Positions 1-64,000 of a DNA stretch of 64,000 nucleotides are shown here, piece by piece. The stretch is taken from positions 160,001-224,000 of the forward strand of contig JAWXAQ010000030.1 of assembly GCA_034439575.1 (NCBI GenBank), written 5' to 3'. Source of the DNA: Leptospira sp. Lineage in GTDB: Bacteria > Spirochaetota > Leptospiria > Leptospirales > Leptospiraceae. The notes beneath the pieces were generated by a model. That model worked only from the letters and a program-made list of their open reading frames with translations, searched no databases and was not told where the DNA came from. Position 1 is the first letter of the stretch. Each line of letters opens with the position of its first letter. The position numbers were made by a program, and so were the translations under genes.

Positions 1-932
1 TTTACATTTTTGCAGACTAGTGAAACTTCACGTGACAATTTAATTGTATTTTTTCCAGGTTCTTTATATAAAGATAGAACTACCGCATCCATTCCGTTAT
101 ATTTTGCTAAGGAATTTCTTTCTTTATATCTTTCGTTTATTTCTGAAAAAGATTCTAATGAAATATAACCATTATTTTCAAAACCCTTTACAATCATTTT
201 TCCTATATCAAAAACGGAATCATATTCACCAATCATCCGGACAGGGAGTTCTTTATTTCCGAAAGGCAATTGACCTGCTGGATAATTTTTGTTATTCGAA
301 TTGATTAGAGATTCCAATTCCATCGGTTGAATTCGATAAGCATTCATGCGATCTGGATCAATCTCAACAAAAACTTCCTTTTCGTAACCACCATTGAGTT
401 CAACGAGAGCGATGCCTTCTATACGCTCAAAATACATTTTAATATATTCGTTCACCCATGATTTTAACTTCTTCGGATCATTCAGTCCTTTAGAATAATA
501 TATTATTTGAATAAATGGTGTTGCAGTAGGATCAAATTTTGATATCATTGGTTTGGATGCTTCACTAGGTAAAGCATCTCTAATTAAATCCAATTTTTCT
601 CTAACTTCTAATAAAGAAAACTTCATGTCAGTTTCACTTTTGAACCTCAAGTGAACCTTTGATTTGCCTTCCATAGAATTTGATTCCGTTTTCTCAACAC
701 CTTGTATAGTTCCTACTAACTGTTGTATAGGCCTAGAAATAATATTATCAATTTCTTCTGGCGAAGCATTTGGAAATGATGTGACGATTAATAACTGAGG
801 AAAATCTAAGTTTGGCAAAAGACTCAAAGGAATTTCAAAAATAGACAAAAATCCAAAAATAGATACTCCAAAAAAAAACATCAAACTTCCGATTCTGTTT
901 TTAAGAATCTTTTCTGTTATTTTTAAAATCAT
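1..932 (-). CDS. RND efflux permease (AcrB/AcrD/AcrF-like), N-terminal part; runs off the window edge
   Basis: Not in the ORF track. Read by hand from ATG at 932: MILKITEKILKNRIGSLMFFFGVSIFGFLSIFEIPLSLLPNLDFPQLLIVTSFPNASPEEIDNIISRPIQQLVGTIQGV..., a typical RND TM1/PN1 start. ATGA overlap with the stop of the adaptor gene. Confidence 0.92.
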   Translation of the reverse strand, partial: MILKITEKILKNRIGSLMFFFGVSIFGFLSIFEIPLSLLPNLDFPQLLIVTSFPNASPEEIDNIISRPIQQLVGTIQGVEKTESNSMEGKSKVHLRFKSETDMKFSLLEVREKLDLIRDALPSEASKPMISKFDPTATPFIQIIYYSKGLNDPKKLKSWVNEYIKMYFERIEGIALVELNGGYEKEVFVEIDPDRMNAYRIQPMELESLINSNNKNYPAGQLPFGNKELPVRMIGEYDSVFDIGKMIVKGFENNGYISLESFSEINERYKERNSLAKYNGMDAVVLSLYKEPGKNTIKLSREVSLVCKNV

Positions 933-2431
933 TTAAATTTAGGATACACAGAGACGCCATCAAACATTCGATTGATGGGACCAAGAATTAAAATGTCACC
1001 AGCAATCAAACCATCTTTGATAAATATCTGGTTTTCTCGTTTATCACCTAATTTCACTTTCTTTTTGTATGCTTTTTTATCTTTCAAGATAAAAATATCA
1101 GCTTCGGAATCTTGGACACTAACGAGAGTATCGATCGGGATGCTAATTGCTTTTTCTTCATCACCAAGTAAGATTTCAGCTCTAACAAACATTCCTGGTT
1201 TTAATTCGTCTGTTTTATTGTCTAATTCAACTTTAGCTTCAACGGTATGCGTTTTTTGATCTACAAGAGGACTAATATTTTTTACTTTTCCTGTGAATTT
1301 TTTATTAGGTAAAGAATCGACTCTAACATTCGCTATTTGTTTTTTTTTAAGTTTACTTAGGTCATTTTCATTTATAAAAAAAGTGGCAAAAGATCCTTTG
1401 TAGGAAATAACTGTCATTATTGGAGCAACACCACCACTTCCAGCATTTACAAGCTCACCTAAGGAACGACTAACCTTCGCTACAACCCCTTCTATTGGGG
1501 AATAAAGCAAACATTCCTTTATTAACATTTCTGTAGATTTTATATTTATCTCACTTGAATTCAAATTGGCAAGAGCGACATCCAACTCAGCTTTTTCCGT
1601 CTTTGTATTTATTGTTTTCAACAATTCTATTTTTTCTTTTTTATTTTCTGGAATCGAATAACCTGCACTTACTATATCTTCATCTTTGATACCAATTAGA
1701 ATCATTTCCAGATCCCTTTTTGCGTTATTCATTAATAATTCTTTAGATTTTAAGTCTAATCTCAGATTCAAAATTTCTTCTTCAGAAATTGCTTTTTGAT
1801 TCCATAGGATTTCTTTTTTTGCAAGGATTTCCGAAAATCTTTGGAGTTCAAGATTTGAGCGGTTATAAGTAGCGATTCGTTTGTCAGCTTCACCTAACTT
1901 CATTTCAATATTATTTTTGGCATTCTGATATTTCACCTTGGTAAGTTCATACATTGCCATCGAAGATTCTTTCGCCGCTTTTTGTTTTGCTAAATCTAAC
2001 TCAAAAGTTAAACTATCTAATTTTGCTAATAACTGTCCTTTTTTAATTCGATCTCCTTCTTTCAAATAAATCTTTTCGATTCTTCCGCTCACTTTGGAAT
2101 GTACTTCCACTTTTTCTAATGGCTCAAGAACGGCCGAGAAAGATAAACTAGGTGTAATGATTTCTTCTTCCACTTTCTGAATTTCAACACTGACTCCAAG
2201 TGTTGTTAATTCATCAGTCTCATCTTTTATTTTGTTGAAATTTGAATATTGATTTAAAATCGAAAGATTCTTTGAATAAAACATTCGATTAAACAATGGT
2301 AATTTGGTTCTTAGACTATCCCAAGTTAAATTACTATATAACATAGAGATCAATAAATATATAACTGAGCTAATTACAACTTTTGAAAAAAAAGGAATTT
2401 TTCTCAAAAAATCAAATTTTTCTTTCAACAT
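929..2431 (-). CDS. RND periplasmic adaptor (membrane fusion protein) with unusually long alpha-helical hairpin
   Basis: N-terminal TM; lipoyl halves VHSKVSGRIEKIYLKEGDRIKKGQLLAKLD and LYSPIEGVV; C-terminal LKPGMFVRAEI; adjacent to the RND permease. Confidence 0.93.
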   Translation of the reverse strand: MLKEKFDFLRKIPFFSKVVISSVIYLLISMLYSNLTWDSLRTKLPLFNRMFYSKNLSILNQYSNFNKIKDETDELTTLGVSVEIQKVEEEIITPSLSFSAVLEPLEKVEVHSKVSGRIEKIYLKEGDRIKKGQLLAKLDSLTFELDLAKQKAAKESSMAMYELTKVKYQNAKNNIEMKLGEADKRIATYNRSNLELQRFSEILAKKEILWNQKAISEEEILNLRLDLKSKELLMNNAKRDLEMILIGIKDEDIVSAGYSIPENKKEKIELLKTINTKTEKAELDVALANLNSSEINIKSTEMLIKECLLYSPIEGVVAKVSRSLGELVNAGSGGVAPIMTVISYKGSFATFFINENDLSKLKKKQIANVRVDSLPNKKFTGKVKNISPLVDQKTHTVEAKVELDNKTDELKPGMFVRAEILLGDEEKAISIPIDTLVSVQDSEADIFILKDKKAYKKKVKLGDKRENQIFIKDGLIAGDILILGPINRMFDGVSVYPKFK

Positions 2432-3111
2432 ATTAAATACCAGTCAGGATTCCAAATACAAGATATACAAAAGATAAATAAGGAACGAGCCATGTGATTG
2501 CGGCTCTTTTTTTTGGTTTGTCCAAAATACTGTTTCGCTCCGAAAACAAATACTTTTGTTGATAGAAAAACAGAGACGATGAAGGCAATGATCCATACGG
2601 AAACAAGAATACTAAATAATACAACACTAACTCTATCATTGAATGGAAATATAGTATTCGCGAGATAAATCATAAGTAAACACATGATGATGCTACTCGT
2701 TGCATGAAGGCATAAACCTAAATGAGCTTTAAAATTTTGTCTTTCTTCCTCTAGCATAATAGCTGTAAGGTAACTAAAAGTAGATACGTATACAATCATA
2801 ATGATAAATGATGCTAAAACATACAAAACATTCCAAGGATAGGAATTTAAAAAAAGACTAAATTCGCTATAATTTTTTTCTTGGAAATTCAGCCTGAGAC
2901 CATCATTTAAATTTGAAAAATATGAATATCCACATAAAAATATGAATAAATACATCATCAGATAGAGCACAAAAGCGTACGAAAACATTTTTAAACCGAA
3001 ACCTAAAATTTCCTTGGGTGAATTTTTTGGAATATAATCTAACGAATTCTTTTTATTAAAGAGTAATCCTATCATTTTTTTGTGAAATGCAAAATTTATC
3101 AGATTTTTCAT
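2425..3111 (-). CDS. Multi-pass membrane protein (Yip1-like topology); 3' end probably frameshifted at an A8 tract
   Basis: Four hydrophobic helices in frame. A better fifth helix (RAAITWLVPYLSFVYLVFGILTGI*) lies in another frame after the T8 run at 2507-2514. Confidence 0.6.
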   Translation of the reverse strand: MKNLINFAFHKKMIGLLFNKKNSLDYIPKNSPKEILGFGLKMFSYAFVLYLMMYLFIFLCGYSYFSNLNDGLRLNFQEKNYSEFSLFLNSYPWNVLYVLASFIIMIVYVSTFSYLTAIMLEEERQNFKAHLGLCLHATSSIIMCLLMIYLANTIFPFNDRVSVVLFSILVSVWIIAFIVSVFLSTKVFVFGAKQYFGQTKKKSRNHMARSLFIFCISCIWNPDWYLIC

Positions 3112-3136
3112 ATATTTACCTTTAGATGATTTAATT

Positions 3137-3745
3137 TTATTTCATATATTCTAATTTACGTATATGATAAGAGGCGCGTTCCTTGATTCCCGCTTTTTCG
3201 TAAATATCTCTTAATTCTTTATGAGCTACCATAATTTTATCACTCTGATTTATAACGCGTTCAAAATACATGATAGTTTGAGAAACCTTTCCTGATTCAG
3301 CATTCAACTTTGCTGCCATGATCAAAAGGTCCAAATTCTCTGGATTGGTTCTTAATAAATCTTCAACTTCTTGTAAAATTTTAATTCTTTCTTTGCGAAT
3401 CACATATTCAGCCTTTAACTTAAGTAAATTTGCTTGAAAGCTGGAATTTGGATCTTCATACAGTTCTTCCAAAATCAATAATACCTTTTCGAAATTTCCT
3501 TGGTAGTATTCAATTTTCGCTAAATATAGAGGTATATCTGCATATTCTGAATTATTATTTTTTAATTTATTAAAATACTTTTTTGCATTTTCTAAATTTC
3601 CCTTAGCATATTCTATTTTTGCTTGGGTATATTCATTTTCACTTTTTCCCTTATTCTTTGCACAATGGCCAGAGGAGAAAATGATGAATAAGATAAGAAT
3701 AATTCTCAAAATTCGATTTGCTTTTCGCTTCATATCATCTAACAT
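3137..3745 (-). CDS. Tetratricopeptide-repeat protein, probable lipoprotein
   Basis: Basic N-region, hydrophobic stretch and Cys (FSSGHC); TPR-like helices (AKIEYAKGNLENAKKYF, LAKIEYYQGNFEKVL). Confidence 0.8.
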   Translation of the reverse strand: MLDDMKRKANRILRIILILFIIFSSGHCAKNKGKSENEYTQAKIEYAKGNLENAKKYFNKLKNNNSEYADIPLYLAKIEYYQGNFEKVLLILEELYEDPNSSFQANLLKLKAEYVIRKERIKILQEVEDLLRTNPENLDLLIMAAKLNAESGKVSQTIMYFERVINQSDKIMVAHKELRDIYEKAGIKERASYHIRKLEYMK

Positions 3746-4331
3746 TTTTTTTAAATTCGGATGCCAATGCTAATACAACTTTTCTAAGAGGATCTGAATG
3801 ACCAATAATCTGTTCATCAAAAGAAGAATTGATCATAAGAACGAGTTGGCCCATTTCATCAAAGACGTTTAAAAATATGAAATTTGAATCTTTGTTTTCT
3901 AATATTCTATCATTCGAATGTATAGATACTACACCTTGGATAAACAAATCTCTACCTTCGGAATTTAAGATATTTTTTATTTGCAAGGAATCTAAAAGTT
4001 TATCTTGAGAATTTAATGTTCCTAAACTTTCACCTACACTTTTTCTAAGACCAATGGGAAGATCCGACAAATTCATTTTTGATTTATCATTTAATAAATT
4101 TTGTTCACTAATATTCGAAGTATCATACCCTGAACTCATAAGCTCAAACATTAAAAGTTCTCTTAAATCCTTTGCGATGGATTTAGGTGTTTTATAATCT
4201 CTGTTAATGATGGAACCAAAGGTAATTTTTTTAATATTTTCTTTAGACAAAAGACTGCTTTTTACATTGTATTGATTTACTTTGCAAGTGACAAAAAAAG
4301 CAAACACCAATAAAGATAAACATACTCTCAT
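3735..4331 (-). CDS. Lipoprotein, possibly CsgG/LpoB/PelC-like alpha/beta fold
   Basis: Lipobox FFVTC; pattern IKKITFGSIIN...LRELLMFELMSSGY...DLFIQGVV resembles that fold (inference). Confidence 0.6.
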   Translation of the reverse strand: MRVCLSLLVFAFFVTCKVNQYNVKSSLLSKENIKKITFGSIINRDYKTPKSIAKDLRELLMFELMSSGYDTSNISEQNLLNDKSKMNLSDLPIGLRKSVGESLGTLNSQDKLLDSLQIKNILNSEGRDLFIQGVVSIHSNDRILENKDSNFIFLNVFDEMGQLVLMINSSFDEQIIGHSDPLRKVVLALASEFKKNVR

Positions 4332-6098
4332 TTATTTAGCCTCCATACTAAAATTAAAATGATTTGAAATCGATCTTTGATTCACATCTTTCGCAGAACT
4401 ATCAACAGTTATCAAATAATATGGATAACCATTAGGAGCATTATTAGATCTTAATAAATTAAAATCCCCTAAGGTATTTGCATCTCCAAAGGAGGAAGAA
4501 CCCTTACATGATGCCTCTAATTCTGCAAAAATAAGATCAATCACTCGACAACCGAAGGGATACACAGTCTGACAATCATTCCACGACCAACTTGCTAGTT
4601 GAATCACCGTGCTCGGTGGGGAGAGCCTTCTTAAACGTATTGCATTGACTACACTATTCAAATCCATATAATTGCTAAAAATTATTCTAAAATTATCTGT
4701 ATTTACATCCGCACAATCCGTGTTTGTTGCAATTGTTCCTCCACCAGTATCTCCCGAACGAAATCGATATGAAGCTGGAGACAAAACAGACAAACTACTA
4801 TCCCAAAAACAATTAGGCGATAACCAATCCCCGCCTGTATTACTTCCTGTTCCTGGAAAGTTGTTCGAACATCCTTGCGATTGGACACCTATTGCTTGTA
4901 TTGTAGGTGCTTCACTTATCGCACCACCAGCAATGAAACTATATGTCATTACAGAGCCCATAGGAATACCTTCAATCGAACTCGCAGATCCCCCAACTGT
5001 AACCACATAACGCTGCCCATATGATAATTTAGTATCAGGCGTAAATGTGTAAACTTTTCCATCCTCTGTCCAAATTCCATTTCCAATTATTGATGGAGAG
5101 ATAGAAATTTGACTTTGTGTTTGTGTCTGATTCATTTTCTTTGAAAAGGTAAAAATCATTGGATTAACGCTGGAGTTTCCTAAACATACATTCTCAATAG
5201 AAGTATTGATTATATTCTCTGAAATTCCATTGCCCTCTAAACATTCAGACAATGTGCCACGCGCTAAATGAATCGATTCTAAACTCGGCACTAAATTCCC
5301 AGTTCCCACAAGGAAACTACCCGAAGTGGGATTTTGAAATTTTACTCCCAAAACATCGGTCACATTGGATGAAATAGTAAAATTAATACGACTGTTATGT
5401 GCGAAAGCAGAATCTGGTTGAACTATTAAATTTGTTTCATTTTCCCAAGAATAAGTGGCAGAAAAATTTGGCGAAAAAACAAGACCACCACTGACTGATG
5501 TTTTATCCATAGGTCGTGAAAAATGAAAATTTAATTTGTTTGAATTTGGTGTCCCCATACAAACATTAATTAAATTTTCTCTTAAGATATTTTTTCTTTC
5601 AAAAGTATGATGATTACAATCTGATATACTTCCAGTTCCGACTGTGACAGTCAAAATTTCAGGAAAACTACCAGCCACATTGGTGTCTCCGATAGTAAAC
5701 GAAGCGGAGTAAAGTTCTTTTAAATCTCTCCCTTCTTTTGATTCACAATTCTTTGTTAGTGTATACGTATAGGTTCCATAATTCCATTGTGTACTTGGCG
5801 TAAAATCTAAACTATATTCATTTAAATCGTAAAAACCTTGGGTCGCAGGACTTATAGAAAAACTTTGGACACAACTATTTATATTCATAGGTCGATCAAA
5901 TAAAATTGTAATTTTCTGATTTCGTTTGAGACCTTTGTCACCCATACTTGGTATGGCTGAGGTGATTTTTGGCGCATCATCATCGCCCAAAAATGTTAAA
6001 AATTTCTCAGCATCTAGCTTATCATTTTTGCAATTGGTTAAAAAAAAATGGCAGATAATCAATAAAGAAAAAATATATATATTTAAAATTCGATGCAT
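4332..6098 (-). CDS. Lipoprotein with three bacterial Ig-like (Big_5-type) repeats and a Cys-rich C-terminal domain
   Basis: Start placed at ATG 6098 (GGAG upstream; track ORF starts at 6203). Lipobox FLTNC; repeated ILFDRPMN / FHFSRPMD / FTFSKKMN motifs with FTP..L..G..Y; many paired Cys. Confidence 0.82.
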   Translation of the reverse strand: MHRILNIYIFSLLIICHFFLTNCKNDKLDAEKFLTFLGDDDAPKITSAIPSMGDKGLKRNQKITILFDRPMNINSCVQSFSISPATQGFYDLNEYSLDFTPSTQWNYGTYTYTLTKNCESKEGRDLKELYSASFTIGDTNVAGSFPEILTVTVGTGSISDCNHHTFERKNILRENLINVCMGTPNSNKLNFHFSRPMDKTSVSGGLVFSPNFSATYSWENETNLIVQPDSAFAHNSRINFTISSNVTDVLGVKFQNPTSGSFLVGTGNLVPSLESIHLARGTLSECLEGNGISENIINTSIENVCLGNSSVNPMIFTFSKKMNQTQTQSQISISPSIIGNGIWTEDGKVYTFTPDTKLSYGQRYVVTVGGSASSIEGIPMGSVMTYSFIAGGAISEAPTIQAIGVQSQGCSNNFPGTGSNTGGDWLSPNCFWDSSLSVLSPASYRFRSGDTGGGTIATNTDCADVNTDNFRIIFSNYMDLNSVVNAIRLRRLSPPSTVIQLASWSWNDCQTVYPFGCRVIDLIFAELEASCKGSSSFGDANTLGDFNLLRSNNAPNGYPYYLITVDSSAKDVNQRSISNHFNFSMEAK

Positions 6099-6099
6099 T

Positions 6100-7824
6100 T
6101 CAATTCTCCAAATAAAATTCATATTCATTTTTTTTCTGATGACTCTTTGTTGTTTCATTTCCTTTTTGAAATGAATCATCTTGCGCTTTCGAAGATTTTT
6201 CAAATTGGTCTAAATAATAAGATAAAATAGAATTCCCATATCCTCGTTTAATTTCATATATGCGAAGTTCTTCCATGGGAATTCCCATCGCATAACTGCA
6301 ATCAAAACCTGATTCCATATAATTCAAAAGAGAACCAGCGTAATCTTCAATTACTTTCATTAATTCATGTTCAGACGTTATCAATTCAGATTCTTTGCTA
6401 AATCCATTTTTATACTTTAACTGAATTGTTTTCCAAGTTTCTAATGCGAATAGAAATTTTGAGTTTGATAATGAAAGAAGATGCCAAGCATCTTTAAGCC
6501 TCTCTTTTGATTTAAAAATCTCTGCTTTTATATTAACTTCTAACAGTTGCTTGCTTCTGATAGCATCCGATAATGCAATTTTTCCTTCATATATTTTTCT
6601 TGAGTAAGACAAATCATCAAATAAATTTAATGTATTACTATTAAAGGCATTTTCCCCCCTTCCGACAAATTGAGGTCCGAAACCTGGAATTCTTTGAATA
6701 CCCGTTCCGTCCGTCTGCACTCCAAAATTTGTATTTGTTTGGTTGGTACTGGAACCTAGTTGAGTTTGTATCGTAAAGTTAAATCCATAAACTTCATTTT
6801 TAACTGGTAACGTTCCATTTACATTTTCACCATAGTATCCACCTACTGATAGTTTTGGTTTCCAATAATTATCTGAAATCTCCTTTCTAGTTTTTAAATT
6901 TTGAACTGCAATATTTGATTTTTTGAATTCTGGCTTCTGGGTAAAGTCAATGTCCTCTTCATTATTTATACTTTCTGGTGAATAAAAAATATAATCTCGC
7001 AATAAAGAATCCTTTAATTGTATTTTTATTTCTAATGGTAAATTGAGTTGTTTTTTTAATTCTAATTCTGCTTGCTTTTTTGTCGATTGAGCTTTGAAAA
7101 ACAATAATTCAATCTCTTTGAGTTTATTAGATATTTCTAATAGTTGGATTTCAGTGAGGAAGCCTTGTTCCCTTTCTCTTTTACTATCAATAAATTGTTT
7201 ATATGAACGCTCGTATGAAATTTCTGCCGATAAAATCTTCAAATCCGATAATAGCAAAGAACAAAATGCCTTTCTTATTTCCAATGTCAATTTGTCTTTA
7301 ACGATTTTCCAATCTTCTTGGTTTAGAAGTTCCTGTAACTTAGCCGATTCTATTTCTAGAGAATTTTCTCCACCATCATATAACAATTGATTTAACTGAA
7401 TTCGAATATCATTATATTGACTGTCTGGTTGGTTGACATTTGCATTCTTCAGTCCGAAATAACTGAGGCCAATTCGTGGCAAATAATTGCGCCATTTTTC
7501 TGTGGCTATCATCTTGAAAACTTCACGGCGATCTTTTAAGCTAGCAAGGATTACACTATTTACAATGCCTATTCCTTCTGCTTCCGCCATATCAATAATT
7601 AAGAAATCACTTTTTATCTTTTCAACGGCATTTAAATTAGAAACAAAACCCAAGATTCCAAAAATCATAACTAAACTACCTTTCTTAAACCTAACAAAGT
7701 TCAAATTGATCTTTAATATTGGGGTCTGATAAATATCCATATCCTTGCCGAATAAGGTTTTATTAGTCAGAAATGTGCCGAAAAAAATTAGCCGCGAGCA
7801 AAATGTTTGCATAAAAGTTCGCAC
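6100..7824 (-). CDS. TolC-family outer membrane channel
   Basis: Two OEP repeats (NYLPRIGLSY...LNQLLYDGG; NYWKPKLSVGG) with long helices; same operon as adaptor and RND. True start probably downstream of 7824. Confidence 0.85.
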   Translation of the reverse strand: MRTFMQTFCSRLIFFGTFLTNKTLFGKDMDIYQTPILKINLNFVRFKKGSLVMIFGILGFVSNLNAVEKIKSDFLIIDMAEAEGIGIVNSVILASLKDRREVFKMIATEKWRNYLPRIGLSYFGLKNANVNQPDSQYNDIRIQLNQLLYDGGENSLEIESAKLQELLNQEDWKIVKDKLTLEIRKAFCSLLLSDLKILSAEISYERSYKQFIDSKREREQGFLTEIQLLEISNKLKEIELLFFKAQSTKKQAELELKKQLNLPLEIKIQLKDSLLRDYIFYSPESINNEEDIDFTQKPEFKKSNIAVQNLKTRKEISDNYWKPKLSVGGYYGENVNGTLPVKNEVYGFNFTIQTQLGSSTNQTNTNFGVQTDGTGIQRIPGFGPQFVGRGENAFNSNTLNLFDDLSYSRKIYEGKIALSDAIRSKQLLEVNIKAEIFKSKERLKDAWHLLSLSNSKFLFALETWKTIQLKYKNGFSKESELITSEHELMKVIEDYAGSLLNYMESGFDCSYAMGIPMEELRIYEIKRGYGNSILSYYLDQFEKSSKAQDDSFQKGNETTKSHQKKNEYEFYLEN

Positions 7825-7867
7825 TTTTTTCGCTTGTAACTGCTTACGAAAGTGTTAATACTTCCTT

Positions 7868-8575
7868 ATGAAGCAGGCACTCTACCTTTTTATGATTTGT
7901 TTTAGTCTCATTCCAATTTTTGGTGATGAAGTGGAAGTTGTGACATTTGTGCAAGGCAAAGCTAACCTCATTGGCAAAAAGACAAACACCGCCATCAAGA
8001 TTAACCAAGTTCTTAAAAAAGGTGATACCATAAAAACAGAGGATGGAGCTTGCGAAATCCAATTGGCCACACTCGCCACTGTACGCATGGAAAAATTTTC
8101 TTCCCTTTCCTTAGACGATATCTTAAATCCAAAATCAAAACAAACTAATGTTCGCTTGTTGTCTGGCAAATTATTTATCAAAGCTCATAAACATAACAAT
8201 GGTGGATCTCAAAAACTAATCGTATCTGCACCAAGTTATGTGGCGGGCGTTCGTGGAACTGAATTTATCGTTGCCAGTCCCGACGAAGGTGGAGTAAATA
8301 CTGAGCTAACATTGCCAGACGGAGTCTATGTCAATGAAGGAACTGTAGCTGTTATCGCTGAAGATAAAAAAGAAGTCGTTGTCAATGCGAATGAAGAAGT
8401 GGTTCTAAATGGCAAGGAACTCAAAAAACAAATTCTTGAACAATACGTAAAAGAAAAAATGCAAATATTTGAAAAATTAACGCAAATGAAAGAAGAAAAC
8501 TACAATCTGATAAAAGATCAATTTCAAAAGAACCAGCAACTATTGGATGATATGCGAGGCAAAAAAGATTTATGA
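7868..8575 (+). CDS. Exported FecR-domain protein (LipL45-like)
   Basis: Signal peptide; LKKGDTIKTEDGACEIQL, VAGVRGTEF and VYVNEGTVAV motifs; C-terminal coiled helix. Confidence 0.85.
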   Translation: MKQALYLFMICFSLIPIFGDEVEVVTFVQGKANLIGKKTNTAIKINQVLKKGDTIKTEDGACEIQLATLATVRMEKFSSLSLDDILNPKSKQTNVRLLSGKLFIKAHKHNNGGSQKLIVSAPSYVAGVRGTEFIVASPDEGGVNTELTLPDGVYVNEGTVAVIAEDKKEVVVNANEEVVLNGKELKKQILEQYVKEKMQIFEKLTQMKEENYNLIKDQFQKNQQLLDDMRGKKDL

Positions 8576-9480
8576 AACGCCTAATTCTAGTTTTAAGTTT
8601 AATATCAGTTTGTATTTTTGCAAAAGGCGAAAATGACATTCGACCTGTTCATACCTATGCATTTTTGGCTTTAGAAGAAAATACTGAGTCCATAGAATTA
8701 CTACAATTTCTTAGAAATCAAATTTTTAGTTCAAAACGTGGTGAAATTGTCCATCAAACAAATCTTAGTATTGATTCTAATTTATTAAAAATGACGGATA
8801 CTGGTGTGTATGATATCAGTTTATTAAATAAAGAAACTCAAGTCTTAGGCGCTGAAAAATTAATTTTAATAAAGTCATCAAACACAATTACACAAATACA
8901 ATTGTTAGATTTAGAAACTGGTAAATTAGAATATAAAAATTCACTTCCTGAATCGATCCAAAAAACATTAATACAAGATTTTTATTCCTTCCTAGATAGA
9001 AAAAATATTTACCTTGCCATATCCGAAAAAAAATCTTCACCCTCTTCTCCTGTTAAATTTTCCTCTCTAAAATCAAAATATGTTGTTGGGGAATCCATTC
9101 GTTTTGAATTAGAAGCAAATGAAGATAACTTCATCTACGTTTTGTTAGTTCCTGAGAACAAAGGCGAAGAGCCTGTCCTTCTTTTCCCAAATCCAAATCA
9201 AACTGCAAATTATTTAAAAAAAGGGGAAAAGATTACGATTCCAGAAGGCTTAAATTCGCTTAGAACAGTTTCACCTTACGGTCGTGATAAGATTAAAGCC
9301 TTTGCATCTAAGGATGCATGGGATGAATTTCAATACAAAAATCGAAAAGGTGAATCCTTTTTCAAATTATTGCCACCAGCTCTCACTGGATCAAAATCCA
9401 TTGTCGTTACTGATCTTACTTCAAAATTAATTTCGAATACAAATGTAGCAGAATGGGAGATTCAAATTTCACCGAATTAA
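8572..9480 (+). CDS. Exported DUF4384-domain protein with an N-terminal CsgG/TolB-N-like region
   Basis: Signal peptide; YVVGESIRFELEANEDNFIYVL...LLFPN...ITIP...PYGRDKIKAFAS is the DUF4384 pattern; ATGA-coupled to the FecR gene. Confidence 0.8.
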   Translation: MKRLILVLSLISVCIFAKGENDIRPVHTYAFLALEENTESIELLQFLRNQIFSSKRGEIVHQTNLSIDSNLLKMTDTGVYDISLLNKETQVLGAEKLILIKSSNTITQIQLLDLETGKLEYKNSLPESIQKTLIQDFYSFLDRKNIYLAISEKKSSPSSPVKFSSLKSKYVVGESIRFELEANEDNFIYVLLVPENKGEEPVLLFPNPNQTANYLKKGEKITIPEGLNSLRTVSPYGRDKIKAFASKDAWDEFQYKNRKGESFFKLLPPALTGSKSIVVTDLTSKLISNTNVAEWEIQISPN

Positions 9481-9490
9481 ATTCATAAAA

Positions 9491-11272
9491 TTAGAAACCA
9501 AATATTTCAGTATTTGTGATATAATCAGGAACTCCCACACCAGAGAGTCCACCTAAGACCATGATTTTACCATCTGGTAAAACTAATAGTTTATGCCCTT
9601 CCCTACCCTGTTTGGTGGCATTCAGAACGAATCCATCTATTTCTTGTTTGGTCCAATTTTTTTCCACATCTGATAATACGGATGAAGAAGAAGAAACATT
9701 CCCACCTTGAATGAGAAAATTTCCATCAGGTAAAACTGCACCCGCATGATCAATTCTGCCCTTTGCCATATAATTATGCAAAGAAACTTTATTCGTAACA
9801 ACATCTAACTTTTGTATGATGTCAGTAGATAGTGATCCAGATCTACCCCCGATCAGATAATGATTCCCAGAACTATCTTTGAGTGCCACCATCATATCTT
9901 GTGCTACAATCAAATCGGGGCCAGCCGAAAAACTATCATTTGACGGATCAAAGATTTCAGTTGTTAGACCAGAACCACCCACAATCCAAAAACGTCCATC
10001 TGGTAAGGCCAAACATTGGTGGTTCATCCGAGATGTAGACATACTGGTTATAGATTGAATGGTTCCACCACCTGATCCATTCAAAGTAACAATTTCGGAA
10101 GTGGCTACCGCAGAACCCGTATTTGTTGTGCGACCACCTGTAATTAAAATTCGATTTGTAGCAATGAGGCAAGATCCATGACCTATTCTCGCACTACTAA
10201 GTGTTGGTCCATTGCCCCAAGTTCCTGTTGTCGGATTATATATATTTGTGCTATTTGTGATTGAACCCGTCAAATTCGTCGTGAATCCACCTGATAATAA
10301 AATTCTATCATCTGTTGTTTTTGATAGATTTGCAAATCGTCTTGCAATCGTTAAATTATTGTCTGCTTGAAAAGATCCCGTTACGTGGTTCCACCTTTCG
10401 ACAAAAAGTAAAGCCGCCGCACTCCCGCTAATGACACCAAGTCCTCCGATGACGAGAGTATCTCCATTTTGCAATGTCGCAATTTGAAAGTCCCTTCGTC
10501 CTCTACTCAAACTAGGTCCATCTGTCCATCCTAATATCCGATAGCTGAGAGTATTTTCTAATGGATTACCAGCTAAATCTTTTATACCAGATATTTTTAA
10601 ACTGAGACTACCGCCCTGCCTTGGATGTGTCCCTTGCCAAAAAATGCGCACAGAGGTCTCACTCAGTTTAGCAATGTTTCTAATCGTTAAACTGCCACCC
10701 GCAGAATTTGAAATTGTATAATTAGTTAATTGATCTATGCCCGTGACACTTTCATTAAAATTTAAATCAAATTGATTTGTTAAAAACACAGATATATCAT
10801 AAATTCCTGAAGGGAAGTTAGCAGTTACATTTGGTGAAAGTGTATCAATCGTAAACGAAAATTCTAGATCATCGCGAATCATTCCTTCACGATCAACTAT
10901 ACCATTCAATTTTATCTTCAGGACTCCAGCGACTAAATCTTCCTCTGATAAGATTCTAATTTGATTTTCTGCAAGATATTGGATTTTAAATCCAGATTGG
11001 GTGGCTGTGTCGAGTGATGATAATTGAGTGTAAGTAATCACATCAGAAACGCTTAAACTCGGAATTTTATAACCTAAGGGGCAGTCAATTTGAATGGAAC
11101 TCCATTCCTTTAAATAGGAATCGGATGAAGGCAAAGCCTTACATGTGTTATTTGATGCATTTGAAATATGAATCCCGAGTTCACCTAACAATAGATCGGA
11201 ATTTTTATTATTCGAATTTGGGACTTTGCAATTACAGAATATAAAAATAATCAGAAATAAAACTCTATTCAT
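9491..11272 (-). CDS. Ig-like + kelch-repeat beta-propeller lipoprotein (paralog 3)
   Basis: Lipobox IFCNC; FNESV and IKDLAGN Ig-like motifs; kelch repeats (LQNGDTLVIGG, LPDGRFWIVGG, LPDGKIMVLGG). Confidence 0.88.
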   Translation of the reverse strand: MNRVLFLIIFIFCNCKVPNSNNKNSDLLLGELGIHISNASNNTCKALPSSDSYLKEWSSIQIDCPLGYKIPSLSVSDVITYTQLSSLDTATQSGFKIQYLAENQIRILSEEDLVAGVLKIKLNGIVDREGMIRDDLEFSFTIDTLSPNVTANFPSGIYDISVFLTNQFDLNFNESVTGIDQLTNYTISNSAGGSLTIRNIAKLSETSVRIFWQGTHPRQGGSLSLKISGIKDLAGNPLENTLSYRILGWTDGPSLSRGRRDFQIATLQNGDTLVIGGLGVISGSAAALLFVERWNHVTGSFQADNNLTIARRFANLSKTTDDRILLSGGFTTNLTGSITNSTNIYNPTTGTWGNGPTLSSARIGHGSCLIATNRILITGGRTTNTGSAVATSEIVTLNGSGGGTIQSITSMSTSRMNHQCLALPDGRFWIVGGSGLTTEIFDPSNDSFSAGPDLIVAQDMMVALKDSSGNHYLIGGRSGSLSTDIIQKLDVVTNKVSLHNYMAKGRIDHAGAVLPDGNFLIQGGNVSSSSSVLSDVEKNWTKQEIDGFVLNATKQGREGHKLLVLPDGKIMVLGGLSGVGVPDYITNTEIFGF

Positions 11273-13025
11273 ATGAATATTCTTCTATTTGAGAGATAAA
11301 ACTTGCACTACTTCCACCTATTAAGTATACCTTCCCATTGGGCAAGATAACACCCGTAACATCTATCCTTGGGAATAACAGGCGGTTTCCTAATGTGAAA
11401 CGATTTGCATTTGGATCGTAATAGTCTATTTTTGGAACATAAGATCCATCTGCTTCACCACCAAACAAAACAGTTTTTCCTTCAGAAAAAGTGATACTTC
11501 CAAACTTAGATCTCGGCAATGAAAAACTAGTTGCTGTTCCAAAACTACCTACAGTAGGAATATAAATTTCTGATGTGTTCCCACCTCCAAAAACAAAAAT
11601 TTTTCCATTCGACAATTCTCGAACAAAAAAAGATGATCTTCCAAAAATTAAATCGTAATTCGTAGAGATAGAAAAGGATTCCAAAGTCTCATCAAAAATT
11701 TCTGTTTTATAAATATATTCATCACTCAACAATTTTTTTAAGCCACCAAAAAGGTAAACTTTTCCATCAGATAACCTCTGTAACACAAAATCCCTTCTTT
11801 CGAAATTCATGTTATTCCCATTTGCTAAAGTGTTGGTTACAGGATTAAAAATTTCTGTCGTGGAGGTACTTAAAAAAGGAGATGAATTTTCGACTTCTAT
11901 ACCACCAGCAATCAATACCTTTCCATTCGATAATAATATGGCAGAATGATCCATTCTAGCTCTAGATAAAAATGGACCATTTGAAAACATTTCTGTCGAT
12001 GGGTCAAAAATTTCTGTGTTATTTATCGCATCTGTGGCACTTTGTGTAGTATTTTTATCTCCACCAGCAAAAAACACCTTTCCGTCTTGTAACAAAGTCG
12101 CAGTATGCCTTCGCCTAGCGGTAATTAAATTTCCAACGGAACGAGTCAATTTCGTTTCTGGATTATAAATCTCGGCTGTATTAGTAACGCCTGTTGCTGT
12201 TACACCTCCCGCAATTAATATTTCCCCAGTTCTTAAAATTACGACAGATGCTCCTGAACGCGCAGTGATAAGATTTCCGGATTGTTTAAATCCATAGACT
12301 TGGAATTGTAAAACGGAAGAATGTATCAAATTGCCAGCAGTATCTTTTATATTTGTGACACTAATCTTTAAGATTCCACCGCTACTAGAGGGCAAACCAG
12401 TATAAAACAAACGATAGTTATTTGACCGAATCCTAGTCACACTCGACAATCGTAGATTTCCAGTCGCAGTTCCAGAAATTGAATAATTATCCAATAACTC
12501 CGCACCATTCACACTTTCATTAAATAATAAATCCAAGTATCCAGAATTAAAAAAACTAGTGTCTAAAATATTTCCATAAACACTCGTTAGAGTCGGTGCC
12601 GAAGGATCAAAAACAACATCAATGGATTCAGGATATATCGACTTTCCGACTAAGGTTGCTAATTTGGTAAAATCAATCTTATAGGTGGCCGCAATAGCAG
12701 TATCTCGAAACGAAATGGAAATTTTAAAATTATCCATCTGCTCCCAATTTACTTCATCTTCTACACTATTTTGATTTTTAGAAACAGAAACATGATTCTG
12801 AAATTGGTTTGTGATGATAGGTTCAGAAAAAGTAAAACTAATGTTACGAGATGAAACTGGCCGACTTACATCCAAATCGGCATTCACCTTGATTTGCGGT
12901 CTAAGTAAAAAATTGCCAATCTCACCGACAAATAATTTGTCCAAATTCTCATTTTTTGAACCGCCGAGAATATTGCAGGCATTAATGAATAAAAATGAAA
13001 TGAATATCCTAAAAAAATTATTCAC
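11265..13025 (-). CDS. Ig-like + kelch-repeat beta-propeller lipoprotein (paralog 2)
   Basis: Lipobox FINAC; FNESV and IKDTAGN; kelch repeats (RRRHTATLLQDGKVFFAGG, RMDHSAILLSNGKVLIAGG). GTG start. Confidence 0.9.
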   Translation of the reverse strand: MNNFFRIFISFLFINACNILGGSKNENLDKLFVGEIGNFLLRPQIKVNADLDVSRPVSSRNISFTFSEPIITNQFQNHVSVSKNQNSVEDEVNWEQMDNFKISISFRDTAIAATYKIDFTKLATLVGKSIYPESIDVVFDPSAPTLTSVYGNILDTSFFNSGYLDLLFNESVNGAELLDNYSISGTATGNLRLSSVTRIRSNNYRLFYTGLPSSSGGILKISVTNIKDTAGNLIHSSVLQFQVYGFKQSGNLITARSGASVVILRTGEILIAGGVTATGVTNTAEIYNPETKLTRSVGNLITARRRHTATLLQDGKVFFAGGDKNTTQSATDAINNTEIFDPSTEMFSNGPFLSRARMDHSAILLSNGKVLIAGGIEVENSSPFLSTSTTEIFNPVTNTLANGNNMNFERRDFVLQRLSDGKVYLFGGLKKLLSDEYIYKTEIFDETLESFSISTNYDLIFGRSSFFVRELSNGKIFVFGGGNTSEIYIPTVGSFGTATSFSLPRSKFGSITFSEGKTVLFGGEADGSYVPKIDYYDPNANRFTLGNRLLFPRIDVTGVILPNGKVYLIGGSSASFISQIEEYSYE

Positions 13026-14811
13026 TTATTTTTATCCTTTGGACTGGATTTTCCCCAGTGATCACTAAAATATCTGTTTTGCTAATTTGGTGAATGCTTG
13101 TACAGGTGCTTCTGTAGTTAAGTGCTCCGACCGTATAAATCCTGTTATTCATTAAATTTAGTGATTCCAGTGAATAAGAATTTCCTCCATCTGTATTCCC
13201 ACCAATAGCTAAAATATGTTTATCATTCCAAAAAGAAAAACCAGCCAGATACCTTTGTTCCGAAAAATTACCAACTAAGGAAACACTTCCATCCTTTGCT
13301 ATCTTTTCAATTGCTGTAATCTTATCTAAATTTCCTCCGCCTAATATATAATATTCATTCTCTCCATATTTTAAAACCGTATGGAGTCGACGTGTATTTA
13401 GAAGGGTCGAAGATTCATTAGTGCCAACAGCAATTGTTGGATCGTACCATTCAAAGGTATTGGCATGAAAACTTTGACTCAAAATTCCCCCTGTGACAAG
13501 GATCTTTCCATTAACACCTGCTACTACGTCAAGTCCATCACGTCCACTTGCTAAATTGCGGACATTTTCAAAGGTATTGGAGGCAAGTAAATACCGATCT
13601 ACACGACTTAAATAAGCGAGGCTATTTCCGGCGGCAGGAGTCCCACGACCACCAAGTATATATAAATTGCCATCCACACCAAATGCAGATTTATGACCGT
13701 ATCTAACTTGGGCAGGTAAAGTGCCCGTGACGGGGGACTGAATTTCTTCTGGGTCTAAAATTTCAAAGTCACTTAAAAAATTTGTTAGGTTACTTGAAGG
13801 TCCTTTCAGTCCAGCGACAACGATTACCTTTCCATTAGACAAGAGGTTCGCTGTAAAATCCGATCTGGATTGGTTAAGAGAAAAGGCATAATTCGAAAAT
13901 TGATTTGTACTCGGATTAAAAACTTCAATACTGGAGATAGTGACCGCTGGATTTGAATTTGGTTCTATGCCACCTATAATCATAATATTACCATTATTCA
14001 ATGTGACAAGCCTCGGATAACAACGATTTGTATTCAAATTACCAAGAGATTTAATCATTGGTTGGTAATAGTCGTAAGTTTTTTTGCTTAAAGTCTCTCC
14101 TGCTTTGTCAGTAATATTTGTTAGTGTGAGAGATATTTTTGTATAAGATAGATATGGTTTGCCTGACAATACGAGTCTGTACTCATTCGCACTCAATGAC
14201 AAAACATTAATGATTGCCACCTCATTTGCCATGGGTTCAGAAAAAGAATAATTCTCCTTAATACTTGCTCCATTTACTGGTTCTGAAAATTTGATATCAA
14301 GAAATCCATCATCGAGAAAGGAAGGAAAGTCCCCGTCATTAAAATTCAAAGTGGCCGTTGGAGATTTTCTACTTATCACATAACGTAATCTAAACGACTT
14401 GTTTTCTTCCCCGAATTTCCCCATATATTTATGATCTGAAATAAGCAGAAAAAATTCACCTTCTTCTGGTTCCCCTTTAAAAACAAGAGTGATATCTTTT
14501 TTACTTTGTTCATTGAATTCAATAATTTCTAAACTTCCTTTTGCCTCACCTTCGATTGTGAAATCGTTCCGAGTCATAATTGAAACGATGGGATAGGGAA
14601 ATTTAATTTTTAATTCCGTAAAATTTGTGAGGACCGATTCAACTTCTGGCGTCGATGAAATTGACGGTTCTATATTTAAGTTTACAATTTCTGAGGCAAG
14701 TGCATTTAGCAGTTTATTGTTTTGATTTGAGTCATTCATCGAACAACATAAATTCAAAAATAGGAATGTACCAATGTATATCTTAAAAACGGTACTCATA
14801 AACAAATTCAT
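13018..14811 (-). CDS. Ig-like + kelch-repeat beta-propeller lipoprotein (paralog 1)
   Basis: Lipobox LNLCC; FSEPV and ITDKAG; kelch repeats (LNNGNIMIIGG, LLSNGKVIVVAG, VDGNLYILGG). Confidence 0.88.
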   Translation of the reverse strand: MNLFMSTVFKIYIGTFLFLNLCCSMNDSNQNNKLLNALASEIVNLNIEPSISSTPEVESVLTNFTELKIKFPYPIVSIMTRNDFTIEGEAKGSLEIIEFNEQSKKDITLVFKGEPEEGEFFLLISDHKYMGKFGEENKSFRLRYVISRKSPTATLNFNDGDFPSFLDDGFLDIKFSEPVNGASIKENYSFSEPMANEVAIINVLSLSANEYRLVLSGKPYLSYTKISLTLTNITDKAGETLSKKTYDYYQPMIKSLGNLNTNRCYPRLVTLNNGNIMIIGGIEPNSNPAVTISSIEVFNPSTNQFSNYAFSLNQSRSDFTANLLSNGKVIVVAGLKGPSSNLTNFLSDFEILDPEEIQSPVTGTLPAQVRYGHKSAFGVDGNLYILGGRGTPAAGNSLAYLSRVDRYLLASNTFENVRNLASGRDGLDVVAGVNGKILVTGGILSQSFHANTFEWYDPTIAVGTNESSTLLNTRRLHTVLKYGENEYYILGGGNLDKITAIEKIAKDGSVSLVGNFSEQRYLAGFSFWNDKHILAIGGNTDGGNSYSLESLNLMNNRIYTVGALNYRSTCTSIHQISKTDILVITGENPVQRIKISE

Positions 14812-16159
14812 ACCGATTGGCTTGGTGATTGGTTAATGTCGAATAAGGAGAACTATCTCTTCGCATGGTAAAGTTAAATTTCTGATTTGATTCTATAGCT
14901 TTGTATGGAAAGAGAGCCAAATCTGCGAGATTCCATAAATAAAATAAACCTAACAAGAGTGATGTTTGTTCAAATCGAGTTCTAGTTTCTTCTAAGGCAT
15001 TTTGTTTCGGTTCAAGTAAATAACTATTGATGATAAATGATTCGCCGAAACGCGTACTAGGTGGTATTCCCACAAAAGAAGAATATTCATCTTTGGCATT
15101 TCTATACTGCACATAAGATTCTACGGTCGCTAGTAATAAAATCCCCGCAATTCCCATATACACTTTACCTTTGTTAGAATCGCCTTGATAGTATTGGCCC
15201 CAACCAGGATATAGAATAGAGCGAATCCACACAGCTTCACGGTTTTGAACAACAATCGGAACATCCGCCAAACTTACGTCAGGGTTAGTTGGGAATGATA
15301 AAACCAAATCACCAGATTTTTCACCAAAGTATTTTGTATAAGGTTTTTGTTGTTTATTTTTTCTCACTGACCAGTCTTTCACGGCAGCAGTAATGTAATT
15401 TTCTACTTCACTGAATGTTACTTGTTTATCGCGATTCACATCAGCTCTACCTTCGAGTGCATAAATTAAAAATTTTGTAAATACACCATAAGAACTTTCA
15501 TCATCTTCATAACTAAAAAAACCAGCTTTTGTAGAATATAAAATTCCGAATATTTCTCCGTCTAAATTATCTTTGACACGAAGCGTATTTGTATTTGCAT
15601 TTTTAGAAGTGAACATAGCGTCTCGACACGCATCTAAAAATAAAATTGAGTTTTTTATACCTCTAAGACTAATTTTTTCAACTACGCTTTCTACCGACAA
15701 AGACGAGTTAAATGGTTTTGAAAGTACAGAATCTTGAGTGAGTAAATATCCTTTTTCTTCGTAATCTGATACTCCGTGACCAGAAAAGAAAAATACGAAA
15801 AGATCTTCTGGATTAGCATTTGATAATAGTGAATCCAATTTTTCTTCTATATTCAGTTTGGTGGGAAATAAAGAATCAGGATCATCCTTTGGATTCATTT
15901 CATCTGTCATAATCACGACAGAATCAAATTCACCGTTTTGTACTAAAATTTTTGCGATTCCTTTGGCATCATTTCTTGCTTTTTTTAAATCATTCAAACC
16001 CACATCTTTGTATTCGTTGATTCCGATGATAAGGGCTATCCGTTTTCCCGATTGTTTTTCCCCAGCTGAGATTCCTTTGTTTTGTGGTTCGGAATAAAGA
16101 CTACAAATATTGCCTAATAATAGTACAAAAATGGAGAGGTGAATCAATAATACAAACAC
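14783..16159 (-). CDS. Exported caspase-family (peptidase C14, ortho/metacaspase-like) protease with a C-terminal membrane module
   Basis: KRIALIIGINEY...NDA; catalytic dyad FFFSGHG (H128) and FLDACR (C178); YGVFTKFL; C-terminal RSILYPGWGQYYQG + TM helices; GTG start with signal peptide. Confidence 0.93.
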   Translation of the reverse strand: MFVLLIHLSIFVLLLGNICSLYSEPQNKGISAGEKQSGKRIALIIGINEYKDVGLNDLKKARNDAKGIAKILVQNGEFDSVVIMTDEMNPKDDPDSLFPTKLNIEEKLDSLLSNANPEDLFVFFFSGHGVSDYEEKGYLLTQDSVLSKPFNSSLSVESVVEKISLRGIKNSILFLDACRDAMFTSKNANTNTLRVKDNLDGEIFGILYSTKAGFFSYEDDESSYGVFTKFLIYALEGRADVNRDKQVTFSEVENYITAAVKDWSVRKNKQQKPYTKYFGEKSGDLVLSFPTNPDVSLADVPIVVQNREAVWIRSILYPGWGQYYQGDSNKGKVYMGIAGILLLATVESYVQYRNAKDEYSSFVGIPPSTRFGESFIINSYLLEPKQNALEETRTRFEQTSLLLGLFYLWNLADLALFPYKAIESNQKFNFTMRRDSSPYSTLTNHQANRYEFVYEYRF

Positions 16160-16211
16160 GGTAGGGCCTTAATCTCAAGTTTCCAGTGCTAGCTTTTTTT
16201 TCCACAAAATC

Positions 16212-16239
16212 TTGCAAAAACTACATACTAGTTTATAAA
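16212..16239 (+). promoter_or_regulatory. Putative sigma70 promoter giving a near-leaderless transcript
   Basis: TTGCAA-16 nt-TATAAA ending 8 nt before ATG 16248; no Shine-Dalgarno. Confidence 0.45.
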
Positions 16240-16247
16240 AGTAGATT

Positions 16248-16445
16248 ATGAACCGTATACTCAAAATCTCATTTCTTATCTTCTTACTTGTTTCGGGCGC
16301 TCTCCTTTGCAAAAAGGATGATAAAGATAAAGACAAAAATAGTTTAATACTATTCGGTATTCTATTGAGCCGGGCTTCTTCATCTGCTGCATGTAACCCT
16401 CAATCTGGTTTTACAATTTGTATACCACAAGGAATCGCGGAATAG
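16248..16445 (+). CDS. Small lipoprotein (65 aa) with a C-terminal Cys pair
   Basis: Signal + C-KKDDKDKDK + second hydrophobic stretch, a typical leptospiral lipoprotein N-terminus; C-x8-C near the end. Confidence 0.7.
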   Translation: MNRILKISFLIFLLVSGALLCKKDDKDKDKNSLILFGILLSRASSSAACNPQSGFTICIPQGIAE

Positions 16446-16447
16446 AT

Positions 16448-17662
16448 ATGAAATATTTGATTTATCTTTTATTATTTTTGGGTGTGAATCTTCGTTTTTC
16501 GGATCGTATCTCACAAAATCATTCAGATACATTCGCAATTTATGATATTACAAAGGTATTAAGTATCAATATGGGTGCAGAACCTGTATTCGCGGATGCA
16601 AATTCATGGGGTTTTGTGCGTCAATCTGCCACTTGGGCCAGAGGAAATTCCAATCTGATTGACTTACTTATAGCTGGATTAAAAAAAGCAGGCTATTTTA
16701 CAAATACAAGTCCCGTCTCCCAGACCCTGGCAAACATCAACCTGGATGGACTAGGCAGTACCACTATACGACTTAAATTAAACCAACAAGCGACACCTAT
16801 CACTGGTATAACGGCTTCGGCATATTCTGGTTCAAAGTCTTTCAATCATTTTTTGGAAATCACAAAAACGGGAAATTCAACACCAAGTTTACAACTTTTT
16901 TTTGACGATCCAAATACACTTTTAGGAAATGACGGGGGACTCATCTACTATCGTATAGGCGACTGGAATAACGCTCAATTTGCAAATGTGGGAAGTGTGA
17001 TCACAGAAAGTTATACAGCAAACGAATCTAGTTATGGAACCAAATTCCAATCATATACGTGGAAAAATGGTCCTGAAAATTCCTCTTGGCCAAGTGATAT
17101 CGGTCGTGTAATTTTAACAGAAGTGGATTCGGGAAAACAACTTTGTTTTCGCTCAGTAGTCCGATTGAAATTTAGTAAACTAATAGCGATTAGCCCTAGC
17201 CAAACGACAAACTTAAACAATTTAAAAACAGTTTGTGGTGGCAACGATCAAATCTATTACGGACTGGCATATATGCAAAAATTTGATAGTCCCTTTTATA
17301 CGACGGCCAAAGCAAGTATTTCTCCGCTAACAGCAAATAATGGAGCTTTCCCAGAAACCATTTGCAATTTGTCTTCGTCAATTAGTGGGGCAAAACTTTC
17401 CTATGGTATTTTTGATGTGAATGGCTTTGTGAAAGATAATTTATCGGCAAGCGAAGTACCAAGCACTTACCCGAGCCCAACAGTTGGCGGAACAGACTAT
17501 ATGTCCGTTGATGAAGCTTTCACAAGAACAGGAATAGATAACACAACAGTTCTCGGATCTGGGAAACCTGCAGCAAAGGTCTATGAGTATTCTAGCAAAA
17601 CGTATTTAGATAGTTTAACAGGGACAGAAGGTGACAAATTAAGTTTTAAAACTGTAAACTAG
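16448..17662 (+). CDS. Exported hypothetical protein, Ser/Thr/Asn-rich and predicted beta-rich
   Basis: Long ORF; ATG 2 nt after the small lipoprotein stop gives MKYLIYLLLFLG signal-like start; no family recognised. Confidence 0.75.
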   Translation: MKYLIYLLLFLGVNLRFSDRISQNHSDTFAIYDITKVLSINMGAEPVFADANSWGFVRQSATWARGNSNLIDLLIAGLKKAGYFTNTSPVSQTLANINLDGLGSTTIRLKLNQQATPITGITASAYSGSKSFNHFLEITKTGNSTPSLQLFFDDPNTLLGNDGGLIYYRIGDWNNAQFANVGSVITESYTANESSYGTKFQSYTWKNGPENSSWPSDIGRVILTEVDSGKQLCFRSVVRLKFSKLIAISPSQTTNLNNLKTVCGGNDQIYYGLAYMQKFDSPFYTTAKASISPLTANNGAFPETICNLSSSISGAKLSYGIFDVNGFVKDNLSASEVPSTYPSPTVGGTDYMSVDEAFTRTGIDNTTVLGSGKPAAKVYEYSSKTYLDSLTGTEGDKLSFKTVN

Positions 17663-18801
17663 TTTTGACGATAAATAGCATTGGAGATGATCACGCCAGA
17701 TAGAGTGATGATCTCCAATCTAATGTATGGATCATTTTCTGACATTTGAAACACAGCTTCATTCGTACTGGAATCTATTTGACGAAACTCTCCCCCTTTA
17801 CCGATCCATCTAATCTCCATATAACGCTCATTTGATGTCAACTGGATTTGATTTTGTTTGTTTAATTTGATATTTGGTAATAATGGATCTTCAGCTTCTC
17901 TGAAATGTTTTCTGACACAATAGAATGCACCGTCAAATAATGCTTTTTGGTAATCGCTTCCATTTATTTTTTCAGAGGCAGTCGTTACATAACGTTTCAG
18001 GCTCTCACCTTTTCGTCCTCTTTGAAAAAGAACTTTTTGCAATAGATCCTTCCAAATTGGTTGCTCAAATTTTTGTATCGTTTCTTCCGCAAAATAATGT
18101 AAGTCATCTGTCGACATACAATGGACATTTCTGCCCGAAGTCAAAAGAGTATCCAATATCTTTGTATCATCGCCAAAAGGAGAAAATACTTCTATGGCAT
18201 TGTAGTTTTGGATATTGATTAGGTCTTCCTTTGTAAAAGAATCATTTAGTTTTGGGTGAGAAACGACAACATAACTTCCGTTCTTCTGCATTTGTTTAAA
18301 TGTCCAATTCACATTTTCTCTTCTTGCATAGATTGGAAAATAGTCAGAAACTATTTTTTTACCACCGATACCGAGTGCATGTCTCTTTCTTAAATTCCGT
18401 CCCCATTCATAACCTGAAATAAATCCATTCTCTTCGTCGCCAAACTTATCGTAATCTGTAATTCCTAACAAAGAATATCCATTTTTTTGATAAACATCCT
18501 TTATCTCTGCTTTGGTATGCCTTTCTGGTGTGTACCAAACCGAGTCAGAATGAAGATGAAGGGCTGATTTTTTTGTATGAGAGATAAAGTCAGAATTTTG
18601 GTAGGGATTAATAATCACAGAACCAGAAAAAGGAACAGCGTCACTCTTCTGTTCTCTTAAAAAGGAAACAGTCAATAGCTGAAATATTAAAAAAAGGAAA
18701 AATAATGATAAACATATGATCGTTGTGAGTATCAGCTTAGGATTTTTTCTTTCCCCAGTGACTCTATTCACAGTCGATATCTCAGGTATCGATAATAGCA
18801 T
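17659..18801 (-). CDS. Membrane-anchored PHP-domain phosphoesterase
   Basis: LHLHS, ITDY, SHP and TDDLH metal-binding motifs; one N-terminal TM. Confidence 0.82.
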   Translation of the reverse strand: MLLSIPEISTVNRVTGERKNPKLILTTIICLSLFFLFLIFQLLTVSFLREQKSDAVPFSGSVIINPYQNSDFISHTKKSALHLHSDSVWYTPERHTKAEIKDVYQKNGYSLLGITDYDKFGDEENGFISGYEWGRNLRKRHALGIGGKKIVSDYFPIYARRENVNWTFKQMQKNGSYVVVSHPKLNDSFTKEDLINIQNYNAIEVFSPFGDDTKILDTLLTSGRNVHCMSTDDLHYFAEETIQKFEQPIWKDLLQKVLFQRGRKGESLKRYVTTASEKINGSDYQKALFDGAFYCVRKHFREAEDPLLPNIKLNKQNQIQLTSNERYMEIRWIGKGGEFRQIDSSTNEAVFQMSENDPYIRLEIITLSGVIISNAIYRQN

Positions 18802-18824
18802 GGAAATAGTCTGACAGATTCATT

Positions 18825-18851
18825 TTCCATTTGTATTCCATTTGTGTTACA
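18825..18851. promoter_or_regulatory. 11-bp periodic direct repeats, possible OmpR/PhoB-family binding site
   Basis: TTCCATTTGTA TTCCATTTGTG TTACA between divergent genes. Confidence 0.45.
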
Positions 18852-18915
18852 AATTTGAAATAATTAAAATTCTCTTTCGCCTTTCCAGTAGAGCTTAGAA
18901 AAATATCTCTGGTTT

Positions 18916-20361
18916 GTGACTTATTTCAAAAACCTCCCTTCTATCATTTGGCTTAGTTTTTTATTATTTTTCCTTTTACAAATTGGAAATTGGGGGCCTC
19001 TTTTTGACCAAGACGAAGCCGCGTACGCAGGATTCGCCAAACAGATGCTCAAAACTGGCGACTATTTCACACAACAATTTCCTTTTTCAGAGCCTCACAG
19101 AAAACCGCCCTTACATATTTGGTTCACAGCCCTATCATTTCATATTTTTGGAATCAATGAATTTGTTTTAAGAATTTTCCCTACATTATGGATCACTCTG
19201 ACTTGTGTATTTACCTACCTGATCACAAAACAGATATTTGATGAAAAGACTGCTCTCCGAAGTTTTTTCATATTAGCAACAACTCTATATTTCCCTTTAA
19301 ATGGAAAAATCTCTCTTGTGGATAGTTTGTTAACCTTTACTGAGACTTTAGGATTTTACGCATTGGTAATGTTAACTGCTCCAGATAAGAAAAAATCAAA
19401 TCTCTATATAGCCCTTTTTTGGTTTTCCATTTCCTTAGGAACCTTGGTGAAAGGACCGCCCATCTTAATTTATTTAGGTGGGATCTGTTTTGTTTTTTTA
19501 TTACATAAGAGAACTAGAAATTTAATTTTTGATCTCAAACCTTGGTTCTTTTTACCAATTGCCCTTTTACCACTTTTTCTCTGGGGTTACATTGCCTGGC
19601 AAAAAACAAATGGGGAACTCATTCGATGGATGATAGATTGGTATGTACTTCGTCGGGCTACAGATCCCGTATTTGGCCAGAGTGGACCTCCGGGTGTTTA
19701 TTTAGTTTTGTTTTTTATCACTTTGTTACCTTGGTCCATATATCTACCATTAGTTGGAAAGAAAATTTGGACGGAAACAAAAAACATTGTATTGTTTTAC
19801 AAGGGGAAGGTAGAATCAATTAACATAAATTACATGTTAATAGTATCAGGCCTTATCTTTGGTTGGGTATTTTATGAATTTATGTCAAGTAAGCTCCCAT
19901 CTTATCCTTTGGCCGCCTATCCCATACTTTCTCTTTTGATCGCGAATGCCTCATTATCGATTCAAAATCAGAAACTGTATCATTGGCTTACAAAAATTGC
20001 CATTCTACAATTTGTATTTGTAAATATTATTTTTTCTATATATTTCAATACTTTAAAAACTGACACCAAACGAATCGCAGGTGAATGGAACCAAATTCTT
20101 TCTGAAAATGATCATATCTATGCTGTTAAAAATTTTGGATTACCTAGTTTGCCATTTTATTTAAATGCTCAAATCATTGAATCTAAAGGCATAGAGTTTT
20201 CACATTCTTATAAAAAAGATTCCATACTCTTAATCGATGAGGAAAATTTTCAATTGCTTAATGCTCTCGGGATTAAAATGGATATGATCGCCACCAAACA
20301 AAAGATATGGGAATACGATAGAAATAAAAATATATTTTTAATGTTAGTGAAAATCAAATAA
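18916..20361 (+). CDS. ArnT/PMT-family (GT-C fold) membrane glycosyltransferase
   Basis: DQDEAAYA, RKPPL, LVKGP and KLPSY motifs; about 11 TM helices. Confidence 0.9.
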   Translation: MTYFKNLPSIIWLSFLLFFLLQIGNWGPLFDQDEAAYAGFAKQMLKTGDYFTQQFPFSEPHRKPPLHIWFTALSFHIFGINEFVLRIFPTLWITLTCVFTYLITKQIFDEKTALRSFFILATTLYFPLNGKISLVDSLLTFTETLGFYALVMLTAPDKKKSNLYIALFWFSISLGTLVKGPPILIYLGGICFVFLLHKRTRNLIFDLKPWFFLPIALLPLFLWGYIAWQKTNGELIRWMIDWYVLRRATDPVFGQSGPPGVYLVLFFITLLPWSIYLPLVGKKIWTETKNIVLFYKGKVESININYMLIVSGLIFGWVFYEFMSSKLPSYPLAAYPILSLLIANASLSIQNQKLYHWLTKIAILQFVFVNIIFSIYFNTLKTDTKRIAGEWNQILSENDHIYAVKNFGLPSLPFYLNAQIIESKGIEFSHSYKKDSILLIDEENFQLLNALGIKMDMIATKQKIWEYDRNKNIFLMLVKIK

Positions 20362-20394
20362 AGAAATTTAAATTTTATAAATGAAATTGATAGC

Positions 20395-20799
20395 CTAAGA
20401 CAAAAATCGATCTGTATAATTTGGGATGGAGATTAAACAAGAACTACGAGTGCCAAAAATGAAATATCGATACTTGGCTATTATTTGATAAAAAAAATCT
20501 CTAATCAATCGTGGAATGATTTTGAAAAAAAATAATAAGTAAAAAGGAAATTTTAGTTCTCTTGTGATTTGTAAAGCTGCATCTGATTTTGAATACAGAA
20601 TGCCATCTGATAAATACAGAACAGATTCCCTCTTATCTTTTAAGGTAGGAAAGTGTTCTTGGAAATAAACGGATTGTAAGGCCGCAAATTTAAGATTGTT
20701 TTTGGCATTTGTTCTAATGAGGAACTGCACAGTTCCCGAACACAAATTGCAATCTCCATCAAAGAAAACTATTTTCTCTTTTTCATTTGCGAGAAGCAT
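20395..20799 (-). CDS. DCC1-like thiol-disulfide oxidoreductase family protein
   Basis: FFDGDCNLC, FAALQS, IAKYRYFIFG. Confidence 0.92.
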   Translation of the reverse strand: MLLANEKEKIVFFDGDCNLCSGTVQFLIRTNAKNNLKFAALQSVYFQEHFPTLKDKRESVLYLSDGILYSKSDAALQITRELKFPFYLLFFFKIIPRLIRDFFYQIIAKYRYFIFGTRSSCLISIPNYTDRFLS

Positions 20800-20858
20800 C
20801 TAATTAAGTACTATGGCAATTGATTCAAATTTCGTCAGTCCAATTTTAAGAGGCATCT

Positions 20859-22805
20859 ATGTTTACCGAATTTATAGAAGATAATTTAGCAGAAAAAGAA
20901 AAAGCTATCTATGAAAAAATAGAGGCGAACAAAGAAAAGATTAAGAATCTCCTCCTAGAACCAAATTTAACTTTTGCTAATTTTTTGAAACCTTACCAAA
21001 CTATTCATACGGAACTCTCTGACCTTAGCACAGAAATCTCTCATTTAAATTCAGTAAAAAATAGCGAAGAATCACAAAAAATCTATGCTAACATTTTACC
21101 TAAACTAACAGAGTATTATACGGATTTAGGACAAAATCAAAATATTTTTGATGCACTTATTAAAATCGAAGAAAGCGACAAAAGTTTAAATTCAGAACAA
21201 AAAAAAGTCCTTCAAAATGAAATCAGAGATTTTCGATTGTCAGGTGTTGCCCTAGCTCAAGACAAAAAAGATAAATTTAAAGAAATTCGTATCCGCCTTT
21301 CCGATCTTTCCAATCAGTTTTCGCAAAACGTTCTGAATGCGACAAATTCTTTTGAATTGATACTTGATCCAAAAGATGTAGAAGGTATGCCCGAAGGAGA
21401 ACTTATTAGTGCCAAAATGGAGGATGGAAGATATAAGTTCACACTTCATTATCCAAGTTATATTTCTTATATGACCTATGGCCCAAACCGTGAGAAACGA
21501 GAGCTTCTTTATAAAGCATCTACCACAAAAGCACCCGAAAATGGGAAGATACTTGAAGAAATTTTGAAACTCAGAAAAGAGGAGGCGGAGATTCTAGGAT
21601 ACGAAACTTTTTCTCACCTAAGTCTTGCAACAAAAGTAGCAGAATCACCTAACCAAGTTTTGACGTTTCTAAGAAATCTAGCATCTAAAGCAAAACCGAT
21701 TGCAGAAAAAGAATATGTAAGCCTTGCAGAATTCGCCAAAAAAGAAGGAATCCTAGATCTTCAACCTCATGATGTGATCTACTTTAGTGAAAAGTTAAAG
21801 AAAAATCTATTTCAATATGAAGAAGAAAAATACCGCCCTTATTTGGAAAAAGAATCCGTAGTCAAAGGAATGTTTGTATTTTTAGAATCACTTCTAGGTA
21901 TAAAATTCATAGAAGTAAAAACGAGAGTATGGCATCCAACTGTACTCTGTTATGAGATCCAAATCAAAAATGAAATAAGGGCTCGCCTATATCTTGATTT
22001 AGAAGCAAGAAAAGAAAAAAAAGGGGGAGCCTGGATGCACAATTGGAAGCCTCATTTTTTTGATGAGAACGGAAAAGAAACCTTACCCATAGCATTTGTG
22101 ATTGGAAATTTTCCACAAAGTTCTAAAGAACAGGCATCACTTCTAAAGCCTTCAGATGTTGTCACATTATTCCATGAACTCGGACATGCACTTCATCATT
22201 TACTTTCCCGCGTTGGCGAAGCTTTTGTGAGTGGTGTGAATGGAGTCGAATGGGATGCAGTCGAGTTTCCTTCACAATTTTTAGAAAACTTTGTTTATGA
22301 ACCAAAAGTTTTATCTCTATTCGCCAAACATTACCGAACGGGTGAATCTATGCCGAAAGAATTTATTGAAACGATGGTAAATGCGAAAAATTTTCAATCA
22401 GCTCTTGGTGTTGTTCGGCAGTTAGAATTTGCCATTTTTGATATTTTGATTCACTTAAAAGCACCAAATGAATCAGAAGTTCAAAACATTTTAGATGAAG
22501 TCAGAAAAGAAGTGAGTGTGATTTTCCCACCAAATTACAATAAATTTCAAAATTCTTTTTCACATATTTTTTCTGGTGGTTATGCGGCTGGATATTATTC
22601 CTATAAATGGGCAGAGTTATTATCAGCAAATGCATTCTATTCTTTTGTAGATGAAGGTATTTTTTCTGCAACCTTGGCTGAAAAATTCAGAACTACCGTT
22701 TTAGAAAAAGGAGGTTCTGAATCTGCGATGATATTATTTAGAAACTTTTATGGCAAGGATCCGGAAATAGAAGCTTTATTACGATTAAATGGAATCGCCG
22801 CTTAA
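20859..22805 (+). CDS. prlC: Oligopeptidase A (M3 metallopeptidase)
   Basis: TLFHELGHALHH, VEWDAVEFPSQFLEN, FSHIFSGGYAAGYYSYKWAE. Confidence 0.93.
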   Translation: MFTEFIEDNLAEKEKAIYEKIEANKEKIKNLLLEPNLTFANFLKPYQTIHTELSDLSTEISHLNSVKNSEESQKIYANILPKLTEYYTDLGQNQNIFDALIKIEESDKSLNSEQKKVLQNEIRDFRLSGVALAQDKKDKFKEIRIRLSDLSNQFSQNVLNATNSFELILDPKDVEGMPEGELISAKMEDGRYKFTLHYPSYISYMTYGPNREKRELLYKASTTKAPENGKILEEILKLRKEEAEILGYETFSHLSLATKVAESPNQVLTFLRNLASKAKPIAEKEYVSLAEFAKKEGILDLQPHDVIYFSEKLKKNLFQYEEEKYRPYLEKESVVKGMFVFLESLLGIKFIEVKTRVWHPTVLCYEIQIKNEIRARLYLDLEARKEKKGGAWMHNWKPHFFDENGKETLPIAFVIGNFPQSSKEQASLLKPSDVVTLFHELGHALHHLLSRVGEAFVSGVNGVEWDAVEFPSQFLENFVYEPKVLSLFAKHYRTGESMPKEFIETMVNAKNFQSALGVVRQLEFAIFDILIHLKAPNESEVQNILDEVRKEVSVIFPPNYNKFQNSFSHIFSGGYAAGYYSYKWAELLSANAFYSFVDEGIFSATLAEKFRTTVLEKGGSESAMILFRNFYGKDPEIEALLRLNGIAA

Positions 22806-23333
22806 AACTTTAATCACTTCCGCATAATGTTCGGCTGATTCATTTGATTTTAGAAGCGCACGAGTTTTTCTCTCCGCGTCCAAGACATAAATATATGTGG
22901 AATGATCTATTAGAGATGGATCATTTGCTTTTTCAACATAGGCGGCATATTTTTTTACAATTAATGCCGTTGTACTTTCGTTAAATGAAAGTCCTGTCGC
23001 ATTGTCAGAATAAAAATCCACATATTTTTGAACTGTATTCGGATCATCACGAGAAGGATCTATAGAAATAAAAACTATTCTAAATTTCGATTCTTCACTT
23101 AACAATAACTTTGTTTTTTTTAGTTTTGAAAGAATATTTGGACAAAAATCTGGACATTGCGTATAACCAAAAAAAACGAGAATTACAGGTTCTTTAAAAT
23201 CTTTTAATGAAATCATTTTTCCTGACTTATCGGAATAACTGAAGTCCCCACCAATTGGTAATGGGCTAAGATCCAATTTTGATTGGCAAGATAGCGCTAA
23301 AAGTATGGAAAATAGAATTAATATAAACTTCAT
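22785..23333 (-). CDS. SCO1/SenC copper-binding lipoprotein
   Basis: FGYTQCPDFCP (CxxxC), ISIDPSRD, IDHST; lipobox. Confidence 0.95.
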   Translation of the reverse strand: MKFILILFSILLALSCQSKLDLSPLPIGGDFSYSDKSGKMISLKDFKEPVILVFFGYTQCPDFCPNILSKLKKTKLLLSEESKFRIVFISIDPSRDDPNTVQKYVDFYSDNATGLSFNESTTALIVKKYAAYVEKANDPSLIDHSTYIYVLDAERKTRALLKSNESAEHYAEVIKVLSGDSI

Positions 23334-23818
23334 TTAACTACCTTCGCTGTGATCTGAGTTTTAGTTTCATTAGAATAAATAAACAGAATCTGAAGCAAGT
23401 CCCCTTCTTTCAATTTTCGATTTTTTCCGATTAACATTAAATGATCCCCATTGGGTACAAAGTGAATCTCTTTGTTTTTGACAAGTGAAATGGGAAGATT
23501 CTTTTTTCTCATTCGCATAATACCCTTTTCATCTATAACGGTTTGGTGCCATTCTACTTGGTCATAACCTTCGCATTCTATTTTTGACAAGGCAGATTGG
23601 TGCGGAAGGAAACTTCCATAAGCAACCGAGGTTTTGGCATTGTCAGGTGCCAAACGAACCGTAAACATTGTTTGGTTTTTGATAAGATCCCCATTCTCAC
23701 TTTTACACGAAAATGACAAAATGAGTTGAAAAAGAATCAGAATTGCCAAATTTGTAATATTTATCTTTCGAGAAACGAGTAACATCATGAAACTAATTGG
23801 AAAATGGCTCGTCGCCAT
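23330..23818 (-). CDS. PCu(A)C copper chaperone (start uncertain, probably downstream)
   Basis: H..M..HxM motif (WHQT...IMRM...PNGDHLML); coupled to the SCO gene. Confidence 0.85.
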   Translation of the reverse strand: MATSHFPISFMMLLVSRKINITNLAILILFQLILSFSCKSENGDLIKNQTMFTVRLAPDNAKTSVAYGSFLPHQSALSKIECEGYDQVEWHQTVIDEKGIMRMRKKNLPISLVKNKEIHFVPNGDHLMLIGKNRKLKEGDLLQILFIYSNETKTQITAKVVK

Positions 23819-24812
23819 TCTGCTTATCCTTACCGCTTTCCTAGTCTCTACCTACAAATGGCAGATTCCAGAATATACTTATGACCAAAGTGAAACCTTT
23901 GCGAATTTTGACGAGTACTACCAAAAAGAATTGGAGATTAGTAAAAAGGAACAAACTCGTCCCGACAACGAAGAGAAATTAGTTCGCTATAGCGATGAAA
24001 AAACCCCACTTGCGATTTTGTATGTGCATGGATTTGGAGCGAGTCGTGTGGAAGGGGAAGATATGATCAACCAAGTGGCTGAAACCTTTCAATCAAATTT
24101 ATATTATGTAAGACTTCCAGGTCACGGCACAAATGTGGAAGATCATAAAAATACTCAATTTCCAAAATACTTACAAGATGCTGAGACTGCTTTACTCATG
24201 TCGACTCAGTTAGGTGAAAAAGTAGTTTTAGTCGGCACAAGTATGGGCGGGCTTATCTCAACATATTTAGCCGCCAAACATCCAGACAAAGTAGCGGCAG
24301 TTATACTTGCTTCTCCTTTTTATGATTTTACCACTGCGGATTCAAATGTATTTCGTTTTTCATGGGGTGTATCCTTTATACACATGTTACTCGGAGAAAT
24401 TCGGAAATCTGCAGAACAAGATTCAAAAAATGAATCTTACAACTACTGGTATAGAAACCAATACTATGATGCGATTCAACATATTATGAATTTAAAACGA
24501 TTTATAGAAAAGGAAGATTCACTTTCAAAAATTGAAGATCCTATACTAATGTTTTATTTTTACAAATCCGAAGCCATCCAAGACAGATCTGCATCCGTGA
24601 AAGCGATGTTAACTTCTTTTGATAAAATCCAACATAATGGAAAAGCAAGCCCATTGAATCGGGCCGTCAAAGTAGAAGAAGGTGATCATGTTTTGTTTTC
24701 TAGATTTGCCAAAGTAGACAAACCTTTACTTTATAAAGAAATGGTAGACTTTATCACAAAAACTACGGGCGTGGAACCAGCTAAGCCTTCTTCAAAGAAA
24801 GTCAAAAGATAA
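23787..24812 (+). CDS. Alpha/beta hydrolase (esterase/lysophospholipase-like)
   Basis: HGF, LPGHG, nucleophile elbow GTSMG, D and H candidates; N-terminal anchor. Confidence 0.9.
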   Translation: MKLIGKWLVAILLILTAFLVSTYKWQIPEYTYDQSETFANFDEYYQKELEISKKEQTRPDNEEKLVRYSDEKTPLAILYVHGFGASRVEGEDMINQVAETFQSNLYYVRLPGHGTNVEDHKNTQFPKYLQDAETALLMSTQLGEKVVLVGTSMGGLISTYLAAKHPDKVAAVILASPFYDFTTADSNVFRFSWGVSFIHMLLGEIRKSAEQDSKNESYNYWYRNQYYDAIQHIMNLKRFIEKEDSLSKIEDPILMFYFYKSEAIQDRSASVKAMLTSFDKIQHNGKASPLNRAVKVEEGDHVLFSRFAKVDKPLLYKEMVDFITKTTGVEPAKPSSKKVKR

Positions 24813-26732
24813 GAGAATAGATTCGTAAAGTTCATCAATGGATATTGGTTTGGAACGAACCAATATCCTTTCTCCTTCCAAAGCCTCAGCATCCAAACCG
24901 TCAGCATTGCCCGTATATAAGACCGAAACCAATAGAGGATTTTTTGCTTTTAGTTTTCTAAGGAGAGTCAAACCATTGATATCCTTCATTCGATAATCAG
25001 ACAAAACAAAATCAGGGGCTTTCGTATTTACCGCCTCCAATGCATCAGGCGATGATTCAAATAAAATTGGTTTGATATTTTTCATAGATAACACAAGTGC
25101 CAATGAATCACGAGAAGGTTCATCATCTTCAACAATCCAAAATATTTTACCTTCTAATTTTTTCCAAACATCCTCTCTCTTTAAGTTCAGATCCGATACA
25201 TAATTTATCTCTTTATCATTCACATGTTTCGTAAGAGGTAATAAAATACGAATCACAACGATATGGTCGTTTATTTTTTCAATCTGACATTCGCCTTGCC
25301 AATTTCTGATGTATCTGTGAATCAATTGCAATCCTGCCCATCTTGATTCATCTTCTTCAAATATGGAACTTTGTAATTCCAGAAAGCTAGTAAATGAATC
25401 TGCATCAATTCCATTTAATTCTATGGATGTTATGATTCGTGATGAATGCTCATCCTCTTTTGATTCCAAAGATGTGGAAACTTTCACCAAACAATCTTTA
25501 GCTTTATCCCATGAGAAGATTGTGCCTGAAATGATTTCTCCGATAATTTTTGAAATGCGAACAGGATCGACTTTTGCCCATAATAAATTTTCTTCAGATA
25601 ACGAAAATTGAAGGTCAACAAATTTTGGTGCTTCCGCGACTAAAATCGGAATACTCGATTGAATGATCGCAGAAATATCAACGATAGAAATCACTTCGGA
25701 TTCGTTGATTTTTGAGAACCTCAATATTTTATGAATCATGGAACGTGCGCTACTTGCCGCTTGTGCAATTTTGTAAAAGTAATCTTTTAATTTATCTTTT
25801 TGAAATTCTTTTGTTTCTTCTAATAATAAATTTTCTTGGCCTAATTGGGAAAAAACATGAATCGGTTGGAGATAATTATTTAAGTCATGTGCTAAGTTCG
25901 CCGCAAGATTTCCTATTGTTTCCATTTTTTGTGAATGGAGTAAATAGGATTCAATTTGTTTTTTTTCAGTTAAGTCATCAAGGATGACATAATAAAAATC
26001 TGGTTTGCCTTTCGAATTTTTAAATATATTAGTTCTTTTGTAGATATTAATTTTACGACCATCCTTTCTAGTTAGAGTAGCTTCTCCGATTTCCAAACCA
26101 TCATCTACGATTTTAAAATATGCCAATTGGTCAGAAGAAAGATGCTCTCCTTTAACGCGCATTAAATTCATATTTGTCAATTCCGCTATCGTATAACCTG
26201 TGATTTCGGTAAATCTATCATTGATACGAAAGTATCCACCTTCCCAATCTTGCAATGCCATTCCGATGGAAGCATTTTCAAATAAACCAAGAAACAAACG
26301 CATTTGTTCCTGCACATTTTCTTCGGTTACTTTTTCATTTGTCACATCACCGACAAATCCTATCACAAGTGGGCTAGGAGAAATGTTTGGTATACTAACA
26401 ATTCGTTCATTGAAATGGAACCATTGGAGGTGCGAACGATTAGGAAATTGAAAACGCAAATTCAATTCCCTTTGTTGGTTTAAATGCAAATTGGAAACGA
26501 GACGAATTTCATCCTCGAAATATTTGCGATCCAATGGATGAACAAAGGGAATTAGATCTTCGAGACAAGTTTGTGAATTTATATTTCCGCGAAAAAATTC
26601 ATTCGCAATGTATGGATTGGTATATAGAAATTTATGGGTTTTAGCATCGAAGAGATACACTCCCCCCGAACATACTTGGGGTAGGAGTTCAAAGAATTCC
26701 ATCATTCCGCTTGCTTCCAGGTTCAACTGCAT
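24792..26732 (-). CDS. PAS-PAS-HisKA-(degenerate HATPase)-receiver hybrid protein
   Basis: VHPLD PAS; SQKMETIGNLAANLAHDLNN H-box; receiver VEDD...SDYRM...YTG...KP; ATP-binding boxes eroded. Confidence 0.88.
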   Translation of the reverse strand: MQLNLEASGMMEFFELLPQVCSGGVYLFDAKTHKFLYTNPYIANEFFRGNINSQTCLEDLIPFVHPLDRKYFEDEIRLVSNLHLNQQRELNLRFQFPNRSHLQWFHFNERIVSIPNISPSPLVIGFVGDVTNEKVTEENVQEQMRLFLGLFENASIGMALQDWEGGYFRINDRFTEITGYTIAELTNMNLMRVKGEHLSSDQLAYFKIVDDGLEIGEATLTRKDGRKINIYKRTNIFKNSKGKPDFYYVILDDLTEKKQIESYLLHSQKMETIGNLAANLAHDLNNYLQPIHVFSQLGQENLLLEETKEFQKDKLKDYFYKIAQAASSARSMIHKILRFSKINESEVISIVDISAIIQSSIPILVAEAPKFVDLQFSLSEENLLWAKVDPVRISKIIGEIISGTIFSWDKAKDCLVKVSTSLESKEDEHSSRIITSIELNGIDADSFTSFLELQSSIFEEDESRWAGLQLIHRYIRNWQGECQIEKINDHIVVIRILLPLTKHVNDKEINYVSDLNLKREDVWKKLEGKIFWIVEDDEPSRDSLALVLSMKNIKPILFESSPDALEAVNTKAPDFVLSDYRMKDINGLTLLRKLKAKNPLLVSVLYTGNADGLDAEALEGERILVRSKPISIDELYESILLSFDFL

Positions 26733-26756
26733 ATTTCTTGTACCAAAGAGGAAAAT

Positions 26757-27020
26757 ATGATCCAGATTCCTATCACACTCATTCCACCGCTTGCTTTTTT
26801 CAATTTAGGTCCATGGGAAATTGCCCTAATCGTTTTTTTGGCTCTGCTTTTTTTTGGAGGCAAACGCCTTCCTTCCCTTGCCAAAGATTTAGGTTCAGGG
26901 ATCAAAGAATTTCGGAAATCGCTAATGGGTGCACCCGAAGAAGAAACATCACAAACGATTCCCCAAAATGATCCCATCGTGCAAAAAGAAGCTCCCAAAG
27001 CCAAAAAAAAGAAAGTTTAA
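26757..27020 (+). CDS. tatA: Twin-arginine translocase TatA/E
   Basis: LGPWEIALIVFLALLFFGGKRLPSLAKDLGSGIKEFRK. Confidence 0.96.
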   Translation: MIQIPITLIPPLAFFNLGPWEIALIVFLALLFFGGKRLPSLAKDLGSGIKEFRKSLMGAPEEETSQTIPQNDPIVQKEAPKAKKKKV

Positions 27021-27029
27021 TTTTTAGCA

Positions 27030-27806
27030 TTGGCACGCGCAGTCAAACAACCGAAACTTCTCCCTCCTGAAAATTCAGAAACTCGGGAAAAATTTATGAC
27101 CCTTGGCGAACACTTAGAAGAGCTTCGCCAGAGGCTTATCTATTCGATACTGGTTGTTTTTTCTTTTATGGTGGTCACTCTATACTTTGGGAGCGAAATC
27201 CATTCTATCTTAATCACTCCCTACCGTAACGTCCTTGGACCTGAGGCTCACTTCTTTCAAATCCAACTGATGGCACCGTTTTTGATTTATCTCAAAACGT
27301 CCCTACTCTTATCTGTGTTAGTTGCCCTTCCTATTCTCTTATACATTTTATGGGGATTCATAGTACCTGCAGTTGATAAAAAGACGGAGAAGTGGGGAAA
27401 GTTTATCATTTTATTTTCAACTTTGCTTTTTTGGTCTGGGCTCGCCTTATGTTGGTTCACTGTTTTCGAAAGTTTTTTGCGAGTATTTTTAGTTGTTCTT
27501 AGGCCAGAAGGCATTGATCCTTATTTGCCTATAGATGAATATTATGATTTATTCTTTAACTTACATTTGGTGTTTGGTGCTTCTTTTCAATTACCAATCG
27601 TATTAATTTTACTAGGTAGGCTCGGCGTTTTATCATCAAAATTTTTGATTGCAAGGTGGCGGGAAAGTGTTCTCATCATCGCTGTGGTTTCAGCAGTTTT
27701 ATCTCCAGGGCCAGATGTCTTTTCGATGATGATGTTACTTCTCCCACTTACATTTTTATTTTTTCTCTCTGCTGTGATAATGTTTTTAATGGAAAAGGCA
27801 GACTAA
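27030..27806 (+). CDS. tatC: Twin-arginine translocase TatC
   Basis: MTLGEHLEELRQRL, WGFIVPA, FQLP, SPGPD; six TM; follows tatA. Confidence 0.96.
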   Translation: MARAVKQPKLLPPENSETREKFMTLGEHLEELRQRLIYSILVVFSFMVVTLYFGSEIHSILITPYRNVLGPEAHFFQIQLMAPFLIYLKTSLLLSVLVALPILLYILWGFIVPAVDKKTEKWGKFIILFSTLLFWSGLALCWFTVFESFLRVFLVVLRPEGIDPYLPIDEYYDLFFNLHLVFGASFQLPIVLILLGRLGVLSSKFLIARWRESVLIIAVVSAVLSPGPDVFSMMMLLLPLTFLFFLSAVIMFLMEKAD

Positions 27807-28907
27807 GTGAAAATTCAAAACCTACGTCTGCGAGTCAAAATACCTATACTCATTGGATTACTCTCCTTTATTTTATTTTTGTTACATTTTTTGATTACCG
27901 AATTTGCCTTTAAACATTTCCAGAACCCTGCTGGGAAAAATCCAATGTCTTTGAAAATGATAGGATTGTATTTATCATTCGCATTTACGGGAATACTTTC
28001 TGGATTCACCTATTTTGTATTAGGTTACATTTATCAAATTTTCAATCGTGCGGCAGCAGAAATTCAAGATTTGGAAAATGAAAGTTTAGGTGATGACGGC
28101 TCGGAAGAATCCGATTTTTTAAGAAAACTAAAACTCTCCTTATTTCAGGCTCAAAATTCCACTTCTTTTCAAGTCGAAGCGACAAAAGGTCAATGGGAAG
28201 AAAGTAGATCCCTTTTAATTAATAAACTTATGCCTGATATGAATCTGCATAAAATTCAAGGTTGGGATGTGGCAATTTTTCCCAGTATGATACGCAGTGC
28301 CAATTGTGACTATATTCACATTATCCAAACTAGCGACGGTTTTGTGGGTGTATTGGCAGGCTTTGTGGAAACAGGCATTACGGAATCTGCCCAAAAATTA
28401 TTTATACACGGACTCTTTAGTGCATTCAAAGAATCTGATAAATCGACAAAAGATCTTATGGAAAATATTGAATCTTCCCTTCATGCCTTAACATTAACTG
28501 GCCTAAAGTTGAGCTTATTCGGATTAGGTGAGGAAAGAGATAAGCTACAATTTTTACATTTTATGGACATGCCTATTTTCCAATTTTCTTCGCATGGTAT
28601 CCAGGTCATCGAAGGATCTGGTGATGATTCATGGCATGCTCTGCACCCGCATGAATTTTCGATCGCAGACGGTATCGAGGTTGGCGATTATTTAGTATGG
28701 GGTACAGACAGAGCTTTGAAAGAGTTCAGTTTAACATCCTTTGAAATCATGGAAGAATTTGTAGATTATTTGTTGGACCTTAGCCCGAAATCTTCTCGTG
28801 AGATGTTACTTGCCATTGCAAAAAAATTATCCATGATGGGTAAAGAAAAACATTTAATCAATCCACTTGATAATTTAAGTATTATCGTCGTTAAACGAAC
28901 AAAATAA
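27807..28907 (+). CDS. rktP: Leptospira Tat-linked RsbU/SpoIIE-like protein (RktP-type)
   Basis: Two TM then a divergent PP2C-like domain (GDYLVWGTD, DNLSIIVVK); abuts tatC, the position described for RktP (name from recall). Confidence 0.8.
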   Translation: MKIQNLRLRVKIPILIGLLSFILFLLHFLITEFAFKHFQNPAGKNPMSLKMIGLYLSFAFTGILSGFTYFVLGYIYQIFNRAAAEIQDLENESLGDDGSEESDFLRKLKLSLFQAQNSTSFQVEATKGQWEESRSLLINKLMPDMNLHKIQGWDVAIFPSMIRSANCDYIHIIQTSDGFVGVLAGFVETGITESAQKLFIHGLFSAFKESDKSTKDLMENIESSLHALTLTGLKLSLFGLGEERDKLQFLHFMDMPIFQFSSHGIQVIEGSGDDSWHALHPHEFSIADGIEVGDYLVWGTDRALKEFSLTSFEIMEEFVDYLLDLSPKSSREMLLAIAKKLSMMGKEKHLINPLDNLSIIVVKRTK

Positions 28908-28910
28908 TTT

Positions 28911-30260
28911 ATGATCACACTTAAATTTCCAAAGAACTTCATTTGGGGTACAGCGACTTCCTCCTACCAAATTGAAGGTGGCATACTTGATGATGGCAAA
29001 GGACTTTCTAATTGGGATGTATTTTCAAAAAAGAAAGGAAAAATCAAAAATTCAGATCATGGTGATATTGCTTGTGATCATTATCATAAATATAAAGAAG
29101 ATGTAAATTTATTAAAAAAGCTAAATATACAATCTTATAGGTATTCTATCTCTTGGCCAAGAGTTTTGCCTAATGGTGTGGGCTCTATCAATCAGAAAGG
29201 CTTAGATTTTTATGACCGCCTAACCGATGAATTGCTTAAAAACAACATTCTCCCTTTTGTGACTCTCTATCATTGGGACCTTCCGCAAAAATTAGAAGAT
29301 TTGGGCGGATGGCTAAACCGAGATACAGCAGATTTATTCGGTGATTATACAGAAATTATAGTACGAAAATTAGGAGACCGAGTCAAAAACTGGATCACAA
29401 TTAACGAACCTTGGATTGTTATGATCGCAGGCTATGTATTAGGTGCTCATGCTCCAGGACTACGACGCCCCTTCTCCGCTTTCAAAGTGGCCCATAATTT
29501 ACTACTTGCCCATGGTAAAAGTTTAGAAAGGATACGCAGTCTCTCGCCTAAAGCAAAGGCTGGAATCACAAATGCACTATCACCAGTGTATTCCAATCGT
29601 CGCGATAAAGAAACAAATGTTGTCAAACGTGCGAATGCCATCATGAACAAACTTTGGTTAGATCCTATTTTCAATGGCAAGTATCCAGATGAAATCGAAT
29701 CACTAGTTCATTCGCAGAACAAAGGAAATATCAAAGATGGTGATATGAAACTTATATCTGCAAAAACAGATTTTTTAGGGATCAATCATTATTCTAGAAT
29801 GATAGTTAGGCGGTTTCCGATTCCTGTATTTAAATTTATTCCTGTTTTACCAAAACATACTTCCGCTAAATTTACAACTATGGGTTGGGAAATATATCCA
29901 GAAGGATTTTATGATTTATTAAAGTGGGTCAAAGAAAAATACGCAAATCCTCCTATTTACATTACGGAAAACGGAATTAGCTTAAATGATACTCTAAAGG
30001 AAAATACTGTGAATGATCCCGATCGCATCCAATACCTAAAAGATTATCTCTTAAGCATGTCAAAGGCGATGGAAGAAGGAGTTGATGTTAGAGGGTATTT
30101 TGTCTGGTCATTTTTGGATAATTTTGAATGGCAAGAGGGTTATGAAAAAAAATTCGGAATCGTCTACGTTGACAGAAATGATCCCAATCTGAAACGAATT
30201 CCCAAAGATAGTGCCAAGTGGTATGCAAAAGTTTGTAAGGAGAATGGTTTTATTTACTGA
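28911..30260 (+). CDS. GH1 beta-glucosidase
   Basis: FIWGTATSSYQIEG, acid/base INEP, nucleophile ITENG, WSFLDNFEW. Confidence 0.96.
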   Translation: MITLKFPKNFIWGTATSSYQIEGGILDDGKGLSNWDVFSKKKGKIKNSDHGDIACDHYHKYKEDVNLLKKLNIQSYRYSISWPRVLPNGVGSINQKGLDFYDRLTDELLKNNILPFVTLYHWDLPQKLEDLGGWLNRDTADLFGDYTEIIVRKLGDRVKNWITINEPWIVMIAGYVLGAHAPGLRRPFSAFKVAHNLLLAHGKSLERIRSLSPKAKAGITNALSPVYSNRRDKETNVVKRANAIMNKLWLDPIFNGKYPDEIESLVHSQNKGNIKDGDMKLISAKTDFLGINHYSRMIVRRFPIPVFKFIPVLPKHTSAKFTTMGWEIYPEGFYDLLKWVKEKYANPPIYITENGISLNDTLKENTVNDPDRIQYLKDYLLSMSKAMEEGVDVRGYFVWSFLDNFEWQEGYEKKFGIVYVDRNDPNLKRIPKDSAKWYAKVCKENGFIY

Positions 30261-30299
30261 AGCACTTGCAATTTTTTCAAATTCCTTTATAGTCTTTCC

Positions 30300-31202
30300 A
30301 TGCCTTTGATCAGTATTGTCATCCCCTCACTCAACGAAGAAAAATTCTTACCTTTATTACTAGAATCCATCAAAAAACAAACCTTCAAAGATTTTGAAGT
30401 GATAGTCGCAGATGCTGGTTCCAAAGACAAAACGATTGATATCGCCAAAAAGTATGGAGCCAAAGTGGTCCCAGGCGGAATGCCAGGTCCTGGACGAAAT
30501 CGAGGGGCGGCTGTTGCCACGGGTGAATTTTTATTCTTTTTTGATTCTGATGTCATACTGCCTGAGGATTTTTTAGAAAGCGCCTATCACGAAATGCAAG
30601 AGCGATTTTTAGACCTAGCTACATGTGAATTCAAACCACAGTCAGATTTACAACTTGATAAGGTAATGTTCAAACTTGCCAACCTAACAGTAAAATTAAA
30701 TCAATCCATCAATCCGAGAGCCGCAGGATTTTGTATTTTTATCACAAAAAGACTTTTTAACCGTGTGGGCGGTTTTGATGAAGCAGTCGTTATCGCAGAA
30801 GACCATGATCTAGTGGATCGAGCATCAAAGTTTAGACCCTTACGATTTTTAAACTCATGCCATCTAACGGTGAGTATTCGTAGGTTAGAAAAAGAAGGAC
30901 GATTTGCCTTACTTGAAAAGTACTTTCATGTAGAAATGCATCTGCTCACAAAAGGTAGTGTTAAAGAAGATATCATAGAATATGAATTTGGAAATTTTGA
31001 CGGCCAGGACAAAAAGGTTAGCACAAAAATTTTGGATGATCTAGAAAGAAATATCATCCAACTCGAAGAAAAATATAATAAATTTTCAGACAATGTAAAA
31101 TCGGGAATTTCTGAAATGCAATCCACACAAGAAAACTGGAAGAGTGCTTTAGAAAATATCACCACTTCCTTTCAGAATTTATTCAAAAAAGATAAAAAAT
31201 AA
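30300..31202 (+). CDS. GT2 family glycosyltransferase with C-terminal coiled tail
   Basis: ISIVIPSLNEE, DAGSKD, DSD motif, GGFDE..AED. Confidence 0.93.
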   Translation: MPLISIVIPSLNEEKFLPLLLESIKKQTFKDFEVIVADAGSKDKTIDIAKKYGAKVVPGGMPGPGRNRGAAVATGEFLFFFDSDVILPEDFLESAYHEMQERFLDLATCEFKPQSDLQLDKVMFKLANLTVKLNQSINPRAAGFCIFITKRLFNRVGGFDEAVVIAEDHDLVDRASKFRPLRFLNSCHLTVSIRRLEKEGRFALLEKYFHVEMHLLTKGSVKEDIIEYEFGNFDGQDKKVSTKILDDLERNIIQLEEKYNKFSDNVKSGISEMQSTQENWKSALENITTSFQNLFKKDKK

Positions 31203-31210
31203 AATTAAGA

Positions 31211-34200
31211 TCACTTCGCTTTTTTATTTTTTTTGGACTTTAGAATATCAGAAGTTTCTTCTCTTACACTATGTGAATCATAAATCAAATTTATAAATGA
31301 ATTATGCGTTTCGTCATGCTTTTCATGGCCTATGTCGATTTGAATCAACTTGGACAAACGCAATTTTTTCTTAAGCTCTTGATTACCCTTATTTTTTTCA
31401 TCAAAGTGCAGTAATTTTTCCATAACGATAGGTAAAACTAATCTAGATAAGGCGGTGGCGACGAGTACACCCGCGATCACTACAGTAGCCAATGGACGTT
31501 GCACTTCGGCTCCAGCCATAGTTGAAATGGCCATCGGCAAAAATCCAATCGCCGCAATAAATTCAGTCGTTAACACAGGTCGCAATGATAGTATCCCTGC
31601 ACTTAACACAGATGATTCGATGGATTTTCCAGACTGAATTTCATCCTTTAAAGTCGCAGCGTAAACGACTCCATTTAACACAGCGATCCCACTCACTGCG
31701 ATAAAACCAACGGCAGCAGGTATGCTAAAAGGGAGTCCTCTCAGAAGTAAACCCAATATTCCCCCAGCCGCAGCCAATGGCACAACCGAGAACACACCTA
31801 ATGCATAGTAGATGCTATTAAATGCCATAATTAACATAAAAAATATTATGGCAAGAGCTACGGGAACAACCAGAATCAAGCGGTCTCTGGCTCGAACAAA
31901 ATTATCAAATTGTCCACCCCATTCCATTTCATACCCAAGCGGTAAATTGTCTGAAATGCTTTTGGTTTTTTCTTTTGCTTCGTTGATATACCCTACAAGA
32001 TCTCGGCCTCTAATATTAACCTCAACAAAAATGCGTCTTTTTAATCCCTCACGATATATAGCGGACGCTGAATCTATAATTTCTATGTCTGCAACTTGGG
32101 CCAAGGGAACTGTCGTATTCCTTGAAGTCATTATTGGAATATTCTGAACTTCATATATATCATCGGCTTCCAAATCCAAACGAAAGACCAAATCATACCT
32201 TCGCATTCCTTCGAATATTTTTCCTGCATTGGAGCCGACTCTTAACATTTCTACAGTTCTAAGAATTTCAGAAGCTGAAACACCATAACGTGCCATCTTA
32301 TCATAATTTGTATTGATTTGGAGCATAGGTAGACCAAGGACTCTTTGCACACGTAAATCCCCCGTGCCTTGGATCTTTGACAATACTGAGGCGACCTTTT
32401 CTGCCTGGGATTTTATGGTTTTTAAATCATCTCCATAAATTTTGATCACAACATCCGCTTTGGAACCAGTGAGTAAGGAATTCACACGATTTTCTATAGG
32501 TTGGGACATACTAAAATAAGTAGAAGGTATATCATTTGTTAGTCTGTCCTTCATAATGGACATCAATTCTTCTCTGTTAGATGCATTTTTCCATTCTGAC
32601 CTAGGGCGAAGTTTTACCATCACAGACGTCTCTTCTGTGCCAAGAGGCTCTGCAGCTGATTCCCCACGTCCCACACGACCGACGACACTTGCTACCTCAG
32701 GGAACTTCTTTAAGGTTTTTTCAATCGCCAAATTTAAGTCTCTAGAATAATCGATAGCGGTGGACGGCAATCGTTTCGCATCTACTTCTATTTCACCTTC
32801 GTCTATCCTTGGTAAAAATTCTGAACCTAAAAAATTCCCAAGTAAAAAAGAAAATACCACGATACCTAAGGCTGAAGAAAGGATTTCTTTTTTTCTGGTC
32901 CATCCCCATTCGAGCAACCTAACATAGTAATTTTCTATTTTTTCCCATACATAAGCTTTATGGATAAATGGTTTTTTATAAAAGAAAGCAAGACTCGCAG
33001 GAAAGACTGTGACAGAAAATATAAGTGCACTTGCCAATGCTAAAGCAACCGTTATCGCCATTGGACGAAACATTCGTCCTTCCACACCTTCCAAAACCAT
33101 AAGTGGCAGATAAACTAACATGATGATAGCGACAGAAAATACTGCCGCCTTAGCCACTCTTTTACATCTATTTGCGATTATGGATTCAGTTAGTTTTTGT
33201 ATCTCTTCTTCATTCATCGGATTTTTAAATTCAGAACGGCTAAAATAAAATCCAGCTAACACGGATTCCAACATAACAATGGAACCATCTACGAGTAATC
33301 CAAAATCCAAAGCACCAAGAGACATCAAATTTCCGACAACACCGAGATACCTCATAAATATTACGGCGACTAACATAGAGATAGGTATGGCGGCAGCAAC
33401 AAGGGCTCCGCCTTTGGCAGTTCCAAGCGTAATCACAAGTGCAAAAAATACTAAGAGTGCCCCTTCACCTAAATTCATAAAAACAGTTTTTAAAGCCCTA
33501 TTGATAAATTCTGATCTATCATAAAATGGTTCTATTTTCATACCTGGCGGTAGGGTTTTCGTAATCTCTGTAATTTTATCTTTTACACTGGCGACTACGT
33601 TTCTGGAATTTTGGCCAATTAACATGATAACGGTGGCAGAAACTACTTCTTTTCCATCTTTTGTCGCAATTCCAAATCGAAGTGCTGGCCCAACTTCTAC
33701 TCTGGCAATCTGACCAAGTAACAAAGGTATACCATCGGCTGATGTGCGAACAGCGACTCTTTTTAACTCTTCGATTCCTTCAAATTGACCTTCTCCTCGT
33801 ATAACTAGCTGTTCAACGCCTTTTTGCACATAACCACCACCCGTATTAAAATTTGCATTTTTGATATTAGTTAGAATATCTGTGATGGTCAAACTATGGG
33901 CTTGTAGTCTTTTGGGATCGATTAAAATCTGGTATTGTTTTAAGGTTCCACCGAGTGTATTGACTTCTATCACTCCAGGAACTGATTTCATTTTTTTTGA
34001 TAAATCCCAATCGATAAAACTTCGCAATTCCATAGAGGAATGTCTATCTGAAGTTAATACAAATTCATAAATATCACCGAGAGCCGTAGCGACAGGTGCG
34101 AGTTCTGGAGATCCATATTCGGGTGGGATAATTGCATCGACTAACTTGAGTCTTTCGTTTACAAGTTGCCTTGCAAACCATATATTTGTATCATCATCAA

Positions 34201-34495
34201 AGATAACTGAAACTGAACTGACACCAGCACGAGAAATAGAACGAATTTCTTTGGCACCAGGAATACCATTTAACTCTAATTCAATGGGATAAGTGATGAA
34301 TTGTTCGACTTCGAAGGGAGTTAAGGCAGGGGAAGATGTGACGGCTGTTACTTGGACATTTGTAACATCAGGAACTGCATCGATGGGTAATATAGATGCA
34401 TTGATAAGACCTATCAAACAAATGATAAGGCATACGATTAAAACTTTTGATTTGTTACGAATTGAAAAATCAACTAAGGTTTCTATCATTCCCAC
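31211..34495 (-). CDS. CusA/CzcA-family heavy-metal RND permease (CzcA-like)
   Basis: [47 protein letters not shown]; His-containing C-terminal tail; ATG at 34489 may be the real start. Confidence 0.95.
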
Positions 34496-34498
34496 TCC

Positions 34499-34533
34499 AG
34501 ATACTAAAAATCATTTGAATGATTCCAGTATCT
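34499..34533. promoter_or_regulatory. Operator-like inverted repeat upstream of the CzcA-type gene
   Basis: AGATACT-aaa-AATCATT-tg-AATGATT-cc-AGTATCT. Confidence 0.55.
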
Positions 34534-34602
34534 TGTAGAGAGATATCAATGCAACTAAATTGCACCAAATTCAAGGAACGATTATATTCTAATTAAGCTT
34601 TA

Positions 34603-35883
34603 TTAAGCGATCTTCTCTATATCACCTTTCAGAATGGTGACTGGAAATTCACTCTTTAAAACTGTATCTTCTGTGATGATCACTTCCAAAACATCTTTAC
34701 GAGAAGGTATTTGGAACATGAGATCCATCATGGTTTCTTCAATGATAGCGCGGAGTCCACGAGCACCACTCTCTCGTTTGATGGCGGTTTCTGCAATGGC
34801 AGTGATCGCATCTTCTGTAAACTTAAGTTTAACGTTTTCAATATCAAACATCTTTTGGTATTGTTTGAGAAGGGAATTTTTTGGTTCTGTAAAAATGGAT
34901 TTCAAAGAATCGACGGTTAACTCATCTAAGGTGGCAACAATTGGCAAACGACCAATAAACTCGGGGATGAGACCAAATTTCATAAGATCATCTGGGATCA
35001 CATGGTGAACTAAATTTCCTGTAACTTCGATCGCTTGCCCCATTTCATTTACGGCTTCCCCAGAATGAAATCCGATTGACTTAACACCTACTCTCTGTTT
35101 GATGATTTGGTCCAAACCAACAAAGGCACCACCGCAAATAAAGAGAATGTTTTTTGTTTCTACAGGAATGTATTCTTGGTGTGGGTGTTTACGTCCACCT
35201 TGTGGTGGGACATTAGCAATTGTGCCTTCAATGATTTTCAATAGGGCTTGCTGTACGCCTTCGCCTGACACATCACGAGTGATAGACGCCGAATCTGACT
35301 TACGAGAAATTTTATCTATCTCATCAATATAGATGATTCCCATTTCAGCGCGTTTGACATCATTATCAGAATTTTGAATGAGTTTAAGAATGATATTTTC
35401 TACATCTTCGCCCACATAACCTGCTTCAGTCAATGCCGTCGCATCCACAATGGCAAAAGGAACTTTTAAAATGCGAGCGAGTGTCTGTGCTAGAAGTGTT
35501 TTTCCAGAACCGGTAGGTCCAATCAGCATAATGTTTGATTTTTCTAATTCAACATCACCCGCCTTACGGTCGTTATGGAAGATTCTTTTGTAATGATTAT
35601 ACACAGCAACAGCTAAGGCTTTTTTTGCCTGTTCTTGCCCGATGACATACTGGTCTAAGATTTTTTTGATTTCTACTGGTTTTGGAATTTCTCCAACAAT
35701 AGCGGTCTTTTCACCACCTTGCGGTTCTTCGGCGATGATTTCGTTGCAAAGGGAAATACATTCATCACAAATATAAACACCAGGACCAGCAACAAGTCTA
35801 CGAACTTCGTCTTGGGCTTTTCCGCAAAAGGAACAATGGAGTTTTTCACGGGAATTGCCGGTGCTCGTAGGTCGCTTGGTCAT
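34603..35883 (-). CDS. clpX: ATP-dependent Clp protease ATP-binding subunit
   Basis: CSFC/CDEC zinc domain, [16 protein letters not shown] loop. Confidence 0.99.
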
Positions 35884-35894
35884 GGGGGGCTCCT

Positions 35895-36494
35895 TTAAGC
35901 CTGAATTTGTTTTCGCTCTTGGATTACGTTGTCTATGACGCCGTATTCTTTTGCTTCTTCCGCACTCATATACATATTGCGTTCGGTATCTTTTTTGATT
36001 TGTTCAGACGTTTTGCCAGTGTGCTTACCATAAAGGTCGATCAATTTGTCCTTTATCTTAACTATTTCTCGAGCTGAGATCTCAATATCAGAGGCTTGTC
36101 CACCTGCACCACCGTAAGGTTGGTGTAACATAATGCGTGAATTTGGTAGAGCGGAACGTTTTCCTTTCGCACCACCCGCAAGTAAAAGAGCCGCCATAGA
36201 GGATGCTTGGCCAATACAAAGCGTTCTCACTTCTGGTTTGATCAGTTGCATAGTGTCGTAAATCGCCATTCCAGAACTTACATAGCCACCTGGGCTATTG
36301 ATATAAAGATAAACGTCTCTTTCTGGATTCTCGGCTTCTAAAAATAACAATTGGGCGGAAATGACATTGGCATAAGCCTCATCTATTGCTGACCCAAGGA
36401 AAATAATACGATCTTTGAGGAGTCTAGAAAAAATGTCATACTGACGTTCTCCCCGGCTCGTTTGTTCAATTACATAAGGCATTAATGTAGACAT
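35895..36494 (-). CDS. clpP: Clp protease proteolytic subunit
   Basis: [34 protein letters not shown]. Confidence 0.99.
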
Positions 36495-36496
36495 GT

Positions 36497-37840
36497 TTAT
36501 TCTTTCCCGCTAAGTAATTTCTCTGCATCTTCGGTGGAAACCGCTTTCGGAGATTTCTTATCTACCTCACCATAAACAAACTCGTCGATTTTATCAAACA
36601 GGAATTTGTCTCTGTAAAAAGTTTCCGCCTTTTGTTTTTGGACTTCTTTCATCAGGGATTCGACAGGAATTCCTTGCGATAATGCTTCTTTTTCAAATCC
36701 TGCGACAATTTCTTCCTCAGAAAGGGTGATTTTGTTGTCTTCGCCGATTTTGTGCTTCAAAAGGTAAGTTTGGATGCGTTTTTCTGCCGCCTGGGCGAAG
36801 GAAGCCCGCACTTCGGATTCTTCCTTGCCAAGTCGTTTCGCATACTCTGGAAGAGTCGTATGTGGTAGGCGGAATTCGTGAATGAAATTATGGAAAACTC
36901 CATCTGTCTCTTCGTGAATTAAAGATTCAGGGATCAAAAACTTTGTATCTTTGATAATTTCTGCATAGGCTTCTTCGGTAACCTTTCTTTTCAATGCGTT
37001 ATTGAAAAGTTCTTCCAATTGTTTTTTGGTTTTGTCCTTTAATGCCTGCAAGTTGGCCGATCCATCCACCTCAGATGCGAAATCATCATTGATTTCTGGA
37101 TAAGTAACGCGGTAAACAGCCGTTACTTTGACATGGTATACGAATTGTTTGCCAGCAGATTCTGGGGAAGCCGGAAAAGAGTCAGGATAACGGAAGTTAA
37201 ATTCTTTCTCTTCGTTTAGTTTCATGCCAATAAGTTCAGAATCAAAACCTGGTGGGTTTTGAGTGGCACCCATTTGGAATTTACCAGTTTGTGATGCTTC
37301 AGGAAATTCTTTTCCTTCTTCTTTGAATTTGTATTGGATTTCTAATAAATCAGTATTTTCAACAGCTTCGCCTTCTTCTTTTAGAATGTTGCGAGCCATA
37401 TTTTTTTGCATGCCTTCCAATTCTTTTTGGAGGTCAGCATCTGTGATTTTGATTTCTTTTGGTTGGATTTTAATCTTTTTTAATTTTGGTAAAGTGACTT
37501 CAGGTTTTGTATCATAGGTAGTCTTTGCCTTAGCACCTGCTTTGCGATCAAAGCTCTCTACTTGAAATTGTGGAATGCGGATCGGTTTGTGTTCTAATTT
37601 GTCAAAAAGATCGGACATCGCATTATTTAGCATAATATTAGCCGCATCATCCATCACACTATCGCCCAATACTTTTTCGACCATATGGAGTGGGGCTTTG
37701 CCTGGACGAAAGCCTGGAACTTTCACTTTTGAACTCGCACTTTCATAGGCTTTTTTATATGCCGTATCTACTTCAAGGGCAGAAAAAGTAATTGTTAAGT
37801 CACAAGAAGCGTTGTTGTTTTTTTTTGCTGTAAATTCCAT
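36497..37840 (-). CDS. tig: Trigger factor
   Basis: GFRPGKAP ribosome-binding loop, FKBP-like middle domain, upstream of clpP-clpX; ATG 37840 preferred over TTG 37852. Confidence 0.96.
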
Positions 37841-37948
37841 ACCGTGTTCCAATCAAATAATGTGTCATAAGGAGGGATAAAAAGAGCGAAGGACATTTGG
37901 CTACTGCAAGGATACTAAAAATTTCGCCCTATGATTCAACCCTCTGTT

Positions 37949-38020
37949 AGCGGGAAACGGGACTTGAACCCGCGACCCTCTCCTTGGCAAGGAGATGCTC
38001 TACCGCTGAGCTATTCCCGC
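37949..38020 (-). tRNA. tRNA-Gly(GCC), CCA not encoded
   Basis: GCGGGAATAGCTCAGCGGTAGAGCATCTCCTTGCCAAGGAGAGGGTCGCGGGTTCAAGTCCCGTTTCCCGCT folds into a cloverleaf with anticodon GCC and TTC T-loop. Confidence 0.98.
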
Positions 38021-38111
38021 AAGAGGTTTGAGTAAATCCATGATTTTTAGAAATACTTCCCAGGCAAGGAAAAAAGACCTATTTTCTAGCAATTCATACC
38101 AAATCGAAGCT

Positions 38112-38789
38112 TTAGCGAACTTGGACTTTTTTGGCCAATTTTTTGAGATATGGATATACCGATTCAGAAACTAAGACATGCCCCTCTTCTGTGGGATGGA
38201 TTCCATCTTTTTGGTTTAGTTTGCGATCACTCGCAACTTTCTCTAATAGAAAGGGAACGAGCATCACATTTTCTGATTTTGCTAAATCAGGATAAATCGC
38301 ATCAAATTCATCACGGTACTTTGATCCGAGATTCGGGGTAGATTTCATTCCGATGAGTAATATCTCACAATTTGGATATGTTTTTTTTACTGTCCGCAAT
38401 ATCGTTGCTAAATTGTCACGAGTGACCTTTGGTGTGATCCCGCGTAACATATCATTGGCACCTAACTCTAAAACAAATATATTTGGTTTTTGACTGAGAA
38501 CCCAATCGAGTCTCCCTAAACCACCAGAACTTGTATCACCAGATACTCCTGCATTTGTAATCTCAAAAGTATATCCTTCTTTTTTTAACCGAGCGACGAT
38601 TAGATGAGGCCAAGCTTTTTCATAATCAACTAAACCGTATCCTGCCGTTAATGAATCACCAAAAAATATAATCCGCTGTGACTTTGATTCTGAATTAGGA
38701 GCCGTGGGCACTGAGGGATTTGATGTTTCGGCATCATTGCCACAGGAAAAAAATGTAAATATAAGTAAGAGAGGAATCAGTTTCAACAT
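38112..38789 (-). CDS. GDSL/SGNH arylesterase (TesA-like) lipoprotein
   Basis: FGDSLTAGYG, NAGVSGDT, ELGAND, DGIHP; lipobox FFSC. Confidence 0.95.
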   Translation of the reverse strand: MLKLIPLLLIFTFFSCGNDAETSNPSVPTAPNSESKSQRIIFFGDSLTAGYGLVDYEKAWPHLIVARLKKEGYTFEITNAGVSGDTSSGGLGRLDWVLSQKPNIFVLELGANDMLRGITPKVTRDNLATILRTVKKTYPNCEILLIGMKSTPNLGSKYRDEFDAIYPDLAKSENVMLVPFLLEKVASDRKLNQKDGIHPTEEGHVLVSESVYPYLKKLAKKVQVR

Positions 38790-38911
38790 ACAAGGGATTT
38801 TTATCCGTACGTATTAGACATAGCAAGTAGAATATTTGAAAGTGAATTTGAGTATGGGAAAGAGTTTTTGATAATTTTCAGTCTTAGGGATTCAAAACAA
38901 TTTTTATCTTA

Positions 38912-40252
38912 TCAGTAAACCCCATCACTATCATAGAAAAAGGAAACACCAGGCATAATGTAAAATTCTGTGACTTGGTGTTTTATGGAACTAGACATTT
39001 CCGAAACCCCGATTCCAATACTACGAGCCGAATAATCTGTACGAGGCACATTTCCAATGGTATCACCTAGATACAAAGGGTATGTGCGTTTTACGTCTTG
39101 GCGAATGAGACCAAAGTCCAAAGTGAATCGACAATAACGAAAAGAAGATTCTATATTTAAAATCGTTCCTTTGTCTCTGACATTTCCACCATACGCTGGT
39201 ACAACGCCTGATATGTTAGAAGTGCTGTCGTTAAAAATTTCTTGGACAACTTGTGTTCCGATCACAGAAAAATCACCCTTACGATCGAGGAGTTCGTACC
39301 TAGCGCGCACTTCCCACCAATCGCGAAGTTTGATCTTCATAAAGATACCAGGCAAAATTCCTTTCATAGAATATTCCGCATTGGCATCTCCACCGACAGA
39401 CCAAGTTGTTTTATTGGGAACACTTGCTTCTGGACGACTTGTAGAATAAGAACCGTAGGTAATGTTATTTCTTTCCGAATATCTATGAAAGTTAATCGAT
39501 GGACCGATCATAAATATCTTTGTTAGTGGGTGAGTATAAGAAAATCTCAAGTGATTGCTCACACCTTCAAAACGAAGGAGACGATTGCCTTCAAAAGCAG
39601 ATCCCCAATAATTAGCAGTCCTTGGGGAAAAAAACTCATTGGATGCAGGAAGGTCTCGACTGTACACGCCTAAGGTGGTGTCTTCGGCTAACTGGATTTC
39701 GTATTTGTTTTTGTAACCGTATCTGATATCCCAAAATTGGGAATTCACGCCTAAGTCTTTGGTTCCTTTGTACGGAATCGCAAGCGGTGCCCCGGGTTCT
39801 GCCCCTTGTCTAAAAATGGAATTCGTAAGCCATGCAGGACCTGTTTCATTTAAGATAGCAGGAGATAAATTTCCAATTCCCCATCCTGTGCGAAAGAGCA
39901 ATCTATGTTCATACACTTGATTGAATTTTTGCATGGGCTCTAAGTTATTTGCATGTTTTTCTAAAGTGGTATTTGTCCTTGGGGTTTCTGTTTCATCCGT
40001 ATGAGGGGCTTCCTTATGATTCGGATCCGTATGTTTCCCTTTTGTATCTTTATGCAAAGGGTCTTTATGAGTAGCATCTGTGTGTTTGGTGGTTTCTACA
40101 TTTTTTGTAGAGTCGGTATGTTTGGCAGGATCTATGTGTTTTGTGTGATCCGTATCTTTATTTACTTCGGTATGTTTTACTGGATCTTCAGCGAACAAAT
40201 AAATAGGAAGAATAAAGGAAATCGTAATTAATATTTTAAATATATTTTTCAA
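38912..40252 (-). CDS. Exported protein with His-rich repeat region and probable beta-barrel domain
   Basis: Signal peptide; KHTD-like repeats; amphipathic strands (WDIRYGY, LRFSYTH, WEVRARYE, FTLDFGL, YIMPGVSFFY); TTG start. Confidence 0.7.
   Translation of the reverse strand: MKNIFKILITISFILPIYLFAEDPVKHTEVNKDTDHTKHIDPAKHTDSTKNVETTKHTDATHKDPLHKDTKGKHTDPNHKEAPHTDETETPRTNTTLEKHANNLEPMQKFNQVYEHRLLFRTGWGIGNLSPAILNETGPAWLTNSIFRQGAEPGAPLAIPYKGTKDLGVNSQFWDIRYGYKNKYEIQLAEDTTLGVYSRDLPASNEFFSPRTANYWGSAFEGNRLLRFEGVSNHLRFSYTHPLTKIFMIGPSINFHRYSERNNITYGSYSTSRPEASVPNKTTWSVGGDANAEYSMKGILPGIFMKIKLRDWWEVRARYELLDRKGDFSVIGTQVVQEIFNDSTSNISGVVPAYGGNVRDKGTILNIESSFRYCRFTLDFGLIRQDVKRTYPLYLGDTIGNVPRTDYSARSIGIGVSEMSSSIKHQVTEFYIMPGVSFFYDSDGVY
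39990..40190 (-). repeat. Degenerate coding repeat, ~6-aa unit (K-H-T-D-x-x)
   Basis: KHTEVN KDTDHT KHIDPA KHTDST KNVETT KHTDAT HKDPL HKDTKG KHTDPN HKEAP HTDE. Confidence 0.8.
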
Positions 40253-40262
40253 TTGTTATTAC

Positions 40263-40967
40263 CTAATATACGATACGAACTGTACCAACATAAATTTCCG
40301 TTCGACGGTTTTTCTTTTCAGCTAACATCGTATCTACGATTTTTCGTAAGTCAGCATAACCATCGACTTCCTTAAATCTTTCTTCGACAATATTGTGTTT
40401 GTTTTTTAACTCTGTTTTGACGGCAAATGATCTATCCTTACTGAGTTTTAAATTCATTTGGAAAGCACCGACACTATCCGTATGTCCACCGATGCGGCAA
40501 TTTGTTTCCGGATATGCCGCCAATGCATCGGCAATTTTTGAAATCAATTCTTTCGCTTTCGGTGTGAGTGTAGATTTTCCAGAAGGAAAGGCAACATCTC
40601 CATCAATCACAATTAATAATTCACGAAGTCTCTTCTCTGGGTCTTCAATTCTTTTTAATTCCACTCCCCTAGCATGTAAACCTTCAGCTGTTTCTTCAAA
40701 GGTAGTACCTGAATGTTCAAAATCATTTCGAATCCCCAAGTATAATTTTTCCATGTAAGGTGGTGTACCCATTTCATCTAAAGCACCAACAGGTAAACTT
40801 CCAAGGGGACTATCATTTTTTTCGACTACGGCTTGTTCTACGGGACGAACACATCCACAAAACCTCTCCCAAGCTGTTAAAGAAATTGTTGATGCGTTAC
40901 TTGTGCTTTGGCAATGAACAAATATTACGGAATAAATAGATAATATAATGATTAAATAAGATTTCAA
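40263..40967 (-). CDS. OmpA/MotB-type peptidoglycan-binding lipoprotein
   Basis: VAFPSGKSTL, IGGHTDSVG, NLKLSKDRS, NRRTEI; lipobox FVHC. Confidence 0.92.
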   Translation of the reverse strand: MKSYLIIILSIYSVIFVHCQSTSNASTISLTAWERFCGCVRPVEQAVVEKNDSPLGSLPVGALDEMGTPPYMEKLYLGIRNDFEHSGTTFEETAEGLHARGVELKRIEDPEKRLRELLIVIDGDVAFPSGKSTLTPKAKELISKIADALAAYPETNCRIGGHTDSVGAFQMNLKLSKDRSFAVKTELKNKHNIVEERFKEVDGYADLRKIVDTMLAEKKNRRTEIYVGTVRIVY

Positions 40968-41261
40968 ATGTGTATTCTCGGTTTCAATGACAGCTTATAC
41001 TCTTTTGATACAAGTTGTTCTGTGGAAATTATTTTTTTAGATTTATGGATAAAATTTAATCTGAGAGGCATATCCCTTTATTGCCATTTCTTTAACATAC
41101 TATATACGGTTTAATACTAAAGACCTTAGTGTTGTTCCCTAGTGACATGTACGTAAAATCTATTTTTTCTTAGTGAATTGCTAGGTTTTTTGATAAATCC
41201 TTGGCACTTTGGGATAGGATTCACATTATTACTTTGAAGTATGTAACTTCACCAGAGAGTA

Positions 41262-44081
41262 TTGACTATGGCAAAACGATTCATCCACCTAACCTACATT
41301 ATTCTAGTTTTCACAATGGCATTGACTTCTTGCACAGGCGAAAAATCAACCGATGATAACTTTTTATTTGGACTTAGTGAAAGGTATGATCGTTTTTTTG
41401 GAACAGAACAAACCACGGCCATTGATACAACGACTTCTGCCTCAACGGCAAGCAATGCCGATACTCCCACTTGCTCAACTGATGTAACGGTCAGTACAAA
41501 AATCGTTTCCTTATCTGAAGACGGGGATGTGAATGCTCTATTTAATACAACAAATGACAATGGCCTGGCAGAAACAGATACAGATGGTGGAACGAGTTGG
41601 GGATACCGCTCTTATGAAACCTGTGTCTATTTAAATACTACGTTTACTGGCACAGTTGAGATTCCTCTCTCCACTAACAGCACTTATACTGGCCGCATTA
41701 CAACACAACACTCCTACTATTCTGGTGCAGCACAAACGACAGCCTTACCGACTAAATTATCTTTTACTGCGAGTGGAGTTGCCAATAGACAGTGCATCAA
41801 ATTCACTAGGGTCATTGACGCCATTCGTAATACGCCTGAGTCCGCCTTCCAAGTGACCCTCGGAAATATGATTCAAAAAAATGGCAGTGGCGATACTGTT
41901 ACTGGATTTTATACAGATAAAGATGTCTGCGACATCAGTATGACTATGGATGACGATGAAGCCCCAGGGGTTCGTGTATCCAATATCTCACGCATTATGG
42001 AAGAGCCTGGAGCTGGTGCCACGGCACCTAACGGGACCTTTCTTGTGGTATTGAGAACAGCACCGACAGCTGATGTGACCATCCCAATGAATGAAAAAGC
42101 TGACTCTGTGAATGCCAATAACAGAGAAGGTACGATGAGTCCAACGACTCTCACTTTTACTACTGGGAATTGGAATGTGAATCAAACTGTCACAGTCACA
42201 TCCGTAGATGATTTAGAGATTGATGGTACCAAAACCTACTTTGTCGTAACCAATAATACATCCAGCACTGATAGTGAATACAATGGAATCAACCCTAGAG
42301 ATGTCGTGATTTATAACAAAGATTTAAGTGTTCCGGGTTATGCGATTGAAAAATGGAATGCTGCCACCCAAACAACGAATTCGACTGGGGGAAGTATCAC
42401 AGGCTTTGCCACGGATGAAGCCAATCAAATGGGTACTAGTTATGGGACATTAAAATTAAAACTTAGAACCAAACCCACGGGCGATGTCACAATCAACTTC
42501 TCTTCCAATTGCGGGGCAAAATGTTCTATCCAAACTCCAAGTTTGGTATTCACAACAACAAACTGGAATGTTTACCAAGACTTTTCTGTTCGCGGTGCCG
42601 CTGATGGTGCTGATGGCGGTAACCAAGATTATACGGTCACTTTAACGGCAAGTTCTACTGATACTACTTACAATACGACCGTTGCAGAACCAAGTATTTC
42701 AGTTCGTTCTTGTGATAACGACAATAGCAATCTCATTCAGCCTTGTAATTTTTCAGGCTCATCTTTGGGAACATCGGGGAGTAGATTTTCTGGAGCGGAA
42801 CCATCAGCAACTTCCAATATCTGGCTAATTACAAAAGCATCTCCTTCCTCCGATGTGACTGTTGGATTGGCAAGCACAGATACGACGGAAGGAACGGTTC
42901 CCGCAAACGTCACTGTTACCTCAGCTAACTACAATACTATGGTATCAGGAGGAACAAATGAAATTGTTCTAACACGCGCAGACGATGCAATCGTGGATGG
43001 TCCACAAACTTGGACTGTCACAACAGCGGCGGCAACGGGTGGACTCACGTTCAATACTTCAGATATCGAAGCGACAACAACTGACAATGAAAATTATTTT
43101 TATGTGAGTGTTTCTGGCAGCACTTCTGAAGCATCGACTGCCACTGTAGCTACTGTGAATGTTTGTCTTGGAGCCAATAACCCAAATCAGCCTGTCACTT
43201 TGACTCTTGCTTGTACAAATGCGGGAGATGAATGCGGAACCACATTCACACCTACAAGCATTGTATTTCCTATTAACAGCCAAGTAGATATAGGAAATGC
43301 CTCCAACGCCGGATGCGCATCCGATGCCAAAAAACAAAGTTTTACCATCGATGGTTTAGATGATACCTTTGCTGATGGTAGCCAAACATTCACTGTGACT
43401 ATGACCAAAGTCACAACTGAAACAAATTATTCGAGTGCTCCAGCAACAGTCGCAACTCCATCCATTACAAATGCGGACAATGAACCTGCCGGTAAGGCCG
43501 TTTTCGTAACAAGTGCATCTTACAACGGTGAGATGACGGCGCAAGGTGTGCTTGGTGCCGATAGCAATTGCAATTCCAACAAACCAGGTCATGCTCCTTC
43601 GGGAACTTATAAGGCTCTCATTGCAAGTGATAGTGCAAGCACAGGTGATTCTCCTGCGGTAAATGCAAGGAAAGTCGGAACGAATTGGGTGATATCGCCT
43701 AATTTGTATTATTATCGTTGTGAATCAGGAACCAACAATTGCCGAGATGAAGGGAATAGACTTTTTATCGCTGATGGAACGGGTTCCTTTAACCCAACAG
43801 CATTGAGCAATGATTTTTCTTCTACTGGAACGGATGTATTCTGGACCGGGCTTACCAATGCACTTTCACCAGCAACGCAAGCATCAACACCAGCTGGAAC
43901 TTGCGTTGATGCACCAACGGTTTATCGACACAATTGCCACGGCTTTACCTACCAAACTTGTCCTACAAATGGTGCTACCTATTTCTTTGGAGAAACATGG
44001 ACACGAAATGCAGCAAATTCTATCGCTTCCAGTGAAACTAGATGCGATGCCACACGTAAACTTATCTGCGTCCAACAATAA
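41262..44081 (+). CDS. Large Thr-rich surface lipoprotein: Calx-beta/cadherin-like repeats + C-terminal DUF1554 (Len/endostatin-like) domain
   Basis: Lipobox LTSC; repeated L.T.PT.DVT and LTFT..NWN..Q.V...DD..DG; C-terminal VFVTS...GADSNC...YKALI...WTGL...C...LICVQQ. ATG 41268 may be the real start. Confidence 0.82.
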   Translation: MTMAKRFIHLTYIILVFTMALTSCTGEKSTDDNFLFGLSERYDRFFGTEQTTAIDTTTSASTASNADTPTCSTDVTVSTKIVSLSEDGDVNALFNTTNDNGLAETDTDGGTSWGYRSYETCVYLNTTFTGTVEIPLSTNSTYTGRITTQHSYYSGAAQTTALPTKLSFTASGVANRQCIKFTRVIDAIRNTPESAFQVTLGNMIQKNGSGDTVTGFYTDKDVCDISMTMDDDEAPGVRVSNISRIMEEPGAGATAPNGTFLVVLRTAPTADVTIPMNEKADSVNANNREGTMSPTTLTFTTGNWNVNQTVTVTSVDDLEIDGTKTYFVVTNNTSSTDSEYNGINPRDVVIYNKDLSVPGYAIEKWNAATQTTNSTGGSITGFATDEANQMGTSYGTLKLKLRTKPTGDVTINFSSNCGAKCSIQTPSLVFTTTNWNVYQDFSVRGAADGADGGNQDYTVTLTASSTDTTYNTTVAEPSISVRSCDNDNSNLIQPCNFSGSSLGTSGSRFSGAEPSATSNIWLITKASPSSDVTVGLASTDTTEGTVPANVTVTSANYNTMVSGGTNEIVLTRADDAIVDGPQTWTVTTAAATGGLTFNTSDIEATTTDNENYFYVSVSGSTSEASTATVATVNVCLGANNPNQPVTLTLACTNAGDECGTTFTPTSIVFPINSQVDIGNASNAGCASDAKKQSFTIDGLDDTFADGSQTFTVTMTKVTTETNYSSAPATVATPSITNADNEPAGKAVFVTSASYNGEMTAQGVLGADSNCNSNKPGHAPSGTYKALIASDSASTGDSPAVNARKVGTNWVISPNLYYYRCESGTNNCRDEGNRLFIADGTGSFNPTALSNDFSSTGTDVFWTGLTNALSPATQASTPAGTCVDAPTVYRHNCHGFTYQTCPTNGATYFFGETWTRNAANSIASSETRCDATRKLICVQQ

Positions 44082-44120
44082 AGATTTAGATTTACATGCT
44101 TACCAAAATGCGCCAAATGA

Positions 44121-45311
44121 TCATAATGCGGCGCTGAGTTTTTCCTTGAGCATCTTAGCCGCCAAAGCAAAACCACCATCCGCTCCATCTACAAAATGCA
44201 CTTCTTGGGATTCACCCGCTTTTAAGATACAAGTCATGAGAGAACGATTCGAGACGTGCAATCCGAATTGCAAATTGCCAGCTGTGGACAAGTCTTCCAA
44301 AAATTGTTCTAGAGCTTCTCTATTTTTTTTGGATCCATTGATGACCATTTTCAAAGTTCCGTCAAACTTACGAAAGTCGGCAGACATGACTTGGTATTCT
44401 TTCAAACGATTCAATTCATAATGTCCTGACCGAAGCGGGAAATTATATTTTAAAGAGATAGCGACAAAAAACATTTCCAATTTTATTTTTAACAATCGTA
44501 AATAATATCCTATCCCTTTTTTTCCGCCTGAACGTGCGAGAGCCTCTCGTTTCAAATAAGGCCCTTTGTCAGTTGCGAGTTTTTCAACCGTGATCGGATG
44601 ATAATCGACTTCTTCGCCAAACTCTGTACGAATGAAATTCAGAACTCGGCTCACGACCTTGGACGATTTTTCATAATCTTGTTCGGCAGGTTGAATGATG
44701 AGTGAAATCACTTCGCCTCTTGAACTCGGGATGTCTTCCCAACGACAAGTGAATCCTGTAAAATCAGCACTTGTGATTTTTTCTGTTTCACGCACAAGAA
44801 AGGATTCATCTTTTCCCGATTTAATCCATTTTTCCGCAAGTGCCAATCCATCGCCATAAATGGAACACTGGTTATAGTGAGGGGATGCAGTGAACTTACT
44901 CACATACAACTTTGCACCCTTCTCATATAACTCTTGTACGGGGACTATACCTGCACGTAATTCTAATCCAAACGTCTGTTTGACTTTTCCAATGGTATCA
45001 GCGATCGCAGAACGAATGGGAAATAAAAATTGGATAGGGAGAAGAAAAGTCACACCATCACCACCAAAAACAAAAGGGAAATCCATATGCCCGTAAACAT
45101 TGGCAACAGCAATGGCAGTCAGTCCCCCCGCAGTATTTACATCTTTGTACTTTCCTGCTTCAATGGCTTTTGTGGACCCTGCGATATCTGTGATTAAGAT
45201 AAACCAATCATCAGGCACTGGAACAAAATTAGTTCTTTCGAATGAAGATTTAAAATCTGGATTGGGCTTTAGGGTTTGATAGAAATTATCCACGGTGATA
45301 GTTAGACTCAC
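44121..45311 (-). CDS. DUF3095-family protein
   Basis: DDWFILITDIAGSTKAIEAGKYKDVN, FPFVFGGDG, DFRKFDGTLKMV, HFVDGADGGFALAA. Confidence 0.88.
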   Translation of the reverse strand: MSLTITVDNFYQTLKPNPDFKSSFERTNFVPVPDDWFILITDIAGSTKAIEAGKYKDVNTAGGLTAIAVANVYGHMDFPFVFGGDGVTFLLPIQFLFPIRSAIADTIGKVKQTFGLELRAGIVPVQELYEKGAKLYVSKFTASPHYNQCSIYGDGLALAEKWIKSGKDESFLVRETEKITSADFTGFTCRWEDIPSSRGEVISLIIQPAEQDYEKSSKVVSRVLNFIRTEFGEEVDYHPITVEKLATDKGPYLKREALARSGGKKGIGYYLRLLKIKLEMFFVAISLKYNFPLRSGHYELNRLKEYQVMSADFRKFDGTLKMVINGSKKNREALEQFLEDLSTAGNLQFGLHVSNRSLMTCILKAGESQEVHFVDGADGGFALAAKMLKEKLSAAL

Positions 45312-45350
45312 GTCTCTTCAGTTTACCAATCATTTTTCTTTCTTGTCATC

Positions 45351-47144
45351 ATGTTCTCTTTTCAGAGTATTGTGGACAAGATTATGAATTCATTGTTACT
45401 TCGTGCCGTTTTTTCCTTCCTCTTGATCTTTGGTTTTTTGGGTTCCTCCTACTTTTTTAACTTTTATCTTTCAGAACTTGCGGCAAGTGAAAGAGAATCT
45501 TTCTTAAACGAGAAGGCTTGGGAGATAACGAACAAAATGTCCCCTGAAGATTTAGTGGGCCAAACCATTCACATAGCCATACCTTCAAAAACTGTGGATG
45601 AGACTGCACTCATAGAAATTAAAAATACACGTCCGGGCGGTATCATTCTATTTGGAAAAAACTTAGGCAAAAAAGAAGAAATCCTGAGTTTGACAACTAA
45701 CCTACAAAAGACGGCAAAACTAGAAAGTCTTCCTCCCTTTTTAATTTCCACTGACCAAGAGGGTGGTCGCGTATTTCGCGTGCAAGACGGTGTGACTGCC
45801 TACCCTGGCGCTATGGCTGTGGGACAAACGGGCAAAGAAGAATGGGGAAAAACAGTAGGCTTTGTTACTTCTTATGAATTAAAAAAAATCGGGATCAATT
45901 TTTTATTCGCACCAGTTCTCGATATCAATAACAACCCATTCAATCCTGTGATCAATACCAGATCCTTTGGCTCAGATATCAACCGTGTATCAAACGTAGC
46001 AGTTGCCTATGAACAAGGAGCCAGGCTCGGTGGTGCACTTCCAGTAATCAAACATTTCCCAGGACATGGGGATACAAATGTAGATAGCCACTTGGGTCTT
46101 CCCATCATAAAAAAAACTCTTAGCGAATTGGAAGCATTGGAACTTATCCCATTTAAAAAAGCCATAGAGTCAGGTGCCGAAGCGGTAATGACAGCTCATA
46201 TCGTTTATCCATTGATAGACGAAAAATACCCTGCCACCTTATCCAAAAAAATACTCACGGGTATCTTACGAGAAAAACTTCTTTTTGATGGCATCATTAT
46301 CACAGATGCTATGGAGATGCATGCGATCTCAAAAAATTATGAAAAAGACAGACCTGGAGTTCTTGCCATCAATGCGGGTGCCAATATCGTATTATTGACA
46401 AGCTGGGGAGAAACTGCACGCAAGTTTAAAGAACAATTGTTAAATGCCTATACCTTAGGAGATTTTGATTATAAAGATAAAGAAGGAAATATCAGAAATA
46501 TTCTAAAGGAAGCTGTCTTTAAACAAATTCGAAAAAAAATCGAAATGGGTCTTTTTGATATGGATTCCATATCACCAAACCTTGTTTCGGAAAATAAAAA
46601 TTTATATGAGTTTCTGAATCAAAAAGAAAAGGAAAGACAAATCACATTTTCCGAATATGAAAAATCAGGATTCTATTTAAAAGAAATCACTCGTGATTCC
46701 ATACGCGCATTTCCATTCGAGTATTCACCTAAGGGGAACTCAAGTTCTGACTCTATACAATTTGTAAAAAATCCACATCTGAAAAAAGCCCTGGGAAAAA
46801 TCCCAACGGGAAATATAAAATCATTACAAAAACTAGCTTTCAAAAAAGAAGTTTCCCATTTATTGTTTGATTCGAGTTCGGAAAAAGAAATTGTTTCGAT
46901 TGCTAATTTAGCAAAAAAATACCCTCAAAAAACTTTTGTTATCTTTCATGGCGGGACACCTTTCGTGAAACTCCCCCAATTAAAAAACATCAATTATATT
47001 CTATCTTTTTCGCTGACTTCACATTCATGGGAAGCGATGGGCGAACAGTACATTGAAGGAAAAACATTTCCAAAAGCAGATTTGATATTGTTACCAAAGG
47101 ATGGAAAAACGCCCACACTCGGAGCGTTTCCACAAGGGATCTAA
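45351..47144 (+). CDS. GH3 beta-N-acetylhexosaminidase (NagZ-like), membrane-anchored
   Basis: DQEGGRV, KHFPGHGDTNVDSH, ITDAMEM. Confidence 0.92.
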   Translation: MFSFQSIVDKIMNSLLLRAVFSFLLIFGFLGSSYFFNFYLSELAASERESFLNEKAWEITNKMSPEDLVGQTIHIAIPSKTVDETALIEIKNTRPGGIILFGKNLGKKEEILSLTTNLQKTAKLESLPPFLISTDQEGGRVFRVQDGVTAYPGAMAVGQTGKEEWGKTVGFVTSYELKKIGINFLFAPVLDINNNPFNPVINTRSFGSDINRVSNVAVAYEQGARLGGALPVIKHFPGHGDTNVDSHLGLPIIKKTLSELEALELIPFKKAIESGAEAVMTAHIVYPLIDEKYPATLSKKILTGILREKLLFDGIIITDAMEMHAISKNYEKDRPGVLAINAGANIVLLTSWGETARKFKEQLLNAYTLGDFDYKDKEGNIRNILKEAVFKQIRKKIEMGLFDMDSISPNLVSENKNLYEFLNQKEKERQITFSEYEKSGFYLKEITRDSIRAFPFEYSPKGNSSSDSIQFVKNPHLKKALGKIPTGNIKSLQKLAFKKEVSHLLFDSSSEKEIVSIANLAKKYPQKTFVIFHGGTPFVKLPQLKNINYILSFSLTSHSWEAMGEQYIEGKTFPKADLILLPKDGKTPTLGAFPQGI

Positions 47145-47147
47145 AAT

Positions 47148-48293
47148 TTAAGTAAGGAGTTCTCTTTGGCCTCCTCTCTTTTTTATCTCTTCATACAATA
47201 ACTTTCTAAGTGCTTCGTCAGCATCCACAAAACGAAGCATATAAAGATCCGACTTCTGTTTGATGGGAAACATCTTTCCTCTCACATCAATGGCTGGTCC
47301 ATCTTGAAACGTAAAATGTACCTCCCATAAATCTTGGTGTTTCCAAATATCAGTAGAAATCGTTGGGGGAAATTCAAAAGTTATCCCACGATCTGTGATA
47401 CGTTCTGATATGGCAGAAAATGAACGTGGGGTTTCTTTGATTTGAAATCTTTCTTCTTTTCCTTTGCTCTGATCTTTAGATATCCGTTTTAACAATTCAA
47501 ATTGGCGGTCTAAATTTTCTTCAGATAACAGAAGTTTATTTTTATCTAACTCTAAATGATTTTCTTCATTCTCTTTTGGCGGCCAAGGTGAGATTATGAG
47601 TGAGTATTTTGCAAGGAGCATTAAATGTGCTTCCCCTTTGCGTTCAATTTGTCCAGTTATCTTAAAGATGATACCTTTGTCATTCATCTTGGTTATGTTA
47701 CCTGGAAAGAGATAACCACCGCTACTTGGACGAAATACATATAACTTAGCATCTTTTCCAGGAACAAGTAAATCTTTTGATAAAGCTTTCGCAGATAATA
47801 AAAGTTCAGTATCTGTTTTTTGCATCACATATGTTAGTTCTTCGCGTCCATCTGTTTCCAACGCACAGACTTCACCAACTGTCACATCTTCTAAACTACG
47901 AATTTCTTTTTTAAATTCTGCGGATGAGCGAAATAGTTTATCAAATAAATCCACTTCTTTCTCAGTCGGATTGGAAGGAGCACTTAAAAAATAACGATAG
48001 AGTGCATTTTTTAATTTCCCTCGATTTTCAGCAAGTAACAAGTGTTCCGCTGTCTCAGAATCCAATGTGCTATAAAATCCTTTTAGAATATTGATTTCTG
48101 ATTGGTTACATTTTCTAGCAGTCGCAAATTTTAAAAATTCGTTCCAGAGAGTCGGACTCAAAGTTTGTTTGTTTTGCAAGAAGTTCATGACTCGCAAATA
48201 AATATAACCTGCGAGCAAAATTAAAAATAAGTAGAAAAAATAGATGTTGTGAAAGGTGGGGAAAATCCAGGGAACTTGCTCGGCGAGATTCAT
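47148..48293 (-). CDS. Membrane-anchored hypothetical protein, possibly a degenerate YcgR/PilZ-like protein
   Basis: One N-terminal TM and two beta-rich regions; ITDRGITF recalls the PilZ DxSxxG motif but no clear RxxxR. Confidence 0.55.
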   Translation of the reverse strand: MNLAEQVPWIFPTFHNIYFFYLFLILLAGYIYLRVMNFLQNKQTLSPTLWNEFLKFATARKCNQSEINILKGFYSTLDSETAEHLLLAENRGKLKNALYRYFLSAPSNPTEKEVDLFDKLFRSSAEFKKEIRSLEDVTVGEVCALETDGREELTYVMQKTDTELLLSAKALSKDLLVPGKDAKLYVFRPSSGGYLFPGNITKMNDKGIIFKITGQIERKGEAHLMLLAKYSLIISPWPPKENEENHLELDKNKLLLSEENLDRQFELLKRISKDQSKGKEERFQIKETPRSFSAISERITDRGITFEFPPTISTDIWKHQDLWEVHFTFQDGPAIDVRGKMFPIKQKSDLYMLRFVDADEALRKLLYEEIKKRGGQRELLT

Positions 48294-48339
48294 AAATTAC
48301 TTTTCCTTAGATAAGCCCGCTTGATTCTGGAAGGTAATC

Positions 48340-49644
48340 GTGAGCTCATCCTACTTTAAAATTATCGGCAAAAATCCTCTTCATGGAAGCGTAGTTCCGC
48401 AAGGAAACAAAAACGAAGCCTTGCCATTACTCGGCGCTCTACTTCTCTGGGAAGAAGATGTCATATTAGAAAACTTACCCCAAATCGCCGACGTTTTAAA
48501 ACTTATGGAAGTCTTAAAACTGATCGGAGTTGAGATCACTTCCTTAGATACACCAGGATCTTACCTCTTCCATAAAAAAAATACAGTCAAATCCGATTTG
48601 CCTTACGAACTTTGTTCGCAGTTGCGGGGAGCCGTAACACTGGCAGGGCCGATACTTGCCCGCACTGGTCGCGTTTTTTTGCCGAAGCCAGGTGGTGACA
48701 AAATTGGTAGACGAAGGATGGATACCCATCTCTTAGCGCTCGAAGCACTTGGTGCCAAGATCGAAGTTTTCCCAGACGGGTACGAAATCACAGCAGATCG
48801 CCTCGTCGGAAAGGACATTTTACTCGACGAAGCTTCGGTCACAGCGACTGAAAACGCGATTATGGCGGCAGTTTTTGCTGAAGGCACGACCACCATTCGC
48901 CATGCGGCCTGCGAACCTCACGTCCAAGGACTTTGTCGGTTTTTGAACGTAGCTGGTGCCAAAATTACTGGCATCGGTACCAATGTGCTTCAAATCGAAG
49001 GTGTCACGAGTCTTTCTTCGCCAAATGGCTGCTTAACGCACAGAATTGGCTCAGATTATCTAGAAATAGGTTCTTTTATCAGTCTTGCTGCGGTTACGGG
49101 CGGTGAAATCCTGATCCGCGATGTTAACCAGGAAGACATACGTATGATTCGCATGGTGTATTCTCGTTTAGGGATTGAAGTGCGTGCCGTGGAAGGGGGA
49201 ATTTTGGTTCCCTCAGACCAAAAAATGGAAATCATCCCGGATTACCATGGCGCAACTCCAAAGATTGACGATGCCCCTTGGCCTGGTTTTCCCGCTGATA
49301 TGACTTCTGTTGCCCTTGTCACAGCCACCCAATGCCGTGGTACAGTTCTTATCCATGAAAAACTCTTTGAATCTAGGCTCTTTTTTGTAGACAATATCAT
49401 CGCAATGGGTGCGCAAATCATCCTTTGTGATCCACATAGAGCCGTTGTCATTGGCCCTTCGCGCCTTTATGGCCAAAGGGTCGCAAGCCCAGACATTCGT
49501 GCAGGTATGGCAATGATCATCGCTGCCCTTTGTGCAGAAGGAACAAGCGAGATCCATAACATTGTCCAAATCGACCGTGGTTTCCAAGCCATAGATACAC
49601 GACTCAGGTCCCTCGGGGCCCAAATTGAACGGATTAGTGAATAA
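48340..49644 (+). CDS. murA: UDP-N-acetylglucosamine 1-carboxyvinyltransferase (Asp-type)
   Basis: [43 protein letters not shown]. Confidence 0.97.
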
Positions 49645-49651
49645 AAAAACC

Positions 49652-49681
49652 ATATAGGTCAAATTCTAGACCTATATTTTT
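49652..49681 (+). terminator. Intrinsic terminator after murA
   Basis: ATATAGGTC-8 nt-GACCTATAT followed by a T run; A run upstream. Confidence 0.7.
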
Positions 49682-49877
49682 CAAAAAGATCGCCACGGGA
49701 ATGGAAACAATTGAATCCAAATTTCATTCCTAGATTGCATTAGGCCTTCCCTAAATCCTTGGCTAAACCCATCAGATAAAAATTTATCCTCATTTCTGTC
49801 ATTTTAAGCCCCCACTCCACTCTCCTTTTCATTTTTCCATCATGGACAATTTTTGATACGTTGTCTCAATATTGGCT

Positions 49878-49932
49878 AAAAAACCACCTTCGGAAAAATA
49901 TCTAACATTAGTTAAAATATTTTCCGAACACA
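49878..49932. repeat. 55-bp palindromic element, copy 1 (intergenic)
   Basis: 47/55 identical to 50161-50215; dyad TTCGGAAAA...TAAC-N4-GTTA...TTTTCCGAA. Confidence 0.85.
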
Positions 49933-50052
49933 GATTTATCCTCTAAGGAAATCCGCCTAATCAATGTAGGCTATTCCTTGCAAATAATTGTACCCAAGTT
50001 GCTCACCTTGTTCGTTAATGTTAAAGTATCATAAAAAGATTAGGGAGATTCC

Positions 50053-50724
50053 ATGAACCGGAAGGATTTATTCAAGAACGGATTCAAATCTGTGTTTAAC
50101 TTTGCCGCTGAGACGACAGAAGAACTCGGAAAAACGATCCAAGAGGTCTGGACGGAGGAGAAAAAACTACCTTCGGAAAAAAATCTAACGCCAGTTAAAA
50201 AGATTTCCGAACACAAAAACAAGACGACCGTTAAATCAAAGTTATTTCGAACCCTCGCCTTACCTCCCGGTGCGAACAAAAATTTTTTTTCATTATGTAC
50301 TGGATGCAACGAATGTATTTTTTCGTGTCCTTACACCGTCTTATTCCCTGTTATATCACAAAAAGATGAGAGAAGTTTCCCGTTTTTTGATCCAAATGCA
50401 AAAGGATGTCATCTATGTTATGATTGGCCATGTATAAATGCCTGTCCTGAAGACGCATTGACCATGTATGATGTTTCAAAAACGACTCCGAAGTTTGGAA
50501 AAGCAAAATGCATCGGTAAACATTGCATTAACGATCAAACAAAAGAAAAAACTTGTGATGCTTGTCAATTAGCCTGTCCTATTGAAAAAACAGTGAATTT
50601 CCGAGCAAATTTGCCTATTTTTTCAGATTCAACATGTACTGGATGTGGATTATGCGTAGAAGCTTGTCCAACTTTTCCAAAAGCAATCCAGATTAAGACT
50701 TTAAACAATATTAGCATTAGCTAA
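50053..50724 (+). CDS. 4Fe-4S polyferredoxin (NapF/NapG/MauM-like)
   Basis: PPGA followed by CxxCxxCxxxCP, CxxCxxxxCxxxCP, C..CxxCxxxCP and CTGCGLCVEACP. Confidence 0.92.
   Translation: MNRKDLFKNGFKSVFNFAAETTEELGKTIQEVWTEEKKLPSEKNLTPVKKISEHKNKTTVKSKLFRTLALPPGANKNFFSLCTGCNECIFSCPYTVLFPVISQKDERSFPFFDPNAKGCHLCYDWPCINACPEDALTMYDVSKTTPKFGKAKCIGKHCINDQTKEKTCDACQLACPIEKTVNFRANLPIFSDSTCTGCGLCVEACPTFPKAIQIKTLNNISIS
50161..50215. repeat. 55-bp palindromic element, copy 2 (inside the ferredoxin CDS)
   Basis: Encodes KKLPSEKNLTPVKKISEH; retains TTCGGAAA/TTTCCGAA and TAAC/GTTA dyads. Confidence 0.85.
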
Positions 50725-50979
50725 TATATATTTTTGTATGATATTCTGATTTTTTTTAAATTAGAACGATGGATTTAATAAAAAATGTTAGTGAATCATC
50801 TAATTTAGATAATTAAACATCGAATAACTACTTCCTACTAACGCCTAGCGTCAAAAAAATGTTAATTGAATAAAAAAAAAGTTGAAATAAATCAAAGCTA
50901 ACCGTCATACTATGCAAAGAGACCCTAAAAAGTTTCATTAAAAAATAAATTACAGATTTTTAAAAAGGAAAAGAAAGCT

Positions 50980-51294
50980 ATGGAACCACTTAAAGTAGGC
51001 CCAGGACAAATTGATAAAATTGCGGATGATCTAAAAAAAGATCCAGAGAAATCTATTGGAAATTACCTTTTCAAAGGTTTCCGCATTCAGATTTCTAAAT
51101 ACAAAGCTTCTGGGGCAGAAAGAGTTCAACAACTCTATAAAAGAAGAAGAGCTCAAGGTCTTTGCATCGTTTGTGGAACAAAAGTTACACGTAAGAACCC
51201 TCTTACTGGAAAACTTTACAGACTATGTGATGAGCACCGCGCTCAAATCGACCAAAAAAACAAAGAAAAAGCAAAAGCTAAAAAAAGCAAATAA
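50980..51294 (+). CDS. Small basic protein with CxxC...CxxH zinc-binding motif (resembles Leptospira LIC10235 family, from recall)
   Basis: GAERVQQLYKRRRAQGLCIVCG...LYRLCDEH; AAGGA SD; own terminator. Confidence 0.85.
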   Translation: MEPLKVGPGQIDKIADDLKKDPEKSIGNYLFKGFRIQISKYKASGAERVQQLYKRRRAQGLCIVCGTKVTRKNPLTGKLYRLCDEHRAQIDQKNKEKAKAKKSK

Positions 51295-51316
51295 GCCATT
51301 CTTCACATTAGAATTA

Positions 51317-51340
51317 GGGGATCTTCGGATCCCCTTTTTT
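51317..51340 (+). terminator. Intrinsic terminator
   Basis: GGGGATC-TTCG-GATCCCC-TTTTTT (cUUCGg tetraloop). Confidence 0.93.
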
Positions 51341-51395
51341 ATGCGAGAGAACTTTTTTCTTTACTTCTTACATTCAAGCCTCTACTTTCTAAGCT

Positions 51396-52241
51396 ATGAA
51401 AATTCTTGTTCTAGGTTTACTATTTACACTTTTATTATTAATTGGTTGTTCACAAATGATTTGGAAAGAAACAAATCTCCAACCAGAAGTGATCGCCACA
51501 AATGACCCAAACACTGCTGTTGTTGTGGAAGTTCATTACCAAGAAAAGGATCCATGGAATCCGCTAAACGGCACGACTGATAAAAAAAATTACCGCACTG
51601 ATGTTCTTTTACTCAAAACAGAGACCAAAGAAACAAAAGTGATCAAAAAATGGGAAATCCCATCCTGGGTTCTCGCCAATTCCGTGTTTTACCATTCAGA
51701 AAATAAATCCCTCTTCCTTTTGCAAGGTCGCAATGACGAATACGGCACCTTGGATCAGAAATTGACTGTCTATTTCGAAAATAAACCTTCATTTTCTTAC
51801 CCGGTTACACCTGAAAACCTAGTGATCTTTCAAATCAGCCCTTCGCCTAAGGGAGATAAGATTGCTCTAATTACCGCTCTTTCTGATGCCAATTGGGAAT
51901 TTTCTGAATTTGAATTGCGTATCCTTGATCCCCAATCCCAAAAAGTAACGTCTCATCCTTTGAGTTTTTGGACTGCTCTCCCTCTTTATGGAATGCGATG
52001 GTCAAATGATAGTTCTGCTCTTTATATTCGGACTCCTGACCGCATTTTGGCACTACGTGGTGAGACTCTTAGCCCCACGACGAACTTTCCTGAATGTTTT
52101 ACACCAAGCACGAATTATGGGAAAGGCGCTTTCTTGGATAGTTTTGTCCAAAGTCAGAATCCTTGGAAATTGGATTTAGGAAAACGCCAGCCAGAACCAA
52201 AAATGATCACAAGTATGGACAAAATCAAAAATTGCCCTTAA
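51396..52241 (+). CDS. Hypothetical lipoprotein with TolB/WD40-like blade motifs
   Basis: Lipobox LIGC; SPSPKGDKIAL and WSNDSSALY motifs. Confidence 0.75.
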   Translation: MKILVLGLLFTLLLLIGCSQMIWKETNLQPEVIATNDPNTAVVVEVHYQEKDPWNPLNGTTDKKNYRTDVLLLKTETKETKVIKKWEIPSWVLANSVFYHSENKSLFLLQGRNDEYGTLDQKLTVYFENKPSFSYPVTPENLVIFQISPSPKGDKIALITALSDANWEFSEFELRILDPQSQKVTSHPLSFWTALPLYGMRWSNDSSALYIRTPDRILALRGETLSPTTNFPECFTPSTNYGKGAFLDSFVQSQNPWKLDLGKRQPEPKMITSMDKIKNCP

Positions 52242-52305
52242 ACTTTATCTTTCTGTGTATTTGAAATAGGAATCTTTCCAAAATAGGAAGGGTTCCTCAA
52301 ATCGC

Positions 52306-52334
52306 TTGATTTTATTATGTCGCATTGCTAGGGT
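52306..52334 (+). promoter_or_regulatory. Putative sigma70 promoter of fliI
   Basis: TTGATT-17 nt-TAGGGT with an extended -10 TG. Confidence 0.45.
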
Positions 52335-52349
52335 ACCATAAAGCCCGCT

Positions 52350-53714
52350 ATGATTGAAAAAAAATTTACGGAACACATCGATGCCATTTCAAAATATTTG
52401 AATGTCGTCGAAAAAATTGAACCCATTCGTAAAAGTGGGGTCGTTGTTTCCGTTGTCGGCAATGTTATATATTCGCAAGGACCGCCTGACTCAAAAGTAG
52501 GTGAAATTTTAGAAATTGAAAGAGGAAGTGATAAGGGTTATTTGGCCTGTGTGTTAGTCGGGTTTAAAGACCAACTTTACACCTTAATGCCACTCGGTGA
52601 CACGCAAGAGATTTTCCCTAAGGCTTTTGTTTTTTCCTCTGGTCGCAAAATCATGTTAAATGCTGTCAATGAACTTCTTGGTCGAGTTTTAAATGGCCTT
52701 GGGAAACCTATTGATAGCAAAGGTCTTTTAATTACAAAAGAAGAGCGCGGTTCAGAACCAAAGTCCTTAAATCCTTTGGATAGACCACCAATCACCGAAA
52801 TCTTAGAAACAGGAGTTCGTGCCATCGACGGTATGTTAACTGTAGGCCGTGGCCAACGAGTGGGTATATTTTCTGGATCAGGTGTCGGTAAATCAAGTTT
52901 ACTTGGCATGATCGCTCGTTATACGAACGCTGATGTGAATGTTGTGGCTTTGATAGGTGAACGTGGTCGAGAAGTAAATGAATTTTTAAATATAGAACTT
53001 GGTAAAGAAGCATTAATGAAATCAGTAGTTTTTGTTTCGACATCTGATTCTTCAAAAATGGAACAAGTGAGTTGTGCGCATTTAGCCTGTTCTGCGGCTG
53101 AATATTTCCGCGATAAAGGAAAAACTGTCAATTTATATATGGATTCCTTAACGCGTTATGCAGAGGCCTTACGCGAATTATCAATCGGTGAACCCGTTGT
53201 GACAAAAGGTTATGCATCTAGTGTATTTACTAAAATGGCAAAATTAGTAGAAAGAGCTGGCACATCACATAACGGAGGATCTATTACAGGTTTTTATACG
53301 ATACTAACAGATGCAGAAGATGACATGGATGATATCGTAGCCGATAAAGTTCGTGGATTTATTGACGGTCACATAGTCTTAACTCGAAAATTAGCCGAAA
53401 GAAGCCATTATCCAGCCATAGATGTACCAGCATCTCTTTCCCGGCTTATGCAAAAAATTGTAAATGAAGATCATTATATGCACTCTTCCCTAGTACGGGA
53501 ATTAATATCTAAATATAAAAGTTCGGAAGATATCATTCTTTTGAATGCTTATGCGCGCGGTGCTGATCCCAAAATTGATATGGCTATTGATAAAAAAGAA
53601 ATGATAGATGAGTATTTGATCCAACGAATTGAACAAAAATCTTCATACAAAGATGCAACAGCGAAACTATCTCAAATATTAAAATCTCAAAATCGATCTG
53701 ACGAAGATTTTTAA
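52350..53714 (+). CDS. fliI: Flagellar export ATPase
   Basis: GSGVGKS, GERGREV, MDSLTR, DGHIVL, YPAID; near fliJ and flbB. Confidence 0.96.
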   Translation: MIEKKFTEHIDAISKYLNVVEKIEPIRKSGVVVSVVGNVIYSQGPPDSKVGEILEIERGSDKGYLACVLVGFKDQLYTLMPLGDTQEIFPKAFVFSSGRKIMLNAVNELLGRVLNGLGKPIDSKGLLITKEERGSEPKSLNPLDRPPITEILETGVRAIDGMLTVGRGQRVGIFSGSGVGKSSLLGMIARYTNADVNVVALIGERGREVNEFLNIELGKEALMKSVVFVSTSDSSKMEQVSCAHLACSAAEYFRDKGKTVNLYMDSLTRYAEALRELSIGEPVVTKGYASSVFTKMAKLVERAGTSHNGGSITGFYTILTDAEDDMDDIVADKVRGFIDGHIVLTRKLAERSHYPAIDVPASLSRLMQKIVNEDHYMHSSLVRELISKYKSSEDIILLNAYARGADPKIDMAIDKKEMIDEYLIQRIEQKSSYKDATAKLSQILKSQNRSDEDF

Positions 53715-56700
53715 TCTATCTCTAGCATTACCAAAGTTACATCATCTTCTGGAGATCTGCCGCCAGTAAAAGTTTTAATTTCTGAAAGTAAATTTGATTT
53801 TGCTGTTTTTAGGTCGTATTTCATAGAACTTTGCAACATTTCTTGCCATTTTTCTTCACCTAGCATCTGTTTTGAAACGCTCATAGCTTCAGTAATTCCA
53901 TCTGTATAAAGTACAAGCCTATCACCGACATTTAATTTAATCATTTCCGATTTCATATCTAGTTCAGGGATCCATCCGATTAATTTTCCAGAGGGAAGAC
54001 TTAATTTTGGTTTCAGACCATACTTCCCAAGTATTAAAAGTGGTAAATGGCCACATCTTGCGTGCGTTAGCTCCATTTTTTCTAGATTGATATAAATATA
54101 ACTGGCAGTAAGAAAAGCTCCCTTTGTTTTTCCGAGCAATGTGCTATTGATCTGAGATAATAAATTCACTGGATCACGAGAAAATCTGAACTGTGTAGAA
54201 AAAGCAATCTTTAACATCGCAGATACGAGAGCTGCTGGAATTCCATGTCCAGACACATCTGCAATGATCACACCCAGTTCCGTTGGCGATATTTCGTGGA
54301 AGTCAAAAAAATCACCACCCACACTATCCATTGGTTCATAATAAAATTCGGATCGAATGCCTTTCATTTCTGGTGCAGATTCTGGCAATATAGAGCTTTG
54401 TAATTTTCGTGCGACATTCAATTCGTTTTGGAATGATTGGTAACGATTTTGTTCTGCAACTGCTTTTTTAAGTGTGATTAAATTTTTAGCTCGAGAGATT
54501 AACTCTCGTTTATCGAACGGTTTTGATAAATAATCATTTCCACCCGCTTCTAAAGCTGCCACAATATCTGTGATTTGATTTTTAGCAGTTAAAAATAGAA
54601 TTGGCAATTCATATAGTGACAAGGATTCTCGAATCACAGAACATACGTCATATCCACTCATTCCAGGCATCATGATGTCGAGTAACATTAACTCAAAAGG
54701 GCCCTCGTCCCTAATTTTTTGTATCGCCTCGCCTCCGTTAGCCGCTTCGATCACATCACATCCGATCAAGGTCAAATGATTTCTTAATACTTGTCGGTTG
54801 ATTGGCTCATCATCTACGACTATTACTCTGATACCATCTCCTTTAACAGATTTGAGATCTTCATCTTCGATAGGTCGGGGGCTAGTTTCATCTGGCAATG
54901 AAATCCATAAATCTTTTTGAATGTATGTGGGTTTTTGCAGAGGAATCTCACCTTCTTTTGCAAATGGTAAGGTAAAATAAAAAACAGATCCAGTTCCCAA
55001 ACTAGACTCTACCCAAATCATTCCACCATGTAGTTCTACCAAACGTTTTGTGATGGCAAGTCCAAGCCCTGTACCACCAAACTGACGTGTTGTGGAAGAA
55101 TCTACTTGTTCGAAGGAATGAAAAATGGATTCAAATTTATCAAATGGAATGCCGATCCCAGTATCTGAAACTGAAAATTTTGCCATTTTTTCGTTTATTT
55201 CTGCTCTAATTTCAATTTTTCCTTTGTCTGTAAATTTTATGGCATTTCCGATAAGATTAAAAAGTATCTGCTGGACCCTAGCTTCATCGCCAAGAATGGG
55301 AGGGAAATCCATAGGAATCAAATTTCTAACTTGAAGATTTTTGATTAAAAATAATGGGCGAGAGATCACAATCACTAAGTCCGTGACATGTTGCAAGTTG
55401 ATGGATCGAAGTTCTAAATTTAAATCCCGATTTTTCATTTTTGAAAAATCCAATATATCATCTACTAGAGAAGCGAGTCTCTTTCCTGAGCTGATGATCA
55501 TTCCAATATTTTGTCTTTGTTCGCCGTTTAAACTTCCACCGATGCCATCAAACATAGATTCGGCGATACCGATGATACCATTAAGAGGTGTTTTTAATTC
55601 GTGTGAAGTGTTTGCGAGAAATTCATCTTTAAGTTTATCCATTGCCAATAATCTTTTTGATAAGGTTTCGACTTCTGAAAAAGTTCTGCTAAATTTTCTG
55701 GAAAGAGTTAATGATTGAATTAGGATAAATAAAAATATACCAACAGGTATTGCTTCTATGGAAAACAAAATCTGATATGCATTTAATATATCAATTAAAG
55801 TGGCAATCGCCATCACCGATATACCCATGGAAAATAAAATACTGCCTTCTTCCCTATTCCAAACAGCCCGGAAAACACCTTGTAAAATGATGATTATACC
55901 ATATAACAATACAATGTTGAAAAAAGGATTAGTAGAGGTAAAAAACGTGGTACTAGAAAAAAATAATAAACCAAGGAAAATAATTGTGGGAGTGAGTAAA
56001 CTCCAAGTCATCCAGTTTGGGTAGTACCTGGGATAGAATGCCTTAAAAAATGCGAAGAACAAATATGGAGATAAATAAAAGGTAAAGTATTCTATTCGTA
56101 AACAAATATCCCATGTCAATACAGACTCATACTCATTAAAAATATATCTTTCTCCAGTAACAAGCGTTCGTATACTCAATACAATCGCCGCAAGTCCAAA
56201 TAAAAGATTTCCCCGATCAATTCTTCGCCAATAATACAAACCTAAATGATATAAGGCGATGATAAAAACAGCGCCAGCCAAAAATAAAGAAGAGGCAATG
56301 TCTCTTAAATACAATTTTTGTAATGCCTCCCATTCGCCAAACAATGGCGGCTCCCACATACCACCTTTGTCATGATGAAAATTGGAAACATGGATAATTA
56401 ATTCATTTTCACCTTGATTCCATATTAAAGGAACCAAATGAAACAAATAAGATGGTTTCGCTTCTTCTTTATGTTTGGCGACAACTCCCGTCTCAGCTAT
56501 TTTTTTCCCGTTCCAGTAAATCGTGAAAGCCGTCGCCATATCATGGACTTTTAGTCCGAAAATTTTATCTTTTAATGGACCGTTTGGTGAAGGAATACGA
56601 AGTCGATACGTACCATAGCCGAGTCCTGTTCCTAATTTTTGGTTCCAAGTTCCAGGAACACTTAGAGGCATCATGGATTCCCCTTGGGACTGCCCAGGTA

Positions 56701-56848
56701 AAATCAACTGATAAGGATAAAAGTTCCATTCCCCTTCTAGATAAACAGGTTTACCTTGGTGTTTGATGATTAAATCAATCGGGGTCGCAATGATAATTTG
56801 CGGTAAGGCCAAGAAGAATAGGCAAAGAAGTGTATATAATTGACCCAA
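53711..56848 (-). CDS. 7TM-DISM-type sensor with HisKA-HATPase-receiver-SpoIIE(PP2C) domains
   Basis: Sugar-binding-like ectodomain (LEGEWNFY, VPGTWN), seven TM, SHELKTPL, NAIKFT, DTGIG, GTGLGL, LLDIMMP, GGDFFD, DVSGHG, YTDG, DDVT. Start probably TTG. Confidence 0.93.
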   Translation of the reverse strand: MGQLYTLLCLFFLALPQIIIATPIDLIIKHQGKPVYLEGEWNFYPYQLILPGQSQGESMMPLSVPGTWNQKLGTGLGYGTYRLRIPSPNGPLKDKIFGLKVHDMATAFTIYWNGKKIAETGVVAKHKEEAKPSYLFHLVPLIWNQGENELIIHVSNFHHDKGGMWEPPLFGEWEALQKLYLRDIASSLFLAGAVFIIALYHLGLYYWRRIDRGNLLFGLAAIVLSIRTLVTGERYIFNEYESVLTWDICLRIEYFTFYLSPYLFFAFFKAFYPRYYPNWMTWSLLTPTIIFLGLLFFSSTTFFTSTNPFFNIVLLYGIIIILQGVFRAVWNREEGSILFSMGISVMAIATLIDILNAYQILFSIEAIPVGIFLFILIQSLTLSRKFSRTFSEVETLSKRLLAMDKLKDEFLANTSHELKTPLNGIIGIAESMFDGIGGSLNGEQRQNIGMIISSGKRLASLVDDILDFSKMKNRDLNLELRSINLQHVTDLVIVISRPLFLIKNLQVRNLIPMDFPPILGDEARVQQILFNLIGNAIKFTDKGKIEIRAEINEKMAKFSVSDTGIGIPFDKFESIFHSFEQVDSSTTRQFGGTGLGLAITKRLVELHGGMIWVESSLGTGSVFYFTLPFAKEGEIPLQKPTYIQKDLWISLPDETSPRPIEDEDLKSVKGDGIRVIVVDDEPINRQVLRNHLTLIGCDVIEAANGGEAIQKIRDEGPFELMLLDIMMPGMSGYDVCSVIRESLSLYELPILFLTAKNQITDIVAALEAGGNDYLSKPFDKRELISRAKNLITLKKAVAEQNRYQSFQNELNVARKLQSSILPESAPEMKGIRSEFYYEPMDSVGGDFFDFHEISPTELGVIIADVSGHGIPAALVSAMLKIAFSTQFRFSRDPVNLLSQINSTLLGKTKGAFLTASYIYINLEKMELTHARCGHLPLLILGKYGLKPKLSLPSGKLIGWIPELDMKSEMIKLNVGDRLVLYTDGITEAMSVSKQMLGEEKWQEMLQSSMKYDLKTAKSNLLSEIKTFTGGRSPEDDVTLVMLEID

Positions 56849-56924
56849 ACTAGGTAGTTCGTCTCATATTTTTTTTCAAAGGACAAGTAAAAAAGAGTAC
56901 AAAAAATATTGAAAAGTAGAGAAA

Positions 56925-57533
56925 TTGTCAGGTGTGAAACGCTTTCGCTATAGTTTAGAGACAGTTTTAAAACTTCGTTCCATTCGTGAAGAAGAAGAGT
57001 TGAAACGCCTCTCGATTGTTGTATCTGAATTGAACCTAATCATCACCGAACGAGAATTTAATGAATCTGAAATTCAAAGATCTTACCTTGAAATAGAAAA
57101 TAGCGCACATGTTGGTACTAGTTTGAATGATTACCTTTCGATTGAAAGATACATTCAAGGTTTGCTCAAAATGAACGAAGATTTAGAATACAAAATCCAA
57201 GAAAAAAATAAACAAGTGGATTTAGTTAGGGCAGATGTGTTAATCGCAAGAAAAGATAAAAAAGTTTTAGAAATTCTTAAAGAAAATAGATTCAAAGAAT
57301 GGAAAAAGAAAGTGAATCGGGTAGAAAGAAGAGAAGTTGAAGAGTATAACGATAGTATGTTGGCACACAAAACGTATGTCGAATCATTGCCAGATGGAAA
57401 TAAAGGCCAACAAAAAAAGAATCCAAAAACTTTCAAAATTATGAACCGAGAAGACGGTGGTGACGAATTAATGGGCGATTTCAAAAATTTACGCGATTTT
57501 TACGAAAAATATTATATGGGACAAGGTAGATAA
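56925..57533 (+). CDS. fliJ: Flagellar export protein FliJ with C-terminal extension
   Basis: KRFRYSLETVLKLR...KVLEILKE...ERREVEE coiled coil. Confidence 0.88.
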   Translation: MSGVKRFRYSLETVLKLRSIREEEELKRLSIVVSELNLIITEREFNESEIQRSYLEIENSAHVGTSLNDYLSIERYIQGLLKMNEDLEYKIQEKNKQVDLVRADVLIARKDKKVLEILKENRFKEWKKKVNRVERREVEEYNDSMLAHKTYVESLPDGNKGQQKKNPKTFKIMNREDGGDELMGDFKNLRDFYEKYYMGQGR

Positions 57534-57536
57534 TTT

Positions 57537-58196
57537 ATGGCGAGTGTTTCAGACAATACACGATCCTTCTTTTTAATTTTATTGATTTTTTTCTTGGTCG
57601 CTATCGGTTTTTTTATTTTTGATTATTTTCAAGTCATCGATGCAGAAGAATACTTACCATTCCTAAAAAGACAACCGAGCTTAGTAAATCAAGACCTACT
57701 CTCACCCACAGAACTTGAAAAACTTGAAATTCAAAAAGCCAAAGAACGCCTGATAGACGATACCGAAGAACTCAACCGATTAAAACAAGAACTTGAAATG
57801 GCAAAGTCTTCTTTAGCCACTGATAAAGAAAGATTAGAAGAGTTAAAGGAAGGCATCCAACGCAAAGAACGCGAAATGGCCGAAAAATTAAAACGAGAAT
57901 CGGCGAGATCTGAAAAAGTAAAAGTTTTAGCTAATAAAGTTGCGAATATGCCGCCAGAATCTGCACGAGATATGCTCTTAAATTGGCCTGATTATGATAT
58001 CATTGAAGTTTTCGAACAAATGGATAAAGATGCCGAAGAAGAAGGAAGACCCACGATCACCACATACTTGTTAACTTTATTCCCAGCCGAAAGACGATCT
58101 GTGATTTCAAATAAATGGTTAGATGCTAGTTCTAAACAAGTCCCTGGTTATGGAAAATCTTTGGATGATGAAGATAATGAACCAAAGTCAGAATAA
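57537..58196 (+). CDS. flbB: Periplasmic flagellar collar protein FlbB
   Basis: N-terminal TM, coiled coil, NMPPESA MotE/FliG-like domain; follows fliJ. Confidence 0.85.
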   Translation: MASVSDNTRSFFLILLIFFLVAIGFFIFDYFQVIDAEEYLPFLKRQPSLVNQDLLSPTELEKLEIQKAKERLIDDTEELNRLKQELEMAKSSLATDKERLEELKEGIQRKEREMAEKLKRESARSEKVKVLANKVANMPPESARDMLLNWPDYDIIEVFEQMDKDAEEEGRPTITTYLLTLFPAERRSVISNKWLDASSKQVPGYGKSLDDEDNEPKSE

Positions 58197-58747
58197 ATAA
58201 TGGCTTCCACTTCGGCAGTAGCTTTTTCTAATATATCATTGACCACTATATAATCAAAGCTAGGTGCCGCTTCCAGTTCTTTTAAACCATTTTCAATTCG
58301 TCTTTCGATGCTCTTTTTTGGATCTGTACCACGTTTTATCAATCTTTCGATCCATATATCTCTGCTAGGTGGTTGAATAAAAATACTTATGGATTCAGGT
58401 CTTAATTCCTTAACAGTCTTAGCGCCTTGGACATCAATATCGAGTAAAACCACCTTATTCTTGTTTAATGCATCGATGATAGGTGCAATTGGTGTTCCAT
58501 AATAATTTCCATGTACAAGAGCCCATTCATAAAAACCACCTTCATCGATTCTCTTTTTAAACTCATCTGGACTTAAGAAATAATAGTTTTTTCCTGGAAC
58601 ATCCCCTGGTCTTACATCACGAGTCGTACAAGAAATAGAAAAATAAAAATCAGGATGCGTTTTTAATATTTTTTCAATGATAGTAGATTTCCCGCCACCC
58701 GCAACAGAGGAAATGATATATAAATTCGGGACTGGATTACCTTTCAC
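58148..58747 (-). CDS. gmk: Guanylate kinase
   Basis: SSVAGGGKST, SISCTTR, NYYGT, LDIDVQGA. Confidence 0.97.
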   Translation of the reverse strand: MKGNPVPNLYIISSVAGGGKSTIIEKILKTHPDFYFSISCTTRDVRPGDVPGKNYYFLSPDEFKKRIDEGGFYEWALVHGNYYGTPIAPIIDALNKNKVVLLDIDVQGAKTVKELRPESISIFIQPPSRDIWIERLIKRGTDPKKSIERRIENGLKELEAAPSFDYIVVNDILEKATAEVEAIIYSDFGSLSSSSKDFP

Positions 58748-59029
58748 TTAATCTTCTTCCTCTTCTTCTTTTCCAATATTGTTATCCGCATTTTCTAATC
58801 TCTTTGTCAAACTATCCGGTCGTATCGCAGACAGTACAATGTGTCCGGATTCTAAAACAATGATAGACCTAGTTTTTCTTCCTTGAGTAGCGTCTATGAG
58901 TCGAGAAACATCTTTTGCCTCGGAACGCAATCGCTTCGCACCTGCTGATTCCGCTTGCAGGATCACAAGAATTTTATCTTTGAAAACAATATTTGAAAAC
59001 CCGACATTTAAGACGGGAAAGGAAGACAT
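58748..59029 (-). CDS. remA: RemA/DUF370 family regulator
   Basis: [29 protein letters not shown]; directly upstream of gmk. Confidence 0.9.
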
Positions 59030-59041
59030 GATTCCAGATTA

Positions 59042-60004
59042 CTATATTCTTCGTGTTCGATCAAGCCGAATCGTTTCGATCAAATGAATTTCATGAATTC
59101 CGATATTCATAAAATCTGAAATTTGATCATGAGAGTAGCCTTTTTTTAATAAAAATACTACCTTATCTATTTTACTCGCACTTGAGGGCAATTCCAACAT
59201 AACCGATTGCATGGATAGATCAATTTGGTCTTCAAAATTATTCTGATACATTGCAAATGCGGGGTCACTTGCCGCAGATAAGGATGTTAAAAATTCTTTC
59301 TGAAGTATACCTTCTTTATTTTGATCTCTGATTATGACTGATTTACTCTTCTCTTCCGAAAATGGATTTCCACCAACCGTATAATCCGTCTTAGGTCTGT
59401 ACTGCGGAAGAACTACATTACTCTTTGCTTCGTCTGTTGGTGTTTGGTTCTCTTCCATTCCCATCATACCTTTCACTGCACGTCCGATTTTTGAAAATAC
59501 TTGATTCACAGCTCCGTCGGTTGTTTGGATATCACTCTCAGAAATGATATGTTGATTTGCTTGGTAAGCTTGCGCAATACCCGATCTTTGTTCTTTAAGT
59601 AAAGAGCTCGGAACTTCCAAAACTTCTGTTTTTTGTTCTAATTTGGATTCTATATTTGAAAGTTCGGATTCCATAGATAAACCCATTTCATAATAGGGTG
59701 GAACTTCATCTATTCTTTGTTTTGTGTTAGGTTGTTCAAATTGATCATTCTTTTGATAATGTTTGAATTCTTTAGCCAATAATTCTGCTTTTTCAATCAT
59801 TGTCCTTAATGCAGAAAGTCTGGATTCGATAATAGAGACAGTTCTATCTAGTTCATTCATCGTTTCCGATGTTGCCATCTCTATAGCACGATTTAATTTT
59901 TTATCATAATATTCTGATACAGCTTTTTGGACTTTAGCAGAGATGAATACATAAGTAACACCTAAACAAAGTAAATTGATTAATACGAGAGAAAAAAGCT
60001 CCAT
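59042..60004 (-). CDS. Membrane-anchored coiled-coil protein with C-terminal HTH-like tip
   Basis: N-terminal TM, coiled coil, low-complexity middle, VVFLLKKGYSHDQISDFMNIGIHEIHLI. Confidence 0.75.
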   Translation of the reverse strand: MELFSLVLINLLCLGVTYVFISAKVQKAVSEYYDKKLNRAIEMATSETMNELDRTVSIIESRLSALRTMIEKAELLAKEFKHYQKNDQFEQPNTKQRIDEVPPYYEMGLSMESELSNIESKLEQKTEVLEVPSSLLKEQRSGIAQAYQANQHIISESDIQTTDGAVNQVFSKIGRAVKGMMGMEENQTPTDEAKSNVVLPQYRPKTDYTVGGNPFSEEKSKSVIIRDQNKEGILQKEFLTSLSAASDPAFAMYQNNFEDQIDLSMQSVMLELPSSASKIDKVVFLLKKGYSHDQISDFMNIGIHEIHLIETIRLDRTRRI

Positions 60005-60058
60005 AAAGAAGTCTCCGCAGGGAACATTTCCAACAACATTCCTGTAGGGCTTTATGAA

Positions 60059-60346
60059 TTAGACTGATGAATCGAAAAAGGAACCCTTCGCCTGATTTAC
60101 GTTAGCGGATTCTAATCCTTTTCTAGTGTAGGAAATTAACTCTTCTTTCTCACCTTTAGCTTTCAAAACATTTGAGCTGGTGGAAGTTTTTGTTTCTGGA
60201 ACCACCTGCGATTTATATTGGCTCGTAATTGCCGCTTTTTGCAATTCTACGACTTGGTTTTGGTGCGTGAAAGGAGTCTCACTTTGGGCACGCCTGGCGA
60301 TCTCAAAATGATGTGTGTTACTGGCAAAAGTTTCGTTTAAAATCAT
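60059..60346 (-). CDS. Small hypothetical protein in the fliA operon
   Basis: Fills the gap after fapA on the operon strand; ends KGSFFDSSV. Confidence 0.7.
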   Translation of the reverse strand: MILNETFASNTHHFEIARRAQSETPFTHQNQVVELQKAAITSQYKSQVVPETKTSTSSNVLKAKGEKEELISYTRKGLESANVNQAKGSFFDSSV

Positions 60347-60354
60347 GGCAGTAC

Positions 60355-62349
60355 CTACTCTTTCTTAGGTCTACCACGACCTCGTTTTTTTCTCCAGTCA
60401 TTTTTATCTTCGTCCGGATCTTCGTAATTTGTACTGCGGACCTGGTTGTCTTCTTCGAAAAAAGTTTTTGCCTTAGTTTCGTGTCTAAGTTTAAAATCAG
60501 CATTGCGGATGCGGATGGAAACGCCCGGAAAGATGGTTTTTTCGACAGAAACGCGCCCACTAGCCGCTTGTTCGTCCATATAGGCAGTGAGTGTCTGAAT
60601 TTCCTTTTCATACTCAGCGATTCGTTTTTCCAATTTTTTTGTCGCCGCTTCATATTTGAGGAGAGAGTCATTATTTTCGGAAGAGAAAGTGGCAGGATCT
60701 GAATCTTTTCTAGCTTTCAGAGTCCTCATGGTTTTTGTCAGAGTTTCCAATTTGCCTTGGTTCTCACCCTTCTTCGCTTCATACTCGCCAATTTGTTTTA
60801 GAATCTTGGGATTTACACCCACGATCAGATCTGTTTGTGGATTTGCCTGAGAGCCAATGATCTTTGCGGATATCAATTGAGCTGCTTGGATGGTTCCACC
60901 TACGATTTGTCCGCGTTTGCCCTTGCAACTGATCTTGCCACCTGCCATGAGATGGGAATGTAGAATTCCTTCTTGGACTACGATATCCTTCTCGGTAATC
61001 ACTGTGGCATTCTGGATGAACTTGGCAATGATATTGCCCCCAGTGGACTCAACGCGCGCTTCCTCACGTCCAGTGATCCCTTGGCGGACGATGATGTCCC
61101 CATCTGCTTCGACGATGGCTTTTTGGACCGTTCCATATATTTCAATGTTACCTGCGGCTTTCACCGAATAATTATCTTCTACGTTTCCTGTAATGACAAT
61201 GGACCCAAGGAAAGTTACATTTCCAGTGCGTACACCTACATCTCCATTGATACGGTAAACGGTCTCGACCGAGAGTCGTCCCGCGACATACAATACTTGT
61301 CCATTTACTTCTGCCGTGAGACGTGATTTGTCTTCTGAAAGGATAGTACCTTTTCCTTGTTTCAGTTCAATGTCATTGCCATCTTTGGCAGGCAAAACCA
61401 TTCCAAATAAGTTGCGACCTAACTTGGCTTTTTCGGCAGGAATTTTTTCTGCTAATGTTTGACCGACAACAACGTTTTCAATCATATCCAAATCTTTGTA
61501 ATCGACGCGACCTGATTGGTCTTCTTTGAAATTTATTTTCTTTTCCGTTCGAACAAAGTATTTGATTTCCGCATTCTTTCCGTTAACTGGATAATCACCT
61601 TCGGCGGCAACAAATGGAGAATTTGTTTTGTCTTCATCTAAAGCTTTTTTGATATCATCTTCTTTTAAACCGTAAGAAATACCCATATTTTTTAATGCGA
61701 CGGTGATATCGTTTACTTCTAAATCACGTCCGCCTGGTCTCGCTGGAAATACTGTGACCATGGCTTGCATTTTATCAGAATCAATTTCGACATGGCAACT
61801 TGAGTCATTGCCTTGTTTTGGTTTTTGATTTGAAATGAGAACTGGTTCGCCTTTTTGTTCTTTGACGATCTTATTTATAAGGGCCGGATCAGCTCCAGCC
61901 ACTCCTCTAAAGGCAAGGCGTTTTGAAACATCTGGTAATGTGATGGCCAATCCTTCGCCTTGCGGAGGATAAACAGTAACAAATACTCCGCTTCTATAAA
62001 TTTTTACAGATACCCTTCCGTCTTTGTTTTTCGGAGTGACTAAATCTTTTAAATCTTTGGATACTAATTTCCCACTACCGCCCGTTAGTTTTTCATCTAG
62101 GGCAGACAACTCTTCTAAGATTAAGTCTTCAGGGATTAGTGAAACGCGAATGTGGTAAGGTTCTGAGAAAAAAAGTCTCTTTTTCCCGCGCTTTAAAACA
62201 ACGTAATCTAATTCGTGAATTTTTTTTCCAAAGTGGTTTGCCGCAAGGGACAAACACTCTTCGATCGAATCAGCTATTACTTCTACTTCTTCGTTTTCTT
62301 TTTTTTCGAACTCACTGAGTTCTTCTTTGAGATATCCCGTTAAGGACAC
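60355..62349 (-). CDS. fapA: FapA/DUF342 family protein with N-terminal Jag_N-like domain
   Basis: [24 protein letters not shown] beta-helix, IVGG; follows fliA; GTG start. Confidence 0.9.
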
Positions 62350-62355
62350 GGTAAA

Positions 62356-63156
62356 TTACCTTTTTTGAATGGCGGATTTAACTTTTGATAGTTTGCTTCG
62401 CAAACGAGCTACCGCTTTAGTATGGAGTTGTGAAATGCGGGACTCAGTTACTTCCAACACTTCGCCTATCTCTTTTAAGGTGAGATCCTCGTAATAATAA
62501 AGAACAATAACTTTTTTTTCTTTTTCGGGAAGCCCTTTGATCGCGTCAACAATCACGTTTTTGATTTCTTCTTTTTCTATGATGTTGTCAGGGTTCATAT
62601 TCATCGGAGATTCTAAAGTTTCCATAAAAGAAACTTCATCGTTTTCATCCCCGAGAAACCAAATGTCATTTAAAGAAACAAGTGATGTGCCAGATAACTT
62701 CGCAAGAAGGGAATTGTATTCTTCCATGGAAACGCCGAGTTCTTTGGCGATCTCTTCGTCTTCGACTTTTTTGCCTTCTTTATTTTCCAACATCGCAATG
62801 ATGCCTTCCAACTGTTTTGCTTTTTGACGAATGGATCTCGGAATCCAGTCGACTGATCTAAGTTCGTCGAACACTGATCCTCGGATCCGAGTCATGGCAT
62901 ATGTTTTAAATTTTATTTCGCGAGAAGGGTCAAATTTTTCGATAGCGTCTAACAATCCAAAGACACCATAACTGACCAAATCCTCAAACTCTACGTTTTG
63001 GGGCATACCGATGGCAATTCTTCCAGCAACGTGTTTTACAAGCGGAGAATACTTCTCCACGAGGTAACTACGTATTTCGGGGTTCTTGTTGACTCGATAC
63101 TGTTTCCAGAGATCGGTCTCATCGAATTGATTGTATTTGTCTAGCAATCTTGACAT
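62356..63156 (-). CDS. fliA: RNA polymerase sigma-28 factor (FliA/WhiG)
   Basis: [51 protein letters not shown]. Confidence 0.98.
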
Positions 63157-63264
63157 AATTGACCGGTTGCCCGGAAACTCTTCACTTTATAGTAGAAATC
63201 GTATGAAAAGCAAAATTACAAGAGGATTTTTTTTCTTATGTCATGTAAATGCGATAAAAATTAA

Positions 63265-63741
63265 TTACTCTTGGGGATCGTCCTTAGCAAGCATGGTTCT
63301 GATCGCTTCCGCCATCAATTTTGGCTCATTTTTGATGGCAATTTTGTCCACAATGATATGATCTCCAAATTTCCCAGACCTTGCCCGGGCCATACTGGCT
63401 TCCATGGCTTGCTCGTGAGGAGAAAGACTGGAGGCCATTTCTTCTTGACTGGCCATTCCGACATCGCCCGCAGCACCTGAATCCATAGATGTGTCATCAA
63501 AGTCGCCTTCTCTATCTCGAGTTCCAAATCCACCGAGGGAAAAACCAGTGATGAATTCTAGAAATTCAGGAACCTTGGTTTCAAGGACAGTGTAGATTCC
63601 AAATCCCAATCCACCAAAAGCAATCGTAGAAATTCCAGAAACAAACAATATATAGGTAAAACGATTTCCTACAAGAAAACCACTTAAGGTGCTAACAAGG
63701 GCACCAATCACTGCAAAGGCGAGTACGAATCCGATTTGCAA
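63265..63741 (-). CDS. Hypothetical membrane protein between flhG and fliA
   Basis: Two TM, acidic linker, C-terminal EPKLMAEAIRTML; TTG start. Confidence 0.75.
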   Translation of the reverse strand: MQIGFVLAFAVIGALVSTLSGFLVGNRFTYILFVSGISTIAFGGLGFGIYTVLETKVPEFLEFITGFSLGGFGTRDREGDFDDTSMDSGAAGDVGMASQEEMASSLSPHEQAMEASMARARSGKFGDHIIVDKIAIKNEPKLMAEAIRTMLAKDDPQE

Positions 63742-63746
63742 GGGTT

Positions 63747-64000
63747 TTAAACCTCATCGTCCATTTCTTTTTCCATTTCCTTTTCTTTGAAATCTACAAA
63801 GCTAAAGAATTTTTTGAAAAAACCAGTGAGACCTTCTTCATCATCAAAACTTCCTTCCGTCTGCAATAGATTATGAGTAACGCGCGTTAAGCAAGCGGCA
63901 GCTTTTGATCTTGGTGAATTTAAAAAGAAAGGTTTTTGTTCGCGGATGGACTTTTCTACTTCCTCATCCTGAAAGATAAATCCCAAGTTTTCCACTTGGA
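63747..64000 (-). CDS. flhG: MinD/FlhG-family ATPase, C-terminal part
   Basis: [20 protein letters not shown]...PRSKAA and amphipathic GFFKKFF tail; upstream of fliA; truncated by the window edge. Confidence 0.85.

Follow-up and report, generated by a model that had tools for sequence, protein, structure and literature searches.

A leptospiral RND/TolC-type pump operon is linked across Leptospiraceae to giant toxin-like genes rather than to the neighboring caspase block

The conserved partner of an RND/TolC-type pump operon across the family Leptospiraceae is a giant gene of the TIGR04388 family, not the exported caspase block found near the operon in the Leptospira sp. genome analyzed here (G000). 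The window, a stretch of 64,000 nucleotides (contig JAWXAQ010000030.1, positions 160,001 to 224,000), was followed up by profile searches and by a survey of 114 genomes of the family, 40 of them from the window's genus (g1). At its positions 1–16159, three envelope modules that are inherited separately most likely stand side by side as a peculiarity of the lineage: A (caspase and kelch lipoproteins), B (a FecR/DUF4384 pair) and C (the pump operon). The preliminary description missed the giant because it lies to the left of the window.

Counting frames of 190 aa or longer, exactly 13 open reading frames (ORFs) tile positions 1–16159, arranged as three strand blocks. ORF tiling and Pfam searches, with domain calls counted if above the gathering score, bore out the earlier account of 13 genes in three blocks and the domains assigned to them. 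Each product starts with a hydrophobic signal-like or membrane segment, in agreement with the claim that all are exported or membrane proteins, and in seven of the 13 a lipobox-like Cys, judged by eye, stands right behind this segment. Pfam and NCBIfam profile searches matched no regulator or cytoplasmic enzyme family among the 13 genes, as had also been claimed.

Module C is an eight-gene unit throughout Leptospiraceae, encoding in order a TolC-family protein, an Ig-like lipoprotein, a small lipoprotein, a TPR lipoprotein, a Yip1-like protein, an adaptor and two RND permeases, the second divergent. The genes and domains listed earlier for this block are real, but the window starts inside an RND gene and its edge cuts the operon, which is longer than described. 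All seven genes reached by the window lie on the minus strand. The first (6100–7824) encodes the TolC-family outer membrane factor (OEP, PF02321, 76.9 bits in two stretches) and is colinear in every pump locus examined; the second (4332–6203) encodes a lipoprotein with three Ig-like Big_5 domains (95.4 bits in three stretches). The listed starts of these two frames are probably too far upstream, because homologues align only from about residues 73 and 36, respectively, and likely starts lie near 7668 and 6098. The small lipoprotein of 198 aa (3735–4331) is LIC10494-like (NF033169, 64.1 bits, just under the cut-off of 70), and the TPR lipoprotein of 202 aa (3137–3745) has TPR-type Pfam matches; the positions of both are conserved. 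The fifth gene (2425–3111) encodes a multi-pass membrane protein of 228 aa with about five hydrophobic segments. The Yip1-like label given to it earlier is kept as a possibility: the protein has an Atlas feature score of 0.92 to Yip1-named clusters and no Pfam match at E 0.01, and its L. weilii counterpart reaches 24.2 bits against Yip1, under the cut-off of 28.6. The membrane-anchored RND adaptor of 500 aa (929–2431; TIGR01730, 197.3 bits, cut-off 94.9; HlyD_D23, 102 bits) is of the long-hairpin type and carries a long insert between its lipoyl halves. Of RND permease 1 (RND1), the window holds the first 310 of 1024 residues (3–932; ACR_tran, 194.6 bits on the truncated N-terminus); at full length it scores 645.3 bits, with MdtB as its best solved relative. 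The divergent permease 2 (RND2, 972 aa) follows RND1 to the left of the window (C30:154947-157865). G000 also holds a second colinear eight-gene copy on contig C32, with 48–67% identity, which is flanked by AAA_21, a transposase fragment and HigB and has no adjacent caspase, kelch, FecR or DUF4384 gene.

Directly after RND2, left of the window, lies the TIGR04388 giant of 2324 aa (C30:147823-154797; 192.3 bits, cut-off 45). Giants of this family bear a Sec signal; their N-terminal region of ~1500 aa, coiled-coil and glycine-rich, is conserved and their C-terminus variable. In relatives the C-terminus carries pretoxin-HINT (PT-HINT), M23 peptidase or lipase-like modules and is followed by small immunity-like ORFs. 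The paralogous giant of G000 has a PT-HINT domain (86.1 bits), a weak lipase match and an ankyrin ORF downstream, the L. weilii giant likewise has PT-HINT, and the giant after RND2 in G058 has Peptidase_M23 at its C-terminal end. Matching by contig and frame length placed PT-HINT in at least 19 open frames of the TIGR04388 family. Between the two giants of G000, identity is 39% across residues ~104–1500, beyond which they diverge. In the giant adjacent to the window, no PT-HINT or toxin domain was detected, and the model of its N-terminal part (pLDDT 68) matched no solved fold. In L. interrogans, LA_3725 is a large protein with an N-terminal transmembrane segment and a pretoxin HINT domain, as described in the part of the source consulted (PMC4751964).

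The Big_5 query, representing the pump, had matches in 83 of the 114 genomes, including 17 of 22 in g12, 13 of 24 in g13 and 2 of 5 in g4. Among the matches listed, 70 genomes had both a Big_5 and a TIGR04388 gene, and in 50 of them the two lay within 25 kb on one contig, although the initial TIGR04388 scan scored three giant candidates per genome, so that some giants were missed. The pair fell on different contigs in 19 genomes, many of those contigs ending inside the giant gene, and was 125 kb apart in one near-complete genome (G077). The giant stands directly after RND2 in g1, upstream and divergent in g12 and on the L. weilii plasmid, and ~8 kb downstream in g13; at five g1 loci (G074, G070 contig C5, G067, G053 and G060), no giant followed RND2 within the 3–10 kb fetched. 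Where the distribution is patchy, the same 13 of 24 g13 genomes carry both genes, and in g12 one set of 10 genomes has Big_5 at E≤1e-90 and exactly the same set has TIGR04388 at E≤1e-92. Pump and giant subtypes also co-vary, the short Big_5 type occurring with giants of ~1970 aa and the long type with the others. The genomes are related, and the counts therefore overstate the number of independent events. Taken together, we consider it probable that Module C is functionally coupled to the TIGR04388 giant.

From the observed domain content, synteny and phyletic co-occurrence we infer physical interaction, transport and toxicity, and we tentatively propose that the coupling is one of export or deployment. 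The giant would first be exported by Sec, then be captured in the periplasm by the RND1/RND2–adaptor–TolC machine together with the periplasmic lipoproteins, and finally be handed on to the outer membrane or across it, to be displayed on the cell surface or released as an interbacterial toxin. This complete chain, in which a giant polymorphic toxin is exported by Sec and deployed by the pump, is plausible but speculative; if true, it would constitute a new export route for such toxins. The earlier suggestion that the pump, with its four accessory genes, handles a macromolecular cargo rather than drugs is probably right, its conserved partner being a giant toxin-like protein. Of rival export systems, none was found in G000: there was no T6SS sheath gene, ShlB gave only a 25.5-bit partial match located elsewhere, and the pump/giant locus held no ABC gene. 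RND pumps are known to act on small molecules, lipids and metals, and we know of no experiment or structure that ties an RND pump to protein export. The only precedent we know of for two-step export through such a pump is the tripartite MacAB-TolC pump of E. coli, which exports the Sec-exported periplasmic enterotoxin STII to the outside. In contrast to Module C, MacAB is driven by an ABC transporter rather than an RND permease and has no accessory lipoproteins, and STII is a peptide of 48 residues, whereas the giant exceeds 2000.

It is rather unlikely that Module C is instead a small-molecule, lipid or metal pump whose functional link to the giant is indirect, the protein itself not being transported. 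Such a pump might protect the cell from the envelope damage caused by the toxin, remove by-products, or remodel the outer membrane to anchor the giant. The permeases and adaptor are bona fide RND-type proteins (ACR_tran 645 bits, TIGR01730 197 bits), the best solved relative of the permeases is the drug pump subunit MdtB, and the toxin C-termini found so far, M23 peptidase and lipase-like, target the envelope, all of which is consistent with this explanation. However, four extra exported proteins conserved in the operon across genera are unusual for a substrate pump, and the subtype co-variation suggests direct recognition.

That pump and giant merely hitch-hike on the same accessory island or plasmid, with Module C an ordinary if elaborate efflux operon, appears improbable. 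Pump and giant genes are both accessory and lie on plasmids in some cases, so part of their co-occurrence could be co-mobility; copies on a plasmid and, in G068, on a 75-kb replicon, the C32 copy with a transposase fragment and a toxin-antitoxin pair as neighbors, and the wide separation in G077 all fit this view. The linkage nevertheless survives at least three gene orders, seven genera and 22–60% protein identity, presence and absence agree exactly in g13, and the g1 chromosomal site is stable, with the same flanking gene in G054, G053, G077, G058, G067, G074 and G000.

Module A, encoded on the minus strand, would combine three kelch-propeller lipoproteins with a C14 protease that is tethered to the membrane in the periplasm and whose His-Cys dyad is intact. 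The C14 caspase homologue (14783–16159, 458 aa; Peptidase_C14, PF00656, 89.1 bits) has a signal peptide, a caspase domain at residues ~40–290 and a C-terminal DUF5683-like helical hairpin at ~307–416. The hairpin is conserved and was absent from the preliminary description. All 13 of 13 orthologues retain H128 and C178, and the top Foldseek matches of the AF2 model (pLDDT 76) are MALT1 paracaspase and yeast metacaspase. Assignment to the EACC1-associated type was rejected (78.2 bits, cut-off 140). The kelch lipoproteins are encoded at 13018–14811 (kelch 1, 597 aa; Kelch_1, 67.9 bits; lipobox-like N-terminus), 11265–13025 (kelch 2, 586 aa; Kelch_6, 89.7 bits) and 9491–11272 (kelch 3, 593 aa; Kelch_6, 58.9 bits). 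The Ig label previously given to all three has as its sole basis a sub-threshold N-terminal Big_5 match in kelch 2 (19.2 vs 23.6 bits). Kelch 1 orthologues come after the caspase gene in all 16 g1 loci examined, and the companions of the caspase change by genus: kelch proteins in g1, g7 and g8, and NHL propellers, Lcl_C lectin-like or LapA-type proteins elsewhere. The earlier idea of variable propellers as receptors stands insofar as the caspase accompanies variable extracytoplasmic binding proteins, but the platform meant to unify them does not.

Module B comprises an exported DUF4384 protein (8572–9480, plus strand, 302 aa; PF14326, 53.3 bits) and an exported FecR-domain protein of the LipL45/Lsa33 kind (7868–8575, plus strand, 235 aa; PF04773, 48.5 bits). 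It is a genus-specific neighbor of Module C, from which it is divergently transcribed. Of 40 g1 genomes, 38 have a DUF4384 orthologue, and in 33 of 38 this gene is no more than 6 kb from the Big_5 gene, with the FecR–DUF4384 pair next to the pump operon; in other genera the pair does not sit there.

The three modules are very likely separable. The caspase query had matches in 58 of the 114 genomes, with 38 of 40 in g1 and none in g12 (0/22) or g4 (0/5), two genera that do have the pump operon. Within g1, caspase and Big_5 genes lie within 15 kb in only 4 of 38 genomes, 33 kb apart in one and on different contigs in 33 (these genus-level proximity counts, like those for Module B and for pump and giant, were computed from hand-transcribed coordinates). 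Complete assemblies (e.g. G054, G044, G062, G063 and G068) place the caspase on a ~270-kb replicon and the pump on the main chromosome. All nine colinear pump loci outside g1 (two each in g12, g13 and g4, and one each in g8, g10 and g3), as well as the colinear operon on the L. weilii plasmid, are without caspase, kelch, FecR and DUF4384 genes, while the g1 genomes G053 and G077 keep the pump and have lost the caspase, kelch and intact DUF4384 genes. We found no indication that the caspase, the kelch proteins or the DUF4384 protein play a part in the pump. This check of neighborhood and co-occurrence across Leptospiraceae shows blocks that are unlinked and independent in most genomes, the outcome that the preliminary description had itself set against its single 13-gene system. 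It is very improbable that all 13 genes form one surface platform, with kelch receptors, a processing or signaling caspase, FecR/DUF4384 assisting and the pump assembling it. In favor of this reading, G000, G058, G067 and G074 have the three blocks side by side, caspase and DUF4384 are missing from the same two g1 genomes, and a caspase gene adjoins a TIGR04388 gene on G002 contig C219, but a single deletion of contiguous genes explains the joint loss, and the rare adjacency in g1, the separate replicon of caspase and kelch genes and the occurrence of pump and giant in g12, g13 and g4 without a Module A-type caspase all speak against it.

Among known systems, the FecR protein of Module B resembles leptospiral LipL45, Lsa33 and Lsa19 in having a FecR domain behind a signal peptide; unlike them, it falls below all three NCBIfam cut-offs and is paired, in g1 only, with a DUF4384 protein divergent to a pump operon. 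The caspase shares with orthocaspases and metacaspase-like proteins a p20-type domain with a His-Cys dyad and a fold nearest to MALT1 and yeast metacaspase. Bacterial C14 homologues are associated with propeller, TPR or DUF4384 modules in the consulted parts of three reports (PMC7475262, PMC6426788, PMC8283722), and Module A conforms to this pattern; unlike those homologues, its caspase is exported and tethered through the DUF5683-like hairpin, and its partners, encoded by separate lipoprotein genes, differ from genus to genus.

The giants resemble polymorphic toxins with pretoxin-HINT domains, such as CdiA and Rhs, in their lineage-specific conserved N-terminal region and Sec signal, and many have PT-HINT, varied C-termini (M23 peptidase, lipase-like or unknown) and small ORFs behind them, unlike which the copy beside the window has no detectable PT-HINT. 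Their nearest analogue in logic is the Bacteroidetes TANFOR class, whose toxins, in the part of the source consulted, likewise depend on Sec and have had their export route deduced from gene neighborhood (PMC7073777). Unlike known polymorphic toxin systems, the giants have no linked T5, T6, T7 or T9 component, their conserved neighbor being the RND/TolC operon; the consulted part of Zhang et al, 2012 (PMC3482391) does not mention Leptospira, TolC, RND or efflux. Module C itself is laid out like MdtABC-TolC and MuxABC-OpmB, with a tandem pair of paralogous RND permeases behind the adaptor and a TolC-family duct. Both permeases have E. coli MdtB as their best solved match (266 and 82.4 bits), but they remain far from the NCBIfam equivalog cut-offs for MdtB and MdtC (288 vs 1584; 296 vs 1774). 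RND2 aligns with MdtB mainly across its first 375 residues, with a second weak stretch at 737–884, and in the alignment the TM4 Asp-Asp pair of MdtB is Asp-Ser in RND1. Unlike MdtABC and MuxABC, Module C has four additional conserved genes for exported or membrane proteins, placed between those of TolC and the adaptor, and is linked to a giant toxin-like gene.

Thirteen ORFs, each 190 aa or longer, fill window positions 1-16159, comprising a caspase and three kelch lipoproteins (block 1), a FecR and a DUF4384 protein (block 2), and most of a pump operon (block 3). The domain calls of the preliminary description were borne out by Pfam (Peptidase_C14, three kelch proteins, FecR, DUF4384, the TolC-family OEP, a protein with three Big_5 domains, TPR, an HlyD-type adaptor and ACR_tran), with Kelch_1/Kelch_6 at 58.9-89.7 bits, FecR at 48.5 and DUF4384 at 53.3 above their gathering scores. 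Its view that all thirteen products are exported or membrane proteins likewise held, as a signal-like or membrane segment was present at every N-terminus. Two window proteins had no Pfam match: a 198-aa lipoprotein, scoring 64.1 bits against the NCBIfam model LIC10494 (cut-off 70), and a 228-aa membrane protein, scoring 0.92 to Yip1-named clusters in the Atlas, whose L. weilii counterpart reached 24.2 on Yip1 (PF04893; gathering score 28.6). Leptospira-specific NCBIfam models matched by window or locus proteins were LIC11435, LIC10494, Lsa33, LipL45 and TIGR04388. A promoter and terminator scan of 1-17000 returned fewer sites than in shuffled sequence and was uninformative. To the right of the caspase (16418-22805) lie two ORFs (414 and 380 aa) without a Pfam family, the first being a conserved flank gene, and beyond them a PMT_2 glycosyltransferase, a DCC1-like thiol-disulfide oxidoreductase and an M3 oligopeptidase.

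In the leftward reading of the genome, the pump operon extends past the left edge of the window and comprises eight genes (TolC, Big_5 Ig lipoprotein, small lipoprotein, TPR, Yip1-like, adaptor, RND1 and RND2), currently annotated only as TolC, Ig-like, lipoprotein, hypothetical, adaptor and two permeases. RND1 (1024 aa; 9858-12932 of fetched locus L006, minus strand) matches ACR_tran at 645.3 bits over residues 9-1016 and has about 12 hydrophobic segments; RND2 (972 aa), a much more divergent RND protein, overlaps the RND1 stop codon. The adaptor scores 197.3 bits on TIGR01730 (cut-off 94.9) and the TolC-family factor 76.9 bits on PF02321, in two stretches. Of a tripartite RND efflux system, a full-length 12-TM permease, an RND-type adaptor and a TolC-family factor are present. 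A type I secretion system was rejected, as no ABC family occurs among the thirteen window genes, RND2, the neighboring giant gene and the four ORFs downstream. The source genome (G000; 4.11 Mb, 37 contigs, 99.98% complete) holds a second complete, colinear eight-gene copy at C32:5784-18609 (locus L085; 48-67% identity). Apart from these two operons, that genome has nine more RND1 matches of full length (>50% coverage); a full-length RND permease gene that also lies in the window, at 31421-34489 (minus strand), is 24% identical to RND1.

RND2 is followed, after a gap of 150 bp, by a giant gene (C30:147823-154797; 2324 aa) matching TIGR04388 ('Lepto_longest') at 192.3 bits (cut-off 45) over model positions 3-638 of 1693. 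It has no Pfam domain and no PT-HINT or toxin domain even at E 10; its C-terminus and the next two ORFs gave nothing credible against Pfam at E up to 10, the C-terminus had no usable match in the ESM Atlas, and a sequence search of the PDB returned nothing below E 0.45. The N-terminal 700 residues were modeled (pLDDT 68) as very long helices (e.g. 171-257 and 519-618) plus a small sheet, for which Foldseek retrieved only generic long coiled coils from the PDB (PrgA, SMC and TolC; E ≥ 0.08). The mid-part contains many small-residue hydrophobic stretches, and a signal-like segment starts all 20 giant N-termini aligned. Four same-strand ORFs of 236, 664, 255 and 187 aa follow (C30:143655-147902; L008:1655-5902), with no credible Pfam or NCBIfam match. 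Starts are lipobox-like in the 236- and 255-aa ORFs and plain signal-like in the 187-aa ORF; a hydrophobic N-terminus is missing from the 664-aa ORF. The end of the giant, the place expected of an immunity gene, is overlapped by the 236-aa ORF.

A second TIGR04388 giant in the source genome (C13:11828-18631; L086) runs off its contig end and probably joins C32. It carries PT-HINT at 1561-1700 (86.1 bits) and, at 2116-2149, a weak match to class-3 lipase (Lipase_3), and is followed by a 312-aa ankyrin-repeat ORF (10886-11824). The two giants share 39% identity over about 104-1500, with no match beyond. In the related genome G058, the giant after RND2 (2792 aa; 5931-14309, minus strand, of L011, G058:C1:2855032-2875031) ends in a C-terminal Peptidase_M23 and is followed by an overlapping 219-aa ORF and then a second giant; the G058 giants are matched no further than about residue 1644. 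PT-HINT is likewise present in the L. weilii giant and was found in 60 of 114 genomes, with at least 19 matches in open frames shared with TIGR04388. PMC4751964 describes L. interrogans LA_3725 as large, with a TM segment at its N-terminus and a pretoxin HINT domain. The giants thus show the conserved N-terminal region and variable C-terminus of polymorphic toxins and, with PT-HINT, M23 or lipase-like modules in several members, the TIGR04388 family appears to behave like such toxins. Separately, at least 10 PT-HINT matches in frames of 400-600 aa lie within 35 kb at G009:C2:292093-326379, which looks like an orphan toxin cassette array in a genome with neither a TIGR04388 nor a Big_5 match.

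Across the family survey (114 genomes, source genome included), TIGR04388 was matched in 77 genomes and the Big_5 lipoprotein in 83, including genera without the caspase. Among the 70 genomes with listed matches to both, the two lie within 25 kb on one contig in 50 and on different contigs in 19, the giant often at a contig end; they are clearly apart only in G077 (125 kb). The giant directly follows RND2 in the source genus (g1), lies upstream of and divergent to the pump in genus g12, genomes G007 and G082 and the L. weilii plasmid, and lies about 8 kb downstream in genus g13. Presence and absence of the two genes coincide: in g12, strong matches to Big_5 and to TIGR04388 fall in one set of ten genomes, and G025, G027, G028, G032 and G038 have neither; in g13, both occur in the same 13 of 24 genomes. 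Relatives of L. biflexa carry the operon-plus-giant locus. The genomes are related and these counts are not independent events; nevertheless, a linkage that outlasts three gene orders in seven genera argues for a likely functional tie between pump and giant.

The source genome lacks a T6SS sheath gene; its ShlB-like match is only a marginal fragment away from the pump locus, and that locus has no ABC exporter. The simplest reading of neighborhood and co-occurrence, which we advance tentatively, is two-step export. Sec would carry the giant into the periplasm, and the adaptor/RND1/RND2/TolC machine would then move or anchor it at the outer membrane, with assistance from the Yip1-like protein and the Ig, TPR and small lipoproteins. 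More speculatively, the eight-gene operon might be a dedicated, RND-powered two-step secretion or surface-deployment machine for Sec-exported TIGR04388 giant polymorphic toxins, without a described counterpart, serving interbacterial competition in Leptospiraceae and sometimes plasmid-borne in pathogenic species. An indirect role of the pump relative to the giant, which would also be a functional tie, is rather unlikely in our estimate. Ahead of the second pump copy lie an AAA_21 gene, a Mutator-type transposase fragment and a HigB/HTH pair, and its contig ends 386 bp past RND2; pure co-mobility of operon and giant would be an improbable account of a linkage kept through three gene orders.

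The preliminary description had joined all thirteen genes in one envelope system, a model that neighborhood profiling did not support. The caspase query matched 58 of 114 genomes, with 38 of 40 in the source genus, none of 22 in g12, none of 5 in g4 and 2 of 24 in g13, both of the latter being weak matches to other proteins. When 46 loci centered on caspase or Big_5 matches were compared by tblastn with 20 source-genome proteins, the three blocks were contiguous only in G000, G058, G067 and G074. Within the genus, caspase and Big_5 lie at most 15 kb apart in 4 of 38 genomes, 33 kb apart in one and on different contigs in 33, and the pump occurs in genera without the caspase. Because DUF4384 and Big_5 lie within 6 kb in 33 of the 38, block 2 travels with block 3 in the source genus. 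In G053 and G077, the pump and FecR stand beside the same flank gene, without caspase or kelch genes (DUF4384 is a remnant in G053 and absent in G077), and G054 shows the order flank gene, DUF4384, FecR, then divergent TolC, a short Big_5 protein, lipoprotein, 199-aa ORF, 204-aa ORF, adaptor, RND, RND and giant. FecR and TolC are 24 kb apart in the close relative G070, and this stretch (G070:C5, about 22679-47114 of joined loci L046+L009+L010) may be an insertion. No block 1 or block 2 genes were found beside the pump operons of g12, g13, g4, g8, g10, g3 or the L. weilii plasmid. In G052, the caspase and three kelch genes are accompanied by DUF4384, and 26 kb of surrounding sequence hold no pump. 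Eleven genus loci have the caspase and three kelch genes with nothing else in the downstream 15-35 kb that were fetched; their contigs measure 81-273 kb (eight of 262-273 kb; G078, 230 kb; G076, 81 kb). Block 1 is a unit of its own, inserted between the flank gene and DUF4384 in a single small clade, and a single thirteen-gene platform is very improbable.

The caspase matches PF00656 at 89.1 bits (gathering score 21.4) over residues 39-273, and its catalytic dyad, H128 (SGHG) and C178 (DACR), is unchanged in all 13 orthologues aligned. Its model (pLDDT 76) retrieved MALT1 (Foldseek E 3e-16) and yeast Yca1 (2.5e-11), and the predicted fold is caspase-like (caspase-hemoglobinase). The conserved tail contains a PGWGQ motif and is modeled as a helical hairpin (328-416), which suggests a periplasmic protease tethered to a membrane. 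Three other assignments were rejected: an EACC1-type conflict-system protease (NF047832; 78.2 bits, curated cut-off 140); an outer-membrane β-barrel signal in the tail, which is modeled as the hairpin with only two low-confidence terminal strands; and the processing protease of the giant, since giants of g12 and g13 exist without this caspase and the sole caspase-giant adjacency seen outside the source clade is at G002:C219:1904-7004, where a homologue (42% identity) stands back-to-back with a TIGR04388 gene. The genes after the caspase encode kelch proteins in g1, g7 and one g8 locus. At loci of g14, g6 and g8 (L056, L059, L060, L064, L066 and L025), the next gene encodes a Lcl_C lectin-like protein, a LapA-domain protein of 1461-2870 aa or an NHL propeller that carries a He_PIG Ig domain; L059 has a 1227-aa WD40 protein immediately upstream of its caspase. 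The tethered caspase is kept and its partner varies, which fits a protease with interchangeable binding partners.

Our literature search found nothing on TIGR04388 or on a Leptospira caspase-kelch unit, and no paper that connects TIGR04388 proteins, PT-HINT proteins or any polymorphic toxin with an RND/TolC operon; supplementary neighborhood tables could hold such data. Deployment of the giant by the pump, if real, would represent the first protein export route based on RND and would account for the delivery of polymorphic toxins by Leptospira, in saprophytes and some pathogens alike, without the usual T5, T6 or T7 machinery. On the conservative reading too, annotation benefits: a tempting thirteen-gene 'system' is split into three units with different histories, a family-wide eight-gene operon is defined, and an exported caspase is placed alongside changing propeller or lectin partners.

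With respect to known pumps, both permeases fall far under the NCBIfam cut-offs for the MdtC (1774) and MdtB (1584) equivalogs: RND1 scores 296.4 and 288.4, respectively, and RND2 only 96.6 and 88.5. In alignment, RND1 has Asp-Ser opposite the TM4 Asp-Asp pair of the MdtB proton relay; RND2 is so divergent that alignment of its transmembrane half with solved RND proteins is minimal, and its TM4 region is unaligned to MdtB. The best solved relative of both RND1 and RND2 is E. coli MdtB, and for this reason the pair resembles the two-permease pumps of the MdtBC type.
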